Made by a program: the position numbers and the translations under genes | Source of the DNA: Phallusia mammillata | Taxonomy: Eukaryota | Direction of reading: 5' to 3' | Assembly (NCBI GenBank): GCA_965637545.1 | Contig: OZ281496.1 | Coordinates: forward strand, 28,210,001 to 28,274,000 | Length of the DNA stretch: 64,000 bases | Notes under the pieces: generated by a model | Told to the model about the DNA's origin: nothing | Databases searched by the model: none | What the model saw: only the letters and a program-made list of their open reading frames with translations | Shown: positions 1 to 64,000 of the stretch, one piece after another | Layout: each line of letters begins with the position of its first letter | How positions within the stretch are numbered: the first letter of the stretch is position 1

Positions 1-309
1 AAAACTAATAAAACCTAATTTTTGTTTCTGGATTTTTGCCCTGTTCGGTCAATTTTACCCACGTAATAGGTTGGTTTGGTTTAATAAAAATATAGTAAAA
101 ATGCGCTACAGCAAATATTTTAAAATTTTCAGTCTTTTTGATTTCGTATATTTACCGCAATTGCATCATACTAATTAAGTCAAAAAATAGGTCTTATTTT
201 CGCATTTTTTATTATTTTGGGGTAGTTTGGAACTTTGTGCCTCTGGAAAACTAATTAAGGTTTTCAAGGCATTTCAGGCCACGTCCAGTTAATCAGCCCA
301 TTCAGCTCT

Positions 310-425
310 GTGATTGGACGGTTGAAGAGCGCCAATGCCACGTTTCAGGAGCAAGCGTTCTGATTGGTCGAAAGAAAAAGAAAAAAGGGAATCGTCACAC
401 CTTGAACGCGTGCGGCCGATCAGTC
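310..425 (+). promoter_or_regulatory. Pol II promoter of unit 1: three CCAAT boxes plus Inr
   Basis: ATTGG 313-317, CCAAT 332-336, ATTGG 363-367 and Inr-like TCAGTC 420-425, followed by a pyrimidine run and exon 1. Repeated at the head of every unit. Confidence 0.7.
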
Positions 426-541
426 TTTCTTTAGCAACTCGTGTTGAAGGTGGTTGTGTTGACGGGAGTCTGCTAGAAGATTGAAAAGATGCAGGTAACT
501 TGTAAATTTGCTTGTTTACTTGTTACCTATAATTCTACTTG

Positions 542-605
542 TTCGGTGTCTATGATGGTAGTAAACTTTGGTGCACACTGGTTTACTCCTGCACAGATAC
601 CGGAA
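542..605 (+). ncRNA. Intronic hairpin A (candidate pre-miRNA); copies at 2083, 3631, 5178, 8349 and 9911; damaged copy ~6921
   Basis: TTCGGTGTCT pairs with AGATACCGGAA, and AGTAAAC with GTTTACT. The loop contains GTGCAC. The 3' arm GGTTTACTYCTGCACAGATACCGGAA is conserved while the 5' arm varies. Confidence 0.55.
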
Positions 606-804
606 TCAAACTTACATAGTTGGTTAGGGCTTGCAGAAAATTTTTAAGAGCAAAGTTGTGTTGGATCATTTTGTTTCAGATTTAAGTAAGAAGAACAATA
701 TGATTTGGGAAGACATTGTCTGTGAAGAGGAATGATGATTTACGGAAACAGGCGAGTAAATGTGTTTGTAAATGTTATGAATATAATGTCAAAGTTTGTA
801 AGTC

Positions 805-854
805 CAGCATGGGCGGATAGTTTAAACGTGCACTTATTCTGTCTTCGCATGTCG
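805..854 (+). ncRNA. Intronic hairpin B in a GC-AG intron; copies at 2351, 3899, 5446, 7135, 8614 and 10180
   Basis: CAGCATG pairs with CATGT(C/T)G, and GGCGGATAG with TTATTCTGTC. ACGTGCACTTATTCTGTCTTC is present in all 7 units and, inverted, at 18105-18135. Confidence 0.55.
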
Positions 855-1110
855 AGATGCTAGATTGTTTTTAATAAACTAGTTAATATATCGCCTTAAA
901 TACGTGGTACTGCTTCTGCTTTGTTTTGCAGAAAAGGAACACTGATGTCGATTTGAGTTGCAACCTAACTGCGTAAAGGACAAAGAACAGATGCCTAAAG
1001 CTCCAAAAGGTATGTTATGTTGAATACGCTTTCAAATAGGCCTGCTTGTGCAAATTATGTAACATAATAATATGTAGGGCTTTATTTATAATCATTTCTA
1101 CCATATTGTA

Positions 1111-1183
1111 GCGAATATCTAACCCGGTGTTTATGCATGTTGTACTTCAGTTTTTTGCATGTCATGTGTTTTCGGCTATTCGT
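1111..1183 (+). ncRNA. Intronic hairpin C; copies at 2658, 4206, 5753, 7436, 8922 and 10333; truncated copy at 11115
   Basis: CGAATAGC/GCTATTCG closing stem (CGAATATC in units 1-4), upper ATGCATG/CATGTCAT stem, loop starting TTGYAC or TGGCAC. Confidence 0.5.
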
Positions 1184-1568
1184 TCCTCGCAATCGGTGGA
1201 AGTGAGAGTTTATTTTTTTGCCGCTAAAATTAAATTAATATCAAATACATTAATAGTTCTGTTGAATTATCGCATAAGATTTTGGTCGTAATGTTGACTC
1301 ATCCTGTCGTAGAATGTTGACATATGCTTTAGCACATAATAATGTAGCTTTAATTTTCCATAAGTTTCTGCCTCCTTGTTTTATTTCCTGCAGCATACGT
1401 AAATGCGATGCGACCGTATTCCATGACGAGGAGCTAACGTAAAGGAACATGGCCTTTGAATTTGAGGTAACTAATCTAGCCTTACTGTTGTTGTTGTTTT
1501 TTATTAAATTAAAGTCATAAAATATATGTAGCATACAGCCTGTTACATACCACAGCAAAACACTTTAC

Positions 1569-1635
1569 GTATAGTCCTATATGGGTAAATGAACCAACAA
1601 GTCCCGTGATTGTTCGTTTATACCGTTTCTATGAC
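1569..1635 (+). ncRNA. Intronic hairpin E; copies at 3114, 4662, 6209, 7887 and 9374; diverged copy ~10831
   Basis: GGTAAATGAAC pairs with GTTCGTTTATACC, and GTATAG with CTATGAC. Conserved position in intron 4. Confidence 0.4.
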
Positions 1636-1874
1636 ATTGTACATGTAATCTTTGATTTTTTGCCGATGGGGAATAAATGAATGCTACACTTGCGCTACTT
1701 CATTCTTGTTCGACGGCCTCGGTGAAGGTTGCTGGTGTATTTGGACTTCGTGGATTTCTAAGAAGTCTGACGGATGTTTCAACTTCCGAAGAAGAAGTAC
1801 ATACAAATATCAGGTACTCCTGTTTTGCACATTGTTTTTGTGATGCAGAAGTAAACTATTTTTTGCAGTTATGT

Positions 1875-1962
1875 AATTGGACGGTTGAAGAGCGCCAATG
1901 TGACGTTTCACGAGCAAGCGTTCTGATTGGTCGAACGCAAAAAGAAAACAAGGGGTCATTCT
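1875..1962 (+). promoter_or_regulatory. Unit 2 promoter, short allele (also units 3, 4 and 6)
   Basis: ATTGG-GCCAATGTGACGT-CTGATTGG cassette, then TCATTC at 1956-1961. About 30 bp between the proximal CCAAT box and the Inr are missing relative to unit 1. Confidence 0.6.
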
Positions 1963-4900
1963 TTCTTGAGCAGCTCGTGGTGAAGGTGGTTGTGTTGACG
2001 GGAGTCTGCTGGAAGATGGAAAAGATGCAGGTAGTTTACTTGTACATTTTCTTGTTTTACTTGTTACCTATAATTCTACTTGTTCTGTGTCTATGATAGT
2101 AGTAAACTTTGGTGCACACTGGTTTACTTCTGCACAGATACCGGAATATAGCTTACTAGTTGGTTAAGGCTTGCATAAGTTTTCAAGAACAAAGTTAAAG
2201 TTCTGTTGGATCATTTTGTTTCAGATTTAAGTAAGAAGAACAATATGATTTGGGAAGACATTGTCTGTCAAGAGGAATGATGATTTACGGAAAACAGGCG
2301 AGTAAATGTGTTTGTAAATGTTATGAATATAATGTCAAAGTTTGTAAGTCCAGCATGGGCGGATAGTTTGAACGTGCACTTATTCTGTCTTCGCATGTCG
2401 AGATGCTAGATTGTTTTTAATAAACTAGTTAATATATCGCCTTAAATACGTGGTACTGCTTCTGCTTTGTTTTGCACAAAAGGAACACTGATGTCGATTT
2501 GAGTTGCAACCTAACTGCGTAAAGGACAAAGAACAGATGGCCTAAAGCTCCAAAAGGTATGTTATGTTGAATACGCTTTCAAATAGGCCTGCTTGTGCAA
2601 ATTATGTAACATAACAATATGTAGGGCTTTATTTATAATCATTTCTACCATATTGTAGCGAATATCTAACCCGGTGTTTATGTATGTTGTACTTCAGTTT
2701 TTTGCATGTCATGTGTTTTCGGCTATTCGTTCCTCGCAATCGGTGGAAGTGAGAGTTTAATTTTTCGCCGCTAAAATTATATTAATATCAAATACATTAA
2801 TAGTTCTGTTGAATTATCGCATAAGATTTTGGTCTTAATGTGGACTTATCCTGTCGTAGAATGTTGACATATGCTTTAGCACATAATAATGTAGCTTTAA
2901 TTTTCCATAAGTTTCTGCCTCCTTGTTTTATTTCCCGCAGCATACGTAAATGCGATGCGACCGTATTCCATGACGAGGAGCTAACGTAAAGGAACATGGC
3001 CTTCCAATTTGAGGTAACTAATCTAGCCCTACTGTTTTTGTTTTTTTATTAAATCAAAGTCATAAAATTTATGTAGCATACAGCCTGTTACATACCACAG
3101 CAAAACACTTTACGTATAGTCCTATATGGGCAAATGAATCCACAAGTCCCGTGATTGTTTCTTTATACCGTTTCTATGACATTGTACATGTAATCTTTGA
3201 TTTTTTTTTGCAGGTAAAGGAAAGATGAATGCTACACTTGCGCTACTTCATTCTTGCTCGACATCCTGGGTGAAGGTTGGTGGTGTATTTTGACTTCGTG
3301 GATTTCTAAGAAGTCTTACGGATGCTTCAACTTCCGGAGAAGAAGTACATACAGACACCAGGTACTCCTGTTTTGTAAATTGTTTTTGTGATGCAGAAGT
3401 AAACTATTTTTTGCAGTTATGTAATTGGACGGTTGAAGAGCGCCAATGTGACGTTTCACGAGCAAGCGTTCTGATTGGTCGAACGCAAAAAGAAAAAAAG
3501 GGGTCATTTTTTCTTGAGCAACTCGTGTTGAAGGTGGTTGTGTTGATGGGAGTCTGCTAGAAGATGGAAAGGATGCAGGTTAATTACTTGTAAATGTGCT
3601 TTTTTTACTTGTTACATCTAAACGTACTTGTTCGGTGTCTATGTCAGTATTAAACCTGGATGCACAGTGGTTTACTCCTGCACAGATACCGGAATATAGC
3701 TTACTAGTTGGTTAAGGCTTGCATAAGTTTTCAAGAACAAAGTTAAAGTTCTGTTGGATCATTTTGTTTCAGATTTAAGTAAGAAGAACAATATGATTTG
3801 GGAAGACATTGTCTGTCAAGAGGAATGATGATTTACGGAAAACAGGCGAGTAAATGTGTTTGTAAATGTTATGAATATAATGTCAAAGTTTGTAAGTCCA
3901 GCATGGGCGGATAGTTTAAACGTGCACTTATTCTGTCTTCGCATGTCGAGATGCTAGATTGTTTTTAATAAACTAGTTAATATATCGCCTTAAATACGTG
4001 GTACTGCTTCCGCTTTGTTTTGCAGAAAAGGAACACTGATGTCGATTTGAGTTGCAACCTAACTGCGTAAAGGACAAAGAACAGATGGCCTAAAGCTCCA
4101 AAAGGTATGTTATGTTGAATACGCTTTCAAATAGGCCTGCTTGTGCAAATTATGTAACATAACAATATGTAGGGCTTTATTTATAATCATTTCTACCATA
4201 TTGTAGCGAATATCTAACCCGGTGTTTATGTATGTTGTACTTCAGTTTTTTGCATGTCATGTGTTTTCGGCTATTCGTTCCTCGCAATCGGTGGAAGTGA
4301 GAGTTTAATTTTTCGCCGCTAAAATTATATTAATATCAAATACATTAATAGTTCTGTTGAATTATCGCATAAGATTTTGGTCTTAATGTGGACTTATCCT
4401 GTCGTAGAATGTTGACATATGCTTTAGCACATAATAATGTAGCTTTAATTTTCCATAAGTTTCTGCCTCCTTGTTTTATTTCCCGCAGCATACGTAAATG
4501 CGATGCGACCGTATTCCATGACGAGGAGCTAACGTAAAGGAACATGGCCTTCCAATTTGAGGTAACTAATCTAGCCTTACTGTTTTTGTTTTTTTATTAA
4601 ATCAAAGTCATAAAATTTATGTAGCATACAGCCTGTTACATACCACAGCAAAACACTTTACGTATAGTCCTATATGGGCAAATGAATCCACAAGTCCCGT
4701 GATTGTTTGTTTATACCGTTTCTATGACATTGTACATGTAATCTTTGATTTTTTTTGCAGGTAAAGGAAAGATGAATGCTACACTTGCGCTACTTCATTC
4801 TTGCTCGACATCCTGGGTGAAGGTTGGTGGTGTATTTTGACTTCGTGGATTTCTAAGAAGTCTTACGGATGCTTCAACTTCCGGAGAAGAAGTACATACA

Positions 4901-6707
4901 GACACCAGGTACTCCTGTTTTGTAAATTGTTTTTGTGATGCAGAAGTAAACTATTTTTTGCAGTTATGTAATTGGACGGTTGAAGAGCGCCAATGTGACG
5001 TTTCACGAGCAAGCGTTCTGATTGGTCGAACGCAAAAAGAAAAAAAGGGGTCATTTTTTCTTGAGCAACTCGTGTTGAAGGTGGTTGTGTTGATGGGAGT
5101 CTGCTAGAAGATGGAAAGGATGCAGGTTAATTACTTGTAAATGTGCTTTTTTTACTTGTTACATCTAAACGTACTTGTTCGGTGTCTATGTCAGTATTAA
5201 ACCTGGATGCACAGTGGTTTACTCCTGCACAGATACCGGAATATAGCTTACTAGTTGGTTAAGGCTTGCATAAGTTTTCAAGAACAAAGTTAAAGTTCTG
5301 TTGGATCATTTTGTTTCAGATTTAAGTAAGAAGAACAATATGATTTGGGAAGACATTGTCTGTCAAGAGGAATGATGATTTACGGAAAACAGGCGAGTAA
5401 ATGTGTTTGTAAATGTTATGAATATAATGTCAAAGTTTGTAAGTCCAGCATGGGCGGATAGTTTAAACGTGCACTTATTCTGTCTTCGCATGTCGAGATG
5501 CTAGATTGTTTTTAATAAACTAGTTAATATATCGCCTTAAATACGTGGTACTGCTTCCGCTTTGTTTTGCAGAAAAGGAACACTGATGTCGATTTGAGTT
5601 GCAACCTAACTGCGTAAAGGACAAAGAACAGATGGCCTAAAGCTCCAAAAGGTATGTTATGTTGAATACGCTTTCAAATAGGCCTGCTTGTGCAAATTAT
5701 GTAACATAACAATATGTAGGGCTTTATTTATAATCATTTCTACCATATTGTAGCGAATATCTAACCCGGTGTTTATGTATGTTGTACTTCAGTTTTTTGC
5801 ATGTCATGTGTTTTCGGCTATTCGTTCCTCGCAATCGGTGGAAGTGAGAGTTTAATTTTTCGCCGCTAAAATTATATTAATATCAAATACATTAATAGTT
5901 CTGTTGAATTATCGCATAAGATTTTGGTCTTAATGTGGACTTATCCTGTCGTAGAATGTTGACATATGCTTTAGCACATAATAATGTAGCTTTAATTTTC
6001 CATAAGTTTCTGCCTCCTTGTTTTATTTCCCGCAGCATACGTAAATGCGATGCGACCGTATTCCATGACGAGGAGCTAACGTAAAGGAACATGGCCTTCC
6101 AATTTGAGGTAACTAATCTAGCCTTACTGTTTTTGTTTTTTTATTAAATCAAAGTCATAAAATTTATGTAGCATACAGCCTGTTACATACCACAGCAAAA
6201 CACTTTACGTATAGTCCTATATGGGCAAATGAATCCACAAGTCCCGTGATTGTTTGTTTATACCGTTTCTATGACATTGTACATGCAATCTTAGATTTTT
6301 TGCAGATAAGGAATAAATGAATGCTACACTTGCGCTACTTCATTCTTGTTCGACGGCCTGGGTGAAGGTTGGTGTTGTATTTGGACTTTGTGAATTTCTA
6401 AGAAGTTTGACGGATGTTTCAACCTTCAGACTAGAAGTACTTACAGATTTTAGGTACTACTGTTTGTTAAATTGTGGGTTTTTTGTGGTGCAGAAGTAAA
6501 CTAGGGTACACACAGTAGTAAATTTCTTATTGATTTCGTAAGAGTTATTTTACGCAAAAGCATCATACTAATTAGGTCATAAATTACGTCTCATTTTCGC
6601 ATTTTATTTTGGGTCAGTTCAGCGCTTTTATTTGTGCCTCTAGAAAATTAATTAAGGTTTTCGTAGCATTTCAGGCCACGTCCGGTTAATTGCCCCCAAT
6701 CAGCTAC

Positions 6708-6825
6708 GTGATTGGACGATTAAAGAGCGCCATTGTGACGTTTCAGGAGCAAGCGTTCTGATTGGTTGAAAGAAAAAAGAAAAAAAGGAATTGTCACACC
6801 TTGGACGCGTGCGGTCGGTCATTCT
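6708..6825 (+). promoter_or_regulatory. Unit 5 promoter, long allele, with duplicated upstream flank
   Basis: GTGATTGGACG...GCCATTGTGACGT...CTGATTGG...TCATTC (6819-6824). The middle box reads CCATT. 6520-6710 is homologous to 130-310. Confidence 0.6.
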
Positions 6826-9680
6826 TTCTTTAGCAGCTCGTGGTGAAGGTGGCTGTGTGGACGGGAGTCTGCTAGAAGATGGAAAAGTTGCAGGTAATTT
6901 GCTTTTTGTACATTTACTCGTTGTCTTTGTAGGTAGTAAACTTTGGTACTTCTGCATAGTTAACGGAATATAACGTACATCGTTGCTACGGTTTGCATAA
7001 AATTACAAGAACAAAATACTGATGTTCATTTTGTTTCAGGAAAAGACATTTCCACAAGAGGAATGATGATTTACGGAAAACAGGCGAGTTAATATGTTTG
7101 TAAACGTAAACAATCTATGTCCAAACATTTAAGTCCACTTGGGCGGATAGTTTAAACGTGCACTTATTCTGTCTTCCCATGTTGAGATGCTATTTTTGTA
7201 TATTAAACTAGATAGTATATCGCCTTAAATGCCTGGTACTGCCTCCGCTTCGTTTTGCAGAAAAGAAACACGGATGCAGATTTGAGTATAGCAACCTAAC
7301 ACAAACTGCATAAAGGACAAATAACAGATGACCTCTAAAAGGTATGCTGTGCTGAACACGCTTTCAAATAGTGCAAATAGTGTAACATAACAATATATGC
7401 AGGGCTTAAATTGAAACCACTTCTACCATATTGTAACGAATAGCTGGCCTGACTTTTATGCATGTGGCACTTCACTTTTTTGCATGTCATGTGTCTGCGG
7501 CTATTCGTTCCTCGCAATCGGTGGAAGTGAGAGTTCTATTTTTCGCCGCTAAAATTAAATTAATATCAAATACATTAATAGTTCTGTTGAATTATCGCAT
7601 AAGATTTTTGGCGTAATGTGGACTTATCCTGTTTTCGCATGTTGACATATACTTAAGCACATAATAATGTAGCTTTAATTTTCCATAAGTTTCTGCCTCC
7701 TTGTTTTATTTCCCGCAGCATACGTAAATGCGATGCGACCGTATTCCATGACAAGGAGCTAACGTAAAGGAACATGGCCTTCGAATTTGAGGTAACTAAT
7801 CTAGCCTTACTGTTTTTTTTATTAAATCAAAGTCATAAAATATATGTAGCATACAGCCTGTTACATACCGCAGCAAAACACTTTACGTATAGTCCCATAT
7901 GGGCAAATGAATCAACAAGTCCCGTGATTGTTTGTTTATACCGTTTCTATGACATTGTACATGTAATCTTTGATTTTTTGCAGATGAGGAATAAATTAAT
8001 GCTACACTTGCGCTACTTCATTCTTGCTCGACGGCCTGAGTGGAGGTTGGTGGTGTATATGGACTTTGTGAATTTTTGAAAGGTATGACGGATGTTTCAA
8101 CTTTTGTGATGCAGAAATAAACTATTTTTTGCAGTTATGTAATTGGACGGTTGAAGAGCGCCAATGTGGCGTTTCACGAGCAAGCGTTCTGATTGGTCGA
8201 AGGCAAAAAGAAAAAAAGGGGCCATTTTTTCTTGAGCAACTCGTGTTGAAGGTGGTTGTGTTGACGGGAGTCTGCTAGAAGATGGAAAAGATGCAGGTAG
8301 TTTACTTGTACATTTTATTGTTTTACTTGTTACCTATAATTCTACTTGTTCTGTGTCTATGATGGTAGTAAACTTTGGTGCACACTGGTTTACTCCTGCA
8401 CAGATACCGGAATATAACTTACATAGTTGGTTAAGGATTGCATAAAAAAAAACCAAGAGCAAAGTTCTGTTGGATCATATTGTTTCAGATTTAAGTAAGA
8501 AGAACAATATGATTGTGAAAGTCATTGTCTGTGAAGAGGAATGATGATTTACGGAAACAGGCGAGTAAAGGTGTTTGTAAATGTTATCAATCTAATGTTA
8601 AAGTTTGTAAATCCAGCATGGGCGGATAGTTTAAACGTGCACTTATTCTGTCTTCGCATGTTGTGATGCTAGATTGTTTTTAATAAACTAGTTAATATAA
8701 CGCCTTAAATACCTGGTACTGCTTTCACTTTGTTTTTCAGAAAAGAACACTCATGCAGATTTGAGTTGCAACCCAACTGCTTAAAGGACAAAGAACAGAT
8801 TGCTTAAAGCTATAAAAGGTAGGTTATGTTGAATAAGCTTCAAATAGTGCGTGATTGCGCAAATCGTGTAACATAACAATATATGTAGGGCTTCATTTAA
8901 AACCACTTCTACCATATTGTAACGAATAGCTAACCCGGTGTTTATGCATGTGGCACTTTTGTTTTTTTGCATGTCATGTGTTTTCGGCTATTCGTTCCTC
9001 GCAATCGGTAGAAGTGAGAGTTCTATTTTTCGCCGCTAAAATTATATTAATATCAAATACATTAAAAGTTCTGTTGAATTATCGCATAAGATGTTGGTCG
9101 TAATGTGGACTTATCCTGTCTTCGCATGTTGACATATACTTTAGCACATAATAATGTAGCTTTAATTTTCCAAAAGTTTCTGCCTCCTTGTTTTATTTCC
9201 TGCAGCATACGTATGTGGGATCCGATCGTTTTCCGTAACGAGGAGCTAACGTAAAGGAACATGGCCTTCGAATTTGAGGTAACTAATCTAGCCTTACTGT
9301 TTTTTTTATTAAATTAAAGTCACAAAATATATGTAGCATACAGCCTGTTACATATCACAGCAAAACACTTTACGTATAGTCCTATATGGGCAAATGAATC
9401 CACAAGTCCCGTGATTGTTTGTTTATACCGTTTCTATGACATTGTACATGTAATCTTTGATTTTTTTGCAGGTAAAGGAAAGATGAATGCTACACTTGCG
9501 CTACTTCATTCTTGCTCGACGGCCTGAGTGAAGGTTGGTGGTGTATTTTGACTTCGTGGATTTCTAAGAAGTCTGACGGATGTTTCAACTTTCGGACTAG
9601 AAGTACTTACAGATATCAGGTACTCCTGTTTTGTAAGTTGTTTTTGTGATGCAGAAATAAACTATTTTTTGCAGTTCTGT

Positions 9681-9800
9681 AATTGGACGGTTGAAGAGCG
9701 CCAATGTGACGTTTCAGGAGCAAGCGTTCTGATTGGTCGAAAGCAAAAAGAAAAAAAAAGGAATCGTCACACCTTGGACGCGTGCGGCCGGTCATTCTTT
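9681..9800 (+). promoter_or_regulatory. Unit 7 promoter, long allele
   Basis: Same CCAAT triplet, TGACGT and GGTCATTCTTTCT initiator as unit 1. Confidence 0.6.
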
Positions 9801-10510
9801 CTTTGACAACTCGTGGTGAAGGTGGCTGTGTCGACGGGAGTCTGCTAGAAGATGGAAAAGATGCAGGTAGTTTGCTTGTACATTTTCTTGTTTTACTTTA
9901 AATCTACTTGTTCGGTGTCTATGATAGTAGTGAACTTTGGGTGCACACTGGTTTACTTCTGCACAGATACCGGAATATAACTTACATAGCTGGTTAAGGC
10001 TTGCATAAATTTTCAAGAGCGAAGTTCTGTTGGATCATTTTGTTACAGATTTAAGTAAGAAGAACAATATGATTTGGGAAGGCATTGTCTGTCAAGAGGA
10101 ATGATGATTTACGGAAAACAGGCCAGTAAATGTGTTTGTAAATGTTATGTTATCAATCTAATGTTAAAGTTTTTAAGTCCAGCATGGGCGGATAGTTTGA
10201 ACGTGCACTTATTCTGTCTTCGCATGTTGAGCTCTAAAAGGTTTGTTATGTTACATTAGGTATTAAATAGTGCCTAGTGTAACATAACAATATATGTAGG
10301 GCTTTAATTGAAACCACTTCTACCATATTGTAGCGAATAGCTATCCCGGTGTTTATGCATGTGGCACTTCAGTTTTTTGTATGTCATGTGTTTTCGGCTA
10401 TTCGTTCCTCCCAATCGGTGGAAGTGAGAGTTCTATTTTTCGCCGCTAAACTTAACATTAATATTAAATGCATTAACAGTTCTGTTGAATTATCCCATAC
10501 GATTTTGGTT

Positions 10511-10563
10511 TAATATGGGAAGGCAGTGTAACGTGCACTTACCCTGCCTTCGCTTATTGACAT
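10511..10563 (+). ncRNA. Hairpin D, the only intact copy in array 1 (paralog of B)
   Basis: GAAGGCAG-T-GTAA / TTAC-C-CTGCCTTC stem with a CGTGCAC loop. Units 1-6 lack about 17 nt of this 5' arm. Confidence 0.5.
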
Positions 10564-11160
10564 ATTTTAAAACACGATAAAGTAGCTAATTGTTTTCATA
10601 CATTTCTGCCGCTGTTGTTTTATTTCATGCAGATAGGCAGATGCGATGGCATTGTATTCAGGATCGGAAAGGAGCTAAAAAAGGATAATGACTTTCGACA
10701 TTGAGGTAACTAACCTAGCCGTACTGTTTTTTTTTGTGTGTGTTTTTTTCTTTGTCTTTTGTTATAAAACTTAATGCGGTCTTTACTCAATCCCAACGCT
10801 TGTATATCAAAGTAAAACACTTCTACTTAAAGTCACGTACTGTAATTAAACCAATAAGCCCTGCTGTGACTGCTTGATTTTTTACCTTTACATGACAACG
10901 AACACATAATCTTTTCGTTTTTCTGCAGGTGAAGAAACCTATTTGGTCTGTGAATTTCTACGAAGATGTTTTAACTTCAAGACATCAGGTACTACTTTTG
11001 TTATTTTTTTGTGGTGCGGAAGTAAACTAAGGTATACACAGTAGTAAACTTCGTTACTTGTGTCATTTTTTATTTCGGCTTATACTAGATCGCTAACACT
11101 CCTACCATGTTGATGCGAATAGCTATCCCGGTGCTTGAGCATGTTGCACTTTGTTTTTTT

Positions 11161-11201
11161 GGGGTTTTGGGTTTTGGGGTTTTTGGGTTTTTTGGGTTTT
11201 G
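11161..11201 (+). repeat. (G3-4 T4-6)n microsatellite with G-quadruplex potential
   Basis: GGGGTTTTGGGTTTTGGGGTTTTTGGGTTTTTTGGGTTTTG: five G-tracts. Confidence 0.8.
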
Positions 11202-11869
11202 TCAACAAGGGCAGAAGTGTTATGCTCGGTTAATTTTCTAAAAAGAATAGCCTGGTTGTTAACAACATAAATTAATAACGTCATTAGGTCTCGTTACGTA
11301 AACATAGCTTGTTAATAACCTTGTTGATGTCTTTTTACAGGTTATAGACAAGTACATAATTAACTGTTTGTCATTTAATTCAGTTGTTGTTTAATGCTAG
11401 CATGTGAAAGTTGTTTAATGTGCCATTATCCTGCCTTTACATGTTGTGATATTTTAATGTGATAGAAAGTATGTTATATGCAATTTTTTGTTACTGCTTT
11501 TTCTTAATTTACAGAGAAAACTCCCAAGCAATTAAGACACATTTCTTACCATGAAGACAAGTCAAGGAAAACAACAAAACTCCCCCATGAAAGATAAGTT
11601 ATTGTTTACGGTATCACTAACTTGTGTATTTTTTGCATGAAAATTTGATTGTAGCATGTTCTGCTTTGCATTGGCGCATGTTTAGTTGTCTTTTCTGGTG
11701 CTTGTTGCGCATTTCTGCATCCTTAACATTGAAGAACGGTATTTTTGTTGTTGCAGATGTTAGTTGCTATGTATGATCGGAAACGGCTGAAACGGATAGT
11801 TGAAAACTTGAGAGAGTTGGAACACAGAGAGCTGGACGAATCACCACAAAAGATTGAACTAATTCTCAA

Positions 11870-14170
11870 ATGTGCGTTTTTTATGTTCTGTGTTGTGCGT
11901 TTTTTAGTGTTGTGTGTTGTGCGTTTTTTAGTGTTGTGTGTTGTGCGTTTCTATGTTGTGGTTTGTGTGTTTTGTTGTGTTTCTATGTTGTGGGTTGTGT
12001 TTTGTTTTTGTGGTTCTATGTTGGGCGTTGGGCGTTTTTTTTTGTTTCTATGTTGTGGTTTGTGCGTTTTTTGTGTTTCTATGTTGTGCGTTGTGGGTTT
12101 TTTGTGCTTGTGTTTTTTGCGTTTCTATGTTGTGCATTTTTGTGTGTGTTTCTATGTTTGCCTTTGTAAGTTTTTTTTGTTTAGTGTTTTTTGCGTTTTT
12201 ATGTGGGTTGTGCGTTTTTAGTGTTTCTATGTTGTGTGTTATGCGTTTTTAGTGTTTCTATGTTGTGTGTTATGCGTTTTTAGTGTTTCTATGTTGTGTG
12301 TTATGCGTTTTTAGTGTTTCTATGTTGTGCGTTTTTTTTGCGTTTCTATGTGGGTTGTGCATTTTTAGTGTATCTATGTTGTGCGTTTTTGCGTTTCTAT
12401 GTTGTGGGTTGTGCGTTTTTTGCGTTTCCATGTTGCGCGTTTTTGTGTGTGTTTCTATGTTGTGCGATGTGCGTTTTTTTGCTTTTGCGTTTTTTGCGTT
12501 TCCATGTTGTTCTGGGTTGTGCATTTTTTGCGTTTCTATGTTGTTTTGGTTGTGCGTTTCTGTGTTGTTCCTTGTGCGTTTTTTTTGCTTTTGTTTTTTG
12601 CGTTTCTATGTTGTTGTGGGTTGTGCGTTTTTTGCGTTTTTATGTTGTGCGTTTTTGTGTGTGTTCTATGTTGTGCGATGTGCGTTTTTTTGCTTTTTTT
12701 GCGTTTCTATGTTGTTGTGGGTTGTGCATTTTTTGCGTTTCTTATGTTGTTTTGGTTGTGCGTTTTGTTGCGATTCTATGTTGTGGTTTGTGCGTTTTTT
12801 TGCGTTTCTATGTTGTGCGTTTTTGTGTGTGTCTATGTTGTGCAATGTGCGTATTTTTGCTTTTGCGTTTTTTGCGTTTCTATGTTGTGTTTTTTTGCGT
12901 TTCTATGTTGTTCGTTGTGCGTTTTTTTGCTTGTGTTTTTTTGCGTTTCTATGTTGTTGTGGGTTGTGCATTTTTTGCGTTTCTATGTTGTGTGGGTTGT
13001 GCGTTTTTTGCGTTTCTATGTTGTTCGTTGTGCGTTTTTTTGCGATTCTATGTTGTTGTGGGTTGTGCATTTTTTGCGTTTCTATGTTGTGTGGGTTGTG
13101 CGTGTTTTGCGTTTCTATGTTGTGTGTTTTTATGTGTGTTCGATGTTGTGCGATGTGCGTTTTTTTGCTTTTGCGTTTTTTGCGTTTCCATGTTGTTCTG
13201 GGTTGTGCATTTTTTGCGTTTCTATGTTGTTTTGGTTGTGCGTTTCTGTGTTGTTCCTTGTGCGTTTTTTTTTGCTTTTGTTTTTTGCGTTTCTATGTTG
13301 TTGTGGGTTGTGCGTTTTTTGCGTTTCTATGTTGTGCGTTTTTGTGTGTGTTCTATGTTGTGCGATGTGCGTTTTTTTGCTTTTTTTGCGTTTCTATGTT
13401 GTTGTGGGTTGTGCATTTTTTGCGTTTCTTATGTTGTTTTGGTTGTGCGTTTTGTTGCGATTCTATGTTGTGGTTTGTGCGTTTTTTTGCGTTTCTATGT
13501 TGTGCGTTTTTTTGTGTGTCTATGTTGTGCAATGTGCGTATTTTTGCTTTTGCGTTTCTATGTTGTGTTTTTTTGCGTTTCTATGTTGTTCGTTGTGCGT
13601 TTTTTTGCTTGTGTTTTTTGCGTTTCTATGTTGTTGTGGGTTGTGCGTTTTTTGCGTTTCTATGTTGTTCGTTGTGCGTTTTTTTGCTTGTGTTTTTTGC
13701 GTTTCTATGTTGTTGTGGGTTGTGCATTTTTTGCGTTTCTATGTTGTGTGGGTTGTGCGTGTTTTGCGTTTCTATGATGTGTGGTTTTATGTGTGTTCTA
13801 TGTTGTGCGATGTGCGTTTTTTTGCTTTTGCGTTTTTTTGCGTTTCTATGTTGTGTGGGTTGTGGGTTTTTTGCGTTTCTATGTTGTTCGTTGTGCGTTT
13901 TTTTGCTTCTGTTTTTTTGCGTTTCTATGTTGTTTTGCTTTTGCGTTTTTTGGGTTCTGTGTTGTGTGGGTTGTGCGTTTTGTTGCGTTCTATGTTGTGG
14001 TTTGTGCGTTTTTTGCGTTTCCATGTTGTGTGGGTTGTGTGTTTTTTGCTTTTCTATGTTGTGTGTGTTGTGCGTTTTTTGCGTTTCTATGTTGTGGTTT
14101 GGCGTTTTTGTGTGTGTTTGTTTTTTTTGCTTTTGCGTTTTTTGCGTTTCTATGTTGTGTGGGTTGTGTC
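11870..14170 (+). repeat. TG-rich minisatellite arm (core GCGTTTCTATGTTGTG) with higher-order repeats
   Basis: Degenerate short units. A ~690-bp block is repeated (for example at 12497 and 13184). Confidence 0.97.
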
Positions 14171-14237
14171 TTTTTCTGTGGTGAAATAAAATCGTTTTGA
14201 TTTTTGTCAGTTTTGTGGGGGGCGTCACAGGAAAAAA

Positions 14238-15525
14238 CCGAATTTTCGCTCTCTTTACAGCCGAATTTTCTCTCTCTCTACAGCCGAATTTTCGCTCTCT
14301 TTACAGCCGAATTTTCGCTCTCTCTCTAGAGCCGAATTTCTCTCTAGAGCCAAATCCGAATTTTCTCCTCTCTCTCTCTACAGCCGAATTTTCGCTTCTC
14401 TTTACAGCCGAATTATCTATTTCTCTACAGCCGAATTTTCTCTCTCTCTACAGCCGAATTTCTTTCTCTCTACAGCCGAATTTTCGCTCTCTCTACAACC
14501 GAATTTTCGCTCTTTTTACAGCCGAATTTTCGCTCTCTCTCTACCGCCGAATTTCTCTCTAGAGCCGACTCCGAATTTTCTACTCTCTCTACAGCCGAAT
14601 TTTCGCTTCTTTTTACAGCCGAATTTTCGCTTCTCTTTAGAGCCGAATTTTCTCTACAGCCGATTTTCGCACTCTCTCTACAGCCGAATTTCCTCTTTCT
14701 CTACAGCCGAATTTTCGCTCTCTCTCTACAGCCGAGAATTTTCGCTTCTCTTTACAGCCGAATTTTCGCTTCTTTTTACAGCCGAATTTTCGCTTCTCTT
14801 TAGAGCCGAATTTTCTCTACAGCCGATCTCTCTCTACAGCCGAATTTTCGCTTCTTTTTGCAGCCGAATTTTCACTTCTCTTTAGAGCCGAATTTTCTCT
14901 ACAGCCGATTTTCGCACTCTCTCTACAGCCGAATTTTCGCACTCTCTCTACAGCCGAATTTTCGCTTCTTTTTACAGCCGAATTTTCGCTTCTCTTTAGA
15001 GCCGAATTTTCTCTACAGCCGAATTTCTTTCTCTCTACAGCCGAATATTTTCGCACTCTCTCTACAGCCGAGAATTTTCGCTTCTCTTTACAGCCGAATT
15101 TTCGCTTCTCTTTAGAGCCGAATTTTCTCTACAGCCGAATTTCTTTCTCTCTACAGCCGAATTTTCTCTCTCTCTACAGCCGAATTTTCGCTCTCTCTCT
15201 GCAGCCGAGAATTTTCGCTTCTCTTTACAGCCGAATTTTCGCTTCTTTTTACAGCCGAATTTTCGCTTCTCTTTAGAGCTGAATTTTCTCTACAGCCGAA
15301 TTTTCGCTTCTTTTTGCAGCCGAATTTTCGCTTCTCCAGCCGAGAATTTTCGCTTCTCTTTACAGCCGAATTTTCGCTCTCTCTCTACAACCGAATTTTC
15401 GCTCTTTTTACAGCCAAATTTTCGCTCTCTCTCTACAGCCGAATTTCTCTCTAGAGCCGAATCCGAATTTTCTCTCTCTCTACAGCCGAATTTTCTCTCT
15501 TTACAGCCGAATTTTCTCAGCCGAA
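14238..15525 (+). repeat. Central ~23-25-bp minisatellite (TACAGCCGAATTTTCGC + CT-rich run)
   Basis: Dozens of tandem copies, with TCTAGAGCCG and CCGAGAATTT variants. Confidence 0.97.
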
Positions 15526-15534
15526 CAAATAGAA

Positions 15535-17625
15535 AACCCAACAACTTTCAACACAAACAACATGGAAAACTGCAAAAAACACAACATAGAAAACGCACAA
15601 CTCTCAACACAGACAACATAGAAAAACGCAACAACTCACAACACAGACAACATAGAAAAACGTACAACTCACAACACAGAAAAATGCACAACTCTCAACA
15701 CAGACAACATAGAAAAATGCTAGATAAACGAACAACACAGGCAACATAGAAAAACGCCCAACTCTCAACACAGACAACATAGAAAAATGCAATACACATA
15801 CCATAGAAAACGCACAACTCTCAACACAAATAACATATAAAAACGCAACAACCCACAACACAGACAACATAGAAAAACACAACATAGAAAAAAACTTCCA
15901 TACACAGGCAACATAGAAAAACGCAAAAAAACACAACATAGAAACGCAAAAACGCACAACATAGATACACTAATAAAAAACGCACAACTCTAGAAAACTG
16001 CAAAAAAACATAGCATAGAAAACCCAACAACTTTCAACACAGACAACATGGAAAACTGCAAAAAACACAACATAGAAAACGCACAACTCTCAACACAGAC
16101 AAACATCACAACTCTAACAACTCACAACACAGACAACATAGAAAAACGTACAACTCACAACACAGAAAAATGCACAACTCTCAACACAGACAAACTCACA
16201 ACTCTCAACACAGACCACATAGAAAAATGCATAACTCACAAAAGCGGAGAACATAGAAAAATACAACATAGATAAACGAACAACACAGGCAACATAGAAA
16301 AACGCCCAACTCTCAACACAGACAACATAGAAAAATGCAATACACATACCATAGAAAACGCACAACTCTCAACACAAATAACATATAAAAACGCAACAAC
16401 CCACAACACAGACAACATAGAAAAACACAACATAGAAAAAAACTTCCATATACAGGCAACATAGAAAAACGCAAAAAACACAACATAGAAACGCAAAAAC
16501 GCACAACATAGATACACTAATAAAAAACGCACAACTCTAGAAAACTGCAAAAAACACAGCATAGAAAACCCAACAACTTTCAACACAGACAACATGGAAA
16601 ACTGCAAAAAACACAACATAGAAAACGCACAACTCTCAACACAGACAAACATCACAACTCTCAACACAGACAACATAGAAAAATGCAATACACATACCAT
16701 AGAAAACGCACAACTCTCAACACAAATAACATATAAAAACACAACCACCCACAACACAGACAACATAGAAAAACACAACATAAAAAAAAAACTTCCATAC
16801 ACAGGCAACATAGAAAAACGCAAAAAACACAACATAGAAACGCAAAAACGCACAACATAGATACACTAATAAAAAACGCACAACTCTAGAAAACTGCAAA
16901 AAACACAGCATAGAAAACCCAACAACTTTCAACACAGACAACATGGAAAACTGCAAAAAACACAACATAGAAAACGCACAACTCTCAACACAGACAAACA
17001 TCACAACTCTAACAACTCACAACACAGACAACATAGAAAAACGCAACAACTCACAACATAGAAAAACGCAACAACTCACAACACAGAAAAATGCACAACT
17101 CTCAACACAGAAAAATGCACAACTCTCAACACAGACCACATAGAAAAATGCATAACTCACAAAAGCGGAGAACATAGAAAAATACAACATAGATAAACGA
17201 ACAACACAGGCAACATAGAAAAACGCCCAACTCTCAACACAGACAACATAGAAAAATGCAATACACATACCATAGAAAACGCACAACTCTCAACACAAAT
17301 AACATATAAAAACGCAACCACCCACAACACAGACAACATAGAAAAACACAACATAAAAAAAAATTCCATATACAGGCAACATAGAAAAACGCAAAAAACA
17401 CAACATAGAAACGCAAAAACGCACAACATAGATACACTAATAAAAAACGCACAACTCTAGAAAACTGCAAAAAACACAGCATAGAAAACCCAACAACTTT
17501 CAACACAAACAACATGGAAAACTGCAAAAAACACAACATAGAAAACGCACAACTCTCAACACAGACAAACATCACAACTCACAACACAGACAACATAGAA
17601 AAACGCAACAACTCACAACACAGAC
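15535..17625 (+). repeat. CA-rich minisatellite arm (core CACAACATAGAAAAACGC), inverted counterpart of the 11870-14170 arm
   Basis: Its reverse complement shares the GCGTTT(TT)CTATGTTGT core. The higher-order anchor AACATGGAAAACTGC occurs at ~15560, 16045, 16591, 16940 and 17511. Confidence 0.97.
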
Positions 17626-18104
17626 AAAAAGTGGAGAAGGCTACGGAGGCAGAGAATGTACGAAATAACGAATCTCAAAGCGTACTTAAAAAAAGAATTT
17701 AATGCATACAATATTTTGACAAAAAGTCAGACAAGAAGTTCCTGGTGGCAGTGTTCAGCAAATTTGCGAAGGTCTACGAGGGTAAAAACGGTTTGCGACG
17801 AAATCTAAAACAAAATAATGTTCAACCATAAAAGCTATGTACATCAAAATGGAGAATATCTAATAGCATCTAATGTTAATGGTTTACGTTTATTGTGAAA
17901 TGAAATGAAATGTTACATGTAGGAGATGTGTTTTATTAGCATGTTTGCAAGTTACCTTAAACGTGAAAAGGCTTTGTTCCTCACAATTCCAGTTTCTTCT
18001 CCTCACGGAAGACGACCATCGCTTTTTCTCGTAAACTGTAAAACAAAAACAGGGAGGCAGAAACTTATAGACAATTAAAGCTAGATTATCGTGTGCAAAA
18101 ATAT

Positions 18105-18156
18105 GTCAACATGCGAAGACAGAATAAGTGCACGTCAAACTGCATTCCCATCTTAG
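18105..18156 (-). ncRNA. Hairpin D/B homolog in array 2
   Basis: Minus strand ACGTGCACTTATTCTGTCTTCGCATGTTGACAT, followed by the same intron 3' end as array 1 intron 3. Confidence 0.5.
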
Positions 18157-19827
18157 ACCAAACACTAAATGTAATAAAACAATTAGGATTATATCACAAG
18201 AACTAATGACGGCATTTGCGCCAGACAAAAATTTACGAATTATGACATTTTAAAAATACTTTGTTTCGCAAATTAGCCAAGCAAACACTTTTACTAATGC
18301 TGACCCACTAATAGTTACCCAAAACACATAACACGTAAAAAAGTAAAATGCAACATGCTCAAGCACAGGGTTAATCAGCATGGTAGAAGCGTTTGTTCGC
18401 TGTTTTTTAAACAGCATTTCAAATTTAGTATTAGGCGGATTTAATTTATCTTTACTCTGTGAATCTTAGGCCCTACTTACATTGCTGACTTTCGTATCAG
18501 AGCCGTATCAGGTGGTGTTGTGACTCTAATCTGAAACAACCAACAAAAGTTCAATAGTTATCCCTCAGAGTTAGGCAAAATTAATCTATTTTAACCTTAT
18601 ATGGCACTTAATACACAAGCGGTTGGTTTATATGTTGTTATATTAGCGGCGCGGAATACATTAAACACTTATTAAACACTCACTAAGTACACAAGCGGTA
18701 CGTTATATATGTTTTATAAATAAGTAATGTATATTTTAAGTATTGTACACGTATGCGTTTTATTATATTGTAGTGTTGTGCCTACTGTGTTTGTTTAGTT
18801 AGGTTTTCTCGTTTTATATGCTACATCTGTGTAACGTTTGCATTAATAAATATTACTTACGCTCTTACGTACTATTATATTATTGTTAGTTTATGCAACT
18901 GGAACGCGCTATTTAACTTACATTGCTGCCTTGAAAGTGCTTTCATCCATCTGGGGACGTAGGTTTATATCCGAAATCTGAAAAAACAACAGTTGTTCAG
19001 CGTGTACAAATCAGGCAGCTTATTCAGGACATTATTTGTTTTTAAAAATGTATTGAAACATATTCAATATAATTATTAACCCTCCCATAGACATAGTCCC
19101 TACATACATCACGCATTTTTTTACGGTCAAGTAAAATATAACTCAGAAACTACATGGCAATACAAATAAGGTCACAACAGCATTACTTACATTCAGTATC
19201 CAGTCCTTCAGTACATCGATTCCATATGAAAACTCCTGGGATGTTTACATCAGGAAAGGATTGTTGATCCTACACTAAAAACAACAGGTTCTCAGTTCCG
19301 CGAATAAATGTGTACAATTCAGAGTAGGTTTGTATCAGCTACAAACTAATGGTTGTAAATTATGCATAAATAAATTGTACATACACCCATTATATAAGCA
19401 ACCAAGCCAATAACATACTTACAACTTTGGCGTTATCGCTTCATGGTCTCGGTAACACTTCCCTTCGGCATCCGATATTTTCCTGCAATACCAAAGCAGA
19501 AGCAGTACCACGAATTCACAGACAATTTAAACTGCATTAAAATATGTTTTTGGCAAGTCAACATGTGGAGACGGCATAGTGCACTTTACACAGTCCCCAC
19601 ATGCTGGTCCTATTATATATTATAAACTACACACTATATATGTTCAACCCTTTTAAAATCTACTTGCCTATTATTTTAAGTTCCATGTTGCAAAACCTCG
19701 CATGCCACTTCAGTCGCATAAAAGGACTTTCTTTCCATTGCTTTATTGGATAACCTGAAACAAAATAAACTAGCAGTATAAACAAGTATTTGAAAAGTAA
19801 CCTAGTTATATTAACTCGCAAACAAAA

Positions 19828-19893
19828 TTTCGGTATCTTGCAAAAAGTAAACCAGTGTTCACCCAAGTTTACTTCTACACAGAAACCGAACAA
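19828..19893 (-). ncRNA. Intact hairpin A homolog in array 2 (another at 21801-21864)
   Basis: Minus strand TTGTTCGGTTTCT-GTGTAGAAGTAAAC-loop-GTTTACTTTTTGCA-AGATACCGAAA. Confidence 0.55.
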
Positions 19894-20261
19894 ATAGCAC
19901 CTAATGTTAATGTAATACGTATATTGTGAAATAAAATGTTAAGTGTAGGAGATGTAGTTTGCTACCATGATTACAAGTTACCTTAAACGTAAGAAGGCCT
20001 TGTTCCCCTCAATTCCAGTTTCTTCTCGTCACAGAAACGACCATCGCTTTTCTACCGAAACTGCAAAAAAAAACAGGGACGCAGAAACGTATAGACAATA
20101 AAGTTACGTTATCATGTGCTAAAATATGTCAACATGCGAAGACAGGTATAAGAACTATTGTGTGGTTACGTCACAAACAACGATGACGTCATAAAACTTT
20201 TAACGCTGAACGTCCTTATATTAATCAAAAATTAGCAGCGCACTTCTACCGATGCCGACAA

Positions 20262-20343
20262 ACAAATAGCCTAGTCCTCTTAAAACACACGCCATGCAGA
20301 ATTGTAAGTGCAACATGCTCAAGCACGGGCTATAGCTATTCGT
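20262..20343 (-). ncRNA. Hairpin C homolog in array 2 (another ~18320-18390)
   Basis: Minus strand ACGAATAGC...GTGCTTGAGCATGTTGCAC...GCTATTTGT. The 5' arm matches the 11115 copy. Confidence 0.5.
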
Positions 20344-23285
20344 ATCAACATGCTAGAAGTGTTTTTAAATTAAACTTTACGTGAGTTAATTGTGTCATAC
20401 ATTGTACGTTTTGCGGCGAATGTCATTGTTTAGCAACTGTTAGTCAACTTGCATTGCTTCATTGGAAGGTCTTTTATCCATCTCTGAAAGTATTTGGGCT
20501 TTACATCAAAAATCTGAAACAAATCAACAATATAAAGTATTTTAACATCGGGGAAGGATAGCAAAAGCTTTCGCAGCCTTTTTACAACTTAATTTGTTTT
20601 TAAAAATGTAATTAAGCATATTCAATTTATCAATGTTCTTTCCAATAAACCCCTCAACTAAGTTACGTTATCTAAAGTATTATGAACGTATTGTAGCGTT
20701 GTGCATACTGTGTGTTTGTTTGTTATTTTTAATTGCTTTTTTATTATTAAGACGGCACATCTGTTTAACGTTTGCATTATTAAATATTACTTACGCTCTT
20801 ACGTATTATCATATCATAGTTAGTTTATTTAACTTACATATTGCTGCCTTTGAAGGGCTTTTATCCATCTCGGACCGTAGGTTTATATCCAAAATCTGAA
20901 AAAAATCAGCAGTTGTTTAGAGTGTACAAATAAGGTCAAAGTAAGGCATTGAAAGCAAAATGTTTCGCAGCTTAGTTAGAACATTATTTGTTTCTAAAAA
21001 TTTATTGAAACATATTTAATATAATTATTATTAACCCTCAAACTACATTTTCCATAAACATAGGCACCTTACATACATCACGCATTTTTACGGCAAAGTG
21101 AAATGTGCATAGATTCGCAAATTACATTGCAATACCAATCAGGTCATAACAGCACTACTTACATTCAGTATCCAGTCATTTAATACATCGCTTCAACAAG
21201 AAAATTCCCGGGATGTTTACATCAGGAATGGATTGTTGATCCTACACTAAAAACAACAGGATATCAGCTCAGCGAATGAATGTGCACAATTCAGAGTAAG
21301 GTTTGTATCCACTATAAATTAATGGTTGTAAATTATAAAGAAATAAATGGTACATACACCCATTATATAAGCACGCAAGTCACTAACAAACCTTTCAACT
21401 TTTCCGTTATGACTTTATGGTCTCCGAAATACTTTCGTTCCGATTCCGATATTTTCCTGTAAACCCAAAGCAGAAGCAGTACCACGAATTCAGATACAAA
21501 TTAAACAACAGCAAAATATGTTTTTGGCAAGTAAACATGTGGAGACGGCATAGTGCACTTTACACAGTCCCCACATGCTGTCCCTATTATATTAGAAACT
21601 ACACACTTAAATATGTTCAACTCTTATTATGTGCACTTGCCTATTATTTTAAGTTTCATGTTACGAGACCTCGCTTGCCACTTCAGTCGCATAAAAGGAC
21701 TTTCTTTCCATTGCTTTATTGGATAACCTGAAACAAAATGAACTAGCAGTATAAACAAGTATTTAAAAAGTAAACTAAATATATTAACTCGCAAACTATA
21801 TTTCGCTATCAGCGCAAGTAAACCAATGTGCACCCAACTTTACTTCTCCACAGAAACCGAACAAGTTTACTTCGAGTAATTTAACCCAAAATTATGTACA
21901 TTAGCATGGAGAATATCTAATAGCACCTAATGTTAATGTAATACATTTAAAGTATGATAAACGTAAACGTAGTTTGGCATTGTATATATCTGCATCTTGT
22001 TTTTTTTTTTATTAAGACGGCACATCTGTGTAACGTTTGCATTATTAAATATTACTTACGCTCTTACGTATTATCATATCATAGTTAGTTTATTTAACTT
22101 ACATATTGCTGCTTTGGAAGGGCTATTATCCATCTCGGACCGTAGGTTTATATCCAAAATCTGTAAAAAATCAGCAGTTGTTTAGAGTGTACAAATAAGG
22201 CCTAAAGTAAGGCTGAAATAGCAAAATGTTTCGCAGCTTAGTTAGAACAATATTTGTTTCTAAAAATTTATTGAAACATATTTAATATAATTATTATTAA
22301 CCCTCAAACTACATTTTCCATAAACATAGGCACCTTACATATATCACGCATTTTTACGGAAAAGTGAAATGTGCATAGATTCACAAATTACATTGCAATA
22401 CCAATAATGTCACAACAGCATTACTTACATTCAGTATCCAGTCATTCAATACATCGCTTCAACAAGAAAACTCCCGGGATGTTTACATCCGGAATGGATT
22501 GTTGATCCTACACTAAAAACAACAGGTTCTCAGTTCGGCGAATAATGTGCACAATTCAGAGTAAGGTTTGTATCTCCTGTAGCGGTCATGATATTAATGT
22601 GCACAAAGACTGCCGTTTACGTTTCACTACTATAAACTAATGGTTGTTAATTATGCAGAAATAAATGGTACATACACCCATTATATAAGCACCCAAGTCA
22701 CTAACAAACTTACAACTTTGACGTTATCGCTTCATGGTCTCGGTAACACTTCCCTTCGGCTTCCGATATTTTCCTGCAATACCAAAGCAGAAGCAGTACC
22801 ACGAATGTACAAAAAATTAAACAACATTAAACTCCGTTTTTAACAAGTCAACATGTGGAGACGGCATAGTGCACTTTACACAGTCCCCACATGCTGTCCC
22901 TACTATATATTATAAACTACACACTACATATGTTCAACTCTTATAAAATCTACTTGCCTATGTATTTTAAGTTCCGTGTTGCAAGACCTCGCATGCCACC
23001 TCAGTCGCATAAAAGGACTTCCTTTCCATTACTTCTTTGGGTAACCTGAAACAAAATAAACCCGCTGCAGAAACAATTATTTGAAAAGTAACCTGGTTAT
23101 ATTAACTCGCAAACAATATTTCGGTATCACTGCAAGAAGTAAACCAGTAAACCATCATTCTATAAGAAAACTCCTGGGATGTTTACATCAGAAATGGATT
23201 GTTGACCCTACACTAAAAAGGTTCTCAGTTCAGCGAATGAATGTGTACAATTCAGAGTAAGGTTTGTATCTACTATAAACTAATT

Positions 23286-23349
23286 GTTGTCAATCATGCA
23301 GAAATAAATGGTACGTACACCCATTATATAAGCACCCAAGTCACTAACA
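23286..23349 (-). ncRNA. Hairpin F (8 copies, one per module)
   Basis: GTTAGT/ATTGAC, GTGC/GCAT and AATGG/CCATT stems with a GTGTA(T/C)GTA loop. Starts just after the exon-y donor. Confidence 0.4.
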
Positions 23350-23490
23350 AACCTTTCAGCTTTTCCGTTACTGACTTTATGGTCTCCGTAACACTTTCGT
23401 TCCGATTCAGATATTTTCCTGTAAACCGAAGCAGAAGCAATACCACAAATATACAAAAAAATAAACAACATTAAACTCCGTTTGTAGCAA

Positions 23491-23540
23491 GTCAACATGT
23501 GGAGACGGCATAGTGCACTTTACACAGTCCCCACATGCTG
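23491..23540 (-). ncRNA. Hairpin B-prime (8 near-invariant copies), candidate pre-miRNA
   Basis: Minus strand CAGCATGTGGGGAC-TGTGTA-AAGTGCAC-TATGCC-GTCTCCACATGTTG, extended by a TAGTAGG/CTTGCTA basal stem. Lies in a GC-AG intron. Confidence 0.6.
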
Positions 23541-26444
23541 TCCCTACTATATATTATAAACTACACACTACATATGTTCAACTCTTATAAAATCTACTTG
23601 CCTATGTATTTTAAGTTCCGTGTTGCAAGACCTCGCATGCCACCTCAGTCGCATAAAAGGACTTCCTTTCCATTACTTCTTTGGGTAACCTGAAACAAAA
23701 TAAACCCGCTGCAGAAACAATTATTTGAAAAGTAACCTGGTTATATTAACTCGCAAACAATATTTCGGTATCACTGCAAGAAGTAAACCAGTAAACCATC
23801 ATTCTATAAGAAAACTCCTGGGATGTTTACATCAGAAATGGATTGTTGACCCTACACTAAAAAGGTTCTCAGTTCAGCGAATGAATGTGTACAATTCAGA
23901 GTAAGGTTTGTATCTACTATAAACTAATTGTTGTCAATCATGCAGAAATAAATGGTACGTACACCCATTATATAAGCACCCAAGTCACTAACAAACCTTT
24001 CAGCTTTTCCGTTACTGACTTTATGGTCTCCGTAACACTTTCGTTCCGATTCCGATATTTTCCTGTAAACCGAAGCAGAAGCAATACCACAAATATACAA
24101 AAAAATAAACAACATTAAACTCCGTTTTTAACAAGTCAACATGTGGAGACGGCATAGTGCACTTTACACAGTCCCCACATGCTGTCCCTACTATATATTA
24201 TAAACTACACACTATATATGTTCAACCCTTATAAAATCTACTTGCCTATGTATTTTAAGTTCCGTGTTGCAAGACCTCGCATGCCACCTCAGTCGCATAA
24301 AAGGACTTCCTTTCCATTACTTCTTTGGGTAACCTGAAACAAAATAAACCCGCTGCAGAAACAAGTATTTGAAAAGTAACCTAATTACATTAACTCGCAA
24401 ACAAAATTTCGGTATCACTGCAAGAAGTAAACCAGTAAACCATCGATTCCATTAGAAAACTCCTGGGATGTTTACATCAGGAATGCATTGTTGATGATAC
24501 ACTAAAAAGGTTCTCAGTTCAGCGAATGAATGTGCACAATTCAGAGTAAGGTTTGTATCTACTATAAACTAATTGTTGTCAATCATGCAGAAATAAATGG
24601 TACATACACCCATTATATAAGCAACCAAGTCACTAACAAACTTACAACTTTGGCGTTATCGCTTCATGGTCTCGGTAATACTTCCCTTCGGCTTCCGATA
24701 TTTTCCTGCAGTACCAAAGCAGAAGCAGTACCACGAATTCACAGACAATTTAAACTGCATTAAAACATGTTTTTAACAAGTCAACATGTGGAGACGGCAT
24801 AGTGCACTTTACACAGTCCCCACATGCTGGTGCTATTATATATTATAAACTACACACTTATATATGTTCAACCCTTATAAAATCCACTTGCCTATTATTT
24901 TAAGTTCCATGTTGCGAGACCTCGCATGCCACTTCAGTCGCATAAAAGGACTTTCTTTCCATTGCTTATTTGGATAACCTGGAACAAAATAAACTAGCAG
25001 TAGAAACATGTATTTGAAAATAAAAACAAATATATTTACTTACAAACTATAATGCGGTATCACTGCAAGAAGTAAACCAGTAAACCATCGATTCCATAAG
25101 AAAACTCCTGGGATGTTTACATCAGGAATGCATTGTTGATCCTACACTAAAAAGGTTCTCAGTTCAGCGAATGAATGTGCACAATTCAGAGTAAGGTTTG
25201 TATCTACTATAAACTAATTGTTGTCAATTATGCAGAAATAAATGGTACATACACCCATTATATAAGCACCCAAGTCACTAACAAACTTACAACTTTTCCG
25301 TTGTGACTTTATGGTCTCCGTGACACTTTCGTTCCGATTCCGATATTTTCCTGTAAACCCAAAGCAGAAGCAGTACCACGAATTCACAAAAAATTAAACA
25401 ACATCAAATTCCGTTTTCAACAAGTCAACATGTGGAGACGGCATAGTGCACTTTACACAGTCCCCGCATGCTGGTCCCACTATACATAATAAGTTAGACG
25501 CTTATATATGTTCAACTCTTATAGTATGTACTTGCCTATTATTTTAAGCTCCGTGTTGCAAGATCTCGCATGCCACTTCAGTTGCATAAAAGGACTTTCA
25601 TTCCATTACTTCTTTGGATAAACTGAAACAAAATAAACTCGCTGCAGAAACAAGTATTTGAAAGTAACCTAATTACATTAACTTGCAAACAATATTCCGG
25701 TATCACTGCAAGAAGTAAACCAGTAAACCATCGATTCCATAAGAAAACTCCTGGGATGTTTACATCAGGAATGCATTGTTGATCCTACACTAAAAACAAC
25801 AGGTTCTCAGTCCAGCGAATGAATGTGCACAATTCAGAGTAAAGTTTGTATCTACTATAAACTAATTGTTGTTAATTATGCAGAAATAAATGGTACATAC
25901 ACCCATTATATAAGCACCCAAGTCACTAACAAACCTTTGAACTTTTCCGTTATGACTCTATGGTCTCCGTAACACTTTCGTTCCGATTCCGATAATTTCC
26001 TGTAATGCAGAAGCAGTACCACGAATATACAAAAAATAAACAACATTAAACTCCGTTTGTAGCAAGTCAACATGTGGAGACGGCATAGTGCACTTTACAC
26101 AGTCCCCACATGCTGACACTACTATATATTATAAACTACACACTTATTAATGTTCTACTAAGCTACTTGCCTATTATTTTAAGTTCCGTGTTGCGAGACC
26201 TCGCATGGCACTTCAGTCGCATAAAAGGATAACCTGAAACAATAAACTAGCAGTAGAAGCGTGTATTTGAAAATTAACCTAATTATATTTACTCGTAAAC
26301 AGTGTGCATCCAAGTTTACTTCTACACAGACACCAAACAAGTTCGCTTAAAAACGAGATTACCTGCATCTTTTCCATTTGTAAGTCTTCTTTATGGGCAG
26401 ACTCCCGTCCACACAGCCACCTTCAACACGAGCTGTCAAAGAAA

Positions 26445-26575
26445 GAATGATCGACCCCACGAGTCCAAGGTATGACGATTTCCTTTTTTCTTTTTGCTTT
26501 CGACCAATCAGAACGCTTGCTCCTAACACGTCACATAGGCGCTCTTTTAACTGACCAATGACAGGTGTTATTGCA
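26445..26575 (-). promoter_or_regulatory. Array 2 promoter, same cassette as array 1
   Basis: Minus strand reads ATTGG (26555-26559), GAGCGCCTATGTGACGT, GCAAGCGTTCTGATTGGTCGAAAG (CCAAT 26504-26508) and Inr TCATTC (26445-26450). Confidence 0.75.
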
Positions 26576-28361
26576 CAATTTGGTGAATTTCACTTCCAGC
26601 TAATTGATGGATTGCGGGAGGCACAGCCCTGGGTTACTTTGCATTCAAGGTTTCATGACGTACAGTTAATTTTTGTGACTCGACAGATTTTGTGAAAGGC
26701 GAGATGAGGTGTTGAAGGATTGGAATCGCACCTGTCTTAAACTGAAATCTTTTAACAAATATTGTTTTTTGTTTTCTACCTTTAATCAGTGGTGGGATTT
26801 AATTTTTTTGTCAGCCGGTTCTATCACAAAAGTCATACTTTTCACCCGGTTCTGTTACTTCTACAAAACAGGCTACTATCTGTAAATGTTTTATAAACCT
26901 TCAAGTTACTGAAAATTTTAACCAAGCTATAATGACATTTACTCTACTTTGCTATAATGTAAGGCTATGCTAAGAACAAGGGTCAATATGTTTCATAACG
27001 AAACAATCCTGAACTTGAAACTCGACCCAAGTTCTTACTTGGTAAATTTTACGATGGTATTTTCAATGCCTTTCAAATCCCATAACACAGCTTACCTCAT
27101 TGTAAACATGTTGCTAACTTCTTTAACACGTCTTGCATTCAAACAATTGTTAACCATGTATACAACATGCTGCTTACAAGCCTACTGCTTGTCTACAGTG
27201 GCCAGTGTTCTACCTTTGTGCCTTAAGCATCCACGTACCAAACCGTGATCACTACAAATTCCTTACGGCGCCTGTTTGTGTTTTTTTTCGCCTAAATTAT
27301 TAAAAATATCTATTAAGCTAAAAATAAAAATAAGCATTTGCAAAAATTTAGAAATATCTGTTAAGAATAAAACCATAGGTAAAATGTATCTTTTAACACA
27401 TAAACAAATCCGGTACAATTGAAAATCGTGTTTGCGAAATATCATAGCGTGCACATAAATAATAATTTACTATATACCAATACATGGAGCTACTACAAAA
27501 TCACAAGCGACCCAACAGACATAAATTTCACAACGAAACACAGCAATACAATGTAAGTACGTTTGATCGCTTGCAGTTGGAAATTACTTTTACGAATAAG
27601 GGCGTGATGGATTTGCAATTTTTATGTTTCTAATATATCAGAAGGGCATAAAAATACATGTAAAGTTTAAAATTGTGACTTATCTCTTTAGCTCACAGTT
27701 TAATGCTGTCAATCAAAAACCTCAATTTCTTAAGCACTTAAAAAGTGAAATGTAAAAACACGACGCACCAAAGTTGGTGATGACCATGGCTGATTTAAGA
27801 AAGGCACCGTTAAGATATTATTTTTTTTTCACTTACATTTTTGTGAAATTTTTTCTGGTTTATATTGTGCACCAGGTGGCGGTAATGGGTTACGCACACG
27901 CATAAAAACAGCAATATTGTCATTATTGTGTGCATTTTTCCAGAATGTGTTGCAGTATGGCACGCGGAGATATTTGTTCGTATTTTTTGCGTCCCCTTTG
28001 AACCTGAACGCACACACAGACACATAAAACTTTTACGCTGACAACCATAATTACAACAATAATAAACAACTCATAGCTAAGGTAAATGTATGTAGGTATG
28101 CGCTATGATATCTGATTGTGTATATTCTATTAGTGGCTAAAATTTAAGGCAAAACATCGATTTAAAATACTGCTGGCTACAATTTTTAGCTAGGTATTGG
28201 ATTAAATTTTGCATCCCCATAAACCCAAAAGTTAAAATTGTCAGTATAAAAGTAAAGTGAATATTAGTGTATAAGTGTAGAACGCTTTAGCGTACCAAAA
28301 AAGTGAACATGAAAAAGTGTAACAAAGATTGTTCTACAAAATGTTAAAAGTTAGAATAGCC

Positions 28362-28771
28362 CAGGAGTGCACAACCTTTAGGCCATGTCGGCCACATCAC
28401 TAGTCCTTATCTTCTCAACGACCGCCCAGTGTCCCTTTGTTGTATATTAATGGTGTAGGTTTTATCTATAATGTCTTATCTATTAAGTCCAGATTGATTT
28501 TAATTTTATCCATCGATTTACCTGAACGATTTGGCAATCAGTCTAAACAGTATGCTTGCACATTAAAGGCGTAGAATAAGTCTGGCGACTACTGGCCGGT
28601 ATATTATATATTTTTTCATCCCAGCAAAATCAATTCAAACCAGTTTTTTTAAAGCTAAATGTCTAGCAAAAGAGTTTTAAATCATTCACACAGGTGTTAG
28701 TATTATAACGGTCGCATAAATTGAACTCCATAGCCGCATGTGGCCGTCCGGCGTAAGGTTGTGCACCCCTG
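28362..28771. mobile_element. hAT-type MITE, 410 bp
   Basis: TIRs CAGGAGTGCACAACCTT / AAGGTTGTGCACCCCTG. 8-bp TSD GAATAGCC / GAATAACC (one mismatch). Confidence 0.85.
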
Positions 28772-28964
28772 GAATAACCTATTGCCCGAAAAAGTTAAAA
28801 AAAATATTTGTGTACACGTGTTTAGGTATTGTCACTAAACGCCGGAAAAAAATGTGTACGTTAATTTATCGCCCAAATCGCTGTGTAAAAGCACGCATGC
28901 AGGGACGCAGGTAATACATAAAGTTGTGTTGTTTAGGCTTTCCTGTGTAACCGTTAGGGGGCGC

Positions 28965-31900
28965 TCAAACTTGCTGACTGCTATTGTTGTCCATGCTTTT
29001 AAGAGGAATCTTCATAGAGCTTTCTTCACCATTGCCTTCCGATGCCATTGGTACCTTGTTGCTATAGAAACGAAAGGAGACAGTTTATTAACTGACGAAT
29101 CACAAACGAGAAATATCCTGAACTGAGTTGTTTTGTTTGTTTCGAAACTGTGTGAAATACCTCTCCTAAAATGCCACACTACATTTATCATAGTACGCCA
29201 GGCCCTTTGAAGGCGTCATACCGAATCAAGCCGGTCTCCTAAGCATTCCCATATGGAAAGGCAAGGAAAGACTCCAGTCGTAGGTTCGAATCCCACCGCA
29301 TGTCAGATTTTGTTTACCCTATGCCTTGTCATATGGGAATGTATGTATGAACGCTTCAGGGCTGATCCCAGAACGTGTGTATGTTCATCTTCGCTACATT
29401 ATACATTTACCTTCAATGCCATGGTATTACAACAACAAAAAATAGTCAAACCCAAACAAAAATATAATCGTGTTTTTGCGTACTAACTAAAAGCGTTTCT
29501 GCCGTTTTGACTAAGAAAGTAATAAACACATGGTTAACTACACAACTTGTAAATAAGTTTCAAGAAGATTGTTTAAGCTTAAAAGTGCCGTGAAAAAACC
29601 TTGGAATCTTACCGTTTTGCGAATAGATTGCTGATTTGTTGAAATGTTTTTCCTTTCGTCTCTGGCATAACGAAGTAAAGGAAGACAGTGATTCCAATGC
29701 ACACGAACATAAACAGGATGAACACGTAAGGCCCGGTGAGTTTCTGCACACACAAAAAACAGGATTTTAGGTGAGTTGTCCAAGAATATCCAACATTAGG
29801 ACTGGCTGGTCTGAAATTGGACAAGAATGAGCCCTCTTAGGGTCCAGTGTTTAAAAAAAATAAAGCCTCTAGGTCCGAAAGTTTGTAAATTTGCTATACA
29901 AATGAGGCAAGAGTGTAGTCAAGCCTTGTTTATTAAACTTATTAGACCCGACAAGACCAGTCCGACTAACAACTCTGATTCAGATGAGCAACGAGCATCA
30001 GAATATGCCATGCTCGATACCTAATAGTGAGGGCTTAGCCGAGCCAGAACCGGAGTACTCGGTACCGAGCATGTTTAAGATGCTCGGTGCTCGGCCGAGC
30101 AGTTGCACAAACTGACTCGAGCATCAAATTTTCATATTCATGCCAGCTAACAATGTTCAAAAGGGTATACAAGAACAAAATTGACTGTACAGCTCAATAC
30201 ATCGCTGGGGACGTAAGGGACCTTGGAAAGCTACAAAACTAGCGTGGAATCGGGAAGGTTTGTGACTTCACAATGCACAAAGCACCGAGCATTAACGTGA
30301 GATGCTCGGCGTTCGACCAAATAAAACATTTGCAGTTTCAGCCACCTCTCGTGCAAATTCCGTTACAATTAAGAGCAATAAATCGTTACAGCAAAACAAA
30401 AAAGGCTTTGTTTTTGGCTAGGAACGTATTTTTGTGCAGTCGGAAAACTTTTCATTGACTCCACAACCCTGGGCTTGGCCCATCAGTAGTCATTAGGATT
30501 GTTTCTTTGGATAAGTATTGAACTTACAGCAACTGCTGGGAAGCTGATGCCAATAATGAAGTTACAAGTCCAGTTAAGAAGACAGGCGACCATGAATGCG
30601 GAAGGACGTGCGGCTTGACGGAAGAGCTCAGCAGTGATCAACCAAGGAATTGGTCCTGCGGAAGAGGGAGGTTGTTTAAGTAAATGGAATTGCCATACTT
30701 ATCTACAGTTGTTACTTAAGCCTATCCTGCCAATACATTGTCACCAGCTGCACTGATGAGACTTTATAGGTCGAAACAGAGTACACTGTCCGCAGCTTAT
30801 GCAACATATATTTACAGGAGCTTTTTAAGCCGTATGCAAGTTTTTTTTAAGTGAAAATAATAGTGGATTGGTGAACATTTGCAACAAAACTTATTTATTT
30901 TACAGGTTATCTGGAATTTATGCTTGTTATTGGGCAAGTTCAGTGTTTTTTTAAGGTGTGTTTAAGGACCGAAACGGTCCCCCAAATTTCTCCAGCGGTT
31001 TCCCAAAATGGCTATTTTTTGGTATTTAAATGAAACACTTGCGGTCTCTTAAAACCACTTAGCGGTCACCCAAACCAAACCTTAAAAAAACCTGGGCAAG
31101 TTTACTTCTTTTTTGCTCGATTGTCAAAAATAGGATTCTGGGTGTATCGAAAAAAGCCCGATTTGAATATGTATTGTATTTTATTTGTAACAGCTAGCAA
31201 GGTATGTACAAAATCGAAGCAAGCCAATGTATTTCCACAACACAAAAGGGCGACTTTAGTGGAGACAGGCACCTGCGTCTCGACCCAGTAGACCAAAGGT
31301 ACAAAATAAATTACTCTCCTGGCCGCAAGTATTTTGCCGGAAATATGCGTCGTGCTTCGTACAAGCTCCAGGCTATGTAAGCTCGTCAAGAGGTATTAGC
31401 GTGAAATTGCCGAAAAACTTCTCGCCATTCAGCAATAAAAACGATTTTCATGTGAAACGTTTTACTCGATGTAACGCGTTTTCAAAATTCATCAGCAGTT
31501 TGTTTGGTTTGGGTAGAAATTGATCCAATTGTCATTGAAAAAAAGATGGGCTTTTGCACACTAATGTGGTTGTTTTACGTTTCAGAATAGGCATAATTTG
31601 TATACCACTATCACGTATTTGTTGCATAGAAAAGACAATACAAAATCTAAAGTTATTTTTTGCGTGAAAAATATTGAGTGGCACGAAAGCGTTGCCACTG
31701 AAAGACTTGCTATAAGCGTTTTTAAAAAAATTGAAATCACAGTAAGACATACTAGTTTCAAAACCACACTGATTCCTATAGAGGGAAGTTTGCGTTTTGA
31801 AACTATAGACCTGTATTTTAGCGACTATAAATTTTTAAAGGCTTGTGGTCTTACCTGGTCCAACAGCAAATCCAATAATGTAACCAATAACACACGCGAT

Positions 31901-34900
31901 GCTTAGATATGAAATCCATCCTCCACCCTGTAACACAGTGAAACAGGTTAACAGGGTAAAAATGTGTGTTAAATATGATTGACATTACAAAGCAGTGGAA
32001 TTTAACCTGCATTCAATGCACCGGGATTTGAAAGCTGTATAAATTATTTTTGTGAAAATTTTAATTTAAAGGGCAAGTGGTGAAATGATTTAAAAGAGTT
32101 TCGCAATATAACATTTGCTTTACAAGTATATTTGCCTGTAAGAGTTGTGTACAGTGTTAAATGTATGTGCTAAGTGCAATAAGGTTCATACAAGTCTGAT
32201 ACTGCTTTACATTGATTTGTGGCTGGAGTTTACCATGTAAGATTGTGCAAACAAGTCAAAGTCCAATGTGTCTTGTCTTACATTAAATACTGCTGAGTTT
32301 TGGTTTAACCCACGAAGTATTGATCAAAAAATAAATTGCCAAACATTTTATCAAGCTCGTTGGCCAATTTAAGATGCATTTCCTATCACGTGAGTGAAAT
32401 AGCTAATCAGATTGGAGACTAAATTTTCATGTACTTTCATACGTTATATTTTGTCTAAAGCAAATATAACAAACAGCTAGAAGAGTGGCTTAGCACATAT
32501 TGCCAGTGCACATACACTATGGCTCATTTTAAAACGTTTTTAAATTTCTATCCTCTACACTTGTTTTATATTGGGTCCCATATTAGCCAAATGTGTTTGA
32601 AACCTTTGTTTGTTTCTGCAAGCAGAAACTCATGGGTGGGGACACAGGCAAAGTTGTAAATAATGCAGAATCTGAGATAGCCATCACCAAGTTTGTAGCA
32701 GTTGAAACTTGGCGATCAATATTTTTGCGTAATTAATCACGCATTATGGAGTGCAAACTTTATGTTTAACGAACATTATTGCAGTATTTATTTAAACTGT
32801 ATTAAATTGCCCTGTGACAGCGTTGAACTACATTAAACTGCATTAAATTGCATTTATGACAGCGTTGAACCACATGCGTTTTTCGTTTGTGGTGCTTGGT
32901 ATCATAAATAAACGCTTTACTCTTTGGGGTCTAACGGGGTAACCGCTGGGAGGAACGAGTGAAACGAAACAGTACTTACCACGACATTGAGTAGGTTGAG
33001 TACAACAGTCATTGCAAGACACCAAAAAATCATAGTTCCAAATCCCCAAACCATTAGCTTCTTTCGTCCAATACGATCTATAACAGCAACCTGAAATGGA
33101 CAAAGCGTTATTAAATGTGCCAAAGCTTGCTTATGTGAAGCAAAATTATAACTTATGTCTTACATTTGTATGTGTCTATTTGTGTAGTATGCAGGTTATT
33201 TAAACTGAACTGTATAATTTTACAGCTAATTAGTGCTATTTTTTGAAGAATTTATTATTTTTGATACAATTTTTGGACACAATGAATGCATTCGTTCCAC
33301 CTGTTTAATGGTGAGCTATTTGTTTGAGCCTGATTTTGATAGGGTGCAGTACTACATGTTTGTTTTTAATAAAGACTTTACAGATATCAGTTGAAAAATT
33401 TAAACAATGCAAAATGTTTTTAACAGTTTAACAGTAACCACCGTGTTAGTCATATATCCAGTTTGCCATTTTTTTAAGGATTTCGGGCGAAACTCAATGT
33501 GACATGACTCTGAATCATTTGCCTGTTATTTTCACCGCAAAAGCCTAAAGCTACAAAACAAGTTTTACTACGACCGTAAGTAACGCGCCGACAAAACAGT
33601 CGGACTGGAATTTCTAGTGCGCTAAGCGCTTGATTCGTCGTTTTAAGTTGATCCAATGACACGGTCGCGCCAATCGCTTGATTTTGATGGTAAGCTTTTT
33701 GTTTGAGTCTGATTTTTATTAGGGTGCATGTTACTACGCCGTTTTTGTTGCTTTAAATATTGAAGACTTCCATTCAAAATTTTAAACAATGCAAAGTTTT
33801 GGAGTTCTGAGTAATCTTATTTGACCTTTTCACTACTGTTTCGGTCTTTGTTACCGGGCAAATTTTTGAATGGTTTTGGGCGAAACTTTATGTGGTGTGA
33901 ATCATTTGTCTGGTATTTTCACCGCGAAGCCTAAAGCTACAAAACAAGTTTTACTACGGTCGTAAGTACTGTGCCAACAAAACAGCCGGACTGGAATTTC
34001 TAGTGCGCTAATCGCTTGATTCGTCGTTTTAAGTTGATCCAATGACACGGTCAATTAAAATTCCCAGGAGTCAATTAGTTAGTGTTTGTTTAGATGATTT
34101 GGCAGAATTCTGATCAAGCGAGAATTGACGTGGTATCCTACTTCTAAAAACTCGTCCGAAATCTGGCTCCCAAACAAAATGAAATTTCCCACAAATCGAT
34201 TTCTATGTTGACGACATATACACATTATTGTTGTTTCCATAACATGTTAATGCTGTTTGTGACAAACATAGGTGGTATTGTTAAGGTTTACTCACCGAGA
34301 CAATGGTCATTAGAACGTTGACAACTCCAACACCAACTGAAGCCATATCTTGTGGGTTTCCTTCAGGGATTCCAGCTGCATCAAAAATCGTGTTGGAGTA
34401 GAAAAATACCTGGAAACAAATAATAACAAAGAATGTATTTTTTACCCTGTGGTTTTTTAACAAAGTTTTGGTGAGATTTTTTGAAGGTTATGTGTGTTAA
34501 AAGGTGAAACCTTGTTTTGTACACAATAAATTATCAAGGCACTTATATAGTCAAGATATACTGTCATTGGTTGGGTCTTTTTGGTTTCTTTATGGTTTTC
34601 ACATCCCAGAGTTATTTACCTTGTGCTGAAATTGTGTATGACCATGTTTGTTTCTTATGGATGGACACTTTCTTTTAGGGCACTTATAGTTTCAACATAT
34701 TAGTCTATTCAATGTTATATCTAGCAGTTGTTTTGAGTGGTTAAAAACACAAATAAATTTGATTTCATAAATTCTTTCAATTATGAACCTGCTCTGAAAA
34801 TTTTGTAATCGTTTTAAATCTGAGCAATGATAAAGAGTGCACAAAAATACACTGATTTCAAAATACGTCGACAGAGTGGGTTTTTCATTCTCTGCTGCCT

Positions 34901-37900
34901 ACAATAGGGTCCTAATTTATTCATGAGGGTTTTTTCCACTGTTTCCACCGAACAATAGAGTAGAAACCGCGTTTTTATGGCAGTTCCGCCGAAATTCTCT
35001 ACATTGTAAAGGCAGTGGTATTACGAAAATAAAACGCATCCACAATCAAAACAGAAAAGGGGGCGTGGCTCGTTGTGTATTTGACACGCCCATTTTTGTC
35101 CTTCCGCACTATTTGTGTTTGGTGAGGTCGAATTTCGTATTAAACGATCAATCAGTTGTTGTTTTGAACAGGAGAGTAAAAAGCGCTAACGAAAAACGCA
35201 TTACATCGAAAGTGGGCTTGGCTCAATGAAGAGAGCCGATTGGTCGGTTTAAATCACGTGTCTACCACGTTGGCACTGTGATAATATCAGCACCTAAGGC
35301 GAAAACGAAAAGAGCGTTTATTAAACAGACCCACGAAGAGTGAGTCATGGACAGGTTTGGCAGGTTTAACTCCTTGACTTTTATTGCCTTTGCCGTTGTT
35401 GGTGTTTGCTTATCATTTTCTCGAGAGAGCCACTGACGTGTTCCATTTATATGAACCGGATAAGACGCGGTGTTACGCTAACCTTATACGCCCCCTAAAT
35501 TCAGCCAATTGGAGCCCTCCCGCCCACACAGGCACATGACACGTGTATGCTACAGGTTAAAGTGAGTAGGGGTTTTTTAGTCGTGTCTATGTAACCGTAA
35601 CACTACTCTATGTTCTAAACGCTTCATTTCTTATGTTAAGCTGCGTATAAAATTTATATTTATAGCCATTGAGAATTGTTCCTTTTCAGGGGACTGGGGG
35701 TAAAAAATACAGGGCAAATTGGGGGTTAGGTGACAATGCACAAAATCAGTTCTTTTGTTAACAGGTTTCGACCTGTTTAAATGCCTTTTTTATGAATGTA
35801 AGACATTACCAGGCCAAACTTAAAACATTAAGACTACAAATTGTAAATGAATTGACCAGTCCTAATTTTTGCCTATTTTATACTCATCAAAAAAATGTTA
35901 CGCAACGAAAATATATTTAACATTTAAGTTAATTTCATAATAAACTTAAAATAATAAAATCTCTGTTTTGTTTCGTCACGCAACAGACTTGTACAACCGG
36001 AAAAGCTCGGTAGTATAGACACAAGGCATTTGTTCAAGTATTATCAGCGCAATTTTGCGGCAAGTTAGAAGTCCTCTTCTATTGTTGTAACAGCTGTCAG
36101 TGCTTGCCTTTGCGCCAACTGTTCGTTTCGTGTTTCGTAGAATCAGAAGCTTGTAGTACTTACCGGATTAAATCGTGACTATTGAATTACAAGCCAATTC
36201 CGCTCACAGCTTTTAACGCAATTTTTTCGCTTTAAATTTCAGTTTCGCTGAACGTATCGTTTTAACATGGGTTCAAATCCAACATGTGCCTTTTAAAACA
36301 GTGGTTTTGAAACTTATCCTTGTCAGTATCCCTTTAAAGTCACTAACCAGGTTACGTACCCCATATTACACTTTCAACAAAGTAACACATATTCCTTAAC
36401 GCAAATGATACAGAACGACGGTTTCAGTAATGGATTAAAACCATTAAAAGCAAGGCTAAAACTGACGACCATTGTGTGACTACAAAACAGTAAAACCAAT
36501 AGACTTGGATTCTATTTGAATATGGAAATGATGATGCCTTTTAGGCGAAATATATATTCCTGCACAAAAACGCACTGATCTGGACCAGGGATTTTATCGT
36601 TTATTAGTTTTACTGTCCAAATGATAAGGCTTTTTGCACCCCCTAGGAACAGGTTTAGAACCAATGTTTTGGAGCTAGGCAAAATGATATGCACCAATTT
36701 TGCACTTATAACTATGGCGGTTATCATTGTAAAATTTTATTAGTGGTTTGTACATATACCATAGAGAATATAGGGCCTGGCATGTCATACTGTTATATTG
36801 TTCAAAGGTTCCGAAAAGCGTGGGCACAGAGTAATAATACTCGTTCCCAGAACGTCCTTGCAAAAAGGATATAACTGAAGGCTATTGAAATCACACAAGC
36901 TTCACAATGTGCTGTGTTGTCACACTATGTTTTGATTTTGTATGTAGTAGTTTTTCTCAATAGTTTTATATCCGAGGTGTTTGGTTACACCACTATTGTA
37001 AAACTGGGTTTCTTATAAGCTTTAATAAGACAAAATGTTGTTCAGTATATATTGGGGGGTCAGATAGGCACAAAACTTTGACTAGTAAGGAATACTATAA
37101 CTGTCCACGCTTAAAAAAAAGAATTAAAAATGCCTTTTCTTTTTTATAATTCCTTTTTTGAGATGGGTCTAATGTCAACATTTGGTTATCTCTTTAATGA
37201 CAGTACATATTGTAACTAAATGCCTGTCTAGTTAAGAGAAAAAACAAAAACTAACACAACATATGAACAGTTAATATATGAAGAACATTACCATAAAGAT
37301 AGCAAAAATCTATGAAAACTCTGTTAAAACATGTAACCTACAAAAAGGTTAGATCATTCATTTGCTTTAATGGGTGCTTTATTCTTTTAGGTTAATTTAA
37401 AAAAACATGAAAAATATTGGCTTCCACTTACGGCATTGATTCCAGAAAGTTGCTGAGCAACCATCATCAAGAGAACAGTGATTAGTTGCCATCGGACAGA
37501 CCTTTCACGGAACAACTGAATGATCGTCATTTGACCTTCGGCAGCCTGTGATGCGGCCTCTGTTCTCATTTCATCCATTTCACTCACAACGTTGTCGGAT
37601 CCCCGCAATTTTACCAACACTAAAATTGAAAGGTTTTGACCATTACAAACTCATGATGATGATGTGTATAAAATGTAACAAGCATAATGATGTGTAAAAA
37701 TGTATATAAAATGTTAAATGTATTAAGCTGTGTGGTGATGTATTAAGCTGAGCTTGCATATGTGTCACCTAAAAGCTATTTTGTGAACAAATGTCATTAA
37801 AATGTGTTGTACTAAAAAGTTTCAATTATTACAAACTGTGTGGTGAAGTATTAAGGCAATCTTGAATAAATGTCTCAAAATATTTTTTGTGCATGAATGT

Positions 37901-40900
37901 CATTGAAAAGTGTAGTACTACTACATGAATTTCCTTAATATATGAGTTCTATTTACACTTGTGTTGGTGCTGGTTTTGTATGTTTGTAGGTATAATGGCC
38001 TTGTCTGCTAAGATTCATTTAAAGTTTGACATTCACAGTTGTTTATGTCTAAGATAACACAGGTATGTTCACAGCCCCAATATTATCAAATTTATTAGGT
38101 ACAGTATATAGTTGCTTATTTTGAGCCTTCTTTTTTAGAATTCAATTCTCAGGAACCGCATGTGATAGTTATAGGTGATATTTTTTAAAAACAAGGTTAT
38201 CTATTATCGAAATTGAGGTCCACCAACCGTTTCTTGCTTCATCCTCTTTCTGTTGATCAATGAGTAAAAATCTTGGGCTTTTTGGCATAAAAGGAATGCT
38301 TATCATCTGTAGGACAGATGGAATACAAGTAAAAGCCAACAAGTAGGGCCACATTTGTTGTGTTCCAAGCATTGATTCAAGACCAAGTAGCTGAAAAAGT
38401 GTAATGTGTCCATTTTAAATAAAATATTAAAGCAGTACGAAAAAAGCAGTTTATTATAATGTGGAAGTTGAAGCACATAGCTATAGACCCGAGTAGTGTT
38501 TTCTCTCTTCTCTTTTCTCGTTTTAAGTTTTATCCTAGACAAGAATTTTTGTTGCACCTTACAACATTCTTGAGCTGTCTGGACGAATGCTGTATTTAAA
38601 CTTGAATAAAATAGCTAATATTGTAAATAGCTAACATTCCACTATAAACAAAACTAATATTATGTTTGTTTTGTTCAAGAAATTACAGTGAAATGTCTGT
38701 AAATTATATATTAACCCACAAAACTATAAGTGGTAAAACATTTCAACAAAGAACGTTTGCACCCTGAAACACACAAATGACGCCACAGGATTAAGAACCA
38801 CTGGACCACAGTATGAAAGCTATTGCAATTTGACACCTTTTATTCTCTCAGTTAGTCAAAGGTCATTGGACCAACAGTGTTGGAAAAAGGCTTTTTTGCA
38901 GTAGTAAGAACTGTTGTAAAGCTGAAATAAGTTTTATTTAACTTGTCCAAATGGTTTGTGGACTATATGTTTGTGCATATACCAAGGAGCAAATGATGCC
39001 ATTATCACAAATATTGGGAGTTAGCTTACCTGTGCAAACAAAATGCCAATAGTAATCAAAAGTTGGTTTAACACACCAATAGCACCTCTCCATTCTTTTG
39101 GCGAGATTTCTCCAATGTACATTGGCACAATACCAGTTGCAAGACCTTAAAAAATCGTAAACATACAAAATTGTACATATTCTTTTGTTAAATAGCAATG
39201 AGTGAGGCGTACAAATTCCTGTTATTTTTAATCATGAATGACTATCGTTAGTTTTAAACAAAGAACAAAGGGGTGTTGTATAATTCAAGGAGGTGAATGA
39301 AATGTGAACCCGTATACCCCCGTTGTGTAAAAAGCGTGGAATATTATCTGCCCAACACCTAACCACGCGCTGGGGCAGACAAAACATTTCACCAGAGCTT
39401 TGTTTAATTACGACACATTAGGAAGGATAATTTGTAAACACACATCACTGGGCATTCATAAACTTACGACTGTTTTAAATTTTGCAACATACTTTAATAA
39501 AGATTTATAGGCAATAAAATTATAACCTACACTATTTAATAGTTATAAATGTATGATGGTATTAATTAATTTGCTGTAAAGAGTATTATCAAATCCTAAC
39601 TAATTAAATAAAGCATGGACAAAGAAAATACTGAAAAACAGTTTAAATTGTTGTCTGTAAGAAAAGAAAGGATAACAAAAGGCCAGACAAAAAGACAAAG
39701 CATGGAAAGACATTGTCCAGTGGGCAAATTCCAGAGCACAAAAGATTCTGTCCAGAATAGCTCTAATCACAAAGCCATGAAATTAGGTCACTGGATAGCT
39801 TGAAACGCTTGCTGGACTTTCAACTATTTCCCACAGTGAAGCCATTGTATAGTATAATGATGACACAAGTAAAATGCTGACTTTTAGTGAAATTGCTTAC
39901 TCCAGAATAAAAAGCTTTTTTATCTGATGTAAGTTTTTGTTACACTTTGAAATCACTTATCTTTCTATAAGGGTAGATTCCAAGACATGCATTACAACAT
40001 CATAAATATAAGTAATAGTCTCACATCTAAAAGATATGTGTACCTGCAAAAACACCAATAAAGAAGCGACCAACAATAATTAGCGGAAAACTGTTTGCTG
40101 GTTTTGCAAGTCCAAGACATAATGCTGCAACAAATGAGATGATGTTGTTTACCATGAGACCTCCCCTCCTGCAAAACAAAGTATCCGTTTTTTAACATGC
40201 TGTTATGAATGGGTAAATAATTTGGAAAAGTAAAAACTGACCTTCCGAATTTCCCAACAACAGGTCCAACCAAAAGTGACCCCAACATTCCTGCCAATGC
40301 AAAAGCAGACACAGCTATAGCGTACATGTTGTCACGATAGTTGCCACGCTCTGTGTCTTCCTATTGGACAAAACCAGAAATTGTTGTCAATGAGATCGTT
40401 ATTGTCTTGTGTTATCTATATTTTTGGACACTTACAACACATGTACGAGCGTTTGTTCCATTTGTTGTGCTGGTAGAACACACCGTATCATTTCCGAAAT
40501 AAAAGTCTTTGATTTCCTGTTAAATGTACCATAGCTTGTATTTTGGTTTTTACGGCATTGCAACATACACTTTAATACAAAGCAACTTACATCTGCAGGG
40601 GCATTGACAACGGCTATGTTGTATCCATACTGAAATGAAGCACCAATGACTGACATAGACACTCCAATAATCAGGGATAGGGTGGCTTTGGGCTTCTAAA
40701 GTTTAAAGAAAAGCAACGTTAAAAACTGCAGATGTAAAGGTTATGTCAGGGCATCAGAATTTATAACATTACTTAAGCATACAGTCTGCAATCCTGTAAC
40801 AAATTGTTTGCGGCATGTTTTACAACCATGTCAAGCAAGGGACAGTGTGTGAAAAACATCGGTCTCAGTCGTATATTGTAAGTATATTGAAGGCTTGTAA

Positions 40901-41595
40901 AACATTTTAAAGCCAGTGAAACCCATCACAAAAGTTGGAATTTTGAAAATGTTTTAAAACCAACTTAGCTATATTGTTTTTTATCCTGGTTGGTTTACAG
41001 CTCTATCCTTTCATTGATTTGCATTATTTATAAGCCTATTGAGTTTTTCACACATACGTTGCTGTAAAATCTACAGATTGCATAAAGAAGATTCATTGAA
41101 AACTCATCATCCTAGTCAACGTTAGCCGTTTTAACTCTTTCTAATAGCTGATTGTTTCTTACTGTTCTAAAATACTTCTTACCTTTTTACAACACTCTTC
41201 ACATCCATTTAACAACTTATCTATATTGAAGTGCTTTTCAACTGTGACTGTGCCAGGGTCGCCTTTCTAAAAAAACCAACCTGTTTGGTTCATGGAAAAC
41301 TCATACTAACCTCGCTTTCAATCATTAACTAACTGAACAAACTTTACATCTGTTTGCTAACAATAAAGTGACAAAACATTTGTTGGTCAACTTAATATCA
41401 ATATTTGCTTACACACCACAGAACAAGTTCTTCTAAGATAACAAAAAATTCCCTAATTTACATAGTGTAAAGTTTATAAAATAACATTCATTTCTTTTAA
41501 CAATTTGACAGCTAGTCACTACTCACTACTATATAATATTAGTTAAATATACTTACAACAGCATATTGATCCACAAGATGATCAGATCCAGACAT
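28965..41595 (-). CDS. SLC2A: Facilitative sugar transporter, SLC2A/GLUT family (MFS), 14 coding exons, 529 aa
   Basis: Exons (minus): 41557-41595, 40591-40695, 40436-40516, 40242-40360, 40044-40168, 39030-39145, 38228-38390, 37432-37619, 34296-34409, 32980-33090, 31855-31927, 30528-30655, 29613-29743, 28965-29061. All introns are GT-AG with consistent phases (1590 nt). Motifs: [53 protein letters not shown]. Exact vertebrate ortholog not assignable by eye. Confidence 0.95.
29244..29341. repeat. ~100-bp inverted-repeat element enclosing a tRNA T-arm/B-box-like motif
   Basis: CATTCCCATATGGAAAGGCAAGG (29244-29266) is inverted with CCTATGCCTTGTCATATGGGAATG (29318-29341). GGTTCGAATCC lies at 29283-29293. 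Confidence 0.6.
30010..30330. repeat. Palindrome-rich MITE-like relic (CCGAGCAT/ATGCTCGG motifs)
   Basis: CCGAGCAT-GTTTAAG-ATGCTCGG near 30065, and CCGAGCAT-TAACGTGAG-ATGCTCGG near 30286. Confidence 0.45.
30941..31094. mobile_element. hAT-type MITE, 154 bp
   Basis: TIRs CAGTGTTTTTTTAAGG / CCTTAAAAAAACCTG. Perfect 8-bp TSD GGCAAGTT. Confidence 0.85.
33335..34055. repeat. Diverged tandem duplication (~385-bp period) in SLC2A intron 9
   Basis: CAAAACAAGTTTTACTACG...GTTGATCCAATGACACGGTC occurs at ~33555 and ~33942. Confidence 0.85.
35055..35550. promoter_or_regulatory. Putative intronic enhancer or promoter-like island in SLC2A intron 8
   Basis: GC-richer patch with GC boxes (35060, 35085, 35520), CCAAT boxes (35239, 35505) and E-boxes (35255, 35540). 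Confidence 0.4.
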
Positions 41596-41989
41596 TGTTG
41601 ACAGTTTAAAATTTGTCTTCTTTAAACAGCGGCTTTGCACCACTAATAGACCACTTGTAACAAATAAAAATCAGAGCTTAAAGACAAAATTTCGGAAAAT
41701 AGAGCACTTTTTTAAATCCTTGAAACAAAAGCAATAATTTTAAAACTTTTCGTTTCTTGGGGTTTTCTTTGATTTAATTTATTCTTTATGGAACGATACG
41801 AAACTTTTCAGGGAGTGCTAACAGCTCATTCATTCATTCACTATTTTACTACGGACATTGCCAACGTGGTAACAAAAAGAAAAATAATACCACGCTCGAC
41901 ACGCAACCCCAGTCATCCAAAACGTTCTGACTTCTGATGTAGAAAAAGTTGATGCTTTATTTAAATAGTCCTTGTTAACCAATGAGGTG

Positions 41990-42480
41990 TGAGAAAAAGG
42001 GGGCGTTTTCGATGACGTCACGTAGCCGCTCTTTCATTAAATGGCTTTACAGCGTGGAGTTGAGCTCATTTCGCTTGGTAAAGGGGAATAGAGATTTGAT
42101 ATTTTGACATCGCAATAAAATCTGGTCCTATACAACCAAAATCTGTTATGCTGCCTTTGAATGATGCGCTTCATAAGCACAAAAGGGCATTTGGGTCGTT
42201 TATATGTATATACTGCTAGTGCGGAAGAACAAACGGAAGGTCATAAAACTTATCAAATCACGTAATGTAAACACTTCCGCAATAGTAGCCTAAACACGTT
42301 CTCAAGTCACGTAATTTCCTACCAAGCGAACTGGACATATCACGTAGCTTCAAAAGTGCCAGATAATGTGAGGCCGAGAGACCTCAGGTCTACGTGACGA
42401 CTTTACACTTGCTTAATCGACCTTGGTGCTTTGACGTCATACGCGCGGACGTAATTAAACGTGACGTAGAAGGGGGAATG
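41990..42480 (-). promoter_or_regulatory. Putative SLC2A upstream regulatory region with CRE sites
   Basis: TGACGTCA at 42013-42020 and 42432-42439, plus several TGACG half-sites, 0.4-0.9 kb upstream of the ATG. Confidence 0.4.
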
Positions 42481-45022
42481 GGAATTGTGAATCGACTAAA
42501 TGGAATGTTTACGGACGTCTATCTTTGGATTGTTTTTCAAAGTAGAGAACGGTGGACTGTAAACACGTAGGTCTAACTAGAGAGAAATTCGAGGTCGATT
42601 TTGGCTGGTGCAACAATGGCGAAAGTTCCACGCCTCTACGATTTTTGGATTTACGCGTTTCGAGTTTAACTAGTTTAGACAGCCACTTACCCCTCTTTTT
42701 GTAATAGCTCCACCTGAAATAATACTAAAGTTCGTTTTGACTTCCCGTCAAAATCAAAACGGGAACTATGACTTGCAAAACTTTTAGTAGTATTTGCGGA
42801 ACACTTTATAGAAACTGCTGAATCACGACCAACTGCTAAAAATGCGGTCGTTACCTTCTCAATAAAGATCTCATGACCTGGAAATCCCATGAGGGGAATA
42901 TGTTGACGTGAGGATTTCCCAAGTAGATATTGACCTTATAGACTTAATACCTTGTGGAACTAGTACAATAAGATACAGTCGTGAAAAAGCTTCTACAGAA
43001 TTTATTTTATAGCGCGGTACATAGCGCGAAAAACACAATGACAATGTTCGTCACAATACACATATATGCTCATTGGCACTGAAACTTTTCGAGAGCGGCC
43101 GCGGTAGTGAGCTAAAAAAACACCAAATTCGATTTGAATAAAAGCGAAAATCACAATGCAAATAATTCAGCGGGTGGTATTACGCAAAAAGAGTTAAAAT
43201 GAGTGCGAAAAAGTACAATAGATAATAATCAACGTATAATCACGCAAGACAAATTATGATTTTGCAAATTATTTTCACACCAAGTTGCTGTAGCGATCTG
43301 AACAGGGACTGTACAGTTTAAATGAAGCCAGGGAAAGGCTTAGAATTGGACATACGACGTAAAACAGCCAGATAAGTGCGCATTTGCAACCACACGCTAA
43401 GAAGATACCAGCCCCAACAGACTGCTTGAGAGTGGGCGACAAAATGACTGAAGTTGACGGTTTATCAAAATTTGCGGTTTTCCGATTGTAGACTGTTGGC
43501 AGTTTGCACATATGCTTGTGTTTTAGCAATGCGCCTTTTGACTTTTGACGCTATGCAGCATGAAACAGTAAAGTGAAACAACTGCACAAAACGTTCGAGA
43601 AAGCTGTACTTTTAAGCCTAATCATTGTCCAAGTTTTTTAATTTTTTAGGGTTAGGGTTAAAAATTGCAAGATTTATCCGTGTCCTACAGGCAGTGGGGT
43701 GTTTTTTAACGGTTGAATTAAGGCGAAGAATGGCTTCCCAGGGGTTGTTTTATTTCATAGTAAGACGTATTTGGTTTCCACCGTGGCCAAACACACGTGG
43801 ACCACGCCGTGTTTGTACACCCCGAACAATGCGTGAATCCGTTTGCCCAATACGGTGGCCACACATCACACCATAAGCTGGAAGCATGGTAAGGTCAACC
43901 CGCCAAGAGTAAACAACTATGGTATTTGGGCCCCAAAGGGTGAATGGCTGATCAAATTTCGACACACCCGAACTCTATCACACCCCCTTTCATTTCAAGG
44001 AAGGTCATTGAATAAGTGTTTTGAAACATCAATGTAGTAGGAAATTTTTACGTAAAGACACCATAGCAACTAGAGAGGGGATATCAATGCTGTGGCTTTG
44101 CGCTATAAATACAAGAGGGAATAGTAGGGTTTTGTTATGGGACTGTCGTTCAAGGTCGTATTGTTGATTTTAGCGTACTGAAGTGGGGTTCAACGAGATC
44201 TAAAGCGTGGGCTTTGTCTTGTAATCGCAAACACAGGCAAAGACAAACAGCTCTATCGTGCTAGCAAAGGGGCGTTGAACGTTGATATAGAACTGTTTTG
44301 CCTTGTTAGATATAACAAACTGTTTTTGCGGTGATTAAAATTAGCTGGCATTAGTTTAAAAGTTAATCAATACTTAAACAATAAAATTTAAAAGGTTAAA
44401 AACATGAACATTGAAACAAATGTTTGCAATGAAGAAAATTTTGATTGGTAAAATAGAAAGTTAAGTGCCAAGAATGGTTGTTTAGCAAATAAGGATTTTC
44501 ACTTCTAGTATCAAGTTGATGTAGTTTATAGGTCTTAACACTATGTACGTCGTTTATAAAGGGTAAACTTGGCCAAGGGTGCGTACCTTTGTATGAAAAG
44601 GTTTCATATACTTAAGAAGTGTACCAGTGTTGGAAAAGCACCACATGCGCTATACACAACTACGGCACTTGTTCAACAGGTCCTAAGTACATGTGATGGT
44701 GCAGTACGAAAAAATACGCGAGGATTTGGCGACATTTAGTGGCCAGTTAGCATGTTATTTACATACAAATGGTGGTACATAGGCTTGAACAAAAGCTTGA
44801 ATATGCGCACAAGCTGGCAAAATGTAACCATAGCGCCACCAGTGTCCAATGTACGCACTGGATTTCTGCCATATGGCAGCGCTAAGCATAGTATATTTAC
44901 AAGCATAACGTCTTTGGATGTAATTGGCAGCGGTGTGTGCTGGTGGGAGTAGCACATAGGGGTTTATGTCGAAAAATGGCCGTACGTCGTCTTGAAAAAA
45001 TCCACTTTCTCGGGGGTATTTC

Positions 45023-48000
45023 TCACGCTGAGAGTCGCTGAACGAGACGCACGTTGCAGTCTTTGCACAGAATGCGGTTGTCGAGGGGGAAACACCCGTT
45101 TCCGTCTTTCTCCGACGTCAGACGGACGCTGCACAGCTGAAAAAAAAAACTCACCCTGTAAATTAGATGCTCCTGTCTTTAACAATAGAAAAAGGGGAGC
45201 AAAGCGTTTGAAAATAGGCCAAGTGGTACCACGTAATTACTACAGACAAGAGCACTTGCTAATGGTCAAATGAGGTCGTCCTGATTTTCTTGTTGTTTTT
45301 GATGCCACGACTAATTTGACACACTTGTAAAGCAAAGCAGAAATGCTCAATCTATTTTGGGTTTTTAACCAAATCCGTAAATACAAGGCAAAAATTTATG
45401 TGTAACTTATAAACCCAGCATAACACATAGAAATGCCCTAACGACTGTGCAGCTAAAATACGGAGCACTGATTTTACGCAATCTATTGATAAAAAAGAAT
45501 TCTTACCTCGCATTTATAGCAGTGGACATGGAAGCTTCTGTCGAGTGCCACAATTCGAACTGTTTCTTCCTTGCCAGGTTCGGGCATAATCAAATCATCG
45601 CACACTGAACAACGTGGGGCGTATTTCCTTCAAAATACGAAGGTAAATTCTAATGTTACTTGTAATAAGATATTTCGCATATGATATTTTGTGTATTGAT
45701 AACCCGTTATAATAATAAGTCCTCGGTAAAATTCGCTGTCTTTTACAATAAAATCCCCACCTTTATAGATAATGTTATTTATAGCTATATGCGTTTGGCG
45801 TGTAATATTTTGAGAACAGTACATTTAAGGATCTTTAAGAACCATTTGACGGCTATGAAAGTGTATATTCAACATATAAAATCTATTGTTTCAATGCCTA
45901 AAAAGTTTTTTAAACTCTTTTAAATCTACGCACATACTAAAATATCAAATCTCTCGCCTCGGGAATTACTTTGTAAAGCGTGTCGTGTCGTCTACTACTA
46001 ATATAAGGTTACTGTCAGCGTTTAAACGTTAACCAGCGATGGTAAACTTACTTGTGATAATCTTCCACACAATATATGTCTTTGTTGTCATCAACAGTGA
46101 ATGGAATCCCATCCAAGCTTTTGCCACAAGCCATACATGTAAAGCAGGCGGGGTGGTAAGCTTTACCTGTTGCACGGAGAATCTATATGGACAAGATTGA
46201 TTAAGGTAAGTTTAAAATTTGATTTCAAAATTTGACATTTTTTAACATCAAGAAATTGGAAAGAAGACGTTTCTGTTTACGTTTACATTGCCAAATGTTT
46301 TAGTCGTATTTAACTATTTTCCACACATACTATAGTAACTGCAATACAATTACAACAGATATGCATTGGATATTCGAATTCAATCTATTCTCTATCTCTG
46401 TTTTGACCAAAGGCATAAAGGAAAAAAACTGACCGAAATGGCATGTACCATATCAAATGCACATATTTTTAAATATTGACTTTTGGATATAAACGCATAC
46501 ACATATTATCTTAGCAACAGAAACATTGTTTTGTCTCTTTTCTATTGTTTGGATGTGAATAATCGTCCATTGTTGCAAAAACACTAAAATGCATCACAAA
46601 ACGTAAAAACACTAAAATGCATGAATGTATGTGCTGACAATTTTATGTAAGCTCATGCAGTGGTAACATAAACTCACCCTTTCAGTGATAGGGGCTTGAC
46701 ATACAGCACATTTATCCAGTGACTGAACGTAACATGGCTGACACCATGGCTTATTGCCAATCGCAAAGAATTGCTCTCCATGCAAAGGATTACCTGTGAA
46801 AAAACGAATTGTTAGTTTTGTTGCCACCACTGAATGCAACCGGAATCTATAAATATAACTAATTCAACCCGTTATTGCAAATAAAATGTTGCTTTTTGTA
46901 AGTGAACAGTTCGATTTCCAAAAAGGTTTGCAAAACACTCTAATAGCCTATGCCAAAAGTTTGTAATAAAATACGCATTTGAAATCAACAAGGTGATTAA
47001 AAGCAATTAAATTGTGATCAAAATAGGTCTTTAAAACAATTGGTACATTCAATTTAACGATACACTACTTAACGAGAACCAATTTTCTTTGGATGCATTC
47101 GGCTTAAAAAACCTTTAGATTTTGTTAGTTTCAACACTTTCATAAGCAAAGGAAACTTACTGCAGCTGGTGCAGGTGAAACACTCAATGTGGTAAACTTG
47201 GTCCATCGCTGTACACCCGACCTTCTCCCCTTCTACGATCTTATTGCATTTGGCGCAGAATCCATACATGTCTTTGTCCTGTGGTGTAAAAATACTACAT
47301 GTTAGATTTGTATACCGATCCAAAATTGAGGTCATTAGAGGTCAAACTTTGGGAGGACCAACTTCGAATAACTGACAGTCATGTGTGTTAATTTAAAGAA
47401 ATTTGAAGCACTCTTTATTGACCAAATGGGTGGAACAAACCAGCGTTAGACAAAAAAGTGTCCCTTTAGGGATGCGTAATAACTGACCATCAAGTGTGTA
47501 AATTCAAATAAGTTTGAAGCACTTTTTATTGAACAAATGGGTGGAACCAAATAGCGTCTGACACAAAAAGAAGCAAAAAAACGAACTAGAATGGAGACCC
47601 TTTATTTATTACCCACACATGTGTATTTGTATCTTGGCAACCGCATTGATAAACATAAAGGAAGCATTTTACACAAGTCGTACCGATGGGTTATCCAAGT
47701 TGTCGAGCAGGGTCTTGGTAATATAATCGAGTTCATCTTCAGCTTTTTTCTTTGCTTCCTTTGACTCGGAGCCGGGTCCAACCGCTGGACGTTCAGTGGA
47801 AGGCGGCTTTGATGAAGGCTTGTTAATTTGCTGAAAAGAAACCAACCCACACTTTAACTGAAATACTCGTATACGTTTAGTGCAGTGGTTCTCAACCTTT
47901 TTTCTTTCGTGGCCCACTTCCATTGCAAAAAAATTCTGTGGCCCAGTAAATTTTTAAGATAGAAAGAAATCAACTATAAAATAGGTTCAGAACAAAAAAC

Positions 48001-50458
48001 AAAACAAAAATATTCCCTCTCAATTCCTCCCCAAGCCACTATTCTTGTAAAATTGAGTGTAGTGATACAAATGAAAGTAAATTCTTAAAAAAAGCTTTCT
48101 ATTTGGTTGGTCTGTGGCCCAATCAAAATGCTGCCATGGCCCACTGGTTGAGAACCACTGGTTTAGTGTTTAAAGCAGTTCGGAGTTTTAAATAGGCCGG
48201 AACCCGAGGGTATAAGTTCGAACCCGACCTAAGTCAGAAGCCAAAATTAATTGCAACCTTATTAACATGTTTACACAAAACTTACAAATGATACGGAGTT
48301 GACTCCAGTATGGGTTGCCTTGAGTGGGGCAGACCTGGAAGGTTTTGGAAGGACAGGAGGGGGTGCTGGTTTCGACATCACGACTGGTGGGGGTGCAGGT
48401 TGTTCCTGGAGAAAACAAAAAGGTCAGTGTGACGTCATTATAACCTGTGCATGACGTCTGCACGAAGCAACAGATTTTGCAGTTGCTATATAGTAAAGTG
48501 TTTACAAGTTGGAAACATCAAATGACGAACGGAGTAATGTGTAAAGTAACGTTTTTAGATTCTTAGCCATCGATGTTAACTGGGTAAATTAGGGTAAATT
48601 TTGGGTAAATTTATTTTTCAAAGAGTAACTGTTACCACACAGAACTGAAGCGTTCTGAAAGACTGATTTTAGTTTACTAAAAAGATTTAGTTTTGTATGA
48701 TTGCCGGCAATTATAATCGTCTGTACAAGCACATATTATCTACAACTGTTAATGTTTGAGTATTTTTTCTAAAAATTTGCCACAACAAACAACATCGGCT
48801 AGTAACAGCCAATGCAATGCAAATCAATACATAATGACGTTTTGTCATATTGTTGAACTCGTCATATCATGTACATCGGACATGACATTGCCTTAGCGCG
48901 TTGCACCATGAATCAATATCGTCATGCTGCATCAAATGACTTTTACGTGTCACGATCTATCAGGCAAAGTCGTAAAATATTGCTTTATCTGATGTCCGAG
49001 TGTTCGGTGCTTTAAAGTTAAGATACCCTTGGGCATGCGCGCACTTTGATTTTGCTTTGCTGCCAAACTTTGGTCGGAAGGAAATTGAGTTAAAAGCCGC
49101 GATACCGATAATTTAAAACAATGCTACTACTGTAAAGCGCGGTTAAACTGGATTTTCGCCTAATTCGGAAAAACTTGAGGTACAAATGATTTGTAATGTG
49201 TAAGGCTTGAACTAATCGACATCGGTTAATCCGGACACACTTTTTGGTCCAAACGGACCTGGATTTATAACCTAGGTTTATTGTACTTAAACTTGATTGT
49301 GAATCCTTAAAGCGTTTTGTTACTTGTGGAAAATATAAAATCCACCAAATAAATCATTTTGCAAACAACGCCATGCTTGTGAAACTGTTAAACAACGTGA
49401 AGATCAATAAAAGGCTTCTTGTTCGGTGTGTTAGAAAAATGCCAATATCTGCAATCGCTAAAATAACATAAGCTTTGTAGACAACCTTACCTGTATATAT
49501 GTTGGAGTTGGCGGTTTTGGAAAGTCTTCGCTGTGCTTTACGACAGGAGACTTAGCTGAACCGTTTACCACAGGTTTTGGCGGAGGTGGCTGCAAAAATA
49601 AATGCATATTAATGAGAAAATATACGGCTGGTGTGTGAAATAGAATGATTGGCCTAATTCGAGGTTTGAAAAAATCGGGTTTCTGGCGGGTTTCTGGCTT
49701 ATCTTTTCTGGTTTTAGACCAAATTTCGAACCCACTTACAACCTTGGATCCAAGTAAAGTTACGTCTCTTTTATACGCGCTTTACAGAACCTCAACTTAA
49801 TAAAGACAGTTAGGCATGTTTTTGCATATTTCATTTTTACGACCTACTTCTAAGAACCTAGTAACGATCATGTATTTGGAAAAGAGATATTTTATGCCTG
49901 CTTCCGCGAAACCGAGATTTGCTGCAAAAAGTTACTTCAACCTTTCACGGACGTCCATAAAAACGTAAGGGCAAAAAACGCATTAAACAGACAAGCTGCC
50001 ACGTTGGGTCAAACGACATGACTAAACCGGGTTGTAAAGCAAAAGTTACAAAACAGTAGGGCGACCTTAGTACGATTTCAAACGAGTATGATATGCATAA
50101 ACATTAATACTTCATAACGGTTACTGATATTAATAACAGTGTTGGATATAAGCACCCAACGTATAGCCTAGTTTTTTACAAGTATGATCCATAACGCATC
50201 ATCATGTATACGGTCTATACACAATAACTTCTTCGTCTTTAACGCAATATTCATTGAGTTTACTTTCAACACATAACAGCAGCTTACCTGTGCAACTAGA
50301 AAGTCGTCCAGATCTGGTGGTGGCGGGAGATTGTACTCCTGGTATTGGTCGTTGGTCTTTTTACTGTCGCCGTTGCTAAGGCCAACGATTAGCTGATTGG
50401 TCAGTTTATCTACTTCGCTTTCAGCCTTGGGCATTGAACTAGTGACCTGAATTGACAT
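45023..50458 (-). CDS. LPP: Zyxin/LPP/TRIP6-family protein: proline-rich N-terminus plus three C-terminal LIM domains, at least 378 aa
   Basis: Exons (minus): 50288-50458, 49491-49589, 48286-48405, 47684-47830, 47161-47278, 46678-46793, 46052-46182, 45507-45627, 45023-45136; phases are consistent. LIM3 reads [37 protein letters not shown]. Also seen: [12 protein letters not shown], acidic LPPPP/FPKPP motifs and an NES-like [15 protein letters not shown]. The start codon, or further upstream exons, is uncertain. The symbol denotes a family co-ortholog. Confidence 0.92.
47400..47580. repeat. Short diverged tandem duplication (~110-bp period) in an intron
   Basis: TTTGAAGCACTYTTTATTGAMCAAATGGGTGGAAC occurs twice (~47403 and ~47513). 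Confidence 0.75.
47883..48160. mobile_element. hAT (Charlie-like) MITE, 278 bp
   Basis: TIRs CAGTGGTTCTCAACC / GGTTGAGAACCACTG. Perfect 8-bp TSD GTTTAGTG. Confidence 0.92.
49128..49285. mobile_element. Possible degenerate Tc1/mariner-type MITE
   Basis: Imperfect termini TACTGTAAAGCGCGGTTAAA / TATAACCTAGGTTTATTGTA with TA flanks. Confidence 0.35.
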
Positions 50459-52186
50459 GGTAACAGATAAAAACCGGCTGCTAACAAATGGTGTACATGT
50501 TACACGTAACAAAGCTAGTAATAGAGTACAGGTATGGTCTTTATGACAGGAAGTAGTCGTTTAGTCATCGGGTAGAATGACAAACTGACTAGGGTGTTTG
50601 TCAAATGGGAAACTGCGATGATAAAACCGGCACAACCACTGCTGTTATGTAACAACACGATGGTCCACATCAAGTTGTAATGTACAGGTGGAAATGTACT
50701 TGTATTTGGCGCAAATTGGTAAAACGTTATTGTACATTGTCAAGCTGTTTAGTTGTAGAGTCTAATGGTAAAATTTTCTAAAACACTGGGTTAAACTGAA
50801 ATCAACCAAAATAATGATTCCTATTAAGTACCCCTTTCCCTATCTTTTCTACCCTCTTCTCCAAAATAGAGATTTTATATTTCTCCTGTATTCTATTATA
50901 TTAACCAGTTCTAACTGAAAACGAATTGAGACACGAAAGGTTATGCAGAACTAGACTCAAATGCGTCTGAAATTATAACACTTCCATACCCCATAAAAGT
51001 GAAATCTTCACTGCAAGCCCTGGTCATTATTCAATGCTAAACCTAAACCGACCAGTAACACCCTTGATTTGCGCACTGCTGACCTTAAATGGAAACCTAA
51101 CAAGGGTTTTGGGATCTTTAGCAAATTCTATACAAAACCATTGAACCAAAAAACACTGTGCCCAACCTGCTACAATTTCTTAGCCATTAGTTGCTTGTAA
51201 ACAAACTGCTTCGCTGGGCCTTAGTAGAATTCTTGATAGGAAGCCTATCTGATAGATGTTTTGTGCCACATTATCACTTCATGCGTTGAATTTAGTTCGT
51301 CGCCGTGCAATTAAACAAAATACACAAATGATACCGTCTGTTGTTTACACTCAAGATAATTAATGCATGACGAAAATGACGTCACAATGAATATTTGTAT
51401 TGTTTGCTTTTCTACAATAACAATTGCTAACTAGGAATGTGACTTTTCTATATATTGGCAGTTTTTATGTTACATAAACTCTAAAAACTAGGAGCAACAC
51501 CCTCAGTAGTTTTAGGCGCGAGCCGCTCCTGCTATATATCTATTCCTTATTGATCTAATATTCTTAAGCGTACGTGAACGGCTTTAAATGCAATCATATC
51601 CGCGTTTCGGCACGTATAAAGCATGAGTAATACCCATGGGTCTTAATAAGACTGTTTGTTAAGGTATATAAGGAATACCAATGGCTAAATATACAACATG
51701 TTTTATGTGGTATGTTTAGGCTTAAATGCCTGTGCTGTTTACATTAGACATACCCAGTGTATTACAAGCTCAGTCTAAAACCTACCTACAGTACAAATCT
51801 AAACCTAATAAATTTACGAACTTATACTTTTGACTGGTAAGTTTTAACTACCTTAATACATAAATAGCGGTTGATTTGTCAAACCGCTGTAAACTTACTA
51901 TTTGACGTATTGTCGCAACACAATACCTATTGTTTTAAACGTAAACAACCTCTATTCAGAAATTCGCCTTTCCTGTGTTATACTCTATCACTATTCACTA
52001 CATGAAAACTTGAAACAATGATGGTAGCACATGCGTTAACGAAACATTACACAGCTGTTTCGACACAGCCGCTGTTAGCAGAAGCAAGCAAACTAGCTAG
52101 CTAGAGCTGTTCTCACTTCGCCTCTCGCGCCATTAGCTGAAATCGACACTCAAAAAAGTCAGAAGCAGCGTGCCAGCGTCGACGCC

Positions 52187-52196
52187 CCTTATAAGG
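52187..52196. promoter_or_regulatory. CArG box (SRF site) in the putative promoter of the LIM gene
   Basis: CCTTATAAGG matches CC(A/T)6GG. It lies in a GC-richer patch ~1.7 kb upstream of the ATG exon, with CREs at 51377, 52577 and 52955. Confidence 0.55.
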
Positions 52197-55100
52197 AGCG
52201 AAGCGAAGCCCATACTTGGCTATTATCGATTCGAAGCGCGCACGGTCGAAAAAAAAAGTGCGCATTTTTGCGGCAAGCTGCTACGAAGGCTAATGACGTA
52301 TGCGTTGCTTGCCGTTCGGTCCGTATAATTTTGGCAGCCGACTTACCGCCCCTATGCCATATTAAGTCAAACCCAAACCGCAGGTTTTTCAAGGAAAAAA
52401 CGTTCTAGAAAAGCGTTTCACCCTTGGCACCTACAAAGCACGTTGGTATGTAATACGTCAGAATTATGCGTTCCGTCAGAATAATGGTAAGAAACGTCAC
52501 AATACTTTTAGCTTAGTGCTTTAATTTACCCGGTTTTCAAAAAACTAAAATTTCCAACTGTGACATCACAAAAGGATGACGTCACGAAACTAAATAATGA
52601 TAATAACAAAGTTATTACCCCCCGAAAATTGTTAAAATTACCCCTTCGGGAGTAATTACCAATTGGTCACTATTCTTACTGCTCAATAGTATCTATACTA
52701 TCTAGATATAAATGTATTAATATAGTAAACATAAGCATGACTTACTGAACATAAAGTTAGCGCTAGCTCAATTAAAAACTACATGACTGAACAATTTAAT
52801 TGCAAACGCGACTTAAAAGGCACCAGAAGGTTAATGTCGACACCCTTAGTGCCTTTCCACGTTTTTTTCATTAAGTCATAAATGTCAAGCTATGCAACGA
52901 CAATTTGGTGACGTAATCGAAACCTACGTCACAAAATAAATTACAGCGTAATTTTGACGTCAGCAAGTTCACATTACATCAACCTCCAATTGAGACTGAA
53001 CAACCATCAGTTAGAAAGGCAGGTCTATTCAAAGGCAGCAATAATATAAATTAAAGTTTTATTGACAGGGCCTTGACATGTCGATTTCCAACAGGCTTCA
53101 ACGTTTTATGATCAACTGTATTGCCACTAAAAGTGCTCTGGTGGTTTGAAAAATGAAAAGTAGATTGTTCACGGTAAGATTGTGATTTTGCCGACACAAT
53201 GGAAAAGCTCGTCTAATGTTACGCTATGTTGCCATAACCAGAATGTTATTTGGGTCTACTTAAGCGCAGTCCCAAGTGGACTAAAATTTGTTGTTTTCAG
53301 CCACTTAGAGTCGCAAAAGAGCATACATCGCTATGACATGGGTGCAAAAACACGTGGGATCTCAAAAGAATAAACAAAAAAGTTCCTCTTAGAATTTAAA
53401 CACAAGACAAACCGTTTTGTAGAATTTACATTCTTCAACAAAAAACGTTAGTGTTTCGGCCCAGCTTAATAAACTAAGCGTGTATAGAATAGATACACGT
53501 TAAAGAGTATTCGATGTAAGATAGAAAAGTAAATATAGGTGTGGTTTGAGGCAATATATTAACCTAACAAATAAAGTTCAAAATACCTAAAGCATCATAT
53601 CCAGTTACGTTGAAATCAGCTCTAAACACAGACCAGACGATCAGAACATACTTTCTGTTGTGCTTATTAGTTATTTTCATGCAAGTTGTGTCAAAGTTTT
53701 TGCAAGCATAAACGTACGGGCGTCAATTCTACTTTACTAAATGTAACTTTGGAAATATCACTGGCGATTAAATGCTTGGGAATAGTGATGACAAGAATTT
53801 ACATTTCACAATGAAATAAAAAAGGACAAAACTGTTCTCTCATTAAATAGCCTGCGTAAATACAAATTTTATGACTTTATTGCTTATGTGATTGACAATT
53901 AAATTGCAAATTGATTTCTTATTTTTATATCATCAAGTCACGTTGTAAAGTCAAATTTTGACCGAATGCGTTAAAAAACAAACCTGTGTTTGAGTTACAA
54001 CTTACGAACCCAAAAACCTACCTGGCTTGAAGCAGTGGCTGTTGCAGTTTTAACCGGTTTAGGAGCAGTCGCCGGCAAAACAGTAGCTGAAAGAGAGATA
54101 AGTCAAAGGTTAAAAATTATTTTGCCCACCTTGAACTTGAGCATAGTGGCTCCTCAGACCCAGTGTGACGTGTTATCCGGCCGTTGTATGCAAATTAGCT
54201 GTGGTCCAGTCACGTGATAAATAATTTCACTAATGCTAAGGTGTACGTTTTGGTTGTCACCTAAGGCATGAAACATTAATTAGCTGTGGTAGGTAACTTA
54301 TGCAATTTTTTGCTATTATAACTTGTGTATGAGTTAAAGGCTGCCTTTAAAATGACTCGTTCTTTTCTACATAACTCAATCCTTGCATGTACGCTACACT
54401 GTATTGGCTTTCACTTAAACTAAGGTTTCTTGCATCATAGTACAAATAAATACGGATAAAATTCTGTACAACTATTTTCTTTTATATGTACCACCGGTCA
54501 CTAATTAAACACATTACGCAGTCTCATTACGAACCATGCAACAAATTATATGACAACCATGACCATCTCATCAATAGAAACTGCAAGGCTTCTAAAAATC
54601 CAGACAACGGGAAAGGTACCACGACTGTTATTGAATTTTCATCCAGCATAAACAATTAAATTGTCTCAGTCCTTTAAAACAAGCACAACGATGAACGCAA
54701 TGCGTTTAATCAGCGCTCTGAGCTTGGCCAAAACTCTTTCCGGAAGAGGCGGGTAGACAAGTGAAAACGTGCGGCGCCTGCGTGGTAAATCATTTGCTTG
54801 TTGCAATAAATAGTCGTTTTGAATACAGGACTAAAGTATAAGGACTTCTGACGAAAGTTAAATGACAATAAAACTGAATGGAACGGTTTTTTGTCGATGG
54901 CCATGTCAACTGATATGTGCTGACGGCGGTATATAATTGATGTTCGATTTAAAAAGTTTAAATAAGATAAGCAACTGCAGCACAATCACGTTAACACATG
55001 TTCATATTGTTAAACAAAACTGATGTGGTACACTTTTATAACTAACAAAGAAAAGCTCTATCACATAGGTGTTGTCATAAGCCTATAGCTACTGGTACTG

Positions 55101-58100
55101 GTGAAGATCTTTTCTGCAATAAATAGGTCGCTGTGTCTTAATTAGTTTTTGCTACATAATAAAACGCAAAGGATTATACGCATTCAACAAAGTTCGGTTT
55201 AAACTTTTAAGTGACCGTAAGTGCCCAATGCTTTGATGTTCACACAAATTACATACCAAAATCAACCTGCAAATGAGAATAGGACATTACCATAGCCACC
55301 AAAGTTTATCAACTGTATACATACTGTTGTTGCCGATATTCATTTCTGGCATTATTATCTTCATGCTAAAGCGAAATCAATGTCCTCAAATGCGAATAAG
55401 CAAAAAAGGTGCACATTAAATACTAGCTCTTATTATATCGTGATCACGTGCGTTCTAAAAAAACGACCTATTTAAAACAACTCAATTGACAGCAGTACAA
55501 TTTACTAAAAATTGGAAACCTGTAAACCATTACCGATTGGAAATTATCATCTGCCTACGCAAAAACCTACATAGTTTAGAACGTCGCGTGCTTTTTGTGA
55601 CGTAATATATGACGTTTTAGTCATACGTCAAAATTTAGACGCGTTCTGAGAACCACAGACCTAGGCGACCCGGAAAAGGAAGGTATTTTAGGTGGGAAAC
55701 GCATTTACTAATGATTATTTTTAGATATAAGTGCCCTATTTGGTTCTTTTCTGCTGCAACTGACAAAAACGCGTTAGTAGTGATTTGTGGCTTTGCAATT
55801 ATTGACATTTTTTGCTTTACTACCGATTAAGGTTTGATATACCGATACTGACAAACAATTTCGTTTAATATTGTAATGCCTCATGTACATTTGGTCATTT
55901 TCTGTGCAAATGCTCATTGCTAGCAATCCAACATTATTCCGAACAATTTTATACTTTTTCTGACACTAGATGAACTAAATGACCCTCAGAAGGCCAACTA
56001 TCTTTTAAATACTGATATCAAGCGATGTAAAATACGTCCACTTTCGTTTTTGATCATACTTCTGATCCTATCCCAAGCAACTTTGCAAAGAAACCTCTTA
56101 GAATTCCACAAAGGAAAACACTTAACAGAAAAGTCGCGAGACACCTGAAAAACTCTTCCTTGTTCAAACAAGCGGTTTTCCACGATAACCGCATTGTCAT
56201 TTAAAACATAGTTAGCGACGCCCACTCAAAAAAGGAATGGTTAAAATTTAACCTATCCAACACCAGCCAAACTGGGCAACAGCCGAACCAGTGACTGGCC
56301 TGTAAACTGTGCCAGTGACCCGAAAAAGTCGGGAAAGCCATCTACGGCTTAGCGCTGTTTAAAATGCTCGAAATGTCACCGCACCTGCGACCTCAAGTCA
56401 TTTCTCACATCAACTGGACGAATGTTCTATCGTGGCGCAATATGTAGTGAAGCAAGACCGCGGTGTGCTTTGAAACAGAATATTCGGCGTGTCAAAACAA
56501 CGATAAGTTTACCGGGTGGTTAAAATCCCTACGGTCTATACGCCGGTTGCGTTAACAAAGCAACTGCTTCTATTGGTTGTCAATGCCTGGGACATTGATA
56601 TTGTTTTGCCAAAGTGACAATTCACTTTGCAAACATATTTTGGGTCAAGGTAATAATTCGTTTCTTGGCCTTATCACTAAGATCAACCGTACAATAGTTG
56701 TGGTTAAGAGCTCAGTACCGTATCTAGTACATATAAACATAAAATAGGCGATTTAAAATTTACATATCTACCATCTTTTGGGACAAGTTGGCCTTATATT
56801 AATTTGAATGATATTTTGTTTGGCGTTTTCGTTAACTGGATTCTATTTGTTTAAAGCCGAAGGAGGAAGGCATAAACATAATAAGCAAATTCTAACTTTT
56901 TGGCAAAAGCAAAACAAATGCAATAATTTAACCATTAAATTGAGTTAGATTTAATTCGTTTGGCAAAAGAAAAATTTGCACGAGAACTGTTTCTTCTTTT
57001 TCCCGCTCGTATTTGAACAGCAACAATGCGTGCACAGTTTAAAAGTCAACCCAGCAAAACCGTAAAAAGATTAAGGTGCCACAGTAAACAGATGCGGTTA
57101 TTTCACGGCGCATCAACTTTCAAAAACAAGAAACCCGTTCTCTCAAGCTATTACGAACTGCCTTGTCTGTTACAGGCGCCTGAAAGGATGATAGGCGGAA
57201 TTAGGCGGTCCTCTGTTCGCTCACCAAATATGCTCAAGCAATCTTAGGACGCGCATTACAGTAATCCTGTACTTGCGAAAAGCTTTGTAAATTAGTTCAA
57301 AAACAACTGCTCCTGTTTCGCTGTAGCGGTAATTTAGGGAAACACTTGCATGGCCTTAAAAACAAAGGCATTTTTTAGACCGTACATATTATATAAGAAT
57401 TCTGCTTTTTTCCAGTTATGTATACGCTGCTTGACATTACCAAACACACTTACAAGATATATAGGTGATATTACTAAAATATGACATCTCATTGAACAAG
57501 CCTATTCCACAAAACGAAACATAACCGACATTTCTACAATAATTTTCTAATTTTCAAACGTTGAAAAGTAACGTTGTACCATGTTAGAACTGTAAAACTA
57601 AGCATTTTTTGTTACTCGCAAGCGTTACATAAACCAGTTATGATGCAAAACCATTCCAACAAAATAGTTGCAAAAAAAATAATTAAAAAAGACAAGCAGA
57701 ACTTAACTATCGATAGATTAACTTAAAGTTGCCGTAGCCTTAACACAATGTCTGCATCGACAGTCGGGTTACAGACCTTGCAACTTTGTGGTCTAAGAAG
57801 CTATCACGTCCCGGCCGTTGCCCTGTAACTTTATCTGTGTTTAGAAGATTATCGTCTGTTTGCGCATAACGCTCAAAACCGCCATTATTGTTGACTGTCA
57901 AGCTGTTGCCCCGCGCGGAAGACAAATCCGTCATCAAACTGTGCATCGACTAATTTGGGATTTTGCTAACTTGCTGCACACTAAATTTAATGACTTTCGA
58001 TGACGTGATCGGGAAGTTAATGATGGTTTTCCTTTGTGAAACCAAAAACATTATTTAGACGTTAATACTGTCGATGATCATATTTCCTTAAACGGGATAT

Positions 58101-59228
58101 ATTTTTTTGAAACGGACAAACGCAGCGTACAAATGTTTCTACCCTAGGAATGTATTTAAACGGCACTCTGATTGTTTTACCATCATGAAGTCAACTAAAT
58201 TGGCCGTCAAAAATTTAGTACAGAACTGACTTTGCCAGAACACCTTACACGAGTAAACGCAAAAATGTTGTTCTATAAAAGGTGTTGGAGTTGAAGATAT
58301 TACGACGTAACATATGTTCTACCGTCACTCAGTTTCATTTGCATCCGTGCTTCCGACGCTTAAACTATCCAATATCCGACAAGGTTTCTCTTTCTGTCTC
58401 CCTACCCTCTTTCCTTAACCAACTTGACTGGTTCCACTAGCGTTACGATTTCCTTATGCGCTAACCGCATCCTGAAATGCAAAGCCCAGCCACGAAACGC
58501 CTTTTAGTGAAGGTTTAACTGCAGCGCGTTTATCACCTATCCACTGATTTTGTCTTTTACTATTTCTCTCTTAATACCGTCCAAACGTTGCGCAGCAATT
58601 TCCAGCTTGGTGATTATTATAGTGCGATTGTAGTTCTACAATTCCTTCTAGCGAAATAAACTCAACTCAAACACTATACGGTTACAGAAAGCAAGCACGC
58701 TGCAAAGAATGTACCACATCGAACTATAGCCTCCTAAATGCTGACACGCATCTTAAACGCTATAAATTCTACAATGACTGCAGTTAACGACTCGCAAAGG
58801 CGCGACAACTGCAGTCAGCTGTCCAAAGTAATTAGCGAATTGCGCTGAGCATAGGTCAACTCAAGACGAAACATCGGTCAGCATAAACAACTGTAAATCA
58901 CCATTGCGTGAATAGGAAATGAATTTGACGAACAGGGCTGATCTGAAGACATAACTTAATTACTCCATGCCGATTGAGAGGTTCCTTTAAAACGTGAGAG
59001 GGCACAGCAGAAGAAAATTGTTGGTTTACGTATATACGTTGGCATGAGTGTGCATTATTGACATGGACACACCGCCTTTATTTGATTTAATAAAGTGTTG
59101 AATGCAAATGATACTCGCTTTATTACCCGTTACGGTTAGGGTAAAGTGAAAAAGAATTCTCCTTAGCATATGCATGTGGCATTCTAATAACAAATTTCAT
59201 AGTCCATGACCGCACAAAGCGGTATATC

Positions 59229-59611
59229 CAGGGTTGCCATACCGTCCTTATTTCTAAGATTTGTCCTTATTTTGAAGGACAATGTCTTAGAAAAATGTAT
59301 TGTCCTTATTTCTAAGAAATGTCCTTCTTTTTGACTTACGTCCTTATTTTGTCTTATTTTTTAACAAACACAAGTCAAATCCCTGCTACAAGTAAAAGTA
59401 CACCTAGACCTATGCTGTCGTGAGATGCACGAAGTATTTTTAACAAACAAGGAGTTGCTGGAACAGATTGTTTCTCGCCAAAAATTCGCATGTGATATGT
59501 CATGGTTCGTATCAATGCAAAGATGTGTCCAAAAATCTTTGTTTCGTTTGGTAAGAAAATTTAATTTTTTAGGCTGTCCTTATTTAATGGTGCACGTCGA
59601 TAGCAACCCTG
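59229..59611. mobile_element. hAT-type MITE, 383 bp, with internal GTCCTTAT subrepeats
   Basis: TIRs CAGGGTTGCC / AGCAACCCTG. Perfect 8-bp TSD GGTATATC. Confidence 0.9.
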
Positions 59612-62600
59612 GGTATATCACTCGGGTTCATTCAGTGTTATATGTAAATAAGGTTTGATTTGCGCATGTTTTCTTCAGTTAAACGGAAAGGCTGAAAAGT
59701 TATCCATACTTAAAGTGTTACTTCCCCAGTTACATATCTTTACCACAGATCTAAAATCACCTTTAATGATGAAAATAACGGCCCAAATAGAAGAAACGTT
59801 TGAAAAATAAGGCATGTCGCTTTTTGCGTCTATTGGGGCCGTTATTTTCATTATCAAACTTACACACAGATCCGTACATAGTCTTTTCAAAATGTCTTAT
59901 AATAGCAAAGATCATATCATAAAATGTATATATATAGCTGTTTGAATAACCAAGCTTTTTAACAATTTCCCTTGTTTGATTTGTAAACATTATTCCAGTT
60001 AAATGTCTAAGCAGTTCTCTCTTGTAGGTATTCGATAAAACTTCTATACACTTGACCTCCTAAAGCTCATTAGATATCTGCTTCAAATATACCAGTACAC
60101 AAGTACATCCTTAGACCTTGACAATACTGGATTTCCTCAACGAAATTTGCAAAACTCTGACTACTTTTAAGACACCAATCGAGCTACCGAAAGTTTGTCT
60201 GTATAGAAACCATGGAATGAAACACAAACAAAACGCGCCTTGAAAGCGATTAACGCCACTGGCGGTGACAAGATTATTGCGAAGCACAAATCCCGTAAAA
60301 CTTAATCCCTTGTGTCAATATTCGTGAATAGTAATCACCAGCGAATCTAGTACAACGGTAAAAGACATTTTGCCGCTAATCCATTAGAATACTGTTCCCT
60401 TAATTGCGTGCTAGCACACTAATTTGATTCTAAAATCAATGATTTGTAATTTACAAACAAAAATGCGAAACGTTGTGTCTAAAAAAAGTCCAATGCAGCA
60501 TGAACAGAAGACATCTGACCCCAACATAGGGTTTGCTAAATAAGGCACAGTACGGTATAGCGGTTGGTAGTGCCAAAGGCAATGCAACCGCCAACGAGTT
60601 GAAAAGAAACTTTCTCACGGTAAATTTCGTTGCTGGGAAATATATAACGGGAAACTTTGTGTTGCCTGAAACGTTGGCATTCATGTTTTTTTGTGTGTGC
60701 TACTCTAAACTGCAAGTATTTTCTTAAATAAAGCGAATAATTGTAACAACGGTTGATCAGTACAAGAACATCTAAACTGCGATGGAATATGCATCTCAAA
60801 AACGGAGCCTACGTAATGCAGCCAGTCACGTAAAGACTTTGTTTGGGTATGCAATAAAGGCTAAAAAAACAACCGACTTTAGACAAGCAAGTTTACTGAA
60901 AAAGCAACCACTTTCAAAGAACTTACACGTTTTAAAAGCATCCCAATTTACTCCATTAAAGGGATTTAAAGCATTAGGAAATCAATCCTAAAGCACACAT
61001 AAACATTTGCAATAAATTAAGCTTTCGATTGTTACCACATCTTAAACAACCTAACCACCATCAGCAGTAGAGCAGGTCAACAGAACCAACTTCTAGAAGA
61101 AAGCATTTACCCGCAAACTTAGTAACTATAGTTTTTCGTCTTTACAAACGCACTGCAAAAAACGCGATACAGTGGTTTCCGTTGGCGATAAACGGACGTG
61201 CAATTCTATGGCAGCGTCAAGAAACGTCCATGCAGTTACGCGAGGGTGGTCAGAACACGGTTAAAAGTTTCAAGCAACGAAAGCTCTTGGAACAGGTGCC
61301 TGCAGATCTGGAGTTACCATGGGAACAAAGCAAAACGGAAACACGCTTGTGGCACGTTTTTCACTCTTGCGTGTTGGTTTACAAAACAAGACAACGTTAG
61401 CCAAATTCGCTCGACCTCCAAATATACTTTGTTTGTTGTGAATGCTCATGCACATTGAAACGAATACAGCGGCTTATTGTGTTTAGGAAGCTTGCAAATC
61501 GCTGTTTTGAAAACCCCAAAACAAATTTCTAGGCATCTTTTTGGAGTGCGAACCGGAACAGTTTTGGGCGAATAAATTTGTATTTTACAAAACAGGAAAA
61601 TTAGTGGACTTAGTACAAGAATTTGGGAAAGAGTGTGTTACAATTGTGGTTTTGTCACTACACTTACAATATATAGCAGACCATGTTAAAAATTCTTCAG
61701 TGAAAGTTTGATTGATTTCGGCCACATACCAACTTTAACTTTATTTACATGCCTTGCGAATGTCATTTAAATACTTCGCCATTTTTATTTCACCTTAAAC
61801 AAGGAAAAAAGAAAAGTAGTATACGTTTACCATGTCTTTTTTGAACTAACAAACAGAGAAACAAGTTCACCACAAATCCGGAAACGAGTTTAAACACTAA
61901 CAAGACAGCTGAACGACCAGAGAAAATTGTCAAAATAAATATCACCAACGGCACTCCAATAAAGGTAGCGTATAAATCATAATATTGCCCTTTCAATTGC
62001 TACTGAGGTTGGTCAGAAACGCACAAAGGGCTTCATTGTGACAGGGAACCCTTGGAGTCTTAAAAGGCAGCCAATGCGTCACTAAGCCATTACGATCTTG
62101 ATAGCAGTCTTGCGTGGACATTAAGCACCTAATAGTTTATCTTTCAAATGACTCAGGTTTTATTGGCTCCTGTTACAGAAAAACACCACCGCTCATAGTC
62201 CTCATACCAACTCAACTCAAACAACAGCGTTAAACTTAACATTAGAAAAATCCTGCTTGTAACTGAGATTAGAAAAATATCCTGTAAGTAACAAAATCAG
62301 TCAACAAATTTACATGGAATATATATGTATAGATTTCGCCTAAAAATCAAGTAGTACTAAAACATAGGCAAATTTGCAGACAAATTATTCTGTTTTACAG
62401 GCAACATTTTAAGCTCTGAATGAACACACAATGTACAACATACCGTCATTCTGTCTGTCTAAAATTTAATGAAAAACCTAAAACCTCACAAACACCACAA
62501 ACCTTGTATAATCAGTGTTTAGGAACCCTATCAACATACCGTTCCACTCCACTTGCTATGTAATTTAAACACTCCCTCCCTTCAGCTACCTTGCGCCATA

Positions 62601-64000
62601 GCCAAATTCCATCACGTTGAAATTAGGCAACTTACCCTTTTAGCACGCAAAGCAGCAATTTCACACTCCCCAGTTTTAGGCGCTTTTTCAGTCTTAGGAC
62701 TTTTTGGTACAAAAATTGTCTCACATAAATAAAAATGAAAATATAAAGTATTATTGCATGTTTCTCAATACAGTCTCAAAACAACGACTTTTGCCTAAAG
62801 TATAACGTTCAGTTCCGGGCAATGTTATAACATTCCTCTGGTACAGACAAAAAATGCGTTCCACAAATTCTCAACAACGGGTGGGGGACCACAAGTATGC
62901 AGGAAGCGCGAACTTGGCAAATACCTTCAGAGACCGCAAAAGAATCTCACGACCCACTTCACCCTTCTTTCTCCAAAAGTTGCACAAACAATTCAGCGAG
63001 CGACTCTTAACCTTCGATACGGCAAAGCTAAAGGCCGACAAACTGCGCCAAGTAGCAAAACACCCTCATCCCTGTCTTGAAAAGCGAAAAAAAACTCTCG
63101 CGTACTTCACTCTCCCGTTTGCAGTCGTTGGTGGCTGAACTGAGAACCCGTTGCTATTAAATTACTTGTAAGCAGCCAAGCGAAAAGGGCTACCCGCAGT
63201 GTCTTAACATAAACCCCTTGCGCTGCTTTTGATGAGCTAACCTAAGACAAAGCCATTCCATTCTCACCAACTGGTTTCGTGCAAAACAGGCGGTGGTATA
63301 ACTGACAAAAGGCACGGGGCAAACTTAGAAACCGCCTATGGTGATTTGTGCCAGCGGAAGCGGATGGATATTTGACATGACAGTTTTATTGGGTCCTTAA
63401 AAGGTCGACGCCGCTTGCTATTACAGGGAGTATAACAGTAGCGCATCCTTTAGCAGCATATCACGCTCCTAAACGTAGCGGGTAATTTCTATGCAACAGC
63501 AAACGGAATTGACATTCCATTTTTAGTAAAAATACCCACAGCGGATGCAATGCTACAGACGCTGTGACGTCATAATGGCATACCCCCGACGTGTCACGTT
63601 TTTGCTTAATGACAGGGATGACCGACTAATGAGTCAACGTACTTCTAAAGCTATCGTAACATTGCTCATCGCCATACAAGGGTGTTGTAGTGACAGACAG
63701 CAGTGACACTGTTTGTCAAGATAAACATGACGTTGCTAATGATCTTTGGCGCCATCGCCTGGTAACAACTAATCCCTAATTCTAAACTAACCAAACTTCA
63801 ACTACCCAACAAAGCTAACCATACTTAATGCCTATATGCTGTATAAGCAAACCTATCTTATGATTTTGTCCTGTTACTTACAAATCAAATATATATAGTG
63901 CACATTTTCAATTACTGATCCAAGTATTTAGCTATCTTTACTATCTCACTGCTGTGGTATTAAATTACACTGGATAATTACAGCTTGGGCGATTTTGTAA

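What the first reader, a model, noticed from the sequence alone, without database searches (positions are those of the whole stretch)
310..26575. Twin, convergent, amplified non-coding host genes carrying several families of intronic stem-loops: candidate undescribed small-RNA (miRNA-like) system
Seen: the same promoter and exon 1 occur on + (7 times) and on - (once, 26363-26575). Both drive chains of mostly 65-150-nt exons with good splice sites and no long spliced ORF. Most introns hold a 50-80-nt hairpin, and hairpin arms stay recognisable between the two arrays while the flanking intron sequence has diverged. Families A, B/D and C are shared between arrays; E is seen in array 1 and F in array 2. 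Established: poorly conserved non-coding exons around conserved intronic RNAs are the hallmark of miRNA and snoRNA host genes. Inference: a lineage-specific, dosage-amplified small-RNA cluster. I recognise none of the arms as a known miRNA or snoRNA.
Basis: partly seen in the sequence, partly recalled or inferred. Interest (0 to 1): 0.88.

Follow-up and report, generated by a model that had tools for sequence, protein, structure and literature searches.

The report
Twin sea-squirt genes hosting intron hairpins
A sea squirt (Phallusia mammillata) has two facing, repeatedly duplicated genes that make no protein; one is shown to be spliced, and both keep dozens of small RNA hairpins in their introns far better than anything around them, so they probably make undescribed microRNA-like RNAs, although no small-RNA data were available to prove it.

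Summary
Mostly confirmed. The window is Phallusia mammillata. Seven promoter-bearing units (+) and one long gene (-) face each other across a 5.8-kb satellite core. Three RNA-type runs splice the minus-strand gene at the predicted sites, including a GC-AG intron, and the DNA run does not. The longest ORF in the exon chains tested is 33 codons. Exons have drifted to near-random identity between arrays, while hairpins A, B/B'/D and C keep 65-90%. The 50-nt B' core differs by 1% among eight copies, its flanks by 17-21%. F is not a hairpin, and E is one in a single unit only. No Rfam, Ciona or Halocynthia match; not at the syntenic place in four other tunicates. Best reading (0.55): a C19MC-like host of new intronic microRNA-type RNAs. 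Odd features keep a non-microRNA product open: short stems, an invariant GUGCAC loop, and a fixed 66-79 nt distance to the 3' splice site. Processing into small RNAs is untested, and array 1 expression was not examined. The scan noted similar hairpin-in-repeated-intron genes at three other places on this piece of the genome.

The parts
303..11870 (+). Array 1: seven tandem units of about 1.4-1.7 kb (85-98% identical), each with CCAAT-type promoter, exon 1 and four further non-coding exons, plus a unique decayed tail
   Evidence: expression not tested
303..494 (+). Promoter and exon 1 of unit 1 (two CCAAT boxes, pyrimidine run, exon ending in a GT donor); same motif at 1912, 3460, 5007, 6747, 8178, 9718
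542..604 (+). Hairpin A, intron 1 (complete copies also near 2083, 3631, 5178, 8349, 9911; degenerate at 6911)
   Evidence: (z -3.8)
804..855 (+). Hairpin B in the GC-AG intron 2 (copies near 2350, 3898, 5445, 7134, 8613, 10179)
1094..1204 (+). Long hairpin C, intron 3 (copies near 2641, 4189, 5736, 7418, 8904, 10315; partial at 11093)
   Evidence: (z -5.1 and -4.1 for units 6 and 7)
10243..10290 (+). Hairpin E: perfect 22-bp stem starting 2 nt after a donor site; strong in unit 7 only
10510..10561 (+). Complete hairpin D (B paralogue with compensatory changes)
   Evidence: (z -3.5)
11397..11448 (+). Diverged D-type hairpin in the tail (loop hexamer altered)
11871..17630 (.). Satellite core: GT-rich arm 11871-14185, 24-nt satellite 14238-15518, AC-rich arm 15524-17630; the two arms are about 67% reverse complements
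17640..26570 (-). Array 2: one promoter, about 30 non-coding exons, eight exon2-B'-exon3 modules (644-bp core repeats 84-91% identical)
26363..26564 (-). Promoter and exon 1 of array 2; RNA contig covers 26432-26363
26234..26362 (-). Intron 1 (GT-AG, 129 nt), spliced in three RNA-type runs; holds a truncated A
26000..26170 (-). Intron 2 (GC-AG, 171 nt), spliced in RNA-type runs; holds B'
26066..26115 (-). B' 50-nt core (loop hexamers of the other seven copies at 25446, 24802, 24157, 23513, 22869, 21553, 19579)
   Evidence: (z -5.8)
25790..25934 (-). Intron 3 (GT-AG, 145 nt), spliced; holds conserved but unstructured G and F blocks
20242..20361 (-). Hairpin C of array 2 (second, more decayed copy at 18280-18395)
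19829..19890 (-). Complete hairpin A of array 2 (decayed copy at 21796-21867)
   Evidence: (z -3.7)
18103..18158 (-). Hairpin D of array 2; 3' arm identical to array-1 B over 25 nt

Best explanation
Both arrays descend from one old inverted duplication of a Pol II non-coding host gene. The spliced RNA is disposable (tiny ORFs, a likely nonsense-decay target: inferred). The selected products are the intronic hairpins. A and B/B'/D, possibly also C, are released from the intron or pre-mRNA as precursors of about 50-60 nt, either by Microprocessor acting on suboptimal short stems or by trimming of the excised intron. Dicer then cuts them to ~22-nt Argonaute-loaded RNAs. Dosage was raised in two ways: whole transcription units in array 1, internal modules in array 2. 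Shown: transcription and splicing of array 2, non-coding exons, strand-specific hairpin constraint. Inferred: processing, Argonaute loading, targets, dosage selection, expression of array 1.
For: Five predicted introns are spliced in RNA-type runs and not in the DNA run. ORFs reach 33 codons at most. Between arrays, exons are at or near null identity (47-57% against about 45%) and hairpins at 65-90%. The B' invariant block is 50 nt with sharp edges: 2/50 variable columns against 52/98 in the flanks, and 1% against 8-21% pairwise difference elsewhere in the module. It reads as 22-nt arm + 6-nt loop + 22-nt arm with a 2-nt 3' overhang. Ciona precursors of 49-51 nt exist (PMC2884542). B/B'/D keep 84.6% of cells paired, with 4 pairs changed on both sides. 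9 of 9 hairpins fold better on the transcribed strand. Most B, all B' and the tail D share the same bases at positions 2-7 of the 5' arm (AGCAUG; one B' differs only at position 8) while the rest of that arm diverges, as a seed family would. A GUG lies 22-25 nt into the core, where the loop UGU/G motif is expected (motif named in PMC6943042; position from my own knowledge). The layout matches C19MC (PMC2691840).
Against: No small-RNA reads were available. Arms are 19-29 nt and loops about 8 nt, short of the ~35-bp stem and >10-nt loop of optimal substrates (PMC10576077). The loop hexamer is kept in 17 of 18 B/B'/D copies while the arms diverge by about 25%, the reverse of the usual microRNA pattern. 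In B' I saw no basal UG or CNNC at the expected places (read by eye). A shows no compensatory change and C one. In C the terminal region is better kept than the putative duplex. Copies are related and may be homogenised, so the p-values overstate the evidence.
Confidence: 0.55

Rival explanations
1. The hairpins are released as stable 40-115-nt intronic RNAs of an undescribed, non-diced kind. They mature in a splicing-coupled way like box C/D snoRNAs but have no boxes, and the loop (A/C-GUGCAC, self-complementary) is the working part, for protein binding or loop-loop pairing. A miR-451-like Ago-sliced product that runs across the loop is a variant of this reading.
For: The loop is nearly invariant while the stems covary. 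Every A, B, B' and D copy ends 66-79 nt before the 3' splice site, whereas the distance from the donor runs from 44 to 269 nt. C/D snoRNAs have such a position rule (PMC8162545). Stems are short. Exon 1 begins near a pyrimidine run, as in 5'TOP snoRNA hosts (seen in the sequence; start site not mapped).
Against: The fixed distance may be inherited from one ancestral intron; orphan A halves keep it too. The hexamer is broken in three A copies and in the tail D. B and D have mismatches that would hinder slicing. No product was observed.
Confidence: 0.17
2. The hairpins are cis-acting splicing elements (GCAUG Rbfox-type sites, or a stem that shortens the intron ahead of the branch point). The gene's function lies in the spliced RNA or in the act of transcription.
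For: Fixed position relative to the 3' splice site. GCAUG occurs in B, B' and C. A second conserved block lies just before the acceptors (68-81% between arrays).
Against: GCAUG is buried in a 14-bp helix in B' and is replaced with the pairing kept in D. The F/G intron is spliced without any stable hairpin. The exons are unconserved and non-coding, so there is no evident product for the splicing control to protect. Fifty invariant nucleotides is more than a splicing motif needs.
Confidence: 0.17
3. A transcribed, functionless repeat whose hairpins look conserved through local gene conversion or low mutability.
For: Many decayed copies (half A, half D, unit-5 A and B). Satellite-rich locus. Not found at the syntenic place in other tunicates.
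Against: Three separate families beat their flanks between arrays whose flanks are at the null. Sharp 50-nt edges, compensatory changes, sense-strand folding bias, and retained splice sites including a GC donor in both arrays.
Confidence: 0.08
4. Conventional box C/D or H/ACA snoRNA host genes.
For: Host-like exons, position near the 3' splice site, an ACA just after D.
Against: No intronic box C (the only RUGAUGA is exonic) and no conserved C-to-D pair. Single hairpins without an H-box partner; ACA is absent after B and B'. No Rfam hit.
Confidence: 0.03

Closest known systems
C19MC host gene (primates; PMC2691840)
   Same: Repeated non-coding exons in 400-700-nt units, each intron with a related hairpin; Pol II; lineage-restricted
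   Different: C19MC microRNAs are proven Microprocessor products and Alu-associated. Here there are several hairpin families, short stems, promoter-bearing whole-unit repeats, and a convergent twin across a satellite core
Ciona miR-2200/2201/2203 (miR-4000-type) clusters (PMC2884542)
   Same: Ascidian, tandemly amplified, short (~50-55 nt) precursors, paralogous families
   Different: Those are densely packed hairpins with little spacer, not one per intron; none of 12 arm words from this locus matched them in a homologous context
mir-451 in the mir-144/451 cluster (PMC10576077)
   Same: Short stem, small conserved loop, clustered with a longer hairpin (C could play the helper)
   Different: The stems here have internal mismatches and 7-8-nt loops; no sequence relation; no evidence of slicing
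Non-coding snoRNA host genes (GAS5/SNHG type; reviewed in PMC8162545)
   Same: Unconserved short exons, tiny ORFs, intronic RNA at a fixed distance from the 3' splice site, pyrimidine run near the 5' end
   Different: No C/D or H/ACA boxes; no Rfam match

Membership tests
Intronic small-RNA host gene | Transcribed and spliced at the predicted sites | tested here: met
   Array 2: five introns spliced in RNA-type contigs, not in the DNA run. The runs are 'RNA' by guess, but GT/GC-AG joints argue for RNA.
Intronic small-RNA host gene | Exons non-coding and poorly conserved | tested here: met
   ORFs of 33 codons at most in three chains; exon identity 47-57% against a null near 45%
Intronic small-RNA host gene | Intronic elements conserved above their flanks | tested here: met
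Canonical microRNA | Stable unbranched hairpin on the transcribed strand | tested here: met
   A, B', most C and unit-7 D have z below -3.5; B and other D copies are weaker (-0.8 to -2.7); sense better than antisense in 9 of 9
Canonical microRNA | At least 16 bp between two ~22-nt arms, precursor of about 50-70 nt | tested here: met
   17-26 bp; 50-nt invariant core; Ciona precursors of 49-51 nt
Canonical microRNA | About 35-bp pri-miRNA stem with a loop over 10 nt (optimal Microprocessor substrate; not absolute) | tested here: not met
   Arms 19-29 nt, loops about 8 nt for B/B'/D; A arms 27-29 nt with a larger loop; only C is long enough
Canonical microRNA | Mature arm or seed conserved more than the loop | tested here: inconclusive
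   A 5' seed is shared by B, B' and the tail D, but the loop hexamer is the best-kept part of the family
Canonical microRNA | Stacked 20-24-nt reads on both arms, homogeneous 5' ends, 2-nt 3' overhangs | not testable with these tools
   No small-RNA run offered; only contigs
Known microRNA family | Sequence match to a described family | tested here: not met
   Rfam: nothing at gathering score, best E 0.7; word searches of the Ciona and Halocynthia lists gave no homologous hit (one Ciona file is stored cut)
Box C/D snoRNA | Boxes C (RUGAUGA) and D (CUGA) framing the intronic RNA | tested here: not met
Box H/ACA snoRNA | Two hairpins with an H box and a terminal ACA | tested here: not met
   Single hairpins; ACA only after D
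Mirtron | Hairpin ends coincide with splice sites | tested here: not met
   44-269 nt from donors and 66-79 nt from acceptors; only E abuts a donor

The most novel reading that the evidence does not exclude
The introns release a new class of short, boxless, splicing-positioned hairpin RNAs whose near-invariant self-complementary GUGCAC loop is the functional part (either not diced, or sliced miR-451-style across the loop), encoded by a multi-locus family of amplified host genes in Phallusia.
Probability: 0.17. Interest if true: 0.85.

Novelty: new variant of a known kind. Interest (0 to 1): 0.6.

Why it matters
The C19MC-type design (repeated throw-away exons around intronic hairpins) is described from mammals. 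An independent case in a widely used ascidian model, with 35 complete hairpin copies of three undescribed families, would show the same solution to small-RNA dosage arising twice in chordates. One locus also shows two amplification routes side by side. My literature searches found no small-RNA study of Phallusia, so one sequencing run settles the main question. If the products are not microRNAs, the fixed intron position and conserved loop point to a new small-RNA class.

Tried and rejected
Rfam at gathering and E-value level: nothing. tRNA scan: none. Word searches in the Ciona and Halocynthia microRNA tables: chance hits only. The likeness of the loop to miR-92 or miR-430-type seeds was rejected because the hexamer sits in the loop and cannot start a Dicer product. 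A miR-30-like 12-mer in exon 4 of array 2 was rejected as exonic and as recalled from memory only. A Y-RNA likeness was rejected (Pol II, wrong geometry). Synteny through the neighbouring GLUT5-like gene: Ciona and Clavelina have an oxidoreductase gene 1.5-2.2 kb downstream, an unnamed tunicate contig has FLAD1, and Styela has no called gene within 10 kb; no model hit in any. The one weak Ciona hit is a plain palindrome. A degenerate B/B' pattern in metagenomes gave 7 hits, none supported by the model. No statistical link between A, C and B/D. The RNA contig start at 26432 and the contig breaks inside B' were not read as RNA ends, because contigs break where paralogues share words. Predicted exons were joined only inside one local script to measure ORF length, never in a search.
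Full report
Source. The gene next to the locus (minus strand, about 28970-40700) matches a Phallusia mammillata GLUT5-like protein at 93-100% in exon-sized hits, so the window is from that ascidian. The window has no N.

Layout. Self-comparison shows seven tandem units on + between 303 and about 11000, 85-98% identical. A satellite core follows at 11871-17630, whose GT-rich and AC-rich arms are about 67% reverse complements. A minus-strand array runs from 26570 to 17640 with 644-bp repeats. The promoter motif occurs seven times on + and once on -; promoter plus exon 1 is 81% identical between arrays. Both arrays keep a GC donor at the end of exon 2. I infer an old inverted duplication of one gene, followed by amplification of whole units in array 1 and of internal modules in array 2.

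Transcription. Three runs guessed to be RNA hold 5-8% of the words of array 2; nine others from three studies hold none, so expression may be restricted to some samples. I wrote down exon predictions first (two coordinates were one base off) and then laid contigs on 20650-26649. Joints fall at introns 26362-26234 (three runs), 26170-26000 (GC-AG, two runs; a third joins the same donor to a paralogous acceptor), 25934-25790, 21391-21247 and 22713-22513. The DNA run shows none of these joints. One contig also links sequence found only at 19191 and 18499, which indicates splicing of the 3' exons. ORFs in three predicted chains reach 20, 33 and 30 codons, and the first ATG stops within 3-20 codons.

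Hairpins. Covariance models built from the copies find 8 complete A, 18 complete B/B'/D and 9 complete C hairpins, all within the two arrays. Fold z-scores are about -4 for A, -5.5 to -5.8 for B', -1.4 to -2.7 for B, -0.8 to -3.5 for D and -1.9 to -5.1 for C. All nine tested fold better on the transcribed strand. F, G and array-1 intron 4 do not fold better than shuffles, and E does so only in unit 7. Between arrays, hairpins are 65-90% identical, intron flanks 43-54% and exons 47-57%, against a null near 45%. Among eight B' copies a sharply bounded 50-nt block has 2 variable columns, the flanks 52 of 98. Pairwise difference is 1% in the block, 17-21% beside it, and 4-18% elsewhere in the module. 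B/B'/D show four pairs changed on both sides (6 of 500 shuffles; relatedness inflates this); A shows none and C one.

Features for a microRNA. The B' block equals two 22-nt arms, a 6-nt loop and a 2-nt overhang. Ciona precursors of 49-51 nt are on record (PMC2884542). Most B, all B' and the tail D share positions 2-7 of the 5' arm. The architecture matches C19MC (PMC2691840), and ascidians are known to amplify microRNA clusters.

Features against a plain microRNA. Arms are 19-29 nt and loops about 8 nt, below the ~35-bp and >10-nt optimum (PMC10576077). The loop hexamer GUGCAC is kept in 17 of 18 B/B'/D copies and recurs, less strictly, in A and F. Every A, B, B' and D copy ends 66-79 nt before the acceptor while the distance to the donor varies from 44 to 269 nt. 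That recalls the position rule of C/D snoRNAs (PMC8162545), but no boxes are present, and shared descent could explain it.

Relatives. No Rfam family matches, and no arm word matches the Ciona or Halocynthia lists in context. The arrays are absent downstream of the GLUT5-like orthologue in Ciona, Clavelina, Styela and an unnamed tunicate contig, so at this place they look lineage-specific. Within the species there are more copies: RNA contigs carry A and B' behind exon ends that do not occur in the window, one again with a GC donor. Earlier scan notes describe similar genes 407 kb, 424 kb and 1.48 Mb upstream; I could not check whether they hold the same families.

Mechanism. Shown: a spliced non-coding transcript (array 2) and purifying constraint on intronic RNA structures. 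Inferred: since the exons carry neither code nor conserved sequence, the hairpins are the product. Most likely (0.55) they are microRNA-type precursors with suboptimal stems, amplified for dosage. A non-diced or loop-spanning small RNA (0.17), cis splicing elements (0.17), neutral repeats (0.08) and true snoRNAs (0.03) are the rivals. The genes work like small-RNA host genes. I do not file the hairpins as microRNAs, because the defining read pattern could not be tested and the optimal-stem test was not met.

Verdict. A real, undescribed feature and a new variant of a known design; interest 0.6. One small-RNA library would decide it.

Noticed in passing
window 22575-22630: A 53-nt insertion in one array-2 intron; a 31-nt part of it belongs to a very high-copy sequence that is also abundant in the RNA-type runs (DNA depth far above single copy).
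   Followed up: no
window 26300-26343 and 25445-25521 (loose ends): RNA contigs carry a complete A hairpin and a B' half behind exon ends not present in the window: further transcribed paralogous loci or very divergent alleles.
   Followed up: partly
window 28968-40700, minus strand: GLUT5-like sugar transporter gene; its downstream neighbour in Ciona and Clavelina is an oxidoreductase gene, so synteny breaks where the arrays sit.
   Followed up: yes
window about 45000-54200, minus strand: Exon-sized ORFs with proline-rich and LIM-like segments (LPP/zyxin-like); Clavelina also has a LIM gene upstream of the transporter.
   Followed up: no
window 28360-28775: About 415-bp stretch with short terminal inverted repeats, probably a MITE, just past the transporter's 3' end (seen in the sequence).
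   Followed up: no
window 33304-34052: Two tandem ~370-bp copies (75% identical) inside a transporter intron.
   Followed up: no
window 26434-26451 (minus) and matching places in array 1: A pyrimidine run, usually followed by AG, at the front of exon 1 could be a TCT/5'TOP start or a spliced-leader acceptor; contigs cannot tell which.
   Followed up: partly
window 2458-2478, 1655-1665, 10120-10127: Some array-1 units have damaged splice sites (unit 2 exon-3 acceptor, unit 1 exon-5 acceptor, unit 7 exon-2 donor), and unit 7 has lost exon 3: birth-and-death decay among copies.
   Followed up: partly

Follow-up and report, generated by a model that had tools for sequence, protein, structure and literature searches.

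Seven tandem copies of a probable non-coding host gene, each opening with a promoter-like CCAAT/Inr cassette, in the ascidian Phallusia mammillata

Results

Array 1 repeats a probable complete transcription unit

Positions 310-11020 of the window (the whole 64,000-nt stretch of DNA that was analysed) hold seven tandem units, u1 to u7, of ~1.55 kb each, with pairwise identities of 76-98% in the unit alignment. We read this array (array 1) as a small non-coding host gene that has been amplified in its entirety, in tandem, to seven copies in two blocks, with a probability of about 0.7. The initial annotation had proposed that whole units were amplified, and this is borne out: the cassette recurs, as do the hairpin introns, the end motif and five exons whose splice sites are conserved.

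The unit alignment divides array 1 into two blocks, flank, u1-u4 and tail, followed by flank, u5-u7 and tail. The upstream flank of ~170 bp is common to u1 and u5 only (150-309 on the + strand for block 1, homologous by alignment to 6540-6707 for block 2), and the downstream tail is common to u4 and u7. The cassettes follow each other at spacings of 1563, 1548, 1547, 1740, 1431 and 1540 nt. u2-u4 are 96-98% identical to each other, and u1, u5, u6 and u7 show 6-24% divergence and private indels. The mosaic pattern of the unit identities indicates stepwise amplification and exchange; recombinant junctions are visible in the DNA runs. Single units have lost the exon-5 acceptor (u1), the exon-3 acceptor (u2, mutated to AC) or exon 3 itself (u7), and these losses point to some decay of array 1. 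A 6-kb minisatellite adjoins the array.

Conserved CCAAT/Inr cassettes

Every unit opens with a conserved cassette of the order ATTGG, CCAAT, CTGATTGG, an A-run and an Inr-like TCATTCT. On the + strand ATTGGACGGTTGAAGAGCGCCAATG occurs seven times (313, 1876, 3424, 4971, 6711, 8142 and 9682), whereas 0 occurrences are expected by chance. All seven cassettes share the third box and its flank (GAGCAAGCGTTCTGATTGGTCGAA), and an Inr-like TCAGTCT, TCATTCT, TCATTTT or CCATTTT lies downstream of the boxes in all of them. No TATA box was found in the cassettes.

Cassette and exon 1 together, all on the + strand, cover 313-494 in u1 (boxes at 313, 332 and 363, the A of the Inr at 422 and the donor GATGCAG/GT at the end), 1876-2030 in u2, 3424-3578 in u3, 4971-5125 in u4, 6711-6893 in u5, 8135-8296 in u6 and 9675-9866 in u7. 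The copies in u2, u3, u4 and u6 are of a short form without a 30-nt segment between A-run and Inr; those in u5 and u7 are of the long form. Thus, the CCAAT-triplet/Inr cassette that had been predicted for each unit is conserved in all seven, but in u5 the triplet is incomplete, as the middle box is degraded to CCATT; this unit carries an additional CCAATCAG at 6696.

Three CCAAT pentamers within 55 bp are not rare alone: the remaining 37 kb of the window contain one such cluster by chance. The NF-Y-type extended site CTGATTGG is found in 8/8 cassettes, the copy in array 2 included, and once in the same 37 kb. The statistical weight of the cassettes therefore comes from their conservation and from the extended site and not from CCAAT clustering itself. 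In u7, the oldest unit, cassette and exon 1 are retained at 89-92% identity, while exon 5 is down to ~44%. The DNA runs contain more cassette copies with dissimilar upstream sequence, and there too the dissimilarity sets in at box 1 (position 9682).

Array 2 (19200-26560, minus strand), which is convergent with array 1 and separated from it by satellite, has at its 5' end the sole other copy in the window (26370-26560, - strand, cassette and exon 1). The sequence before box 1 has ~30% identity between the two arrays; the values are 83-88% for the cassette, 82-91% for Inr and exon 1 and 32-44% downstream, and the jump falls exactly at box 1. Like array 1, array 2 has a homologous cassette and exon 1, an A-type hairpin in the first intron and B-type hairpins, but its single cassette is followed by 644-bp internal modules.

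Exons, introns and unit ends

Each unit contains five short exons, and RNA-like contigs from two runs confirm exons 1-5; the splice sites are conserved in nearly all units of the alignment. In the reference unit u4 (+ strand) contig joints and splice sites place exon 2 at 5320-5392. It is followed by the GC-AG intron 2 at 5393-5572 (CAG/GCGAGT ... TTTTGCAG/; joint 5389->5570, with three ambiguous letters), which holds hairpin B and whose GC donor is found in 7/7 units. Exon 3 (5573-5651) and exon 5 (6306-6453, terminating in TAG/GTACT) are defined by contigs and splice sites, and exon 4 (6036-6108) by a loose end at 5651 entering CATACGTAAATGCGAT, the joint 6106->6304 and splice sites. Intron 3 contains an element of ~135 nt that is nearly invariant in 7/7 units (4247-4385, + strand, for the u3 copy in the unit alignment); a search of this element for covariation and fold gave no covariation and no convincing fold.

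The unit-end donor CAG/GTACT of the initial annotation is exact in u1, u2, u3, u6 and u7 (1811, 3359, 4906, 9617 and 10986), but it reads TAG/GTACT in u4 and is deleted in u5, which has a private donor, AAG/GTATGA at 8082/8083. The acceptor TTTTTTGCAG lies in front of five cassettes, those of u2, u3, u4, u6 and u7 (1859, 3407, 4954, 8125 and 9665), in agreement with that annotation. At the unit junction 1840-1868 (+ strand) it follows GTGATGCAG/AAGTAAACTA, an acceptor-like end motif with an AGTAAA/AATAAA poly(A)-signal-like hexamer, which is present in 7/7 units. In an ORF scan of the units the longest ATG ORFs had no more than 45 aa and none was conserved between units; the two 45-aa ORFs, in exon 5 of u1 and exon 5 of u4, matched no Pfam family. 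As in a host gene, the product is a Pol II transcript that is spliced and has no conserved reading frame.

Intronic hairpins

Conserved structured RNA is also found within the introns, as expected of a host gene and judged by predicted folds: intron 1 holds a strong hairpin A and intron 2 a weaker hairpin B. Hairpin A of u1 (542-605, + strand) has a 23-bp consensus stem with -26.2 kcal/mol and z = -4.9; z ranges from -4 to -4.9, equivalents lie in other units (e.g., 3631-3694 in u3), and the u5 copy has a 12-nt deletion in the loop. Hairpin B is weak, G-U-rich and folds on the + strand only (3897-3955 in the GC-AG intron 2 of u3; -15.7 kcal/mol, z = -1.1 on the + strand and -5.5 kcal/mol on the - strand). 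In Rfam no family was matched at gathering score, and the one hit, to mir-449, was at chance level (E = 2.1). AAGTGC is absent from the sense strand of 301-11060; the seeds had been described as not those of miR-430, and this is correct.

Transcription and read-through splicing

The array 1 units give + strand transcripts whose splicing matches the prediction. Contigs from the runs X1 and X2, which give exons and joints but not RNA 5' ends, cover predicted exons only, and their joints, of GT-AG or GC-AG type, coincide with the predicted sites. Both runs were labelled RNA by guess, and their RNA nature rests on this exon-only coverage and the splice joints.

In X1 and X2 exon 5 of u5 (donor 8082/8083) is joined to the TTTTTTGCAG acceptor before the u7 cassette (9674/9675). 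The GT..AG intron removed (8083-9674, + strand) has all of u6 inside, and the X2 contig matches with 0 mismatches on both sides. The u7 cassette with exon 1 is used as a 192-nt internal exon of the read-through RNA (joint 8080->9673, cut +2; loose end 9866 entering exon 2), and a contig of 344 nt extends from exon 5 across cassette and exon 1 into exon 2. The joint 8082/9675 and this contig show that read-through splicing between units, predicted from the TTTTTTGCAG acceptors, is real and that a cassette also serves as internal exon. This sole verified inter-unit junction uses the private u5 donor and not CAG/GTACT. Transcripts spliced across successive repeat units, as in C19MC and SNORD116, are thus present.

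A further contig covers 8171-8296 of the u6 cassette and exon 1 and continues into exon 2. Since the u6 and u7 cassettes are covered by RNA upstream of the Inr and thus transcribed through, upstream starts supply at least part of the output. No RNA contig was found over the u5 cassette itself. The u6 and u7 cassettes, at least partly transcribed through, could be passengers.

Discussion

Model of the unit

In the proposed model each unit consists of a CCAAT cassette of NF-Y type that lacks a TATA box and has an Inr or a polypyrimidine start, together with five exons, hairpin introns and the end motif. Pol II also continues past the end of a unit into the following one. By way of the T-rich acceptor, created at the duplication junction, exon 5 upstream is joined to cassette and exon 1 downstream. 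The same ~160-190 nt is thus promoter-like DNA and internal exon, and a whole unit can be removed as a 'super-intron'. We infer that the exons are a disposable scaffold and that the intronic hairpin RNA is the product that matters; amplification would then multiply start sites and payload together.

Judged by sequence, we lean towards the cassettes being the promoters of this family, with at least some of the internal ones firing. This is suggested by the position of the array 2 cassette at the 5' end and the identity jump at box 1, by the copies in the DNA runs that start at box 1 and the retention of cassette and exon 1 in u7, and by the start sites of Ciona, which are usually CA dinucleotides and polypyrimidine initiators (PMC4691747). 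The conserved 5' half of u7 is also explicable by gene conversion.

Alternative explanations

Transcription might start only at the block-leading cassettes (u1 and u5) or farther upstream, giving a polycistronic precursor that carries the internal cassettes as exon or intron; the design would then be like array 2 and host genes of the C19MC/SNORD116 type and not like miR-430. This is possible, though we do not favour it. In its favour, RNA contigs extend into the u6 and u7 cassettes on the 5' side of the Inr and connect by splicing to exon 5 of a unit upstream, the strong T-rich acceptor is found in front of internal cassettes only, and the u5 cassette has no RNA contig. The recent units are too young to show disuse: at 96-98% identity the cassettes of u2-u4 look intact whether used or not. 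However, the cassette of the old u7 was held at 89-92% while its 3' exons decayed, and the poly(A)-signal-like motif at every unit end fits self-contained units. Read-through is in addition compatible with internal initiation, and both occur in arrays of the miR-430 type. We regard it as very improbable that the arrangement is operon-like, with the TTTTTTGCAG acceptors as spliced-leader trans-splice sites that cut read-through RNA into capped unit-length RNAs. The acceptor is located exactly at unit boundaries, and it is well established that tunicate genes are frequently trans-spliced to a spliced leader and in part organized in operons (PMC4691747). However, the observed use of the acceptor is cis-splicing to an upstream exon 5 only, and no leader-like sequence is found among the loose ends listed at 8135 or 9675, where coverage is thin.

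Array 1 could also be a drifting segmental duplication, a by-product of unequal crossing-over beside a satellite, in which transcription and splicing are inherited noise without selected function. It adjoins the minisatellite, recombinant junctions occur in the DNA runs, and the units are mosaic, several of them with losses of splice sites, of an exon or in the loop of hairpin A. Against this, the cassette, the hairpin introns and the intron-3 element are retained amid decaying neighbour sequence, the diverged convergent array 2 retains the same types of cassette and hairpin, and spliced RNA is seen in two samples, which makes drift improbable. That surplus units result from the mis-assembly of a shorter repeat is extremely unlikely. 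Near-identical copies such as u2-u4 are the kind of repeat prone to assembler error, and the DNA runs containing the stretch may derive from the sample that was assembled, but the 6-24% differences and private indels of u1, u5, u6 and u7 as well as DNA contigs specific to u5, u6 and u7 speak for real units. The contigs shared by u2-u4 reach 3-4x the k-mer depth of unit-specific ones in X3 and X4 (a depth that does not equal copy number), and the u5-to-u7 junction is matched by an RNA contig with 0 mismatches.

Comparison with known arrays

The best-known case of densely spaced tandem Pol II promoters is the fish miR-430 locus, which uses them to seed a transcription body when the genome is activated. 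The zebrafish locus was rightly described in the initial annotation as tandem promoter-plus-hairpin repeats; it has >300 promoters, one per ~1.8 kb, of the TATA-box sharp type. Like this locus and Xenopus miR-427, array 1 is a lineage-specific amplification of tandem units that each bring a promoter-like region and hairpins, and its spacing of one per ~1.55 kb is close. At the sequence level, the suggested convergent high-output design would agree with miR-430 in that every tandem unit brings a promoter sequence of its own; the promoter type differs, being CCAAT/Inr and TATA-less. Array 1 further differs in unit number (7), in its hairpins, which are intronic in a spliced multi-exon host with one per intron, and in that it has no AAGUGC seed of the miR-430/427 type on the sense strand. 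The idea of a miR-430-like role in the early embryo is drawn by analogy and is rather unlikely.

C19MC, SNORD116/115 and SNORD113/114 are repeated exon-intron host genes under one promoter. Array 1 shares with them the non-coding spliced host with one small structured RNA per intron, the tandem-duplicated units and long read-through transcripts spliced across units. However, those arrays repeat internal exon-intron modules only, whereas in array 1 the promoter-like cassette and the poly(A)-signal-like end are part of the repeat and, unlike there, a cassette has turned exon.

It is conceivable, though rather less than probable, that every cassette fires, and array 1 would then be a tunicate array of TATA-less NF-Y/Inr Pol II promoters that was built independently and is comparable in density to miR-430, with promoters that double as internal exons and units spliced out as hairpin-bearing super-introns. 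This reading takes in the further cassette copies outside the window. If true, it would provide an independent, small and tractable ascidian example for tests of promoter density itself as a selected trait, for which ascidians are suited, as electroporation permits tests of single cassettes. Array 1 also offers a clean case in which a duplication junction creates a splice acceptor and a promoter-like cassette becomes an exon, and the recurrent GC-AG intron around a hairpin bears on the coordination of splicing with hairpin processing.

Lineage-specific tandem microRNA clusters are known from Ciona (mir-2200, 2201, 2203 and related; PMC2884542), and array 1 resembles them as an ascidian species-specific hairpin family with recent tandem duplication. 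In the Ciona clusters ~25 hairpins lie nearly back to back within ~4 kb and are read as a single precursor, whereas in array 1 a 1.55-kb unit has a cassette and about two hairpins, which occupy separate introns.

Organization and copy history of the array

The seven-unit array proposed in the initial annotation was recovered as such: array 1 consists of seven non-coding units of ~1.55 kb (u1-u7) on the + strand, from 310 to about 11020, in a window sequence free of N. Each unit is headed by a cassette, a CCAAT-box/Inr-like sequence, of which the 25-nt core lies at 313, 1876, 3424, 4971, 6711, 8142 and 9682, where no occurrence is expected by chance. A 24-nt stretch with the third box is found in all seven copies and once more at 26499-26522 on the minus strand. 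Full unit alignment separates two blocks on the + strand: block 1 comprises an upstream flank (150-309), u1-u4 and a tail, and block 2 a homologous flank (about 6540-6707), u5-u7 and a homologous tail.

Whole-unit identity among u2-u4 is 96-98%. Identity to u1-u4 is 94% for u1, 91-92% for u6, 86-87% for u5 and 79-80% for u7, and u5 and u7 are the least alike pair (76%). The closest relatives of a unit differ by segment: in intron 1, u6 and u7 are the nearer relatives of u2, and in exon 5, u4 differs from u2 and u3. As the segments conflict over the nearest units, the array has therefore grown stepwise with exchange between units.

RNA-like and DNA-like runs were compared over 4880-10879. The DNA-like runs X3 and X4, which may be the sample behind the assembly itself, contain contigs specific to u5, u6 and u7; u1, u5, u6 and u7 are each individually distinct. 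Contigs shared by u2-u4 reach 3-4 times the depth of unit-specific contigs in X3 and X4, a depth that does not represent a copy number. In addition, DNA contigs of X3/X4 hold joints that link different units and are absent from the assembly (5525/7079, 5605/10284 and 7097/10139), one leading from 7079 back to 5525 and another from 5605 to 10284. This suggests recombinant units in the sequenced animals, and structural polymorphism by unequal exchange. In one such contig type a u4-type intron 2 comes after u5 exon 2; in another, exon 3 is still present in a u7-type unit.

The cassette as putative promoter

From 5' to 3' the cassette contains box 1 (ATTGG), CCAAT 19 nt later, CTGATTGG another 31 nt later, an A-run and an Inr-like start. 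The CTGATTGG box is an extended NF-Y-type site, CCAATCAG, on the opposite strand. The Inr-like start lies within a pyrimidine tract in the variants TCAGTCT, TCATTCT, TCATTTT and CCATTTT, and is followed by about 70 nt of exon 1, ending GATGCAG/GT. A 30-nt segment between A-run and Inr is kept in u1, u5, u7 and array 2, the minus-strand array at 19200-26560, and is deleted in u2, u3, u4 and u6, so that in these units the boxes stand 30 nt closer to the putative start. No TATA box is present in the cassette. Start sites in Ciona are preferentially CA or TA dinucleotides, and ribosomal-protein genes with high expression have a polypyrimidine initiator without a TATA box (PMC4691747); from its sequence, the putative start of the cassette fits either type. 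The density of CCAAT boxes was rejected as a statistical argument of its own, as a CCAAT triplet within 55 bp also occurs once by chance in the other 37 kb. When cassette and exon 1 were each scanned against metagenome contigs, no matches were obtained.

Outside array 1, the window contains a single cassette, at the head of array 2 (26560-26370, minus strand) and without an acceptor in front. Compared with the array 1 cassettes, it is ~30% identical ahead of box 1, 83-88% between box 1 and the A-run, 79-86% across the 30-nt segment, 82-91% over Inr plus exon 1, and 32-44% beyond exon 1. The middle CCAAT of this copy has become CCTAT, and an insertion lengthens its exon 1.

The homology edge at box 1 is found in four contexts: the flank of u1 and u5, the junction type, array 2, and copies from outside the window. 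These outside copies appear as loose ends at 9682 in the DNA runs, and their upstream sequences were searched for in the window and are absent there. Copies of the Inr/exon-1 start with unrelated flanks were also seen at loose ends 6818-6856, in the DNA runs and in one RNA-like run. As neither set of flanks belongs to this window, these copies place members of the cassette family at other genomic sites or on other haplotypes.

In u7, the oldest unit, cassette plus exon 1 are still 89-92% identical, versus ~44% for exon 5. Judged from the sequence, at least some of the internal cassettes probably initiate transcription (probability roughly 0.55-0.6).

Exon structure and read-through splicing

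With u4 as reference for exons 1-5, the splice sites are kept almost everywhere, including the GC donor of intron 2 (CAG/GCGAGT; 7/7 units). The defects are an exon-5 acceptor changed from AG to CG in u1, an exon-3 acceptor changed from AG to AC in u2, a shortened exon 2 and a deleted unit end in u5, and the deletion of exon 3 in u7. The joined exons of the units contain no ATG ORF of more than 45 aa and no ORF common to the units. Both ORFs of 45 aa, one in exon 5 of u1 and one in exon 5 of u4, had no match in Pfam, and exon-by-exon protein searches would be uninformative, as the exons are too short and too rich in stops. A protein-coding reading was rejected: ORFs are not conserved, Pfam gives no match, and 27-64 kb of the window contains none of at least 130 aa.

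All seven units end with the motif GTGRTGCRGAARTAAACTA, an acceptor-like site followed by AGTAAA or AATAAA (with the site marked, GTGATGCAG/AAGTAAA). At the internal junctions, five in all, TTTTTTGCAG stands immediately after this motif and leads into the next cassette. Set against u1, u5 and the u4 and u7 tails, these junctions have their T-rich acceptor at the duplication breakpoint.

Splicing was followed in X1 and X2, two small runs of one study for which the label RNA is a guess. Their contigs are confined to predicted exons, with intron bins at zero depth, and the joints fall exactly where predicted. Exon 1 is joined to exon 2, exon 2 to exon 3 in agreement with removal of the GC-AG intron 5393-5572, exon 3 to exon 4, and exon 4 to exon 5 with loss of 6109-6305 (GT..AG). 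Both runs also contain the inter-unit joint 8082 to 9675 (GT..AG), in which a donor present in u5 alone links exon 5 of that unit to the TTTTTTGCAG acceptor before the u7 cassette; the X2 contig has 0 mismatches on either side. This verifies the read-through splicing between units that had been predicted from the sequence. Either the whole of u6 is spliced out as a 1592-nt intron, or the animal lacked u6 and the intron measures about 52 nt. None of the joints listed uses a canonical CAG/GTACT donor. A 344-nt contig of X1 leads from exon 5 to exon 2 by way of 192 nt of cassette and exon 1 in the long form, and another X2 contig begins at 8171 in the u6 cassette, upstream of the third box, and runs into exon 2. 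The cassette is thus present in mature RNA as an internal exon. From the inter-unit joint and the contigs through cassettes it follows that Pol II crosses unit boundaries and that the junction acceptor is used.

That internal cassettes are demonstrably transcribed through is also what would be seen if the array were transcribed from a single or dual promoter only. In addition, u2-u4 are too young for decay by disuse to show, and the likeness of the 5' halves of the units could come from gene conversion. We consider the single- or dual-promoter explanation rather unlikely. The cassette at the head of array 2, the recurring edge at box 1 and the conservation of cassette and exon 1 in u7 speak indirectly for promoter function, and initiation at some internal cassettes is our preferred reading. 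All runs have the form of contigs, in which 5' ends are not visible, and contig depth, being unable to rank parts of a gene, gives no basis for weighing read-through against internal initiation.

Intronic hairpins and a conserved intron 3 element

The consensus stem of hairpin A, in intron 1, spans 23 bp; this hairpin folds at -24 to -26 kcal/mol, with z = -4.1 to -4.9. Hairpin B, in the GC-AG intron 2, is weaker than A (z = -1.1) and folds on the + strand only. An extra B-type hairpin lies in intron 3 of u7 (10503-10562; -21.5 kcal/mol, z = -4.0), and its 5' arm carries the miR-34/449 seed string GGCAGUGU. With permissive E-values, Rfam gave for 1-11200 only a mir-449 match to this extra hairpin, at chance level (20 bits, E = 2.1); at gathering score no family was found in the whole window, which also holds no tRNA genes.

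Intron 3 contains an element of ~135 nt that hardly varies between the seven units, the diverged u5 and u7 included, while the adjoining intron decays. It lies at 4247-4385 in u3 and at 1152-1290, 7477-7615 and 10374-10515 in other units. An RNA structure was rejected for this element, which has neither covariation nor a stable consensus fold. The element may act as an enhancer within the intron, or it may represent an RNA of a kind not yet recognised. Motifs seen in it are an octamer-like TTTTGCAT, an ETS-like GGAAGTG and an ATTAAT...ATTAAT palindrome.

Relation to other tandem arrays

At the zebrafish miR-430 locus, >300 promoters with sharp starts of the TATA type follow one another at one per ~1.8 kb (bioRxiv 10.1101/2021.08.09.455629). 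Array 1 resembles it in spacing and in having a promoter-like sequence, here read from sequence, in each unit. Seven active promoters with a miR-430-like role would be a possible reading of this layout. The seeds are not those of miR-430, as the initial annotation had held: AAGUGC is absent from the sense strand of array 1 and occurs in antisense within the loop of hairpin B, where the antisense strand does not fold. With C19MC and SNORD116-type genes, array 1 has in common a spliced host, a single structured RNA in each intron, and splicing across units. In Ciona, species-specific microRNA clusters arose by tandem duplication, with tightly packed hairpins read as one precursor (PMC2884542). 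Unlike all of these, array 1 has its duplicated promoter-like cassette exonised. Single-cell libraries of Phallusia embryos from the 2- to the 64-cell stage are published (PMC7237864).

Symmetry of the locus and satellite surroundings

Array 2, in which 644-bp modules follow one cassette, converges with array 1 across satellite. No long inverted repeat linking the two arrays came up in the repeat search, because the arrays are too diverged and matches are limited to the cassette and short hairpin pieces. The same intron 3 fragment (CTACCAT..GCTTGAGCATGTTGCA) stands beside the satellite at both array ends, at 11090-11155 and, on the minus strand, at 18340-18400; the symmetry of the locus therefore reaches the inner ends. 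A short (TTTTGGGG)n run (11156-11201), with the telomere repeat unit of ciliate type, lies after the last partial unit of array 1 and before the minisatellite. The minisatellite (11870-17625) has a core whose left part is rich in T/G and whose right part is rich in A/C, the units of ~31-34 nt being reverse complements, and in its middle (14238-15518) a different 24-nt repeat, (CCGAATTTTCTCTCTCTCTACAG)n, is found.

Follow-up and report, generated by a model that had tools for sequence, protein, structure and literature searches.

Eight near-identical hairpins of the sea squirt Phallusia mammillata form one array of a large family of short, probably intron-hosted hairpin RNAs

The window analyzed here is a stretch of 64,000 nt of the Phallusia mammillata genome (assembly GCA_965637545.1, contig OZ281496.1, positions 28,210,001 to 28,274,000 of the forward strand), in which a short hairpin, termed B-prime, recurs eight times with next to no change. 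What is being held constant at this locus, is it an RNA, and, if so, of what kind?

RESULTS

The eight B-prime hairpins

A 42-nt core of the hairpin has eight plus-strand matches in the window (at 19562, 21536, 22852, 23496, 24140, 24785, 25429, and 26071), seven of them exact and one with a single mismatch, against a chance expectation of 0. These copies, most of which sit in tandem units of ~644 bp, make up what we call array 2, and they are also recovered by R1, a covariance model built from 20 copies found by BLAST-type searches of the assembly. The hairpins, each 52 nt long, are as follows:

19557 to 19608, minus strand: B-prime hairpin copy (R1, 72.7 bits)
21531 to 21582, minus strand: B-prime hairpin copy, variant at 21533
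22847 to 22898, minus strand: B-prime hairpin copy
23491 to 23542, minus strand: the B-prime hairpin singled out in the first-pass annotation (R1, 71.4 bits)
24135 to 24186, minus strand: B-prime hairpin copy
24780 to 24831, minus strand: B-prime hairpin copy, the hairpin being covered by unspliced RNA contigs
25424 to 25475, minus strand: B-prime hairpin copy, variant at 25466
26066 to 26117, minus strand: B-prime hairpin copy in an RNA-supported intron

The eight near-identical hairpins are real and under purifying selection. As the first-pass annotation had it, the 50-nt core is nearly invariant while the flanks differ freely: only positions 21533 and 25466 depart from the consensus, and in an alignment of the eight units, 2 of 50 core columns are variable, versus 56 of 122 columns that flank the core within its intron (Fisher 1e-8) and 33 of 126 columns in the two neighboring exons (Fisher 6e-4). 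Intron-flank identity among the eight copies ranges from 0.66 to 0.97 (four of the units have flanks that are 93 to 97% identical), and a near-invariant core between flanks of this range indicates that the core has been kept constant over diverged units.

The hairpin at 23491 to 23542 has a 20-bp stem with one 1x1 internal loop and an 8-nt terminal loop; from the base upward, the B-prime fold consists of a 14-bp helix, the 1x1 internal loop, 5 bp more, and the loop, which holds the motif GUGCAC. In the best copies, an extra 7-bp basal helix lies under a small internal loop, for a total of 26 bp. The fold is a property of the minus strand (-34.3 kcal/mol, z -5.5, versus -19.5 kcal/mol, z -1.6, for the plus strand), on which two plus-strand A·C mismatches are read as G·U pairs, and the better copies have z scores of -3.9 to -6.2. 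MirGeneDB-type annotation asks that two arms of ~22 nt share at least 16 paired positions in an imperfect hairpin whose loop is at least 8 nt long; the 20-bp stem and 8-nt loop fall within these bounds. The precursor had initially been put at ~46 to 50 nt, and its shortness is genuine, with the size corrected to about 52 nt.

A family of at least 150 copies

Homologous hairpins, termed B, form a second array in the window with units of ~1,547 bp, and additional, more diverged members flank the two arrays:

803 to 10231, plus strand: array 1, seven B hairpins of 54 nt each (starts at 803, 2349, 3897, 5444, 7133, 8612, and 10178)
10509 to 10561, plus strand: further diverged family member (R1, 49.4 bits)
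11396 to 11448, plus strand: weaker diverged family member (R1, 38.8 bits)
18105 to 18157, minus strand: diverged B-like hairpin at the distal end of array 2 (R1, 55 bits)

Searching the assembly with R1 returned at least 150 family copies, which are found on the chromosome pieces C3, C5, and C70. The matches on C3 occupy 25.99 to 30.85 Mb in many arrays (among the matches are eight at C3:27779996-27786034 and others at C3 positions 26723624 and 26725085), and those on C5 occupy 24.9 to 27.3 Mb at a density of about one per 100 kb. The B-prime hairpins represent a single array within this sea-squirt family. Rfam was searched with eight paralogous loci as well as with the array, the B hairpin, and the B-prime hairpin on its own, and returned noise (the best hit being let-7 at 16 bits, E 0.45); the B-prime hairpin gave no match at E values up to 10. 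Literature searches yielded no relevant paper on the sequence of either arm, and those on Phallusia or Ciona microRNA clusters returned nothing about the family.

Host transcript, introns, and promoter

Evidence from RNA comes from the contigs of three small long-RNA runs that behave as RNA (X1, X2, and X5; other runs are DNA-like), with run contigs compared over positions 20401 to 26400. The contig joints in this interval have plus-strand ends of the form CT..AC, that is, minus-strand GT..AG introns, and the strand of array 2 is fixed by these splice joints independently of any model score. The host transcript and its signals are the following:

25683 to 26400, minus strand: part of the spliced host transcript (exons 26400-26361, 26231-26171, 25999-25935, and 25789-25683; contig X5 record 23)
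26000 to 26170, minus strand: GC-AG intron of 171 nt that holds the 26066-26117 hairpin (contig X5 record 23)
23419 to 23601, minus strand: predicted GC-AG intron of 183 nt around the 23491 hairpin (by homology with 26000-26170; donor AGGCAAGTA 59 nt upstream of the hairpin)
26504 to 26522, minus strand: single CCAAT-box promoter-like block upstream of array 2

The junction at 26000-26170 is canonical only in the GC-AG register, AG/GCAAGU ... CAG/G (slashes mark the splice sites), and the 26066-26117 hairpin lies inside this intron, flanked by 53 nt on its 5' side and 66 nt on its 3' side. The joined host exons of this contig contain stop codons in all three frames, and a check for coding potential near a chromosome-5 copy gave short ORFs only. 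Unspliced contigs running from exon into hairpin have a depth similar to that of the spliced ones. The CCAAT block, which in array 1 occurs once per unit, is single and lies just upstream of array 2, an arrangement that fits one transcription unit for all eight hairpins.

The intronic module extends over the family. A motif NGG/GC.AGU occurs 35 to 80 nt (median, 60) upstream of the hairpin in 67 of 88 copies from both chromosomes, a GT in place of the GC donor occurs in 0 of the 88, and a pyrimidine tract with CAG follows downstream at a median of 75 nt; use of the GC donor is RNA-supported for one copy and assigned by homology for the rest. Arrays 1 and 2 share an alignable module of acceptor, short exon, GC donor, hairpin, polypyrimidine tract, and acceptor, despite the divergence of their exon sequences.

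Three further candidates from this region were discarded. Contig ends within the hairpin were considered as processing sites, but the break in the unitig, at model position 41/42, falls on the sole difference from the paralog at C3:28623736 (the depth, 30.8, fits the sum of the copies) and hence marks a branch of the assembly graph rather than an RNA end. Pairing of the 5' splice site with the 3' flank looked good in the copies at 19557 and 21531 but is not general over the family (-4.8 versus -3.8 kcal/mol, with only 14% of copies at p ≤ 0.05). An intron block at 23271-23352, viewed as a possible second hairpin, has no fold (z 0.1) and is confined to array 2 and one other locus.

The basal stem and the length of the hairpin

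Below the hairpin, the first-pass annotation had described a G-C, G-U, A-U compensatory series in a basal stem of the type required by Microprocessor. The letters that it gave for each copy were correct on re-reading; the series dissolves once every copy is counted. Over the eight copies, the basal pair is G-C in two, G-U in three, A-U in one, and A·C in two (Fisher p = 1.0), and because all four combinations occur, the two sides vary independently, with no covariation. The 7-bp basal helix is present in the minimum-energy fold of about five of the eight copies, with its register shifted in two. In an alignment of 23 sequences (the eight copies plus 15 paralogs), 61% of its cells are paired and its covariation is not above that of shuffles; covariation over the whole structure in this set is likewise at the shuffled level (0.172 versus 0.167; 163/500), and RNAalifold on a MAFFT alignment recovered only 6 pairs. 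Nor do the flanks pair with one another beyond chance: 20-nt flanks of 80 family copies form 7.9 pairs versus 8.2 in shuffled flanks, and in-register pairing past the helix amounts to 0.33 to 0.51 in family copies, versus 0.457 expected from composition. Lacking covariation and family-wide flank pairing above shuffles, the basal stem is ruled out as a selected helix, and the Microprocessor-type claim is left without support.

Stem length leads in the same direction. Stems have a family median of 20 bp and span 18 to 26 bp in the eight B-prime copies, although about 22% of family members fold to at least 30 bp. By the same measure, which failed at one let-7 copy, the let-7, mir-124, and mir-7 genes of this genome have stems of 31 to 43 bp in 6 of 7 loci, making the family stems 10 to 15 bp shorter than those of known microRNA genes in the same genome. 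By MirGeneDB-type criteria, the stem of a canonical microRNA gene continues for about one helical turn beneath the cropping site and reaches a total of about 33 to 35 bp; no such lower stem is conserved in this family. Short stems with no conserved lower stem give a hairpin sized like a cropped pre-miRNA, not a pri-miRNA.

Selection on RNA structure across the family

The suggestion of selection on RNA structure, which had been based on the basal-stem series, loses that argument but is supported by strand asymmetry, minus-strand splicing, and covariation over the family. We compiled 88 sense matches (73 distinct). Among the 73 distinct copies, standard pairs fill 82.2% of cells, versus 78.9 ± 0.4% in shuffles; 13 of 20 stem pairs have changed on both sides, versus 7.1 ± 1.5; and the number of cells changed on both sides is 64, versus 17.4 ± 6.1 (0 of 500 shuffles reach the observed value in each case). 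The shuffle test overstates significance, given that the copies are related and the alignment is fitted to R1. Sliding the 3' partners out of register lowers pairing from 82.2% to 32 to 54%. One clean covarying pair is G-C in 54 copies and A-U in 16, with no intermediates, and another is A-U in 31, G-C in 19, and G-U in 16. G·U cells outnumber A·C cells by 137 to 15 family-wide and by 73 to 6 in a hand-made alignment; choosing the strand by score favors G·U, a bias to which the splice-fixed strand of array 2 is not subject.

Conservation within the hairpin is uneven. Over the 73 distinct copies, it is at least 0.97 in the GUGCAC loop, about 0.88 in the 3' arm, and about 0.78 in the 5' arm, and the GUGCAC loop, a 6-nt self-complementary palindrome, is intact in 68 of the 73. 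A loop conserved above the arms is the reverse of the usual microRNA profile, in which, by MirGeneDB-type criteria, the arms outdo the loop, and this argues against a microRNA reading. In the B-prime subfamily, constraint falls on the 5' arm and loop; in the B subfamily, as in the family as a whole, it falls on the loop and 3' arm. The stem contains G·U pairs and conserved mismatches (1x1 only in the B-prime element), and two mutually pairing CAUG tracts within it are both nearly invariant, which suggests that their sequence may be read out in addition to being paired.

Two likenesses were set aside. A GCAUG/Rbfox platform is not a feature of the family, as 23 of 73 distinct hairpins lack GCAUG and 68 of 73 lack UGCAUG (5 have it), and a likeness to miR-92 or miR-17 seeds in the loop and 3' arm has no model support.

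DISCUSSION

A probable family of intron-hosted hairpin RNA genes

The eight B-prime hairpins are best read as part of a lineage-specific family of intron-hosted hairpin RNA genes. The most likely specific reading, in which we have middling confidence, is that these are microRNA-like small-RNA precursors, intron-hosted and of pre-miRNA size. A non-coding minus-strand transcript would start at the CCAAT-box promoter near 26.5 kb, cross array 2, and be spliced, each unit giving short, poorly conserved exons and a GC-AG intron of ~170 to 185 nt with one mid-placed 52-nt hairpin. With a non-coding host, poorly conserved exons, one constrained element per intron, and tandem amplification, the selected product would be the hairpin and not the exons. 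Its dimensions (arms of ~22 nt, a 20-bp stem, and an 8-nt loop) would fit a compact pre-miRNA, and we infer that it is released, diced, and used in target regulation. Release might proceed through the small conserved intron (splicing, debranching, and trimming of both tails) or through assisted, inefficient Drosha cropping; a short stem in a conserved intron makes such splicing-linked or assisted release more plausible than standard measuring by Microprocessor. Against the precursor reading count the conservation centered on the loop, the near-invariant CAUG tracts, the missing conserved lower stem, the short stems, and the lack of an Rfam match. In a more speculative version, which we consider rather doubtful, these would be a new type of intron-born small RNA gene, either "double-tailed mirtrons" made without Microprocessor or stable hairpins of ~52 nt, in which the invariant, self-complementary GUGCAC loop does the work by binding a protein or kissing another loop.

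Alternative explanations

Whether the hairpin is diced at all is the first point of divergence. It could act as an intact structured RNA, either as a stable hairpin derived from the intron or in cis, by binding a protein or making loop-loop contacts through its self-complementary loop, and might in this way control the splicing or retention of its own weak GC-AG intron. We regard this as the main alternative, possible if unlikely. It would account for the loop being the most conserved part and a palindrome, for the invariance of both CAUG tracts, and for the absence of a pri-miRNA lower stem, and the retention of the GC donor with no GT alternative, like the depth of unspliced contigs over the hairpin intron, is what an element tuning its own intron might produce. 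However, the host exons are non-coding and poorly conserved, so it is hard to see what would gain from an element whose sole role is to tune splicing; the Rbfox-type GCAUG version fails on the counts given above; and the 5' splice site does not generally pair with the 3' flank. A second alternative is an intronic microRNA cluster of the canonical, Drosha/DGCR8-dependent type, in which the TAGTAG/TTGCTA helix would serve as the lower stem. Tandem intronic microRNA arrays are well known (C19MC and the Sfmbt2 cluster), the best copies attain 26 bp if the 7-bp basal helix is included, and the fifth or so of family members that reach 30 bp would suit it; yet that helix occurs in about five of eight copies, shows no covariation, and is not conserved in the family, and known microRNA genes of the same genome have much longer stems (31 to 43 bp). 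We judge this explanation improbable.

Two readings fare worse still. The first-pass annotation had raised a miR-451-like route, in which a short precursor passes straight into a slicing Argonaute and the mature RNA runs across the loop. The hairpin is indeed short for a pre-miRNA, its loop is conserved as part of a product would be, and constraint in B-prime spans the 5' arm and loop. Precursors of the mir-451 class are smaller, however (about 42 nt, with a stem of 17 to 18 bp and a 4-nt loop, versus 52 nt, 20 bp, and 8 nt here); the family-wide constraint on the loop and 3' arm is opposite to that of mir-451, where the 5' arm and loop are constrained; the stem has G·U pairs and conserved mismatches; there is no sequence, Rfam, or covariance-model match to mir-451; and the Drosha lower stem, which this route also needs, is missing. 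What remains in common is a short precursor with a conserved loop, and we take the miR-451-like route to be unsupported and very improbable. That the copies have no RNA function and are a satellite-like repeat or DNA palindrome homogenized by recent amplification or gene conversion is also very improbable and largely refuted. The tandem units, four of them with nearly identical flanks, and the copy number of array 2, which differs between DNA data sets (a joint 23771>26297 is present in X3), are in keeping with such turnover, but only the 50-nt hairpin is uniform, with flanks inside its own intron diverging by as much as 34%, G·U far exceeds A·C on the transcribed strand, double compensatory changes occur family-wide, and splice signals are conserved around every copy.

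Comparison with known systems

The host-gene pattern resembles, and by analogy is, that of microRNA and snoRNA host genes. The primate C19MC and the rodent cluster in the Sfmbt2 intron (C2MC) are lineage-specific sets of tens to hundreds of copies, grown by tandem duplication of units with short non-coding exons and one hairpin per intron; arrays 1 and 2 likewise consist of tandem exon-hairpin-intron units of a family with at least 150 copies. Those clusters comprise full-length Drosha substrates with sequenced mature products, whereas the family described here is known from the genome and long-RNA contigs, and its stems of about 20 bp, absence of a conserved lower stem, and invariant loop set it apart. 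Spliced non-coding snoRNA hosts (GAS5/SNHG and SNORD115/116) share the poorly conserved exons, the single conserved element per intron at a set spacing from the 3' splice site, and the tandem units. In contrast, the element here is a simple hairpin in which we recognize no C/D or H/ACA boxes: Rfam gave no snoRNA match near threshold, and the fold is a single hairpin with only 1x1 mismatches.

Mirtrons and tailed mirtrons are pre-miRNA-sized hairpins in short introns that can bypass Drosha by splicing and trimming, with at least one end of the hairpin at a splice site. The family hairpin also resides in a small conserved intron (171 to 183 nt) but is tailed at both ends (median tail lengths of about 60 nt before the hairpin and about 75 nt after it), and at 26066-26117 tails of 53 and 66 nt separate it from both splice sites; we know of no described double-tailed mirtron. 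This architecture, in which each conserved GC-AG intron holds a single hairpin with a short stem and an invariant loop, poses the question of how the hairpin is released.

Should the hairpins give rise to small RNAs, no microRNA-like gene family described in a tunicate would come near this one in size; its scale would be like that of C19MC or miR-430, and it extends over about 5 Mb and 2.4 Mb of two chromosomes. Zebrafish miR-430 and Xenopus miR-427 each represent one hairpin family at very high copy number in tandem arrays, as is the case here, and B-prime even carries AAAGUGC beside the loop. In B-prime, however, this heptamer lies in the loop and not at the 5' end of an arm, a likeness without shown homology, and most family members have AACGUGC at this site.

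Unit number and conserved elements of the arrays

Array 2, the minus-strand tandem array carrying the B-prime hairpins, probably differs in unit number between individuals or haplotypes. In the DNA-like run X3, one contig passes from 23771 to 26297; it leaves out 2525 bp and carries 13 other letters at the joint. A contig from X1, a run behaving as RNA, joins 23140 to 26300.

Two contigs from another RNA run, X2, go backward inside the array (24330 to 23994 and 24976 to 20836). The simplest explanation for these joints is that units are nearly identical or vary in number, although exon repetition or circular RNA could also produce them.

A second block, containing TATATAA, is strongly conserved between array 2 units (identity of 0.89 to 0.98) and occupies the next intron in every unit. 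It shows no fold (z 0.1), and its single occurrence outside array 2 is at C3:28625380 of the assembly searched.

23271-23352, minus strand: second conserved block (other copies near 19339, 21311, 22628, 23915, 24560, 25205, and 25853)

Each unit of array 1 has one copy of a CCAAT-box-rich block (7 in all, 349-9736, plus strand), but array 2 has just one for its entire length (26504-26522, minus strand). The two arrays are convergent, facing each other across the satellite at 11.9 to 17.6 kb.

Relatives and relics of the hairpin

Array 1 also contains a hairpin, A, that may be a more distant relative in the same superfamily as the B and B-prime hairpins, since its loop likewise carries GUGCAC; its array 2 counterpart is exonic in part. 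Three relics have kept the 3′ arm but lost the 5′ arm and therefore form no hairpin.

542-605, plus strand: array 1 hairpin A, with a folding energy of -28 kcal/mol (z -2.7)
7579-7668, plus strand: relic with CTTATCCTGTCTTCGCATGTTGAC-like 3′ arm
9066-9155, plus strand: relic with CTTATCCTGTCTTCGCATGTTGAC-like 3′ arm
20106-20195, minus strand: relic with CTTATCCTGTCTTCGCATGTTGAC-like 3′ arm

Elsewhere in the assembly (G000), about 21 family members of identical score lie on the minus strand of C5 (24.9 to 27.3 Mb), spaced roughly 100 kb apart, each with a weaker match on the opposite strand ~6 kb away. This arrangement implies a ~100-kb macro-repeat that carries the hairpin module.

A stretch of 31 nt (22578-22608) has very high depth in all runs (about 2400 in X3, 14 to 78 in the RNA runs), with many loose contig ends flanking either side; it probably belongs to a transcribed, dispersed repeat present in high copy number.
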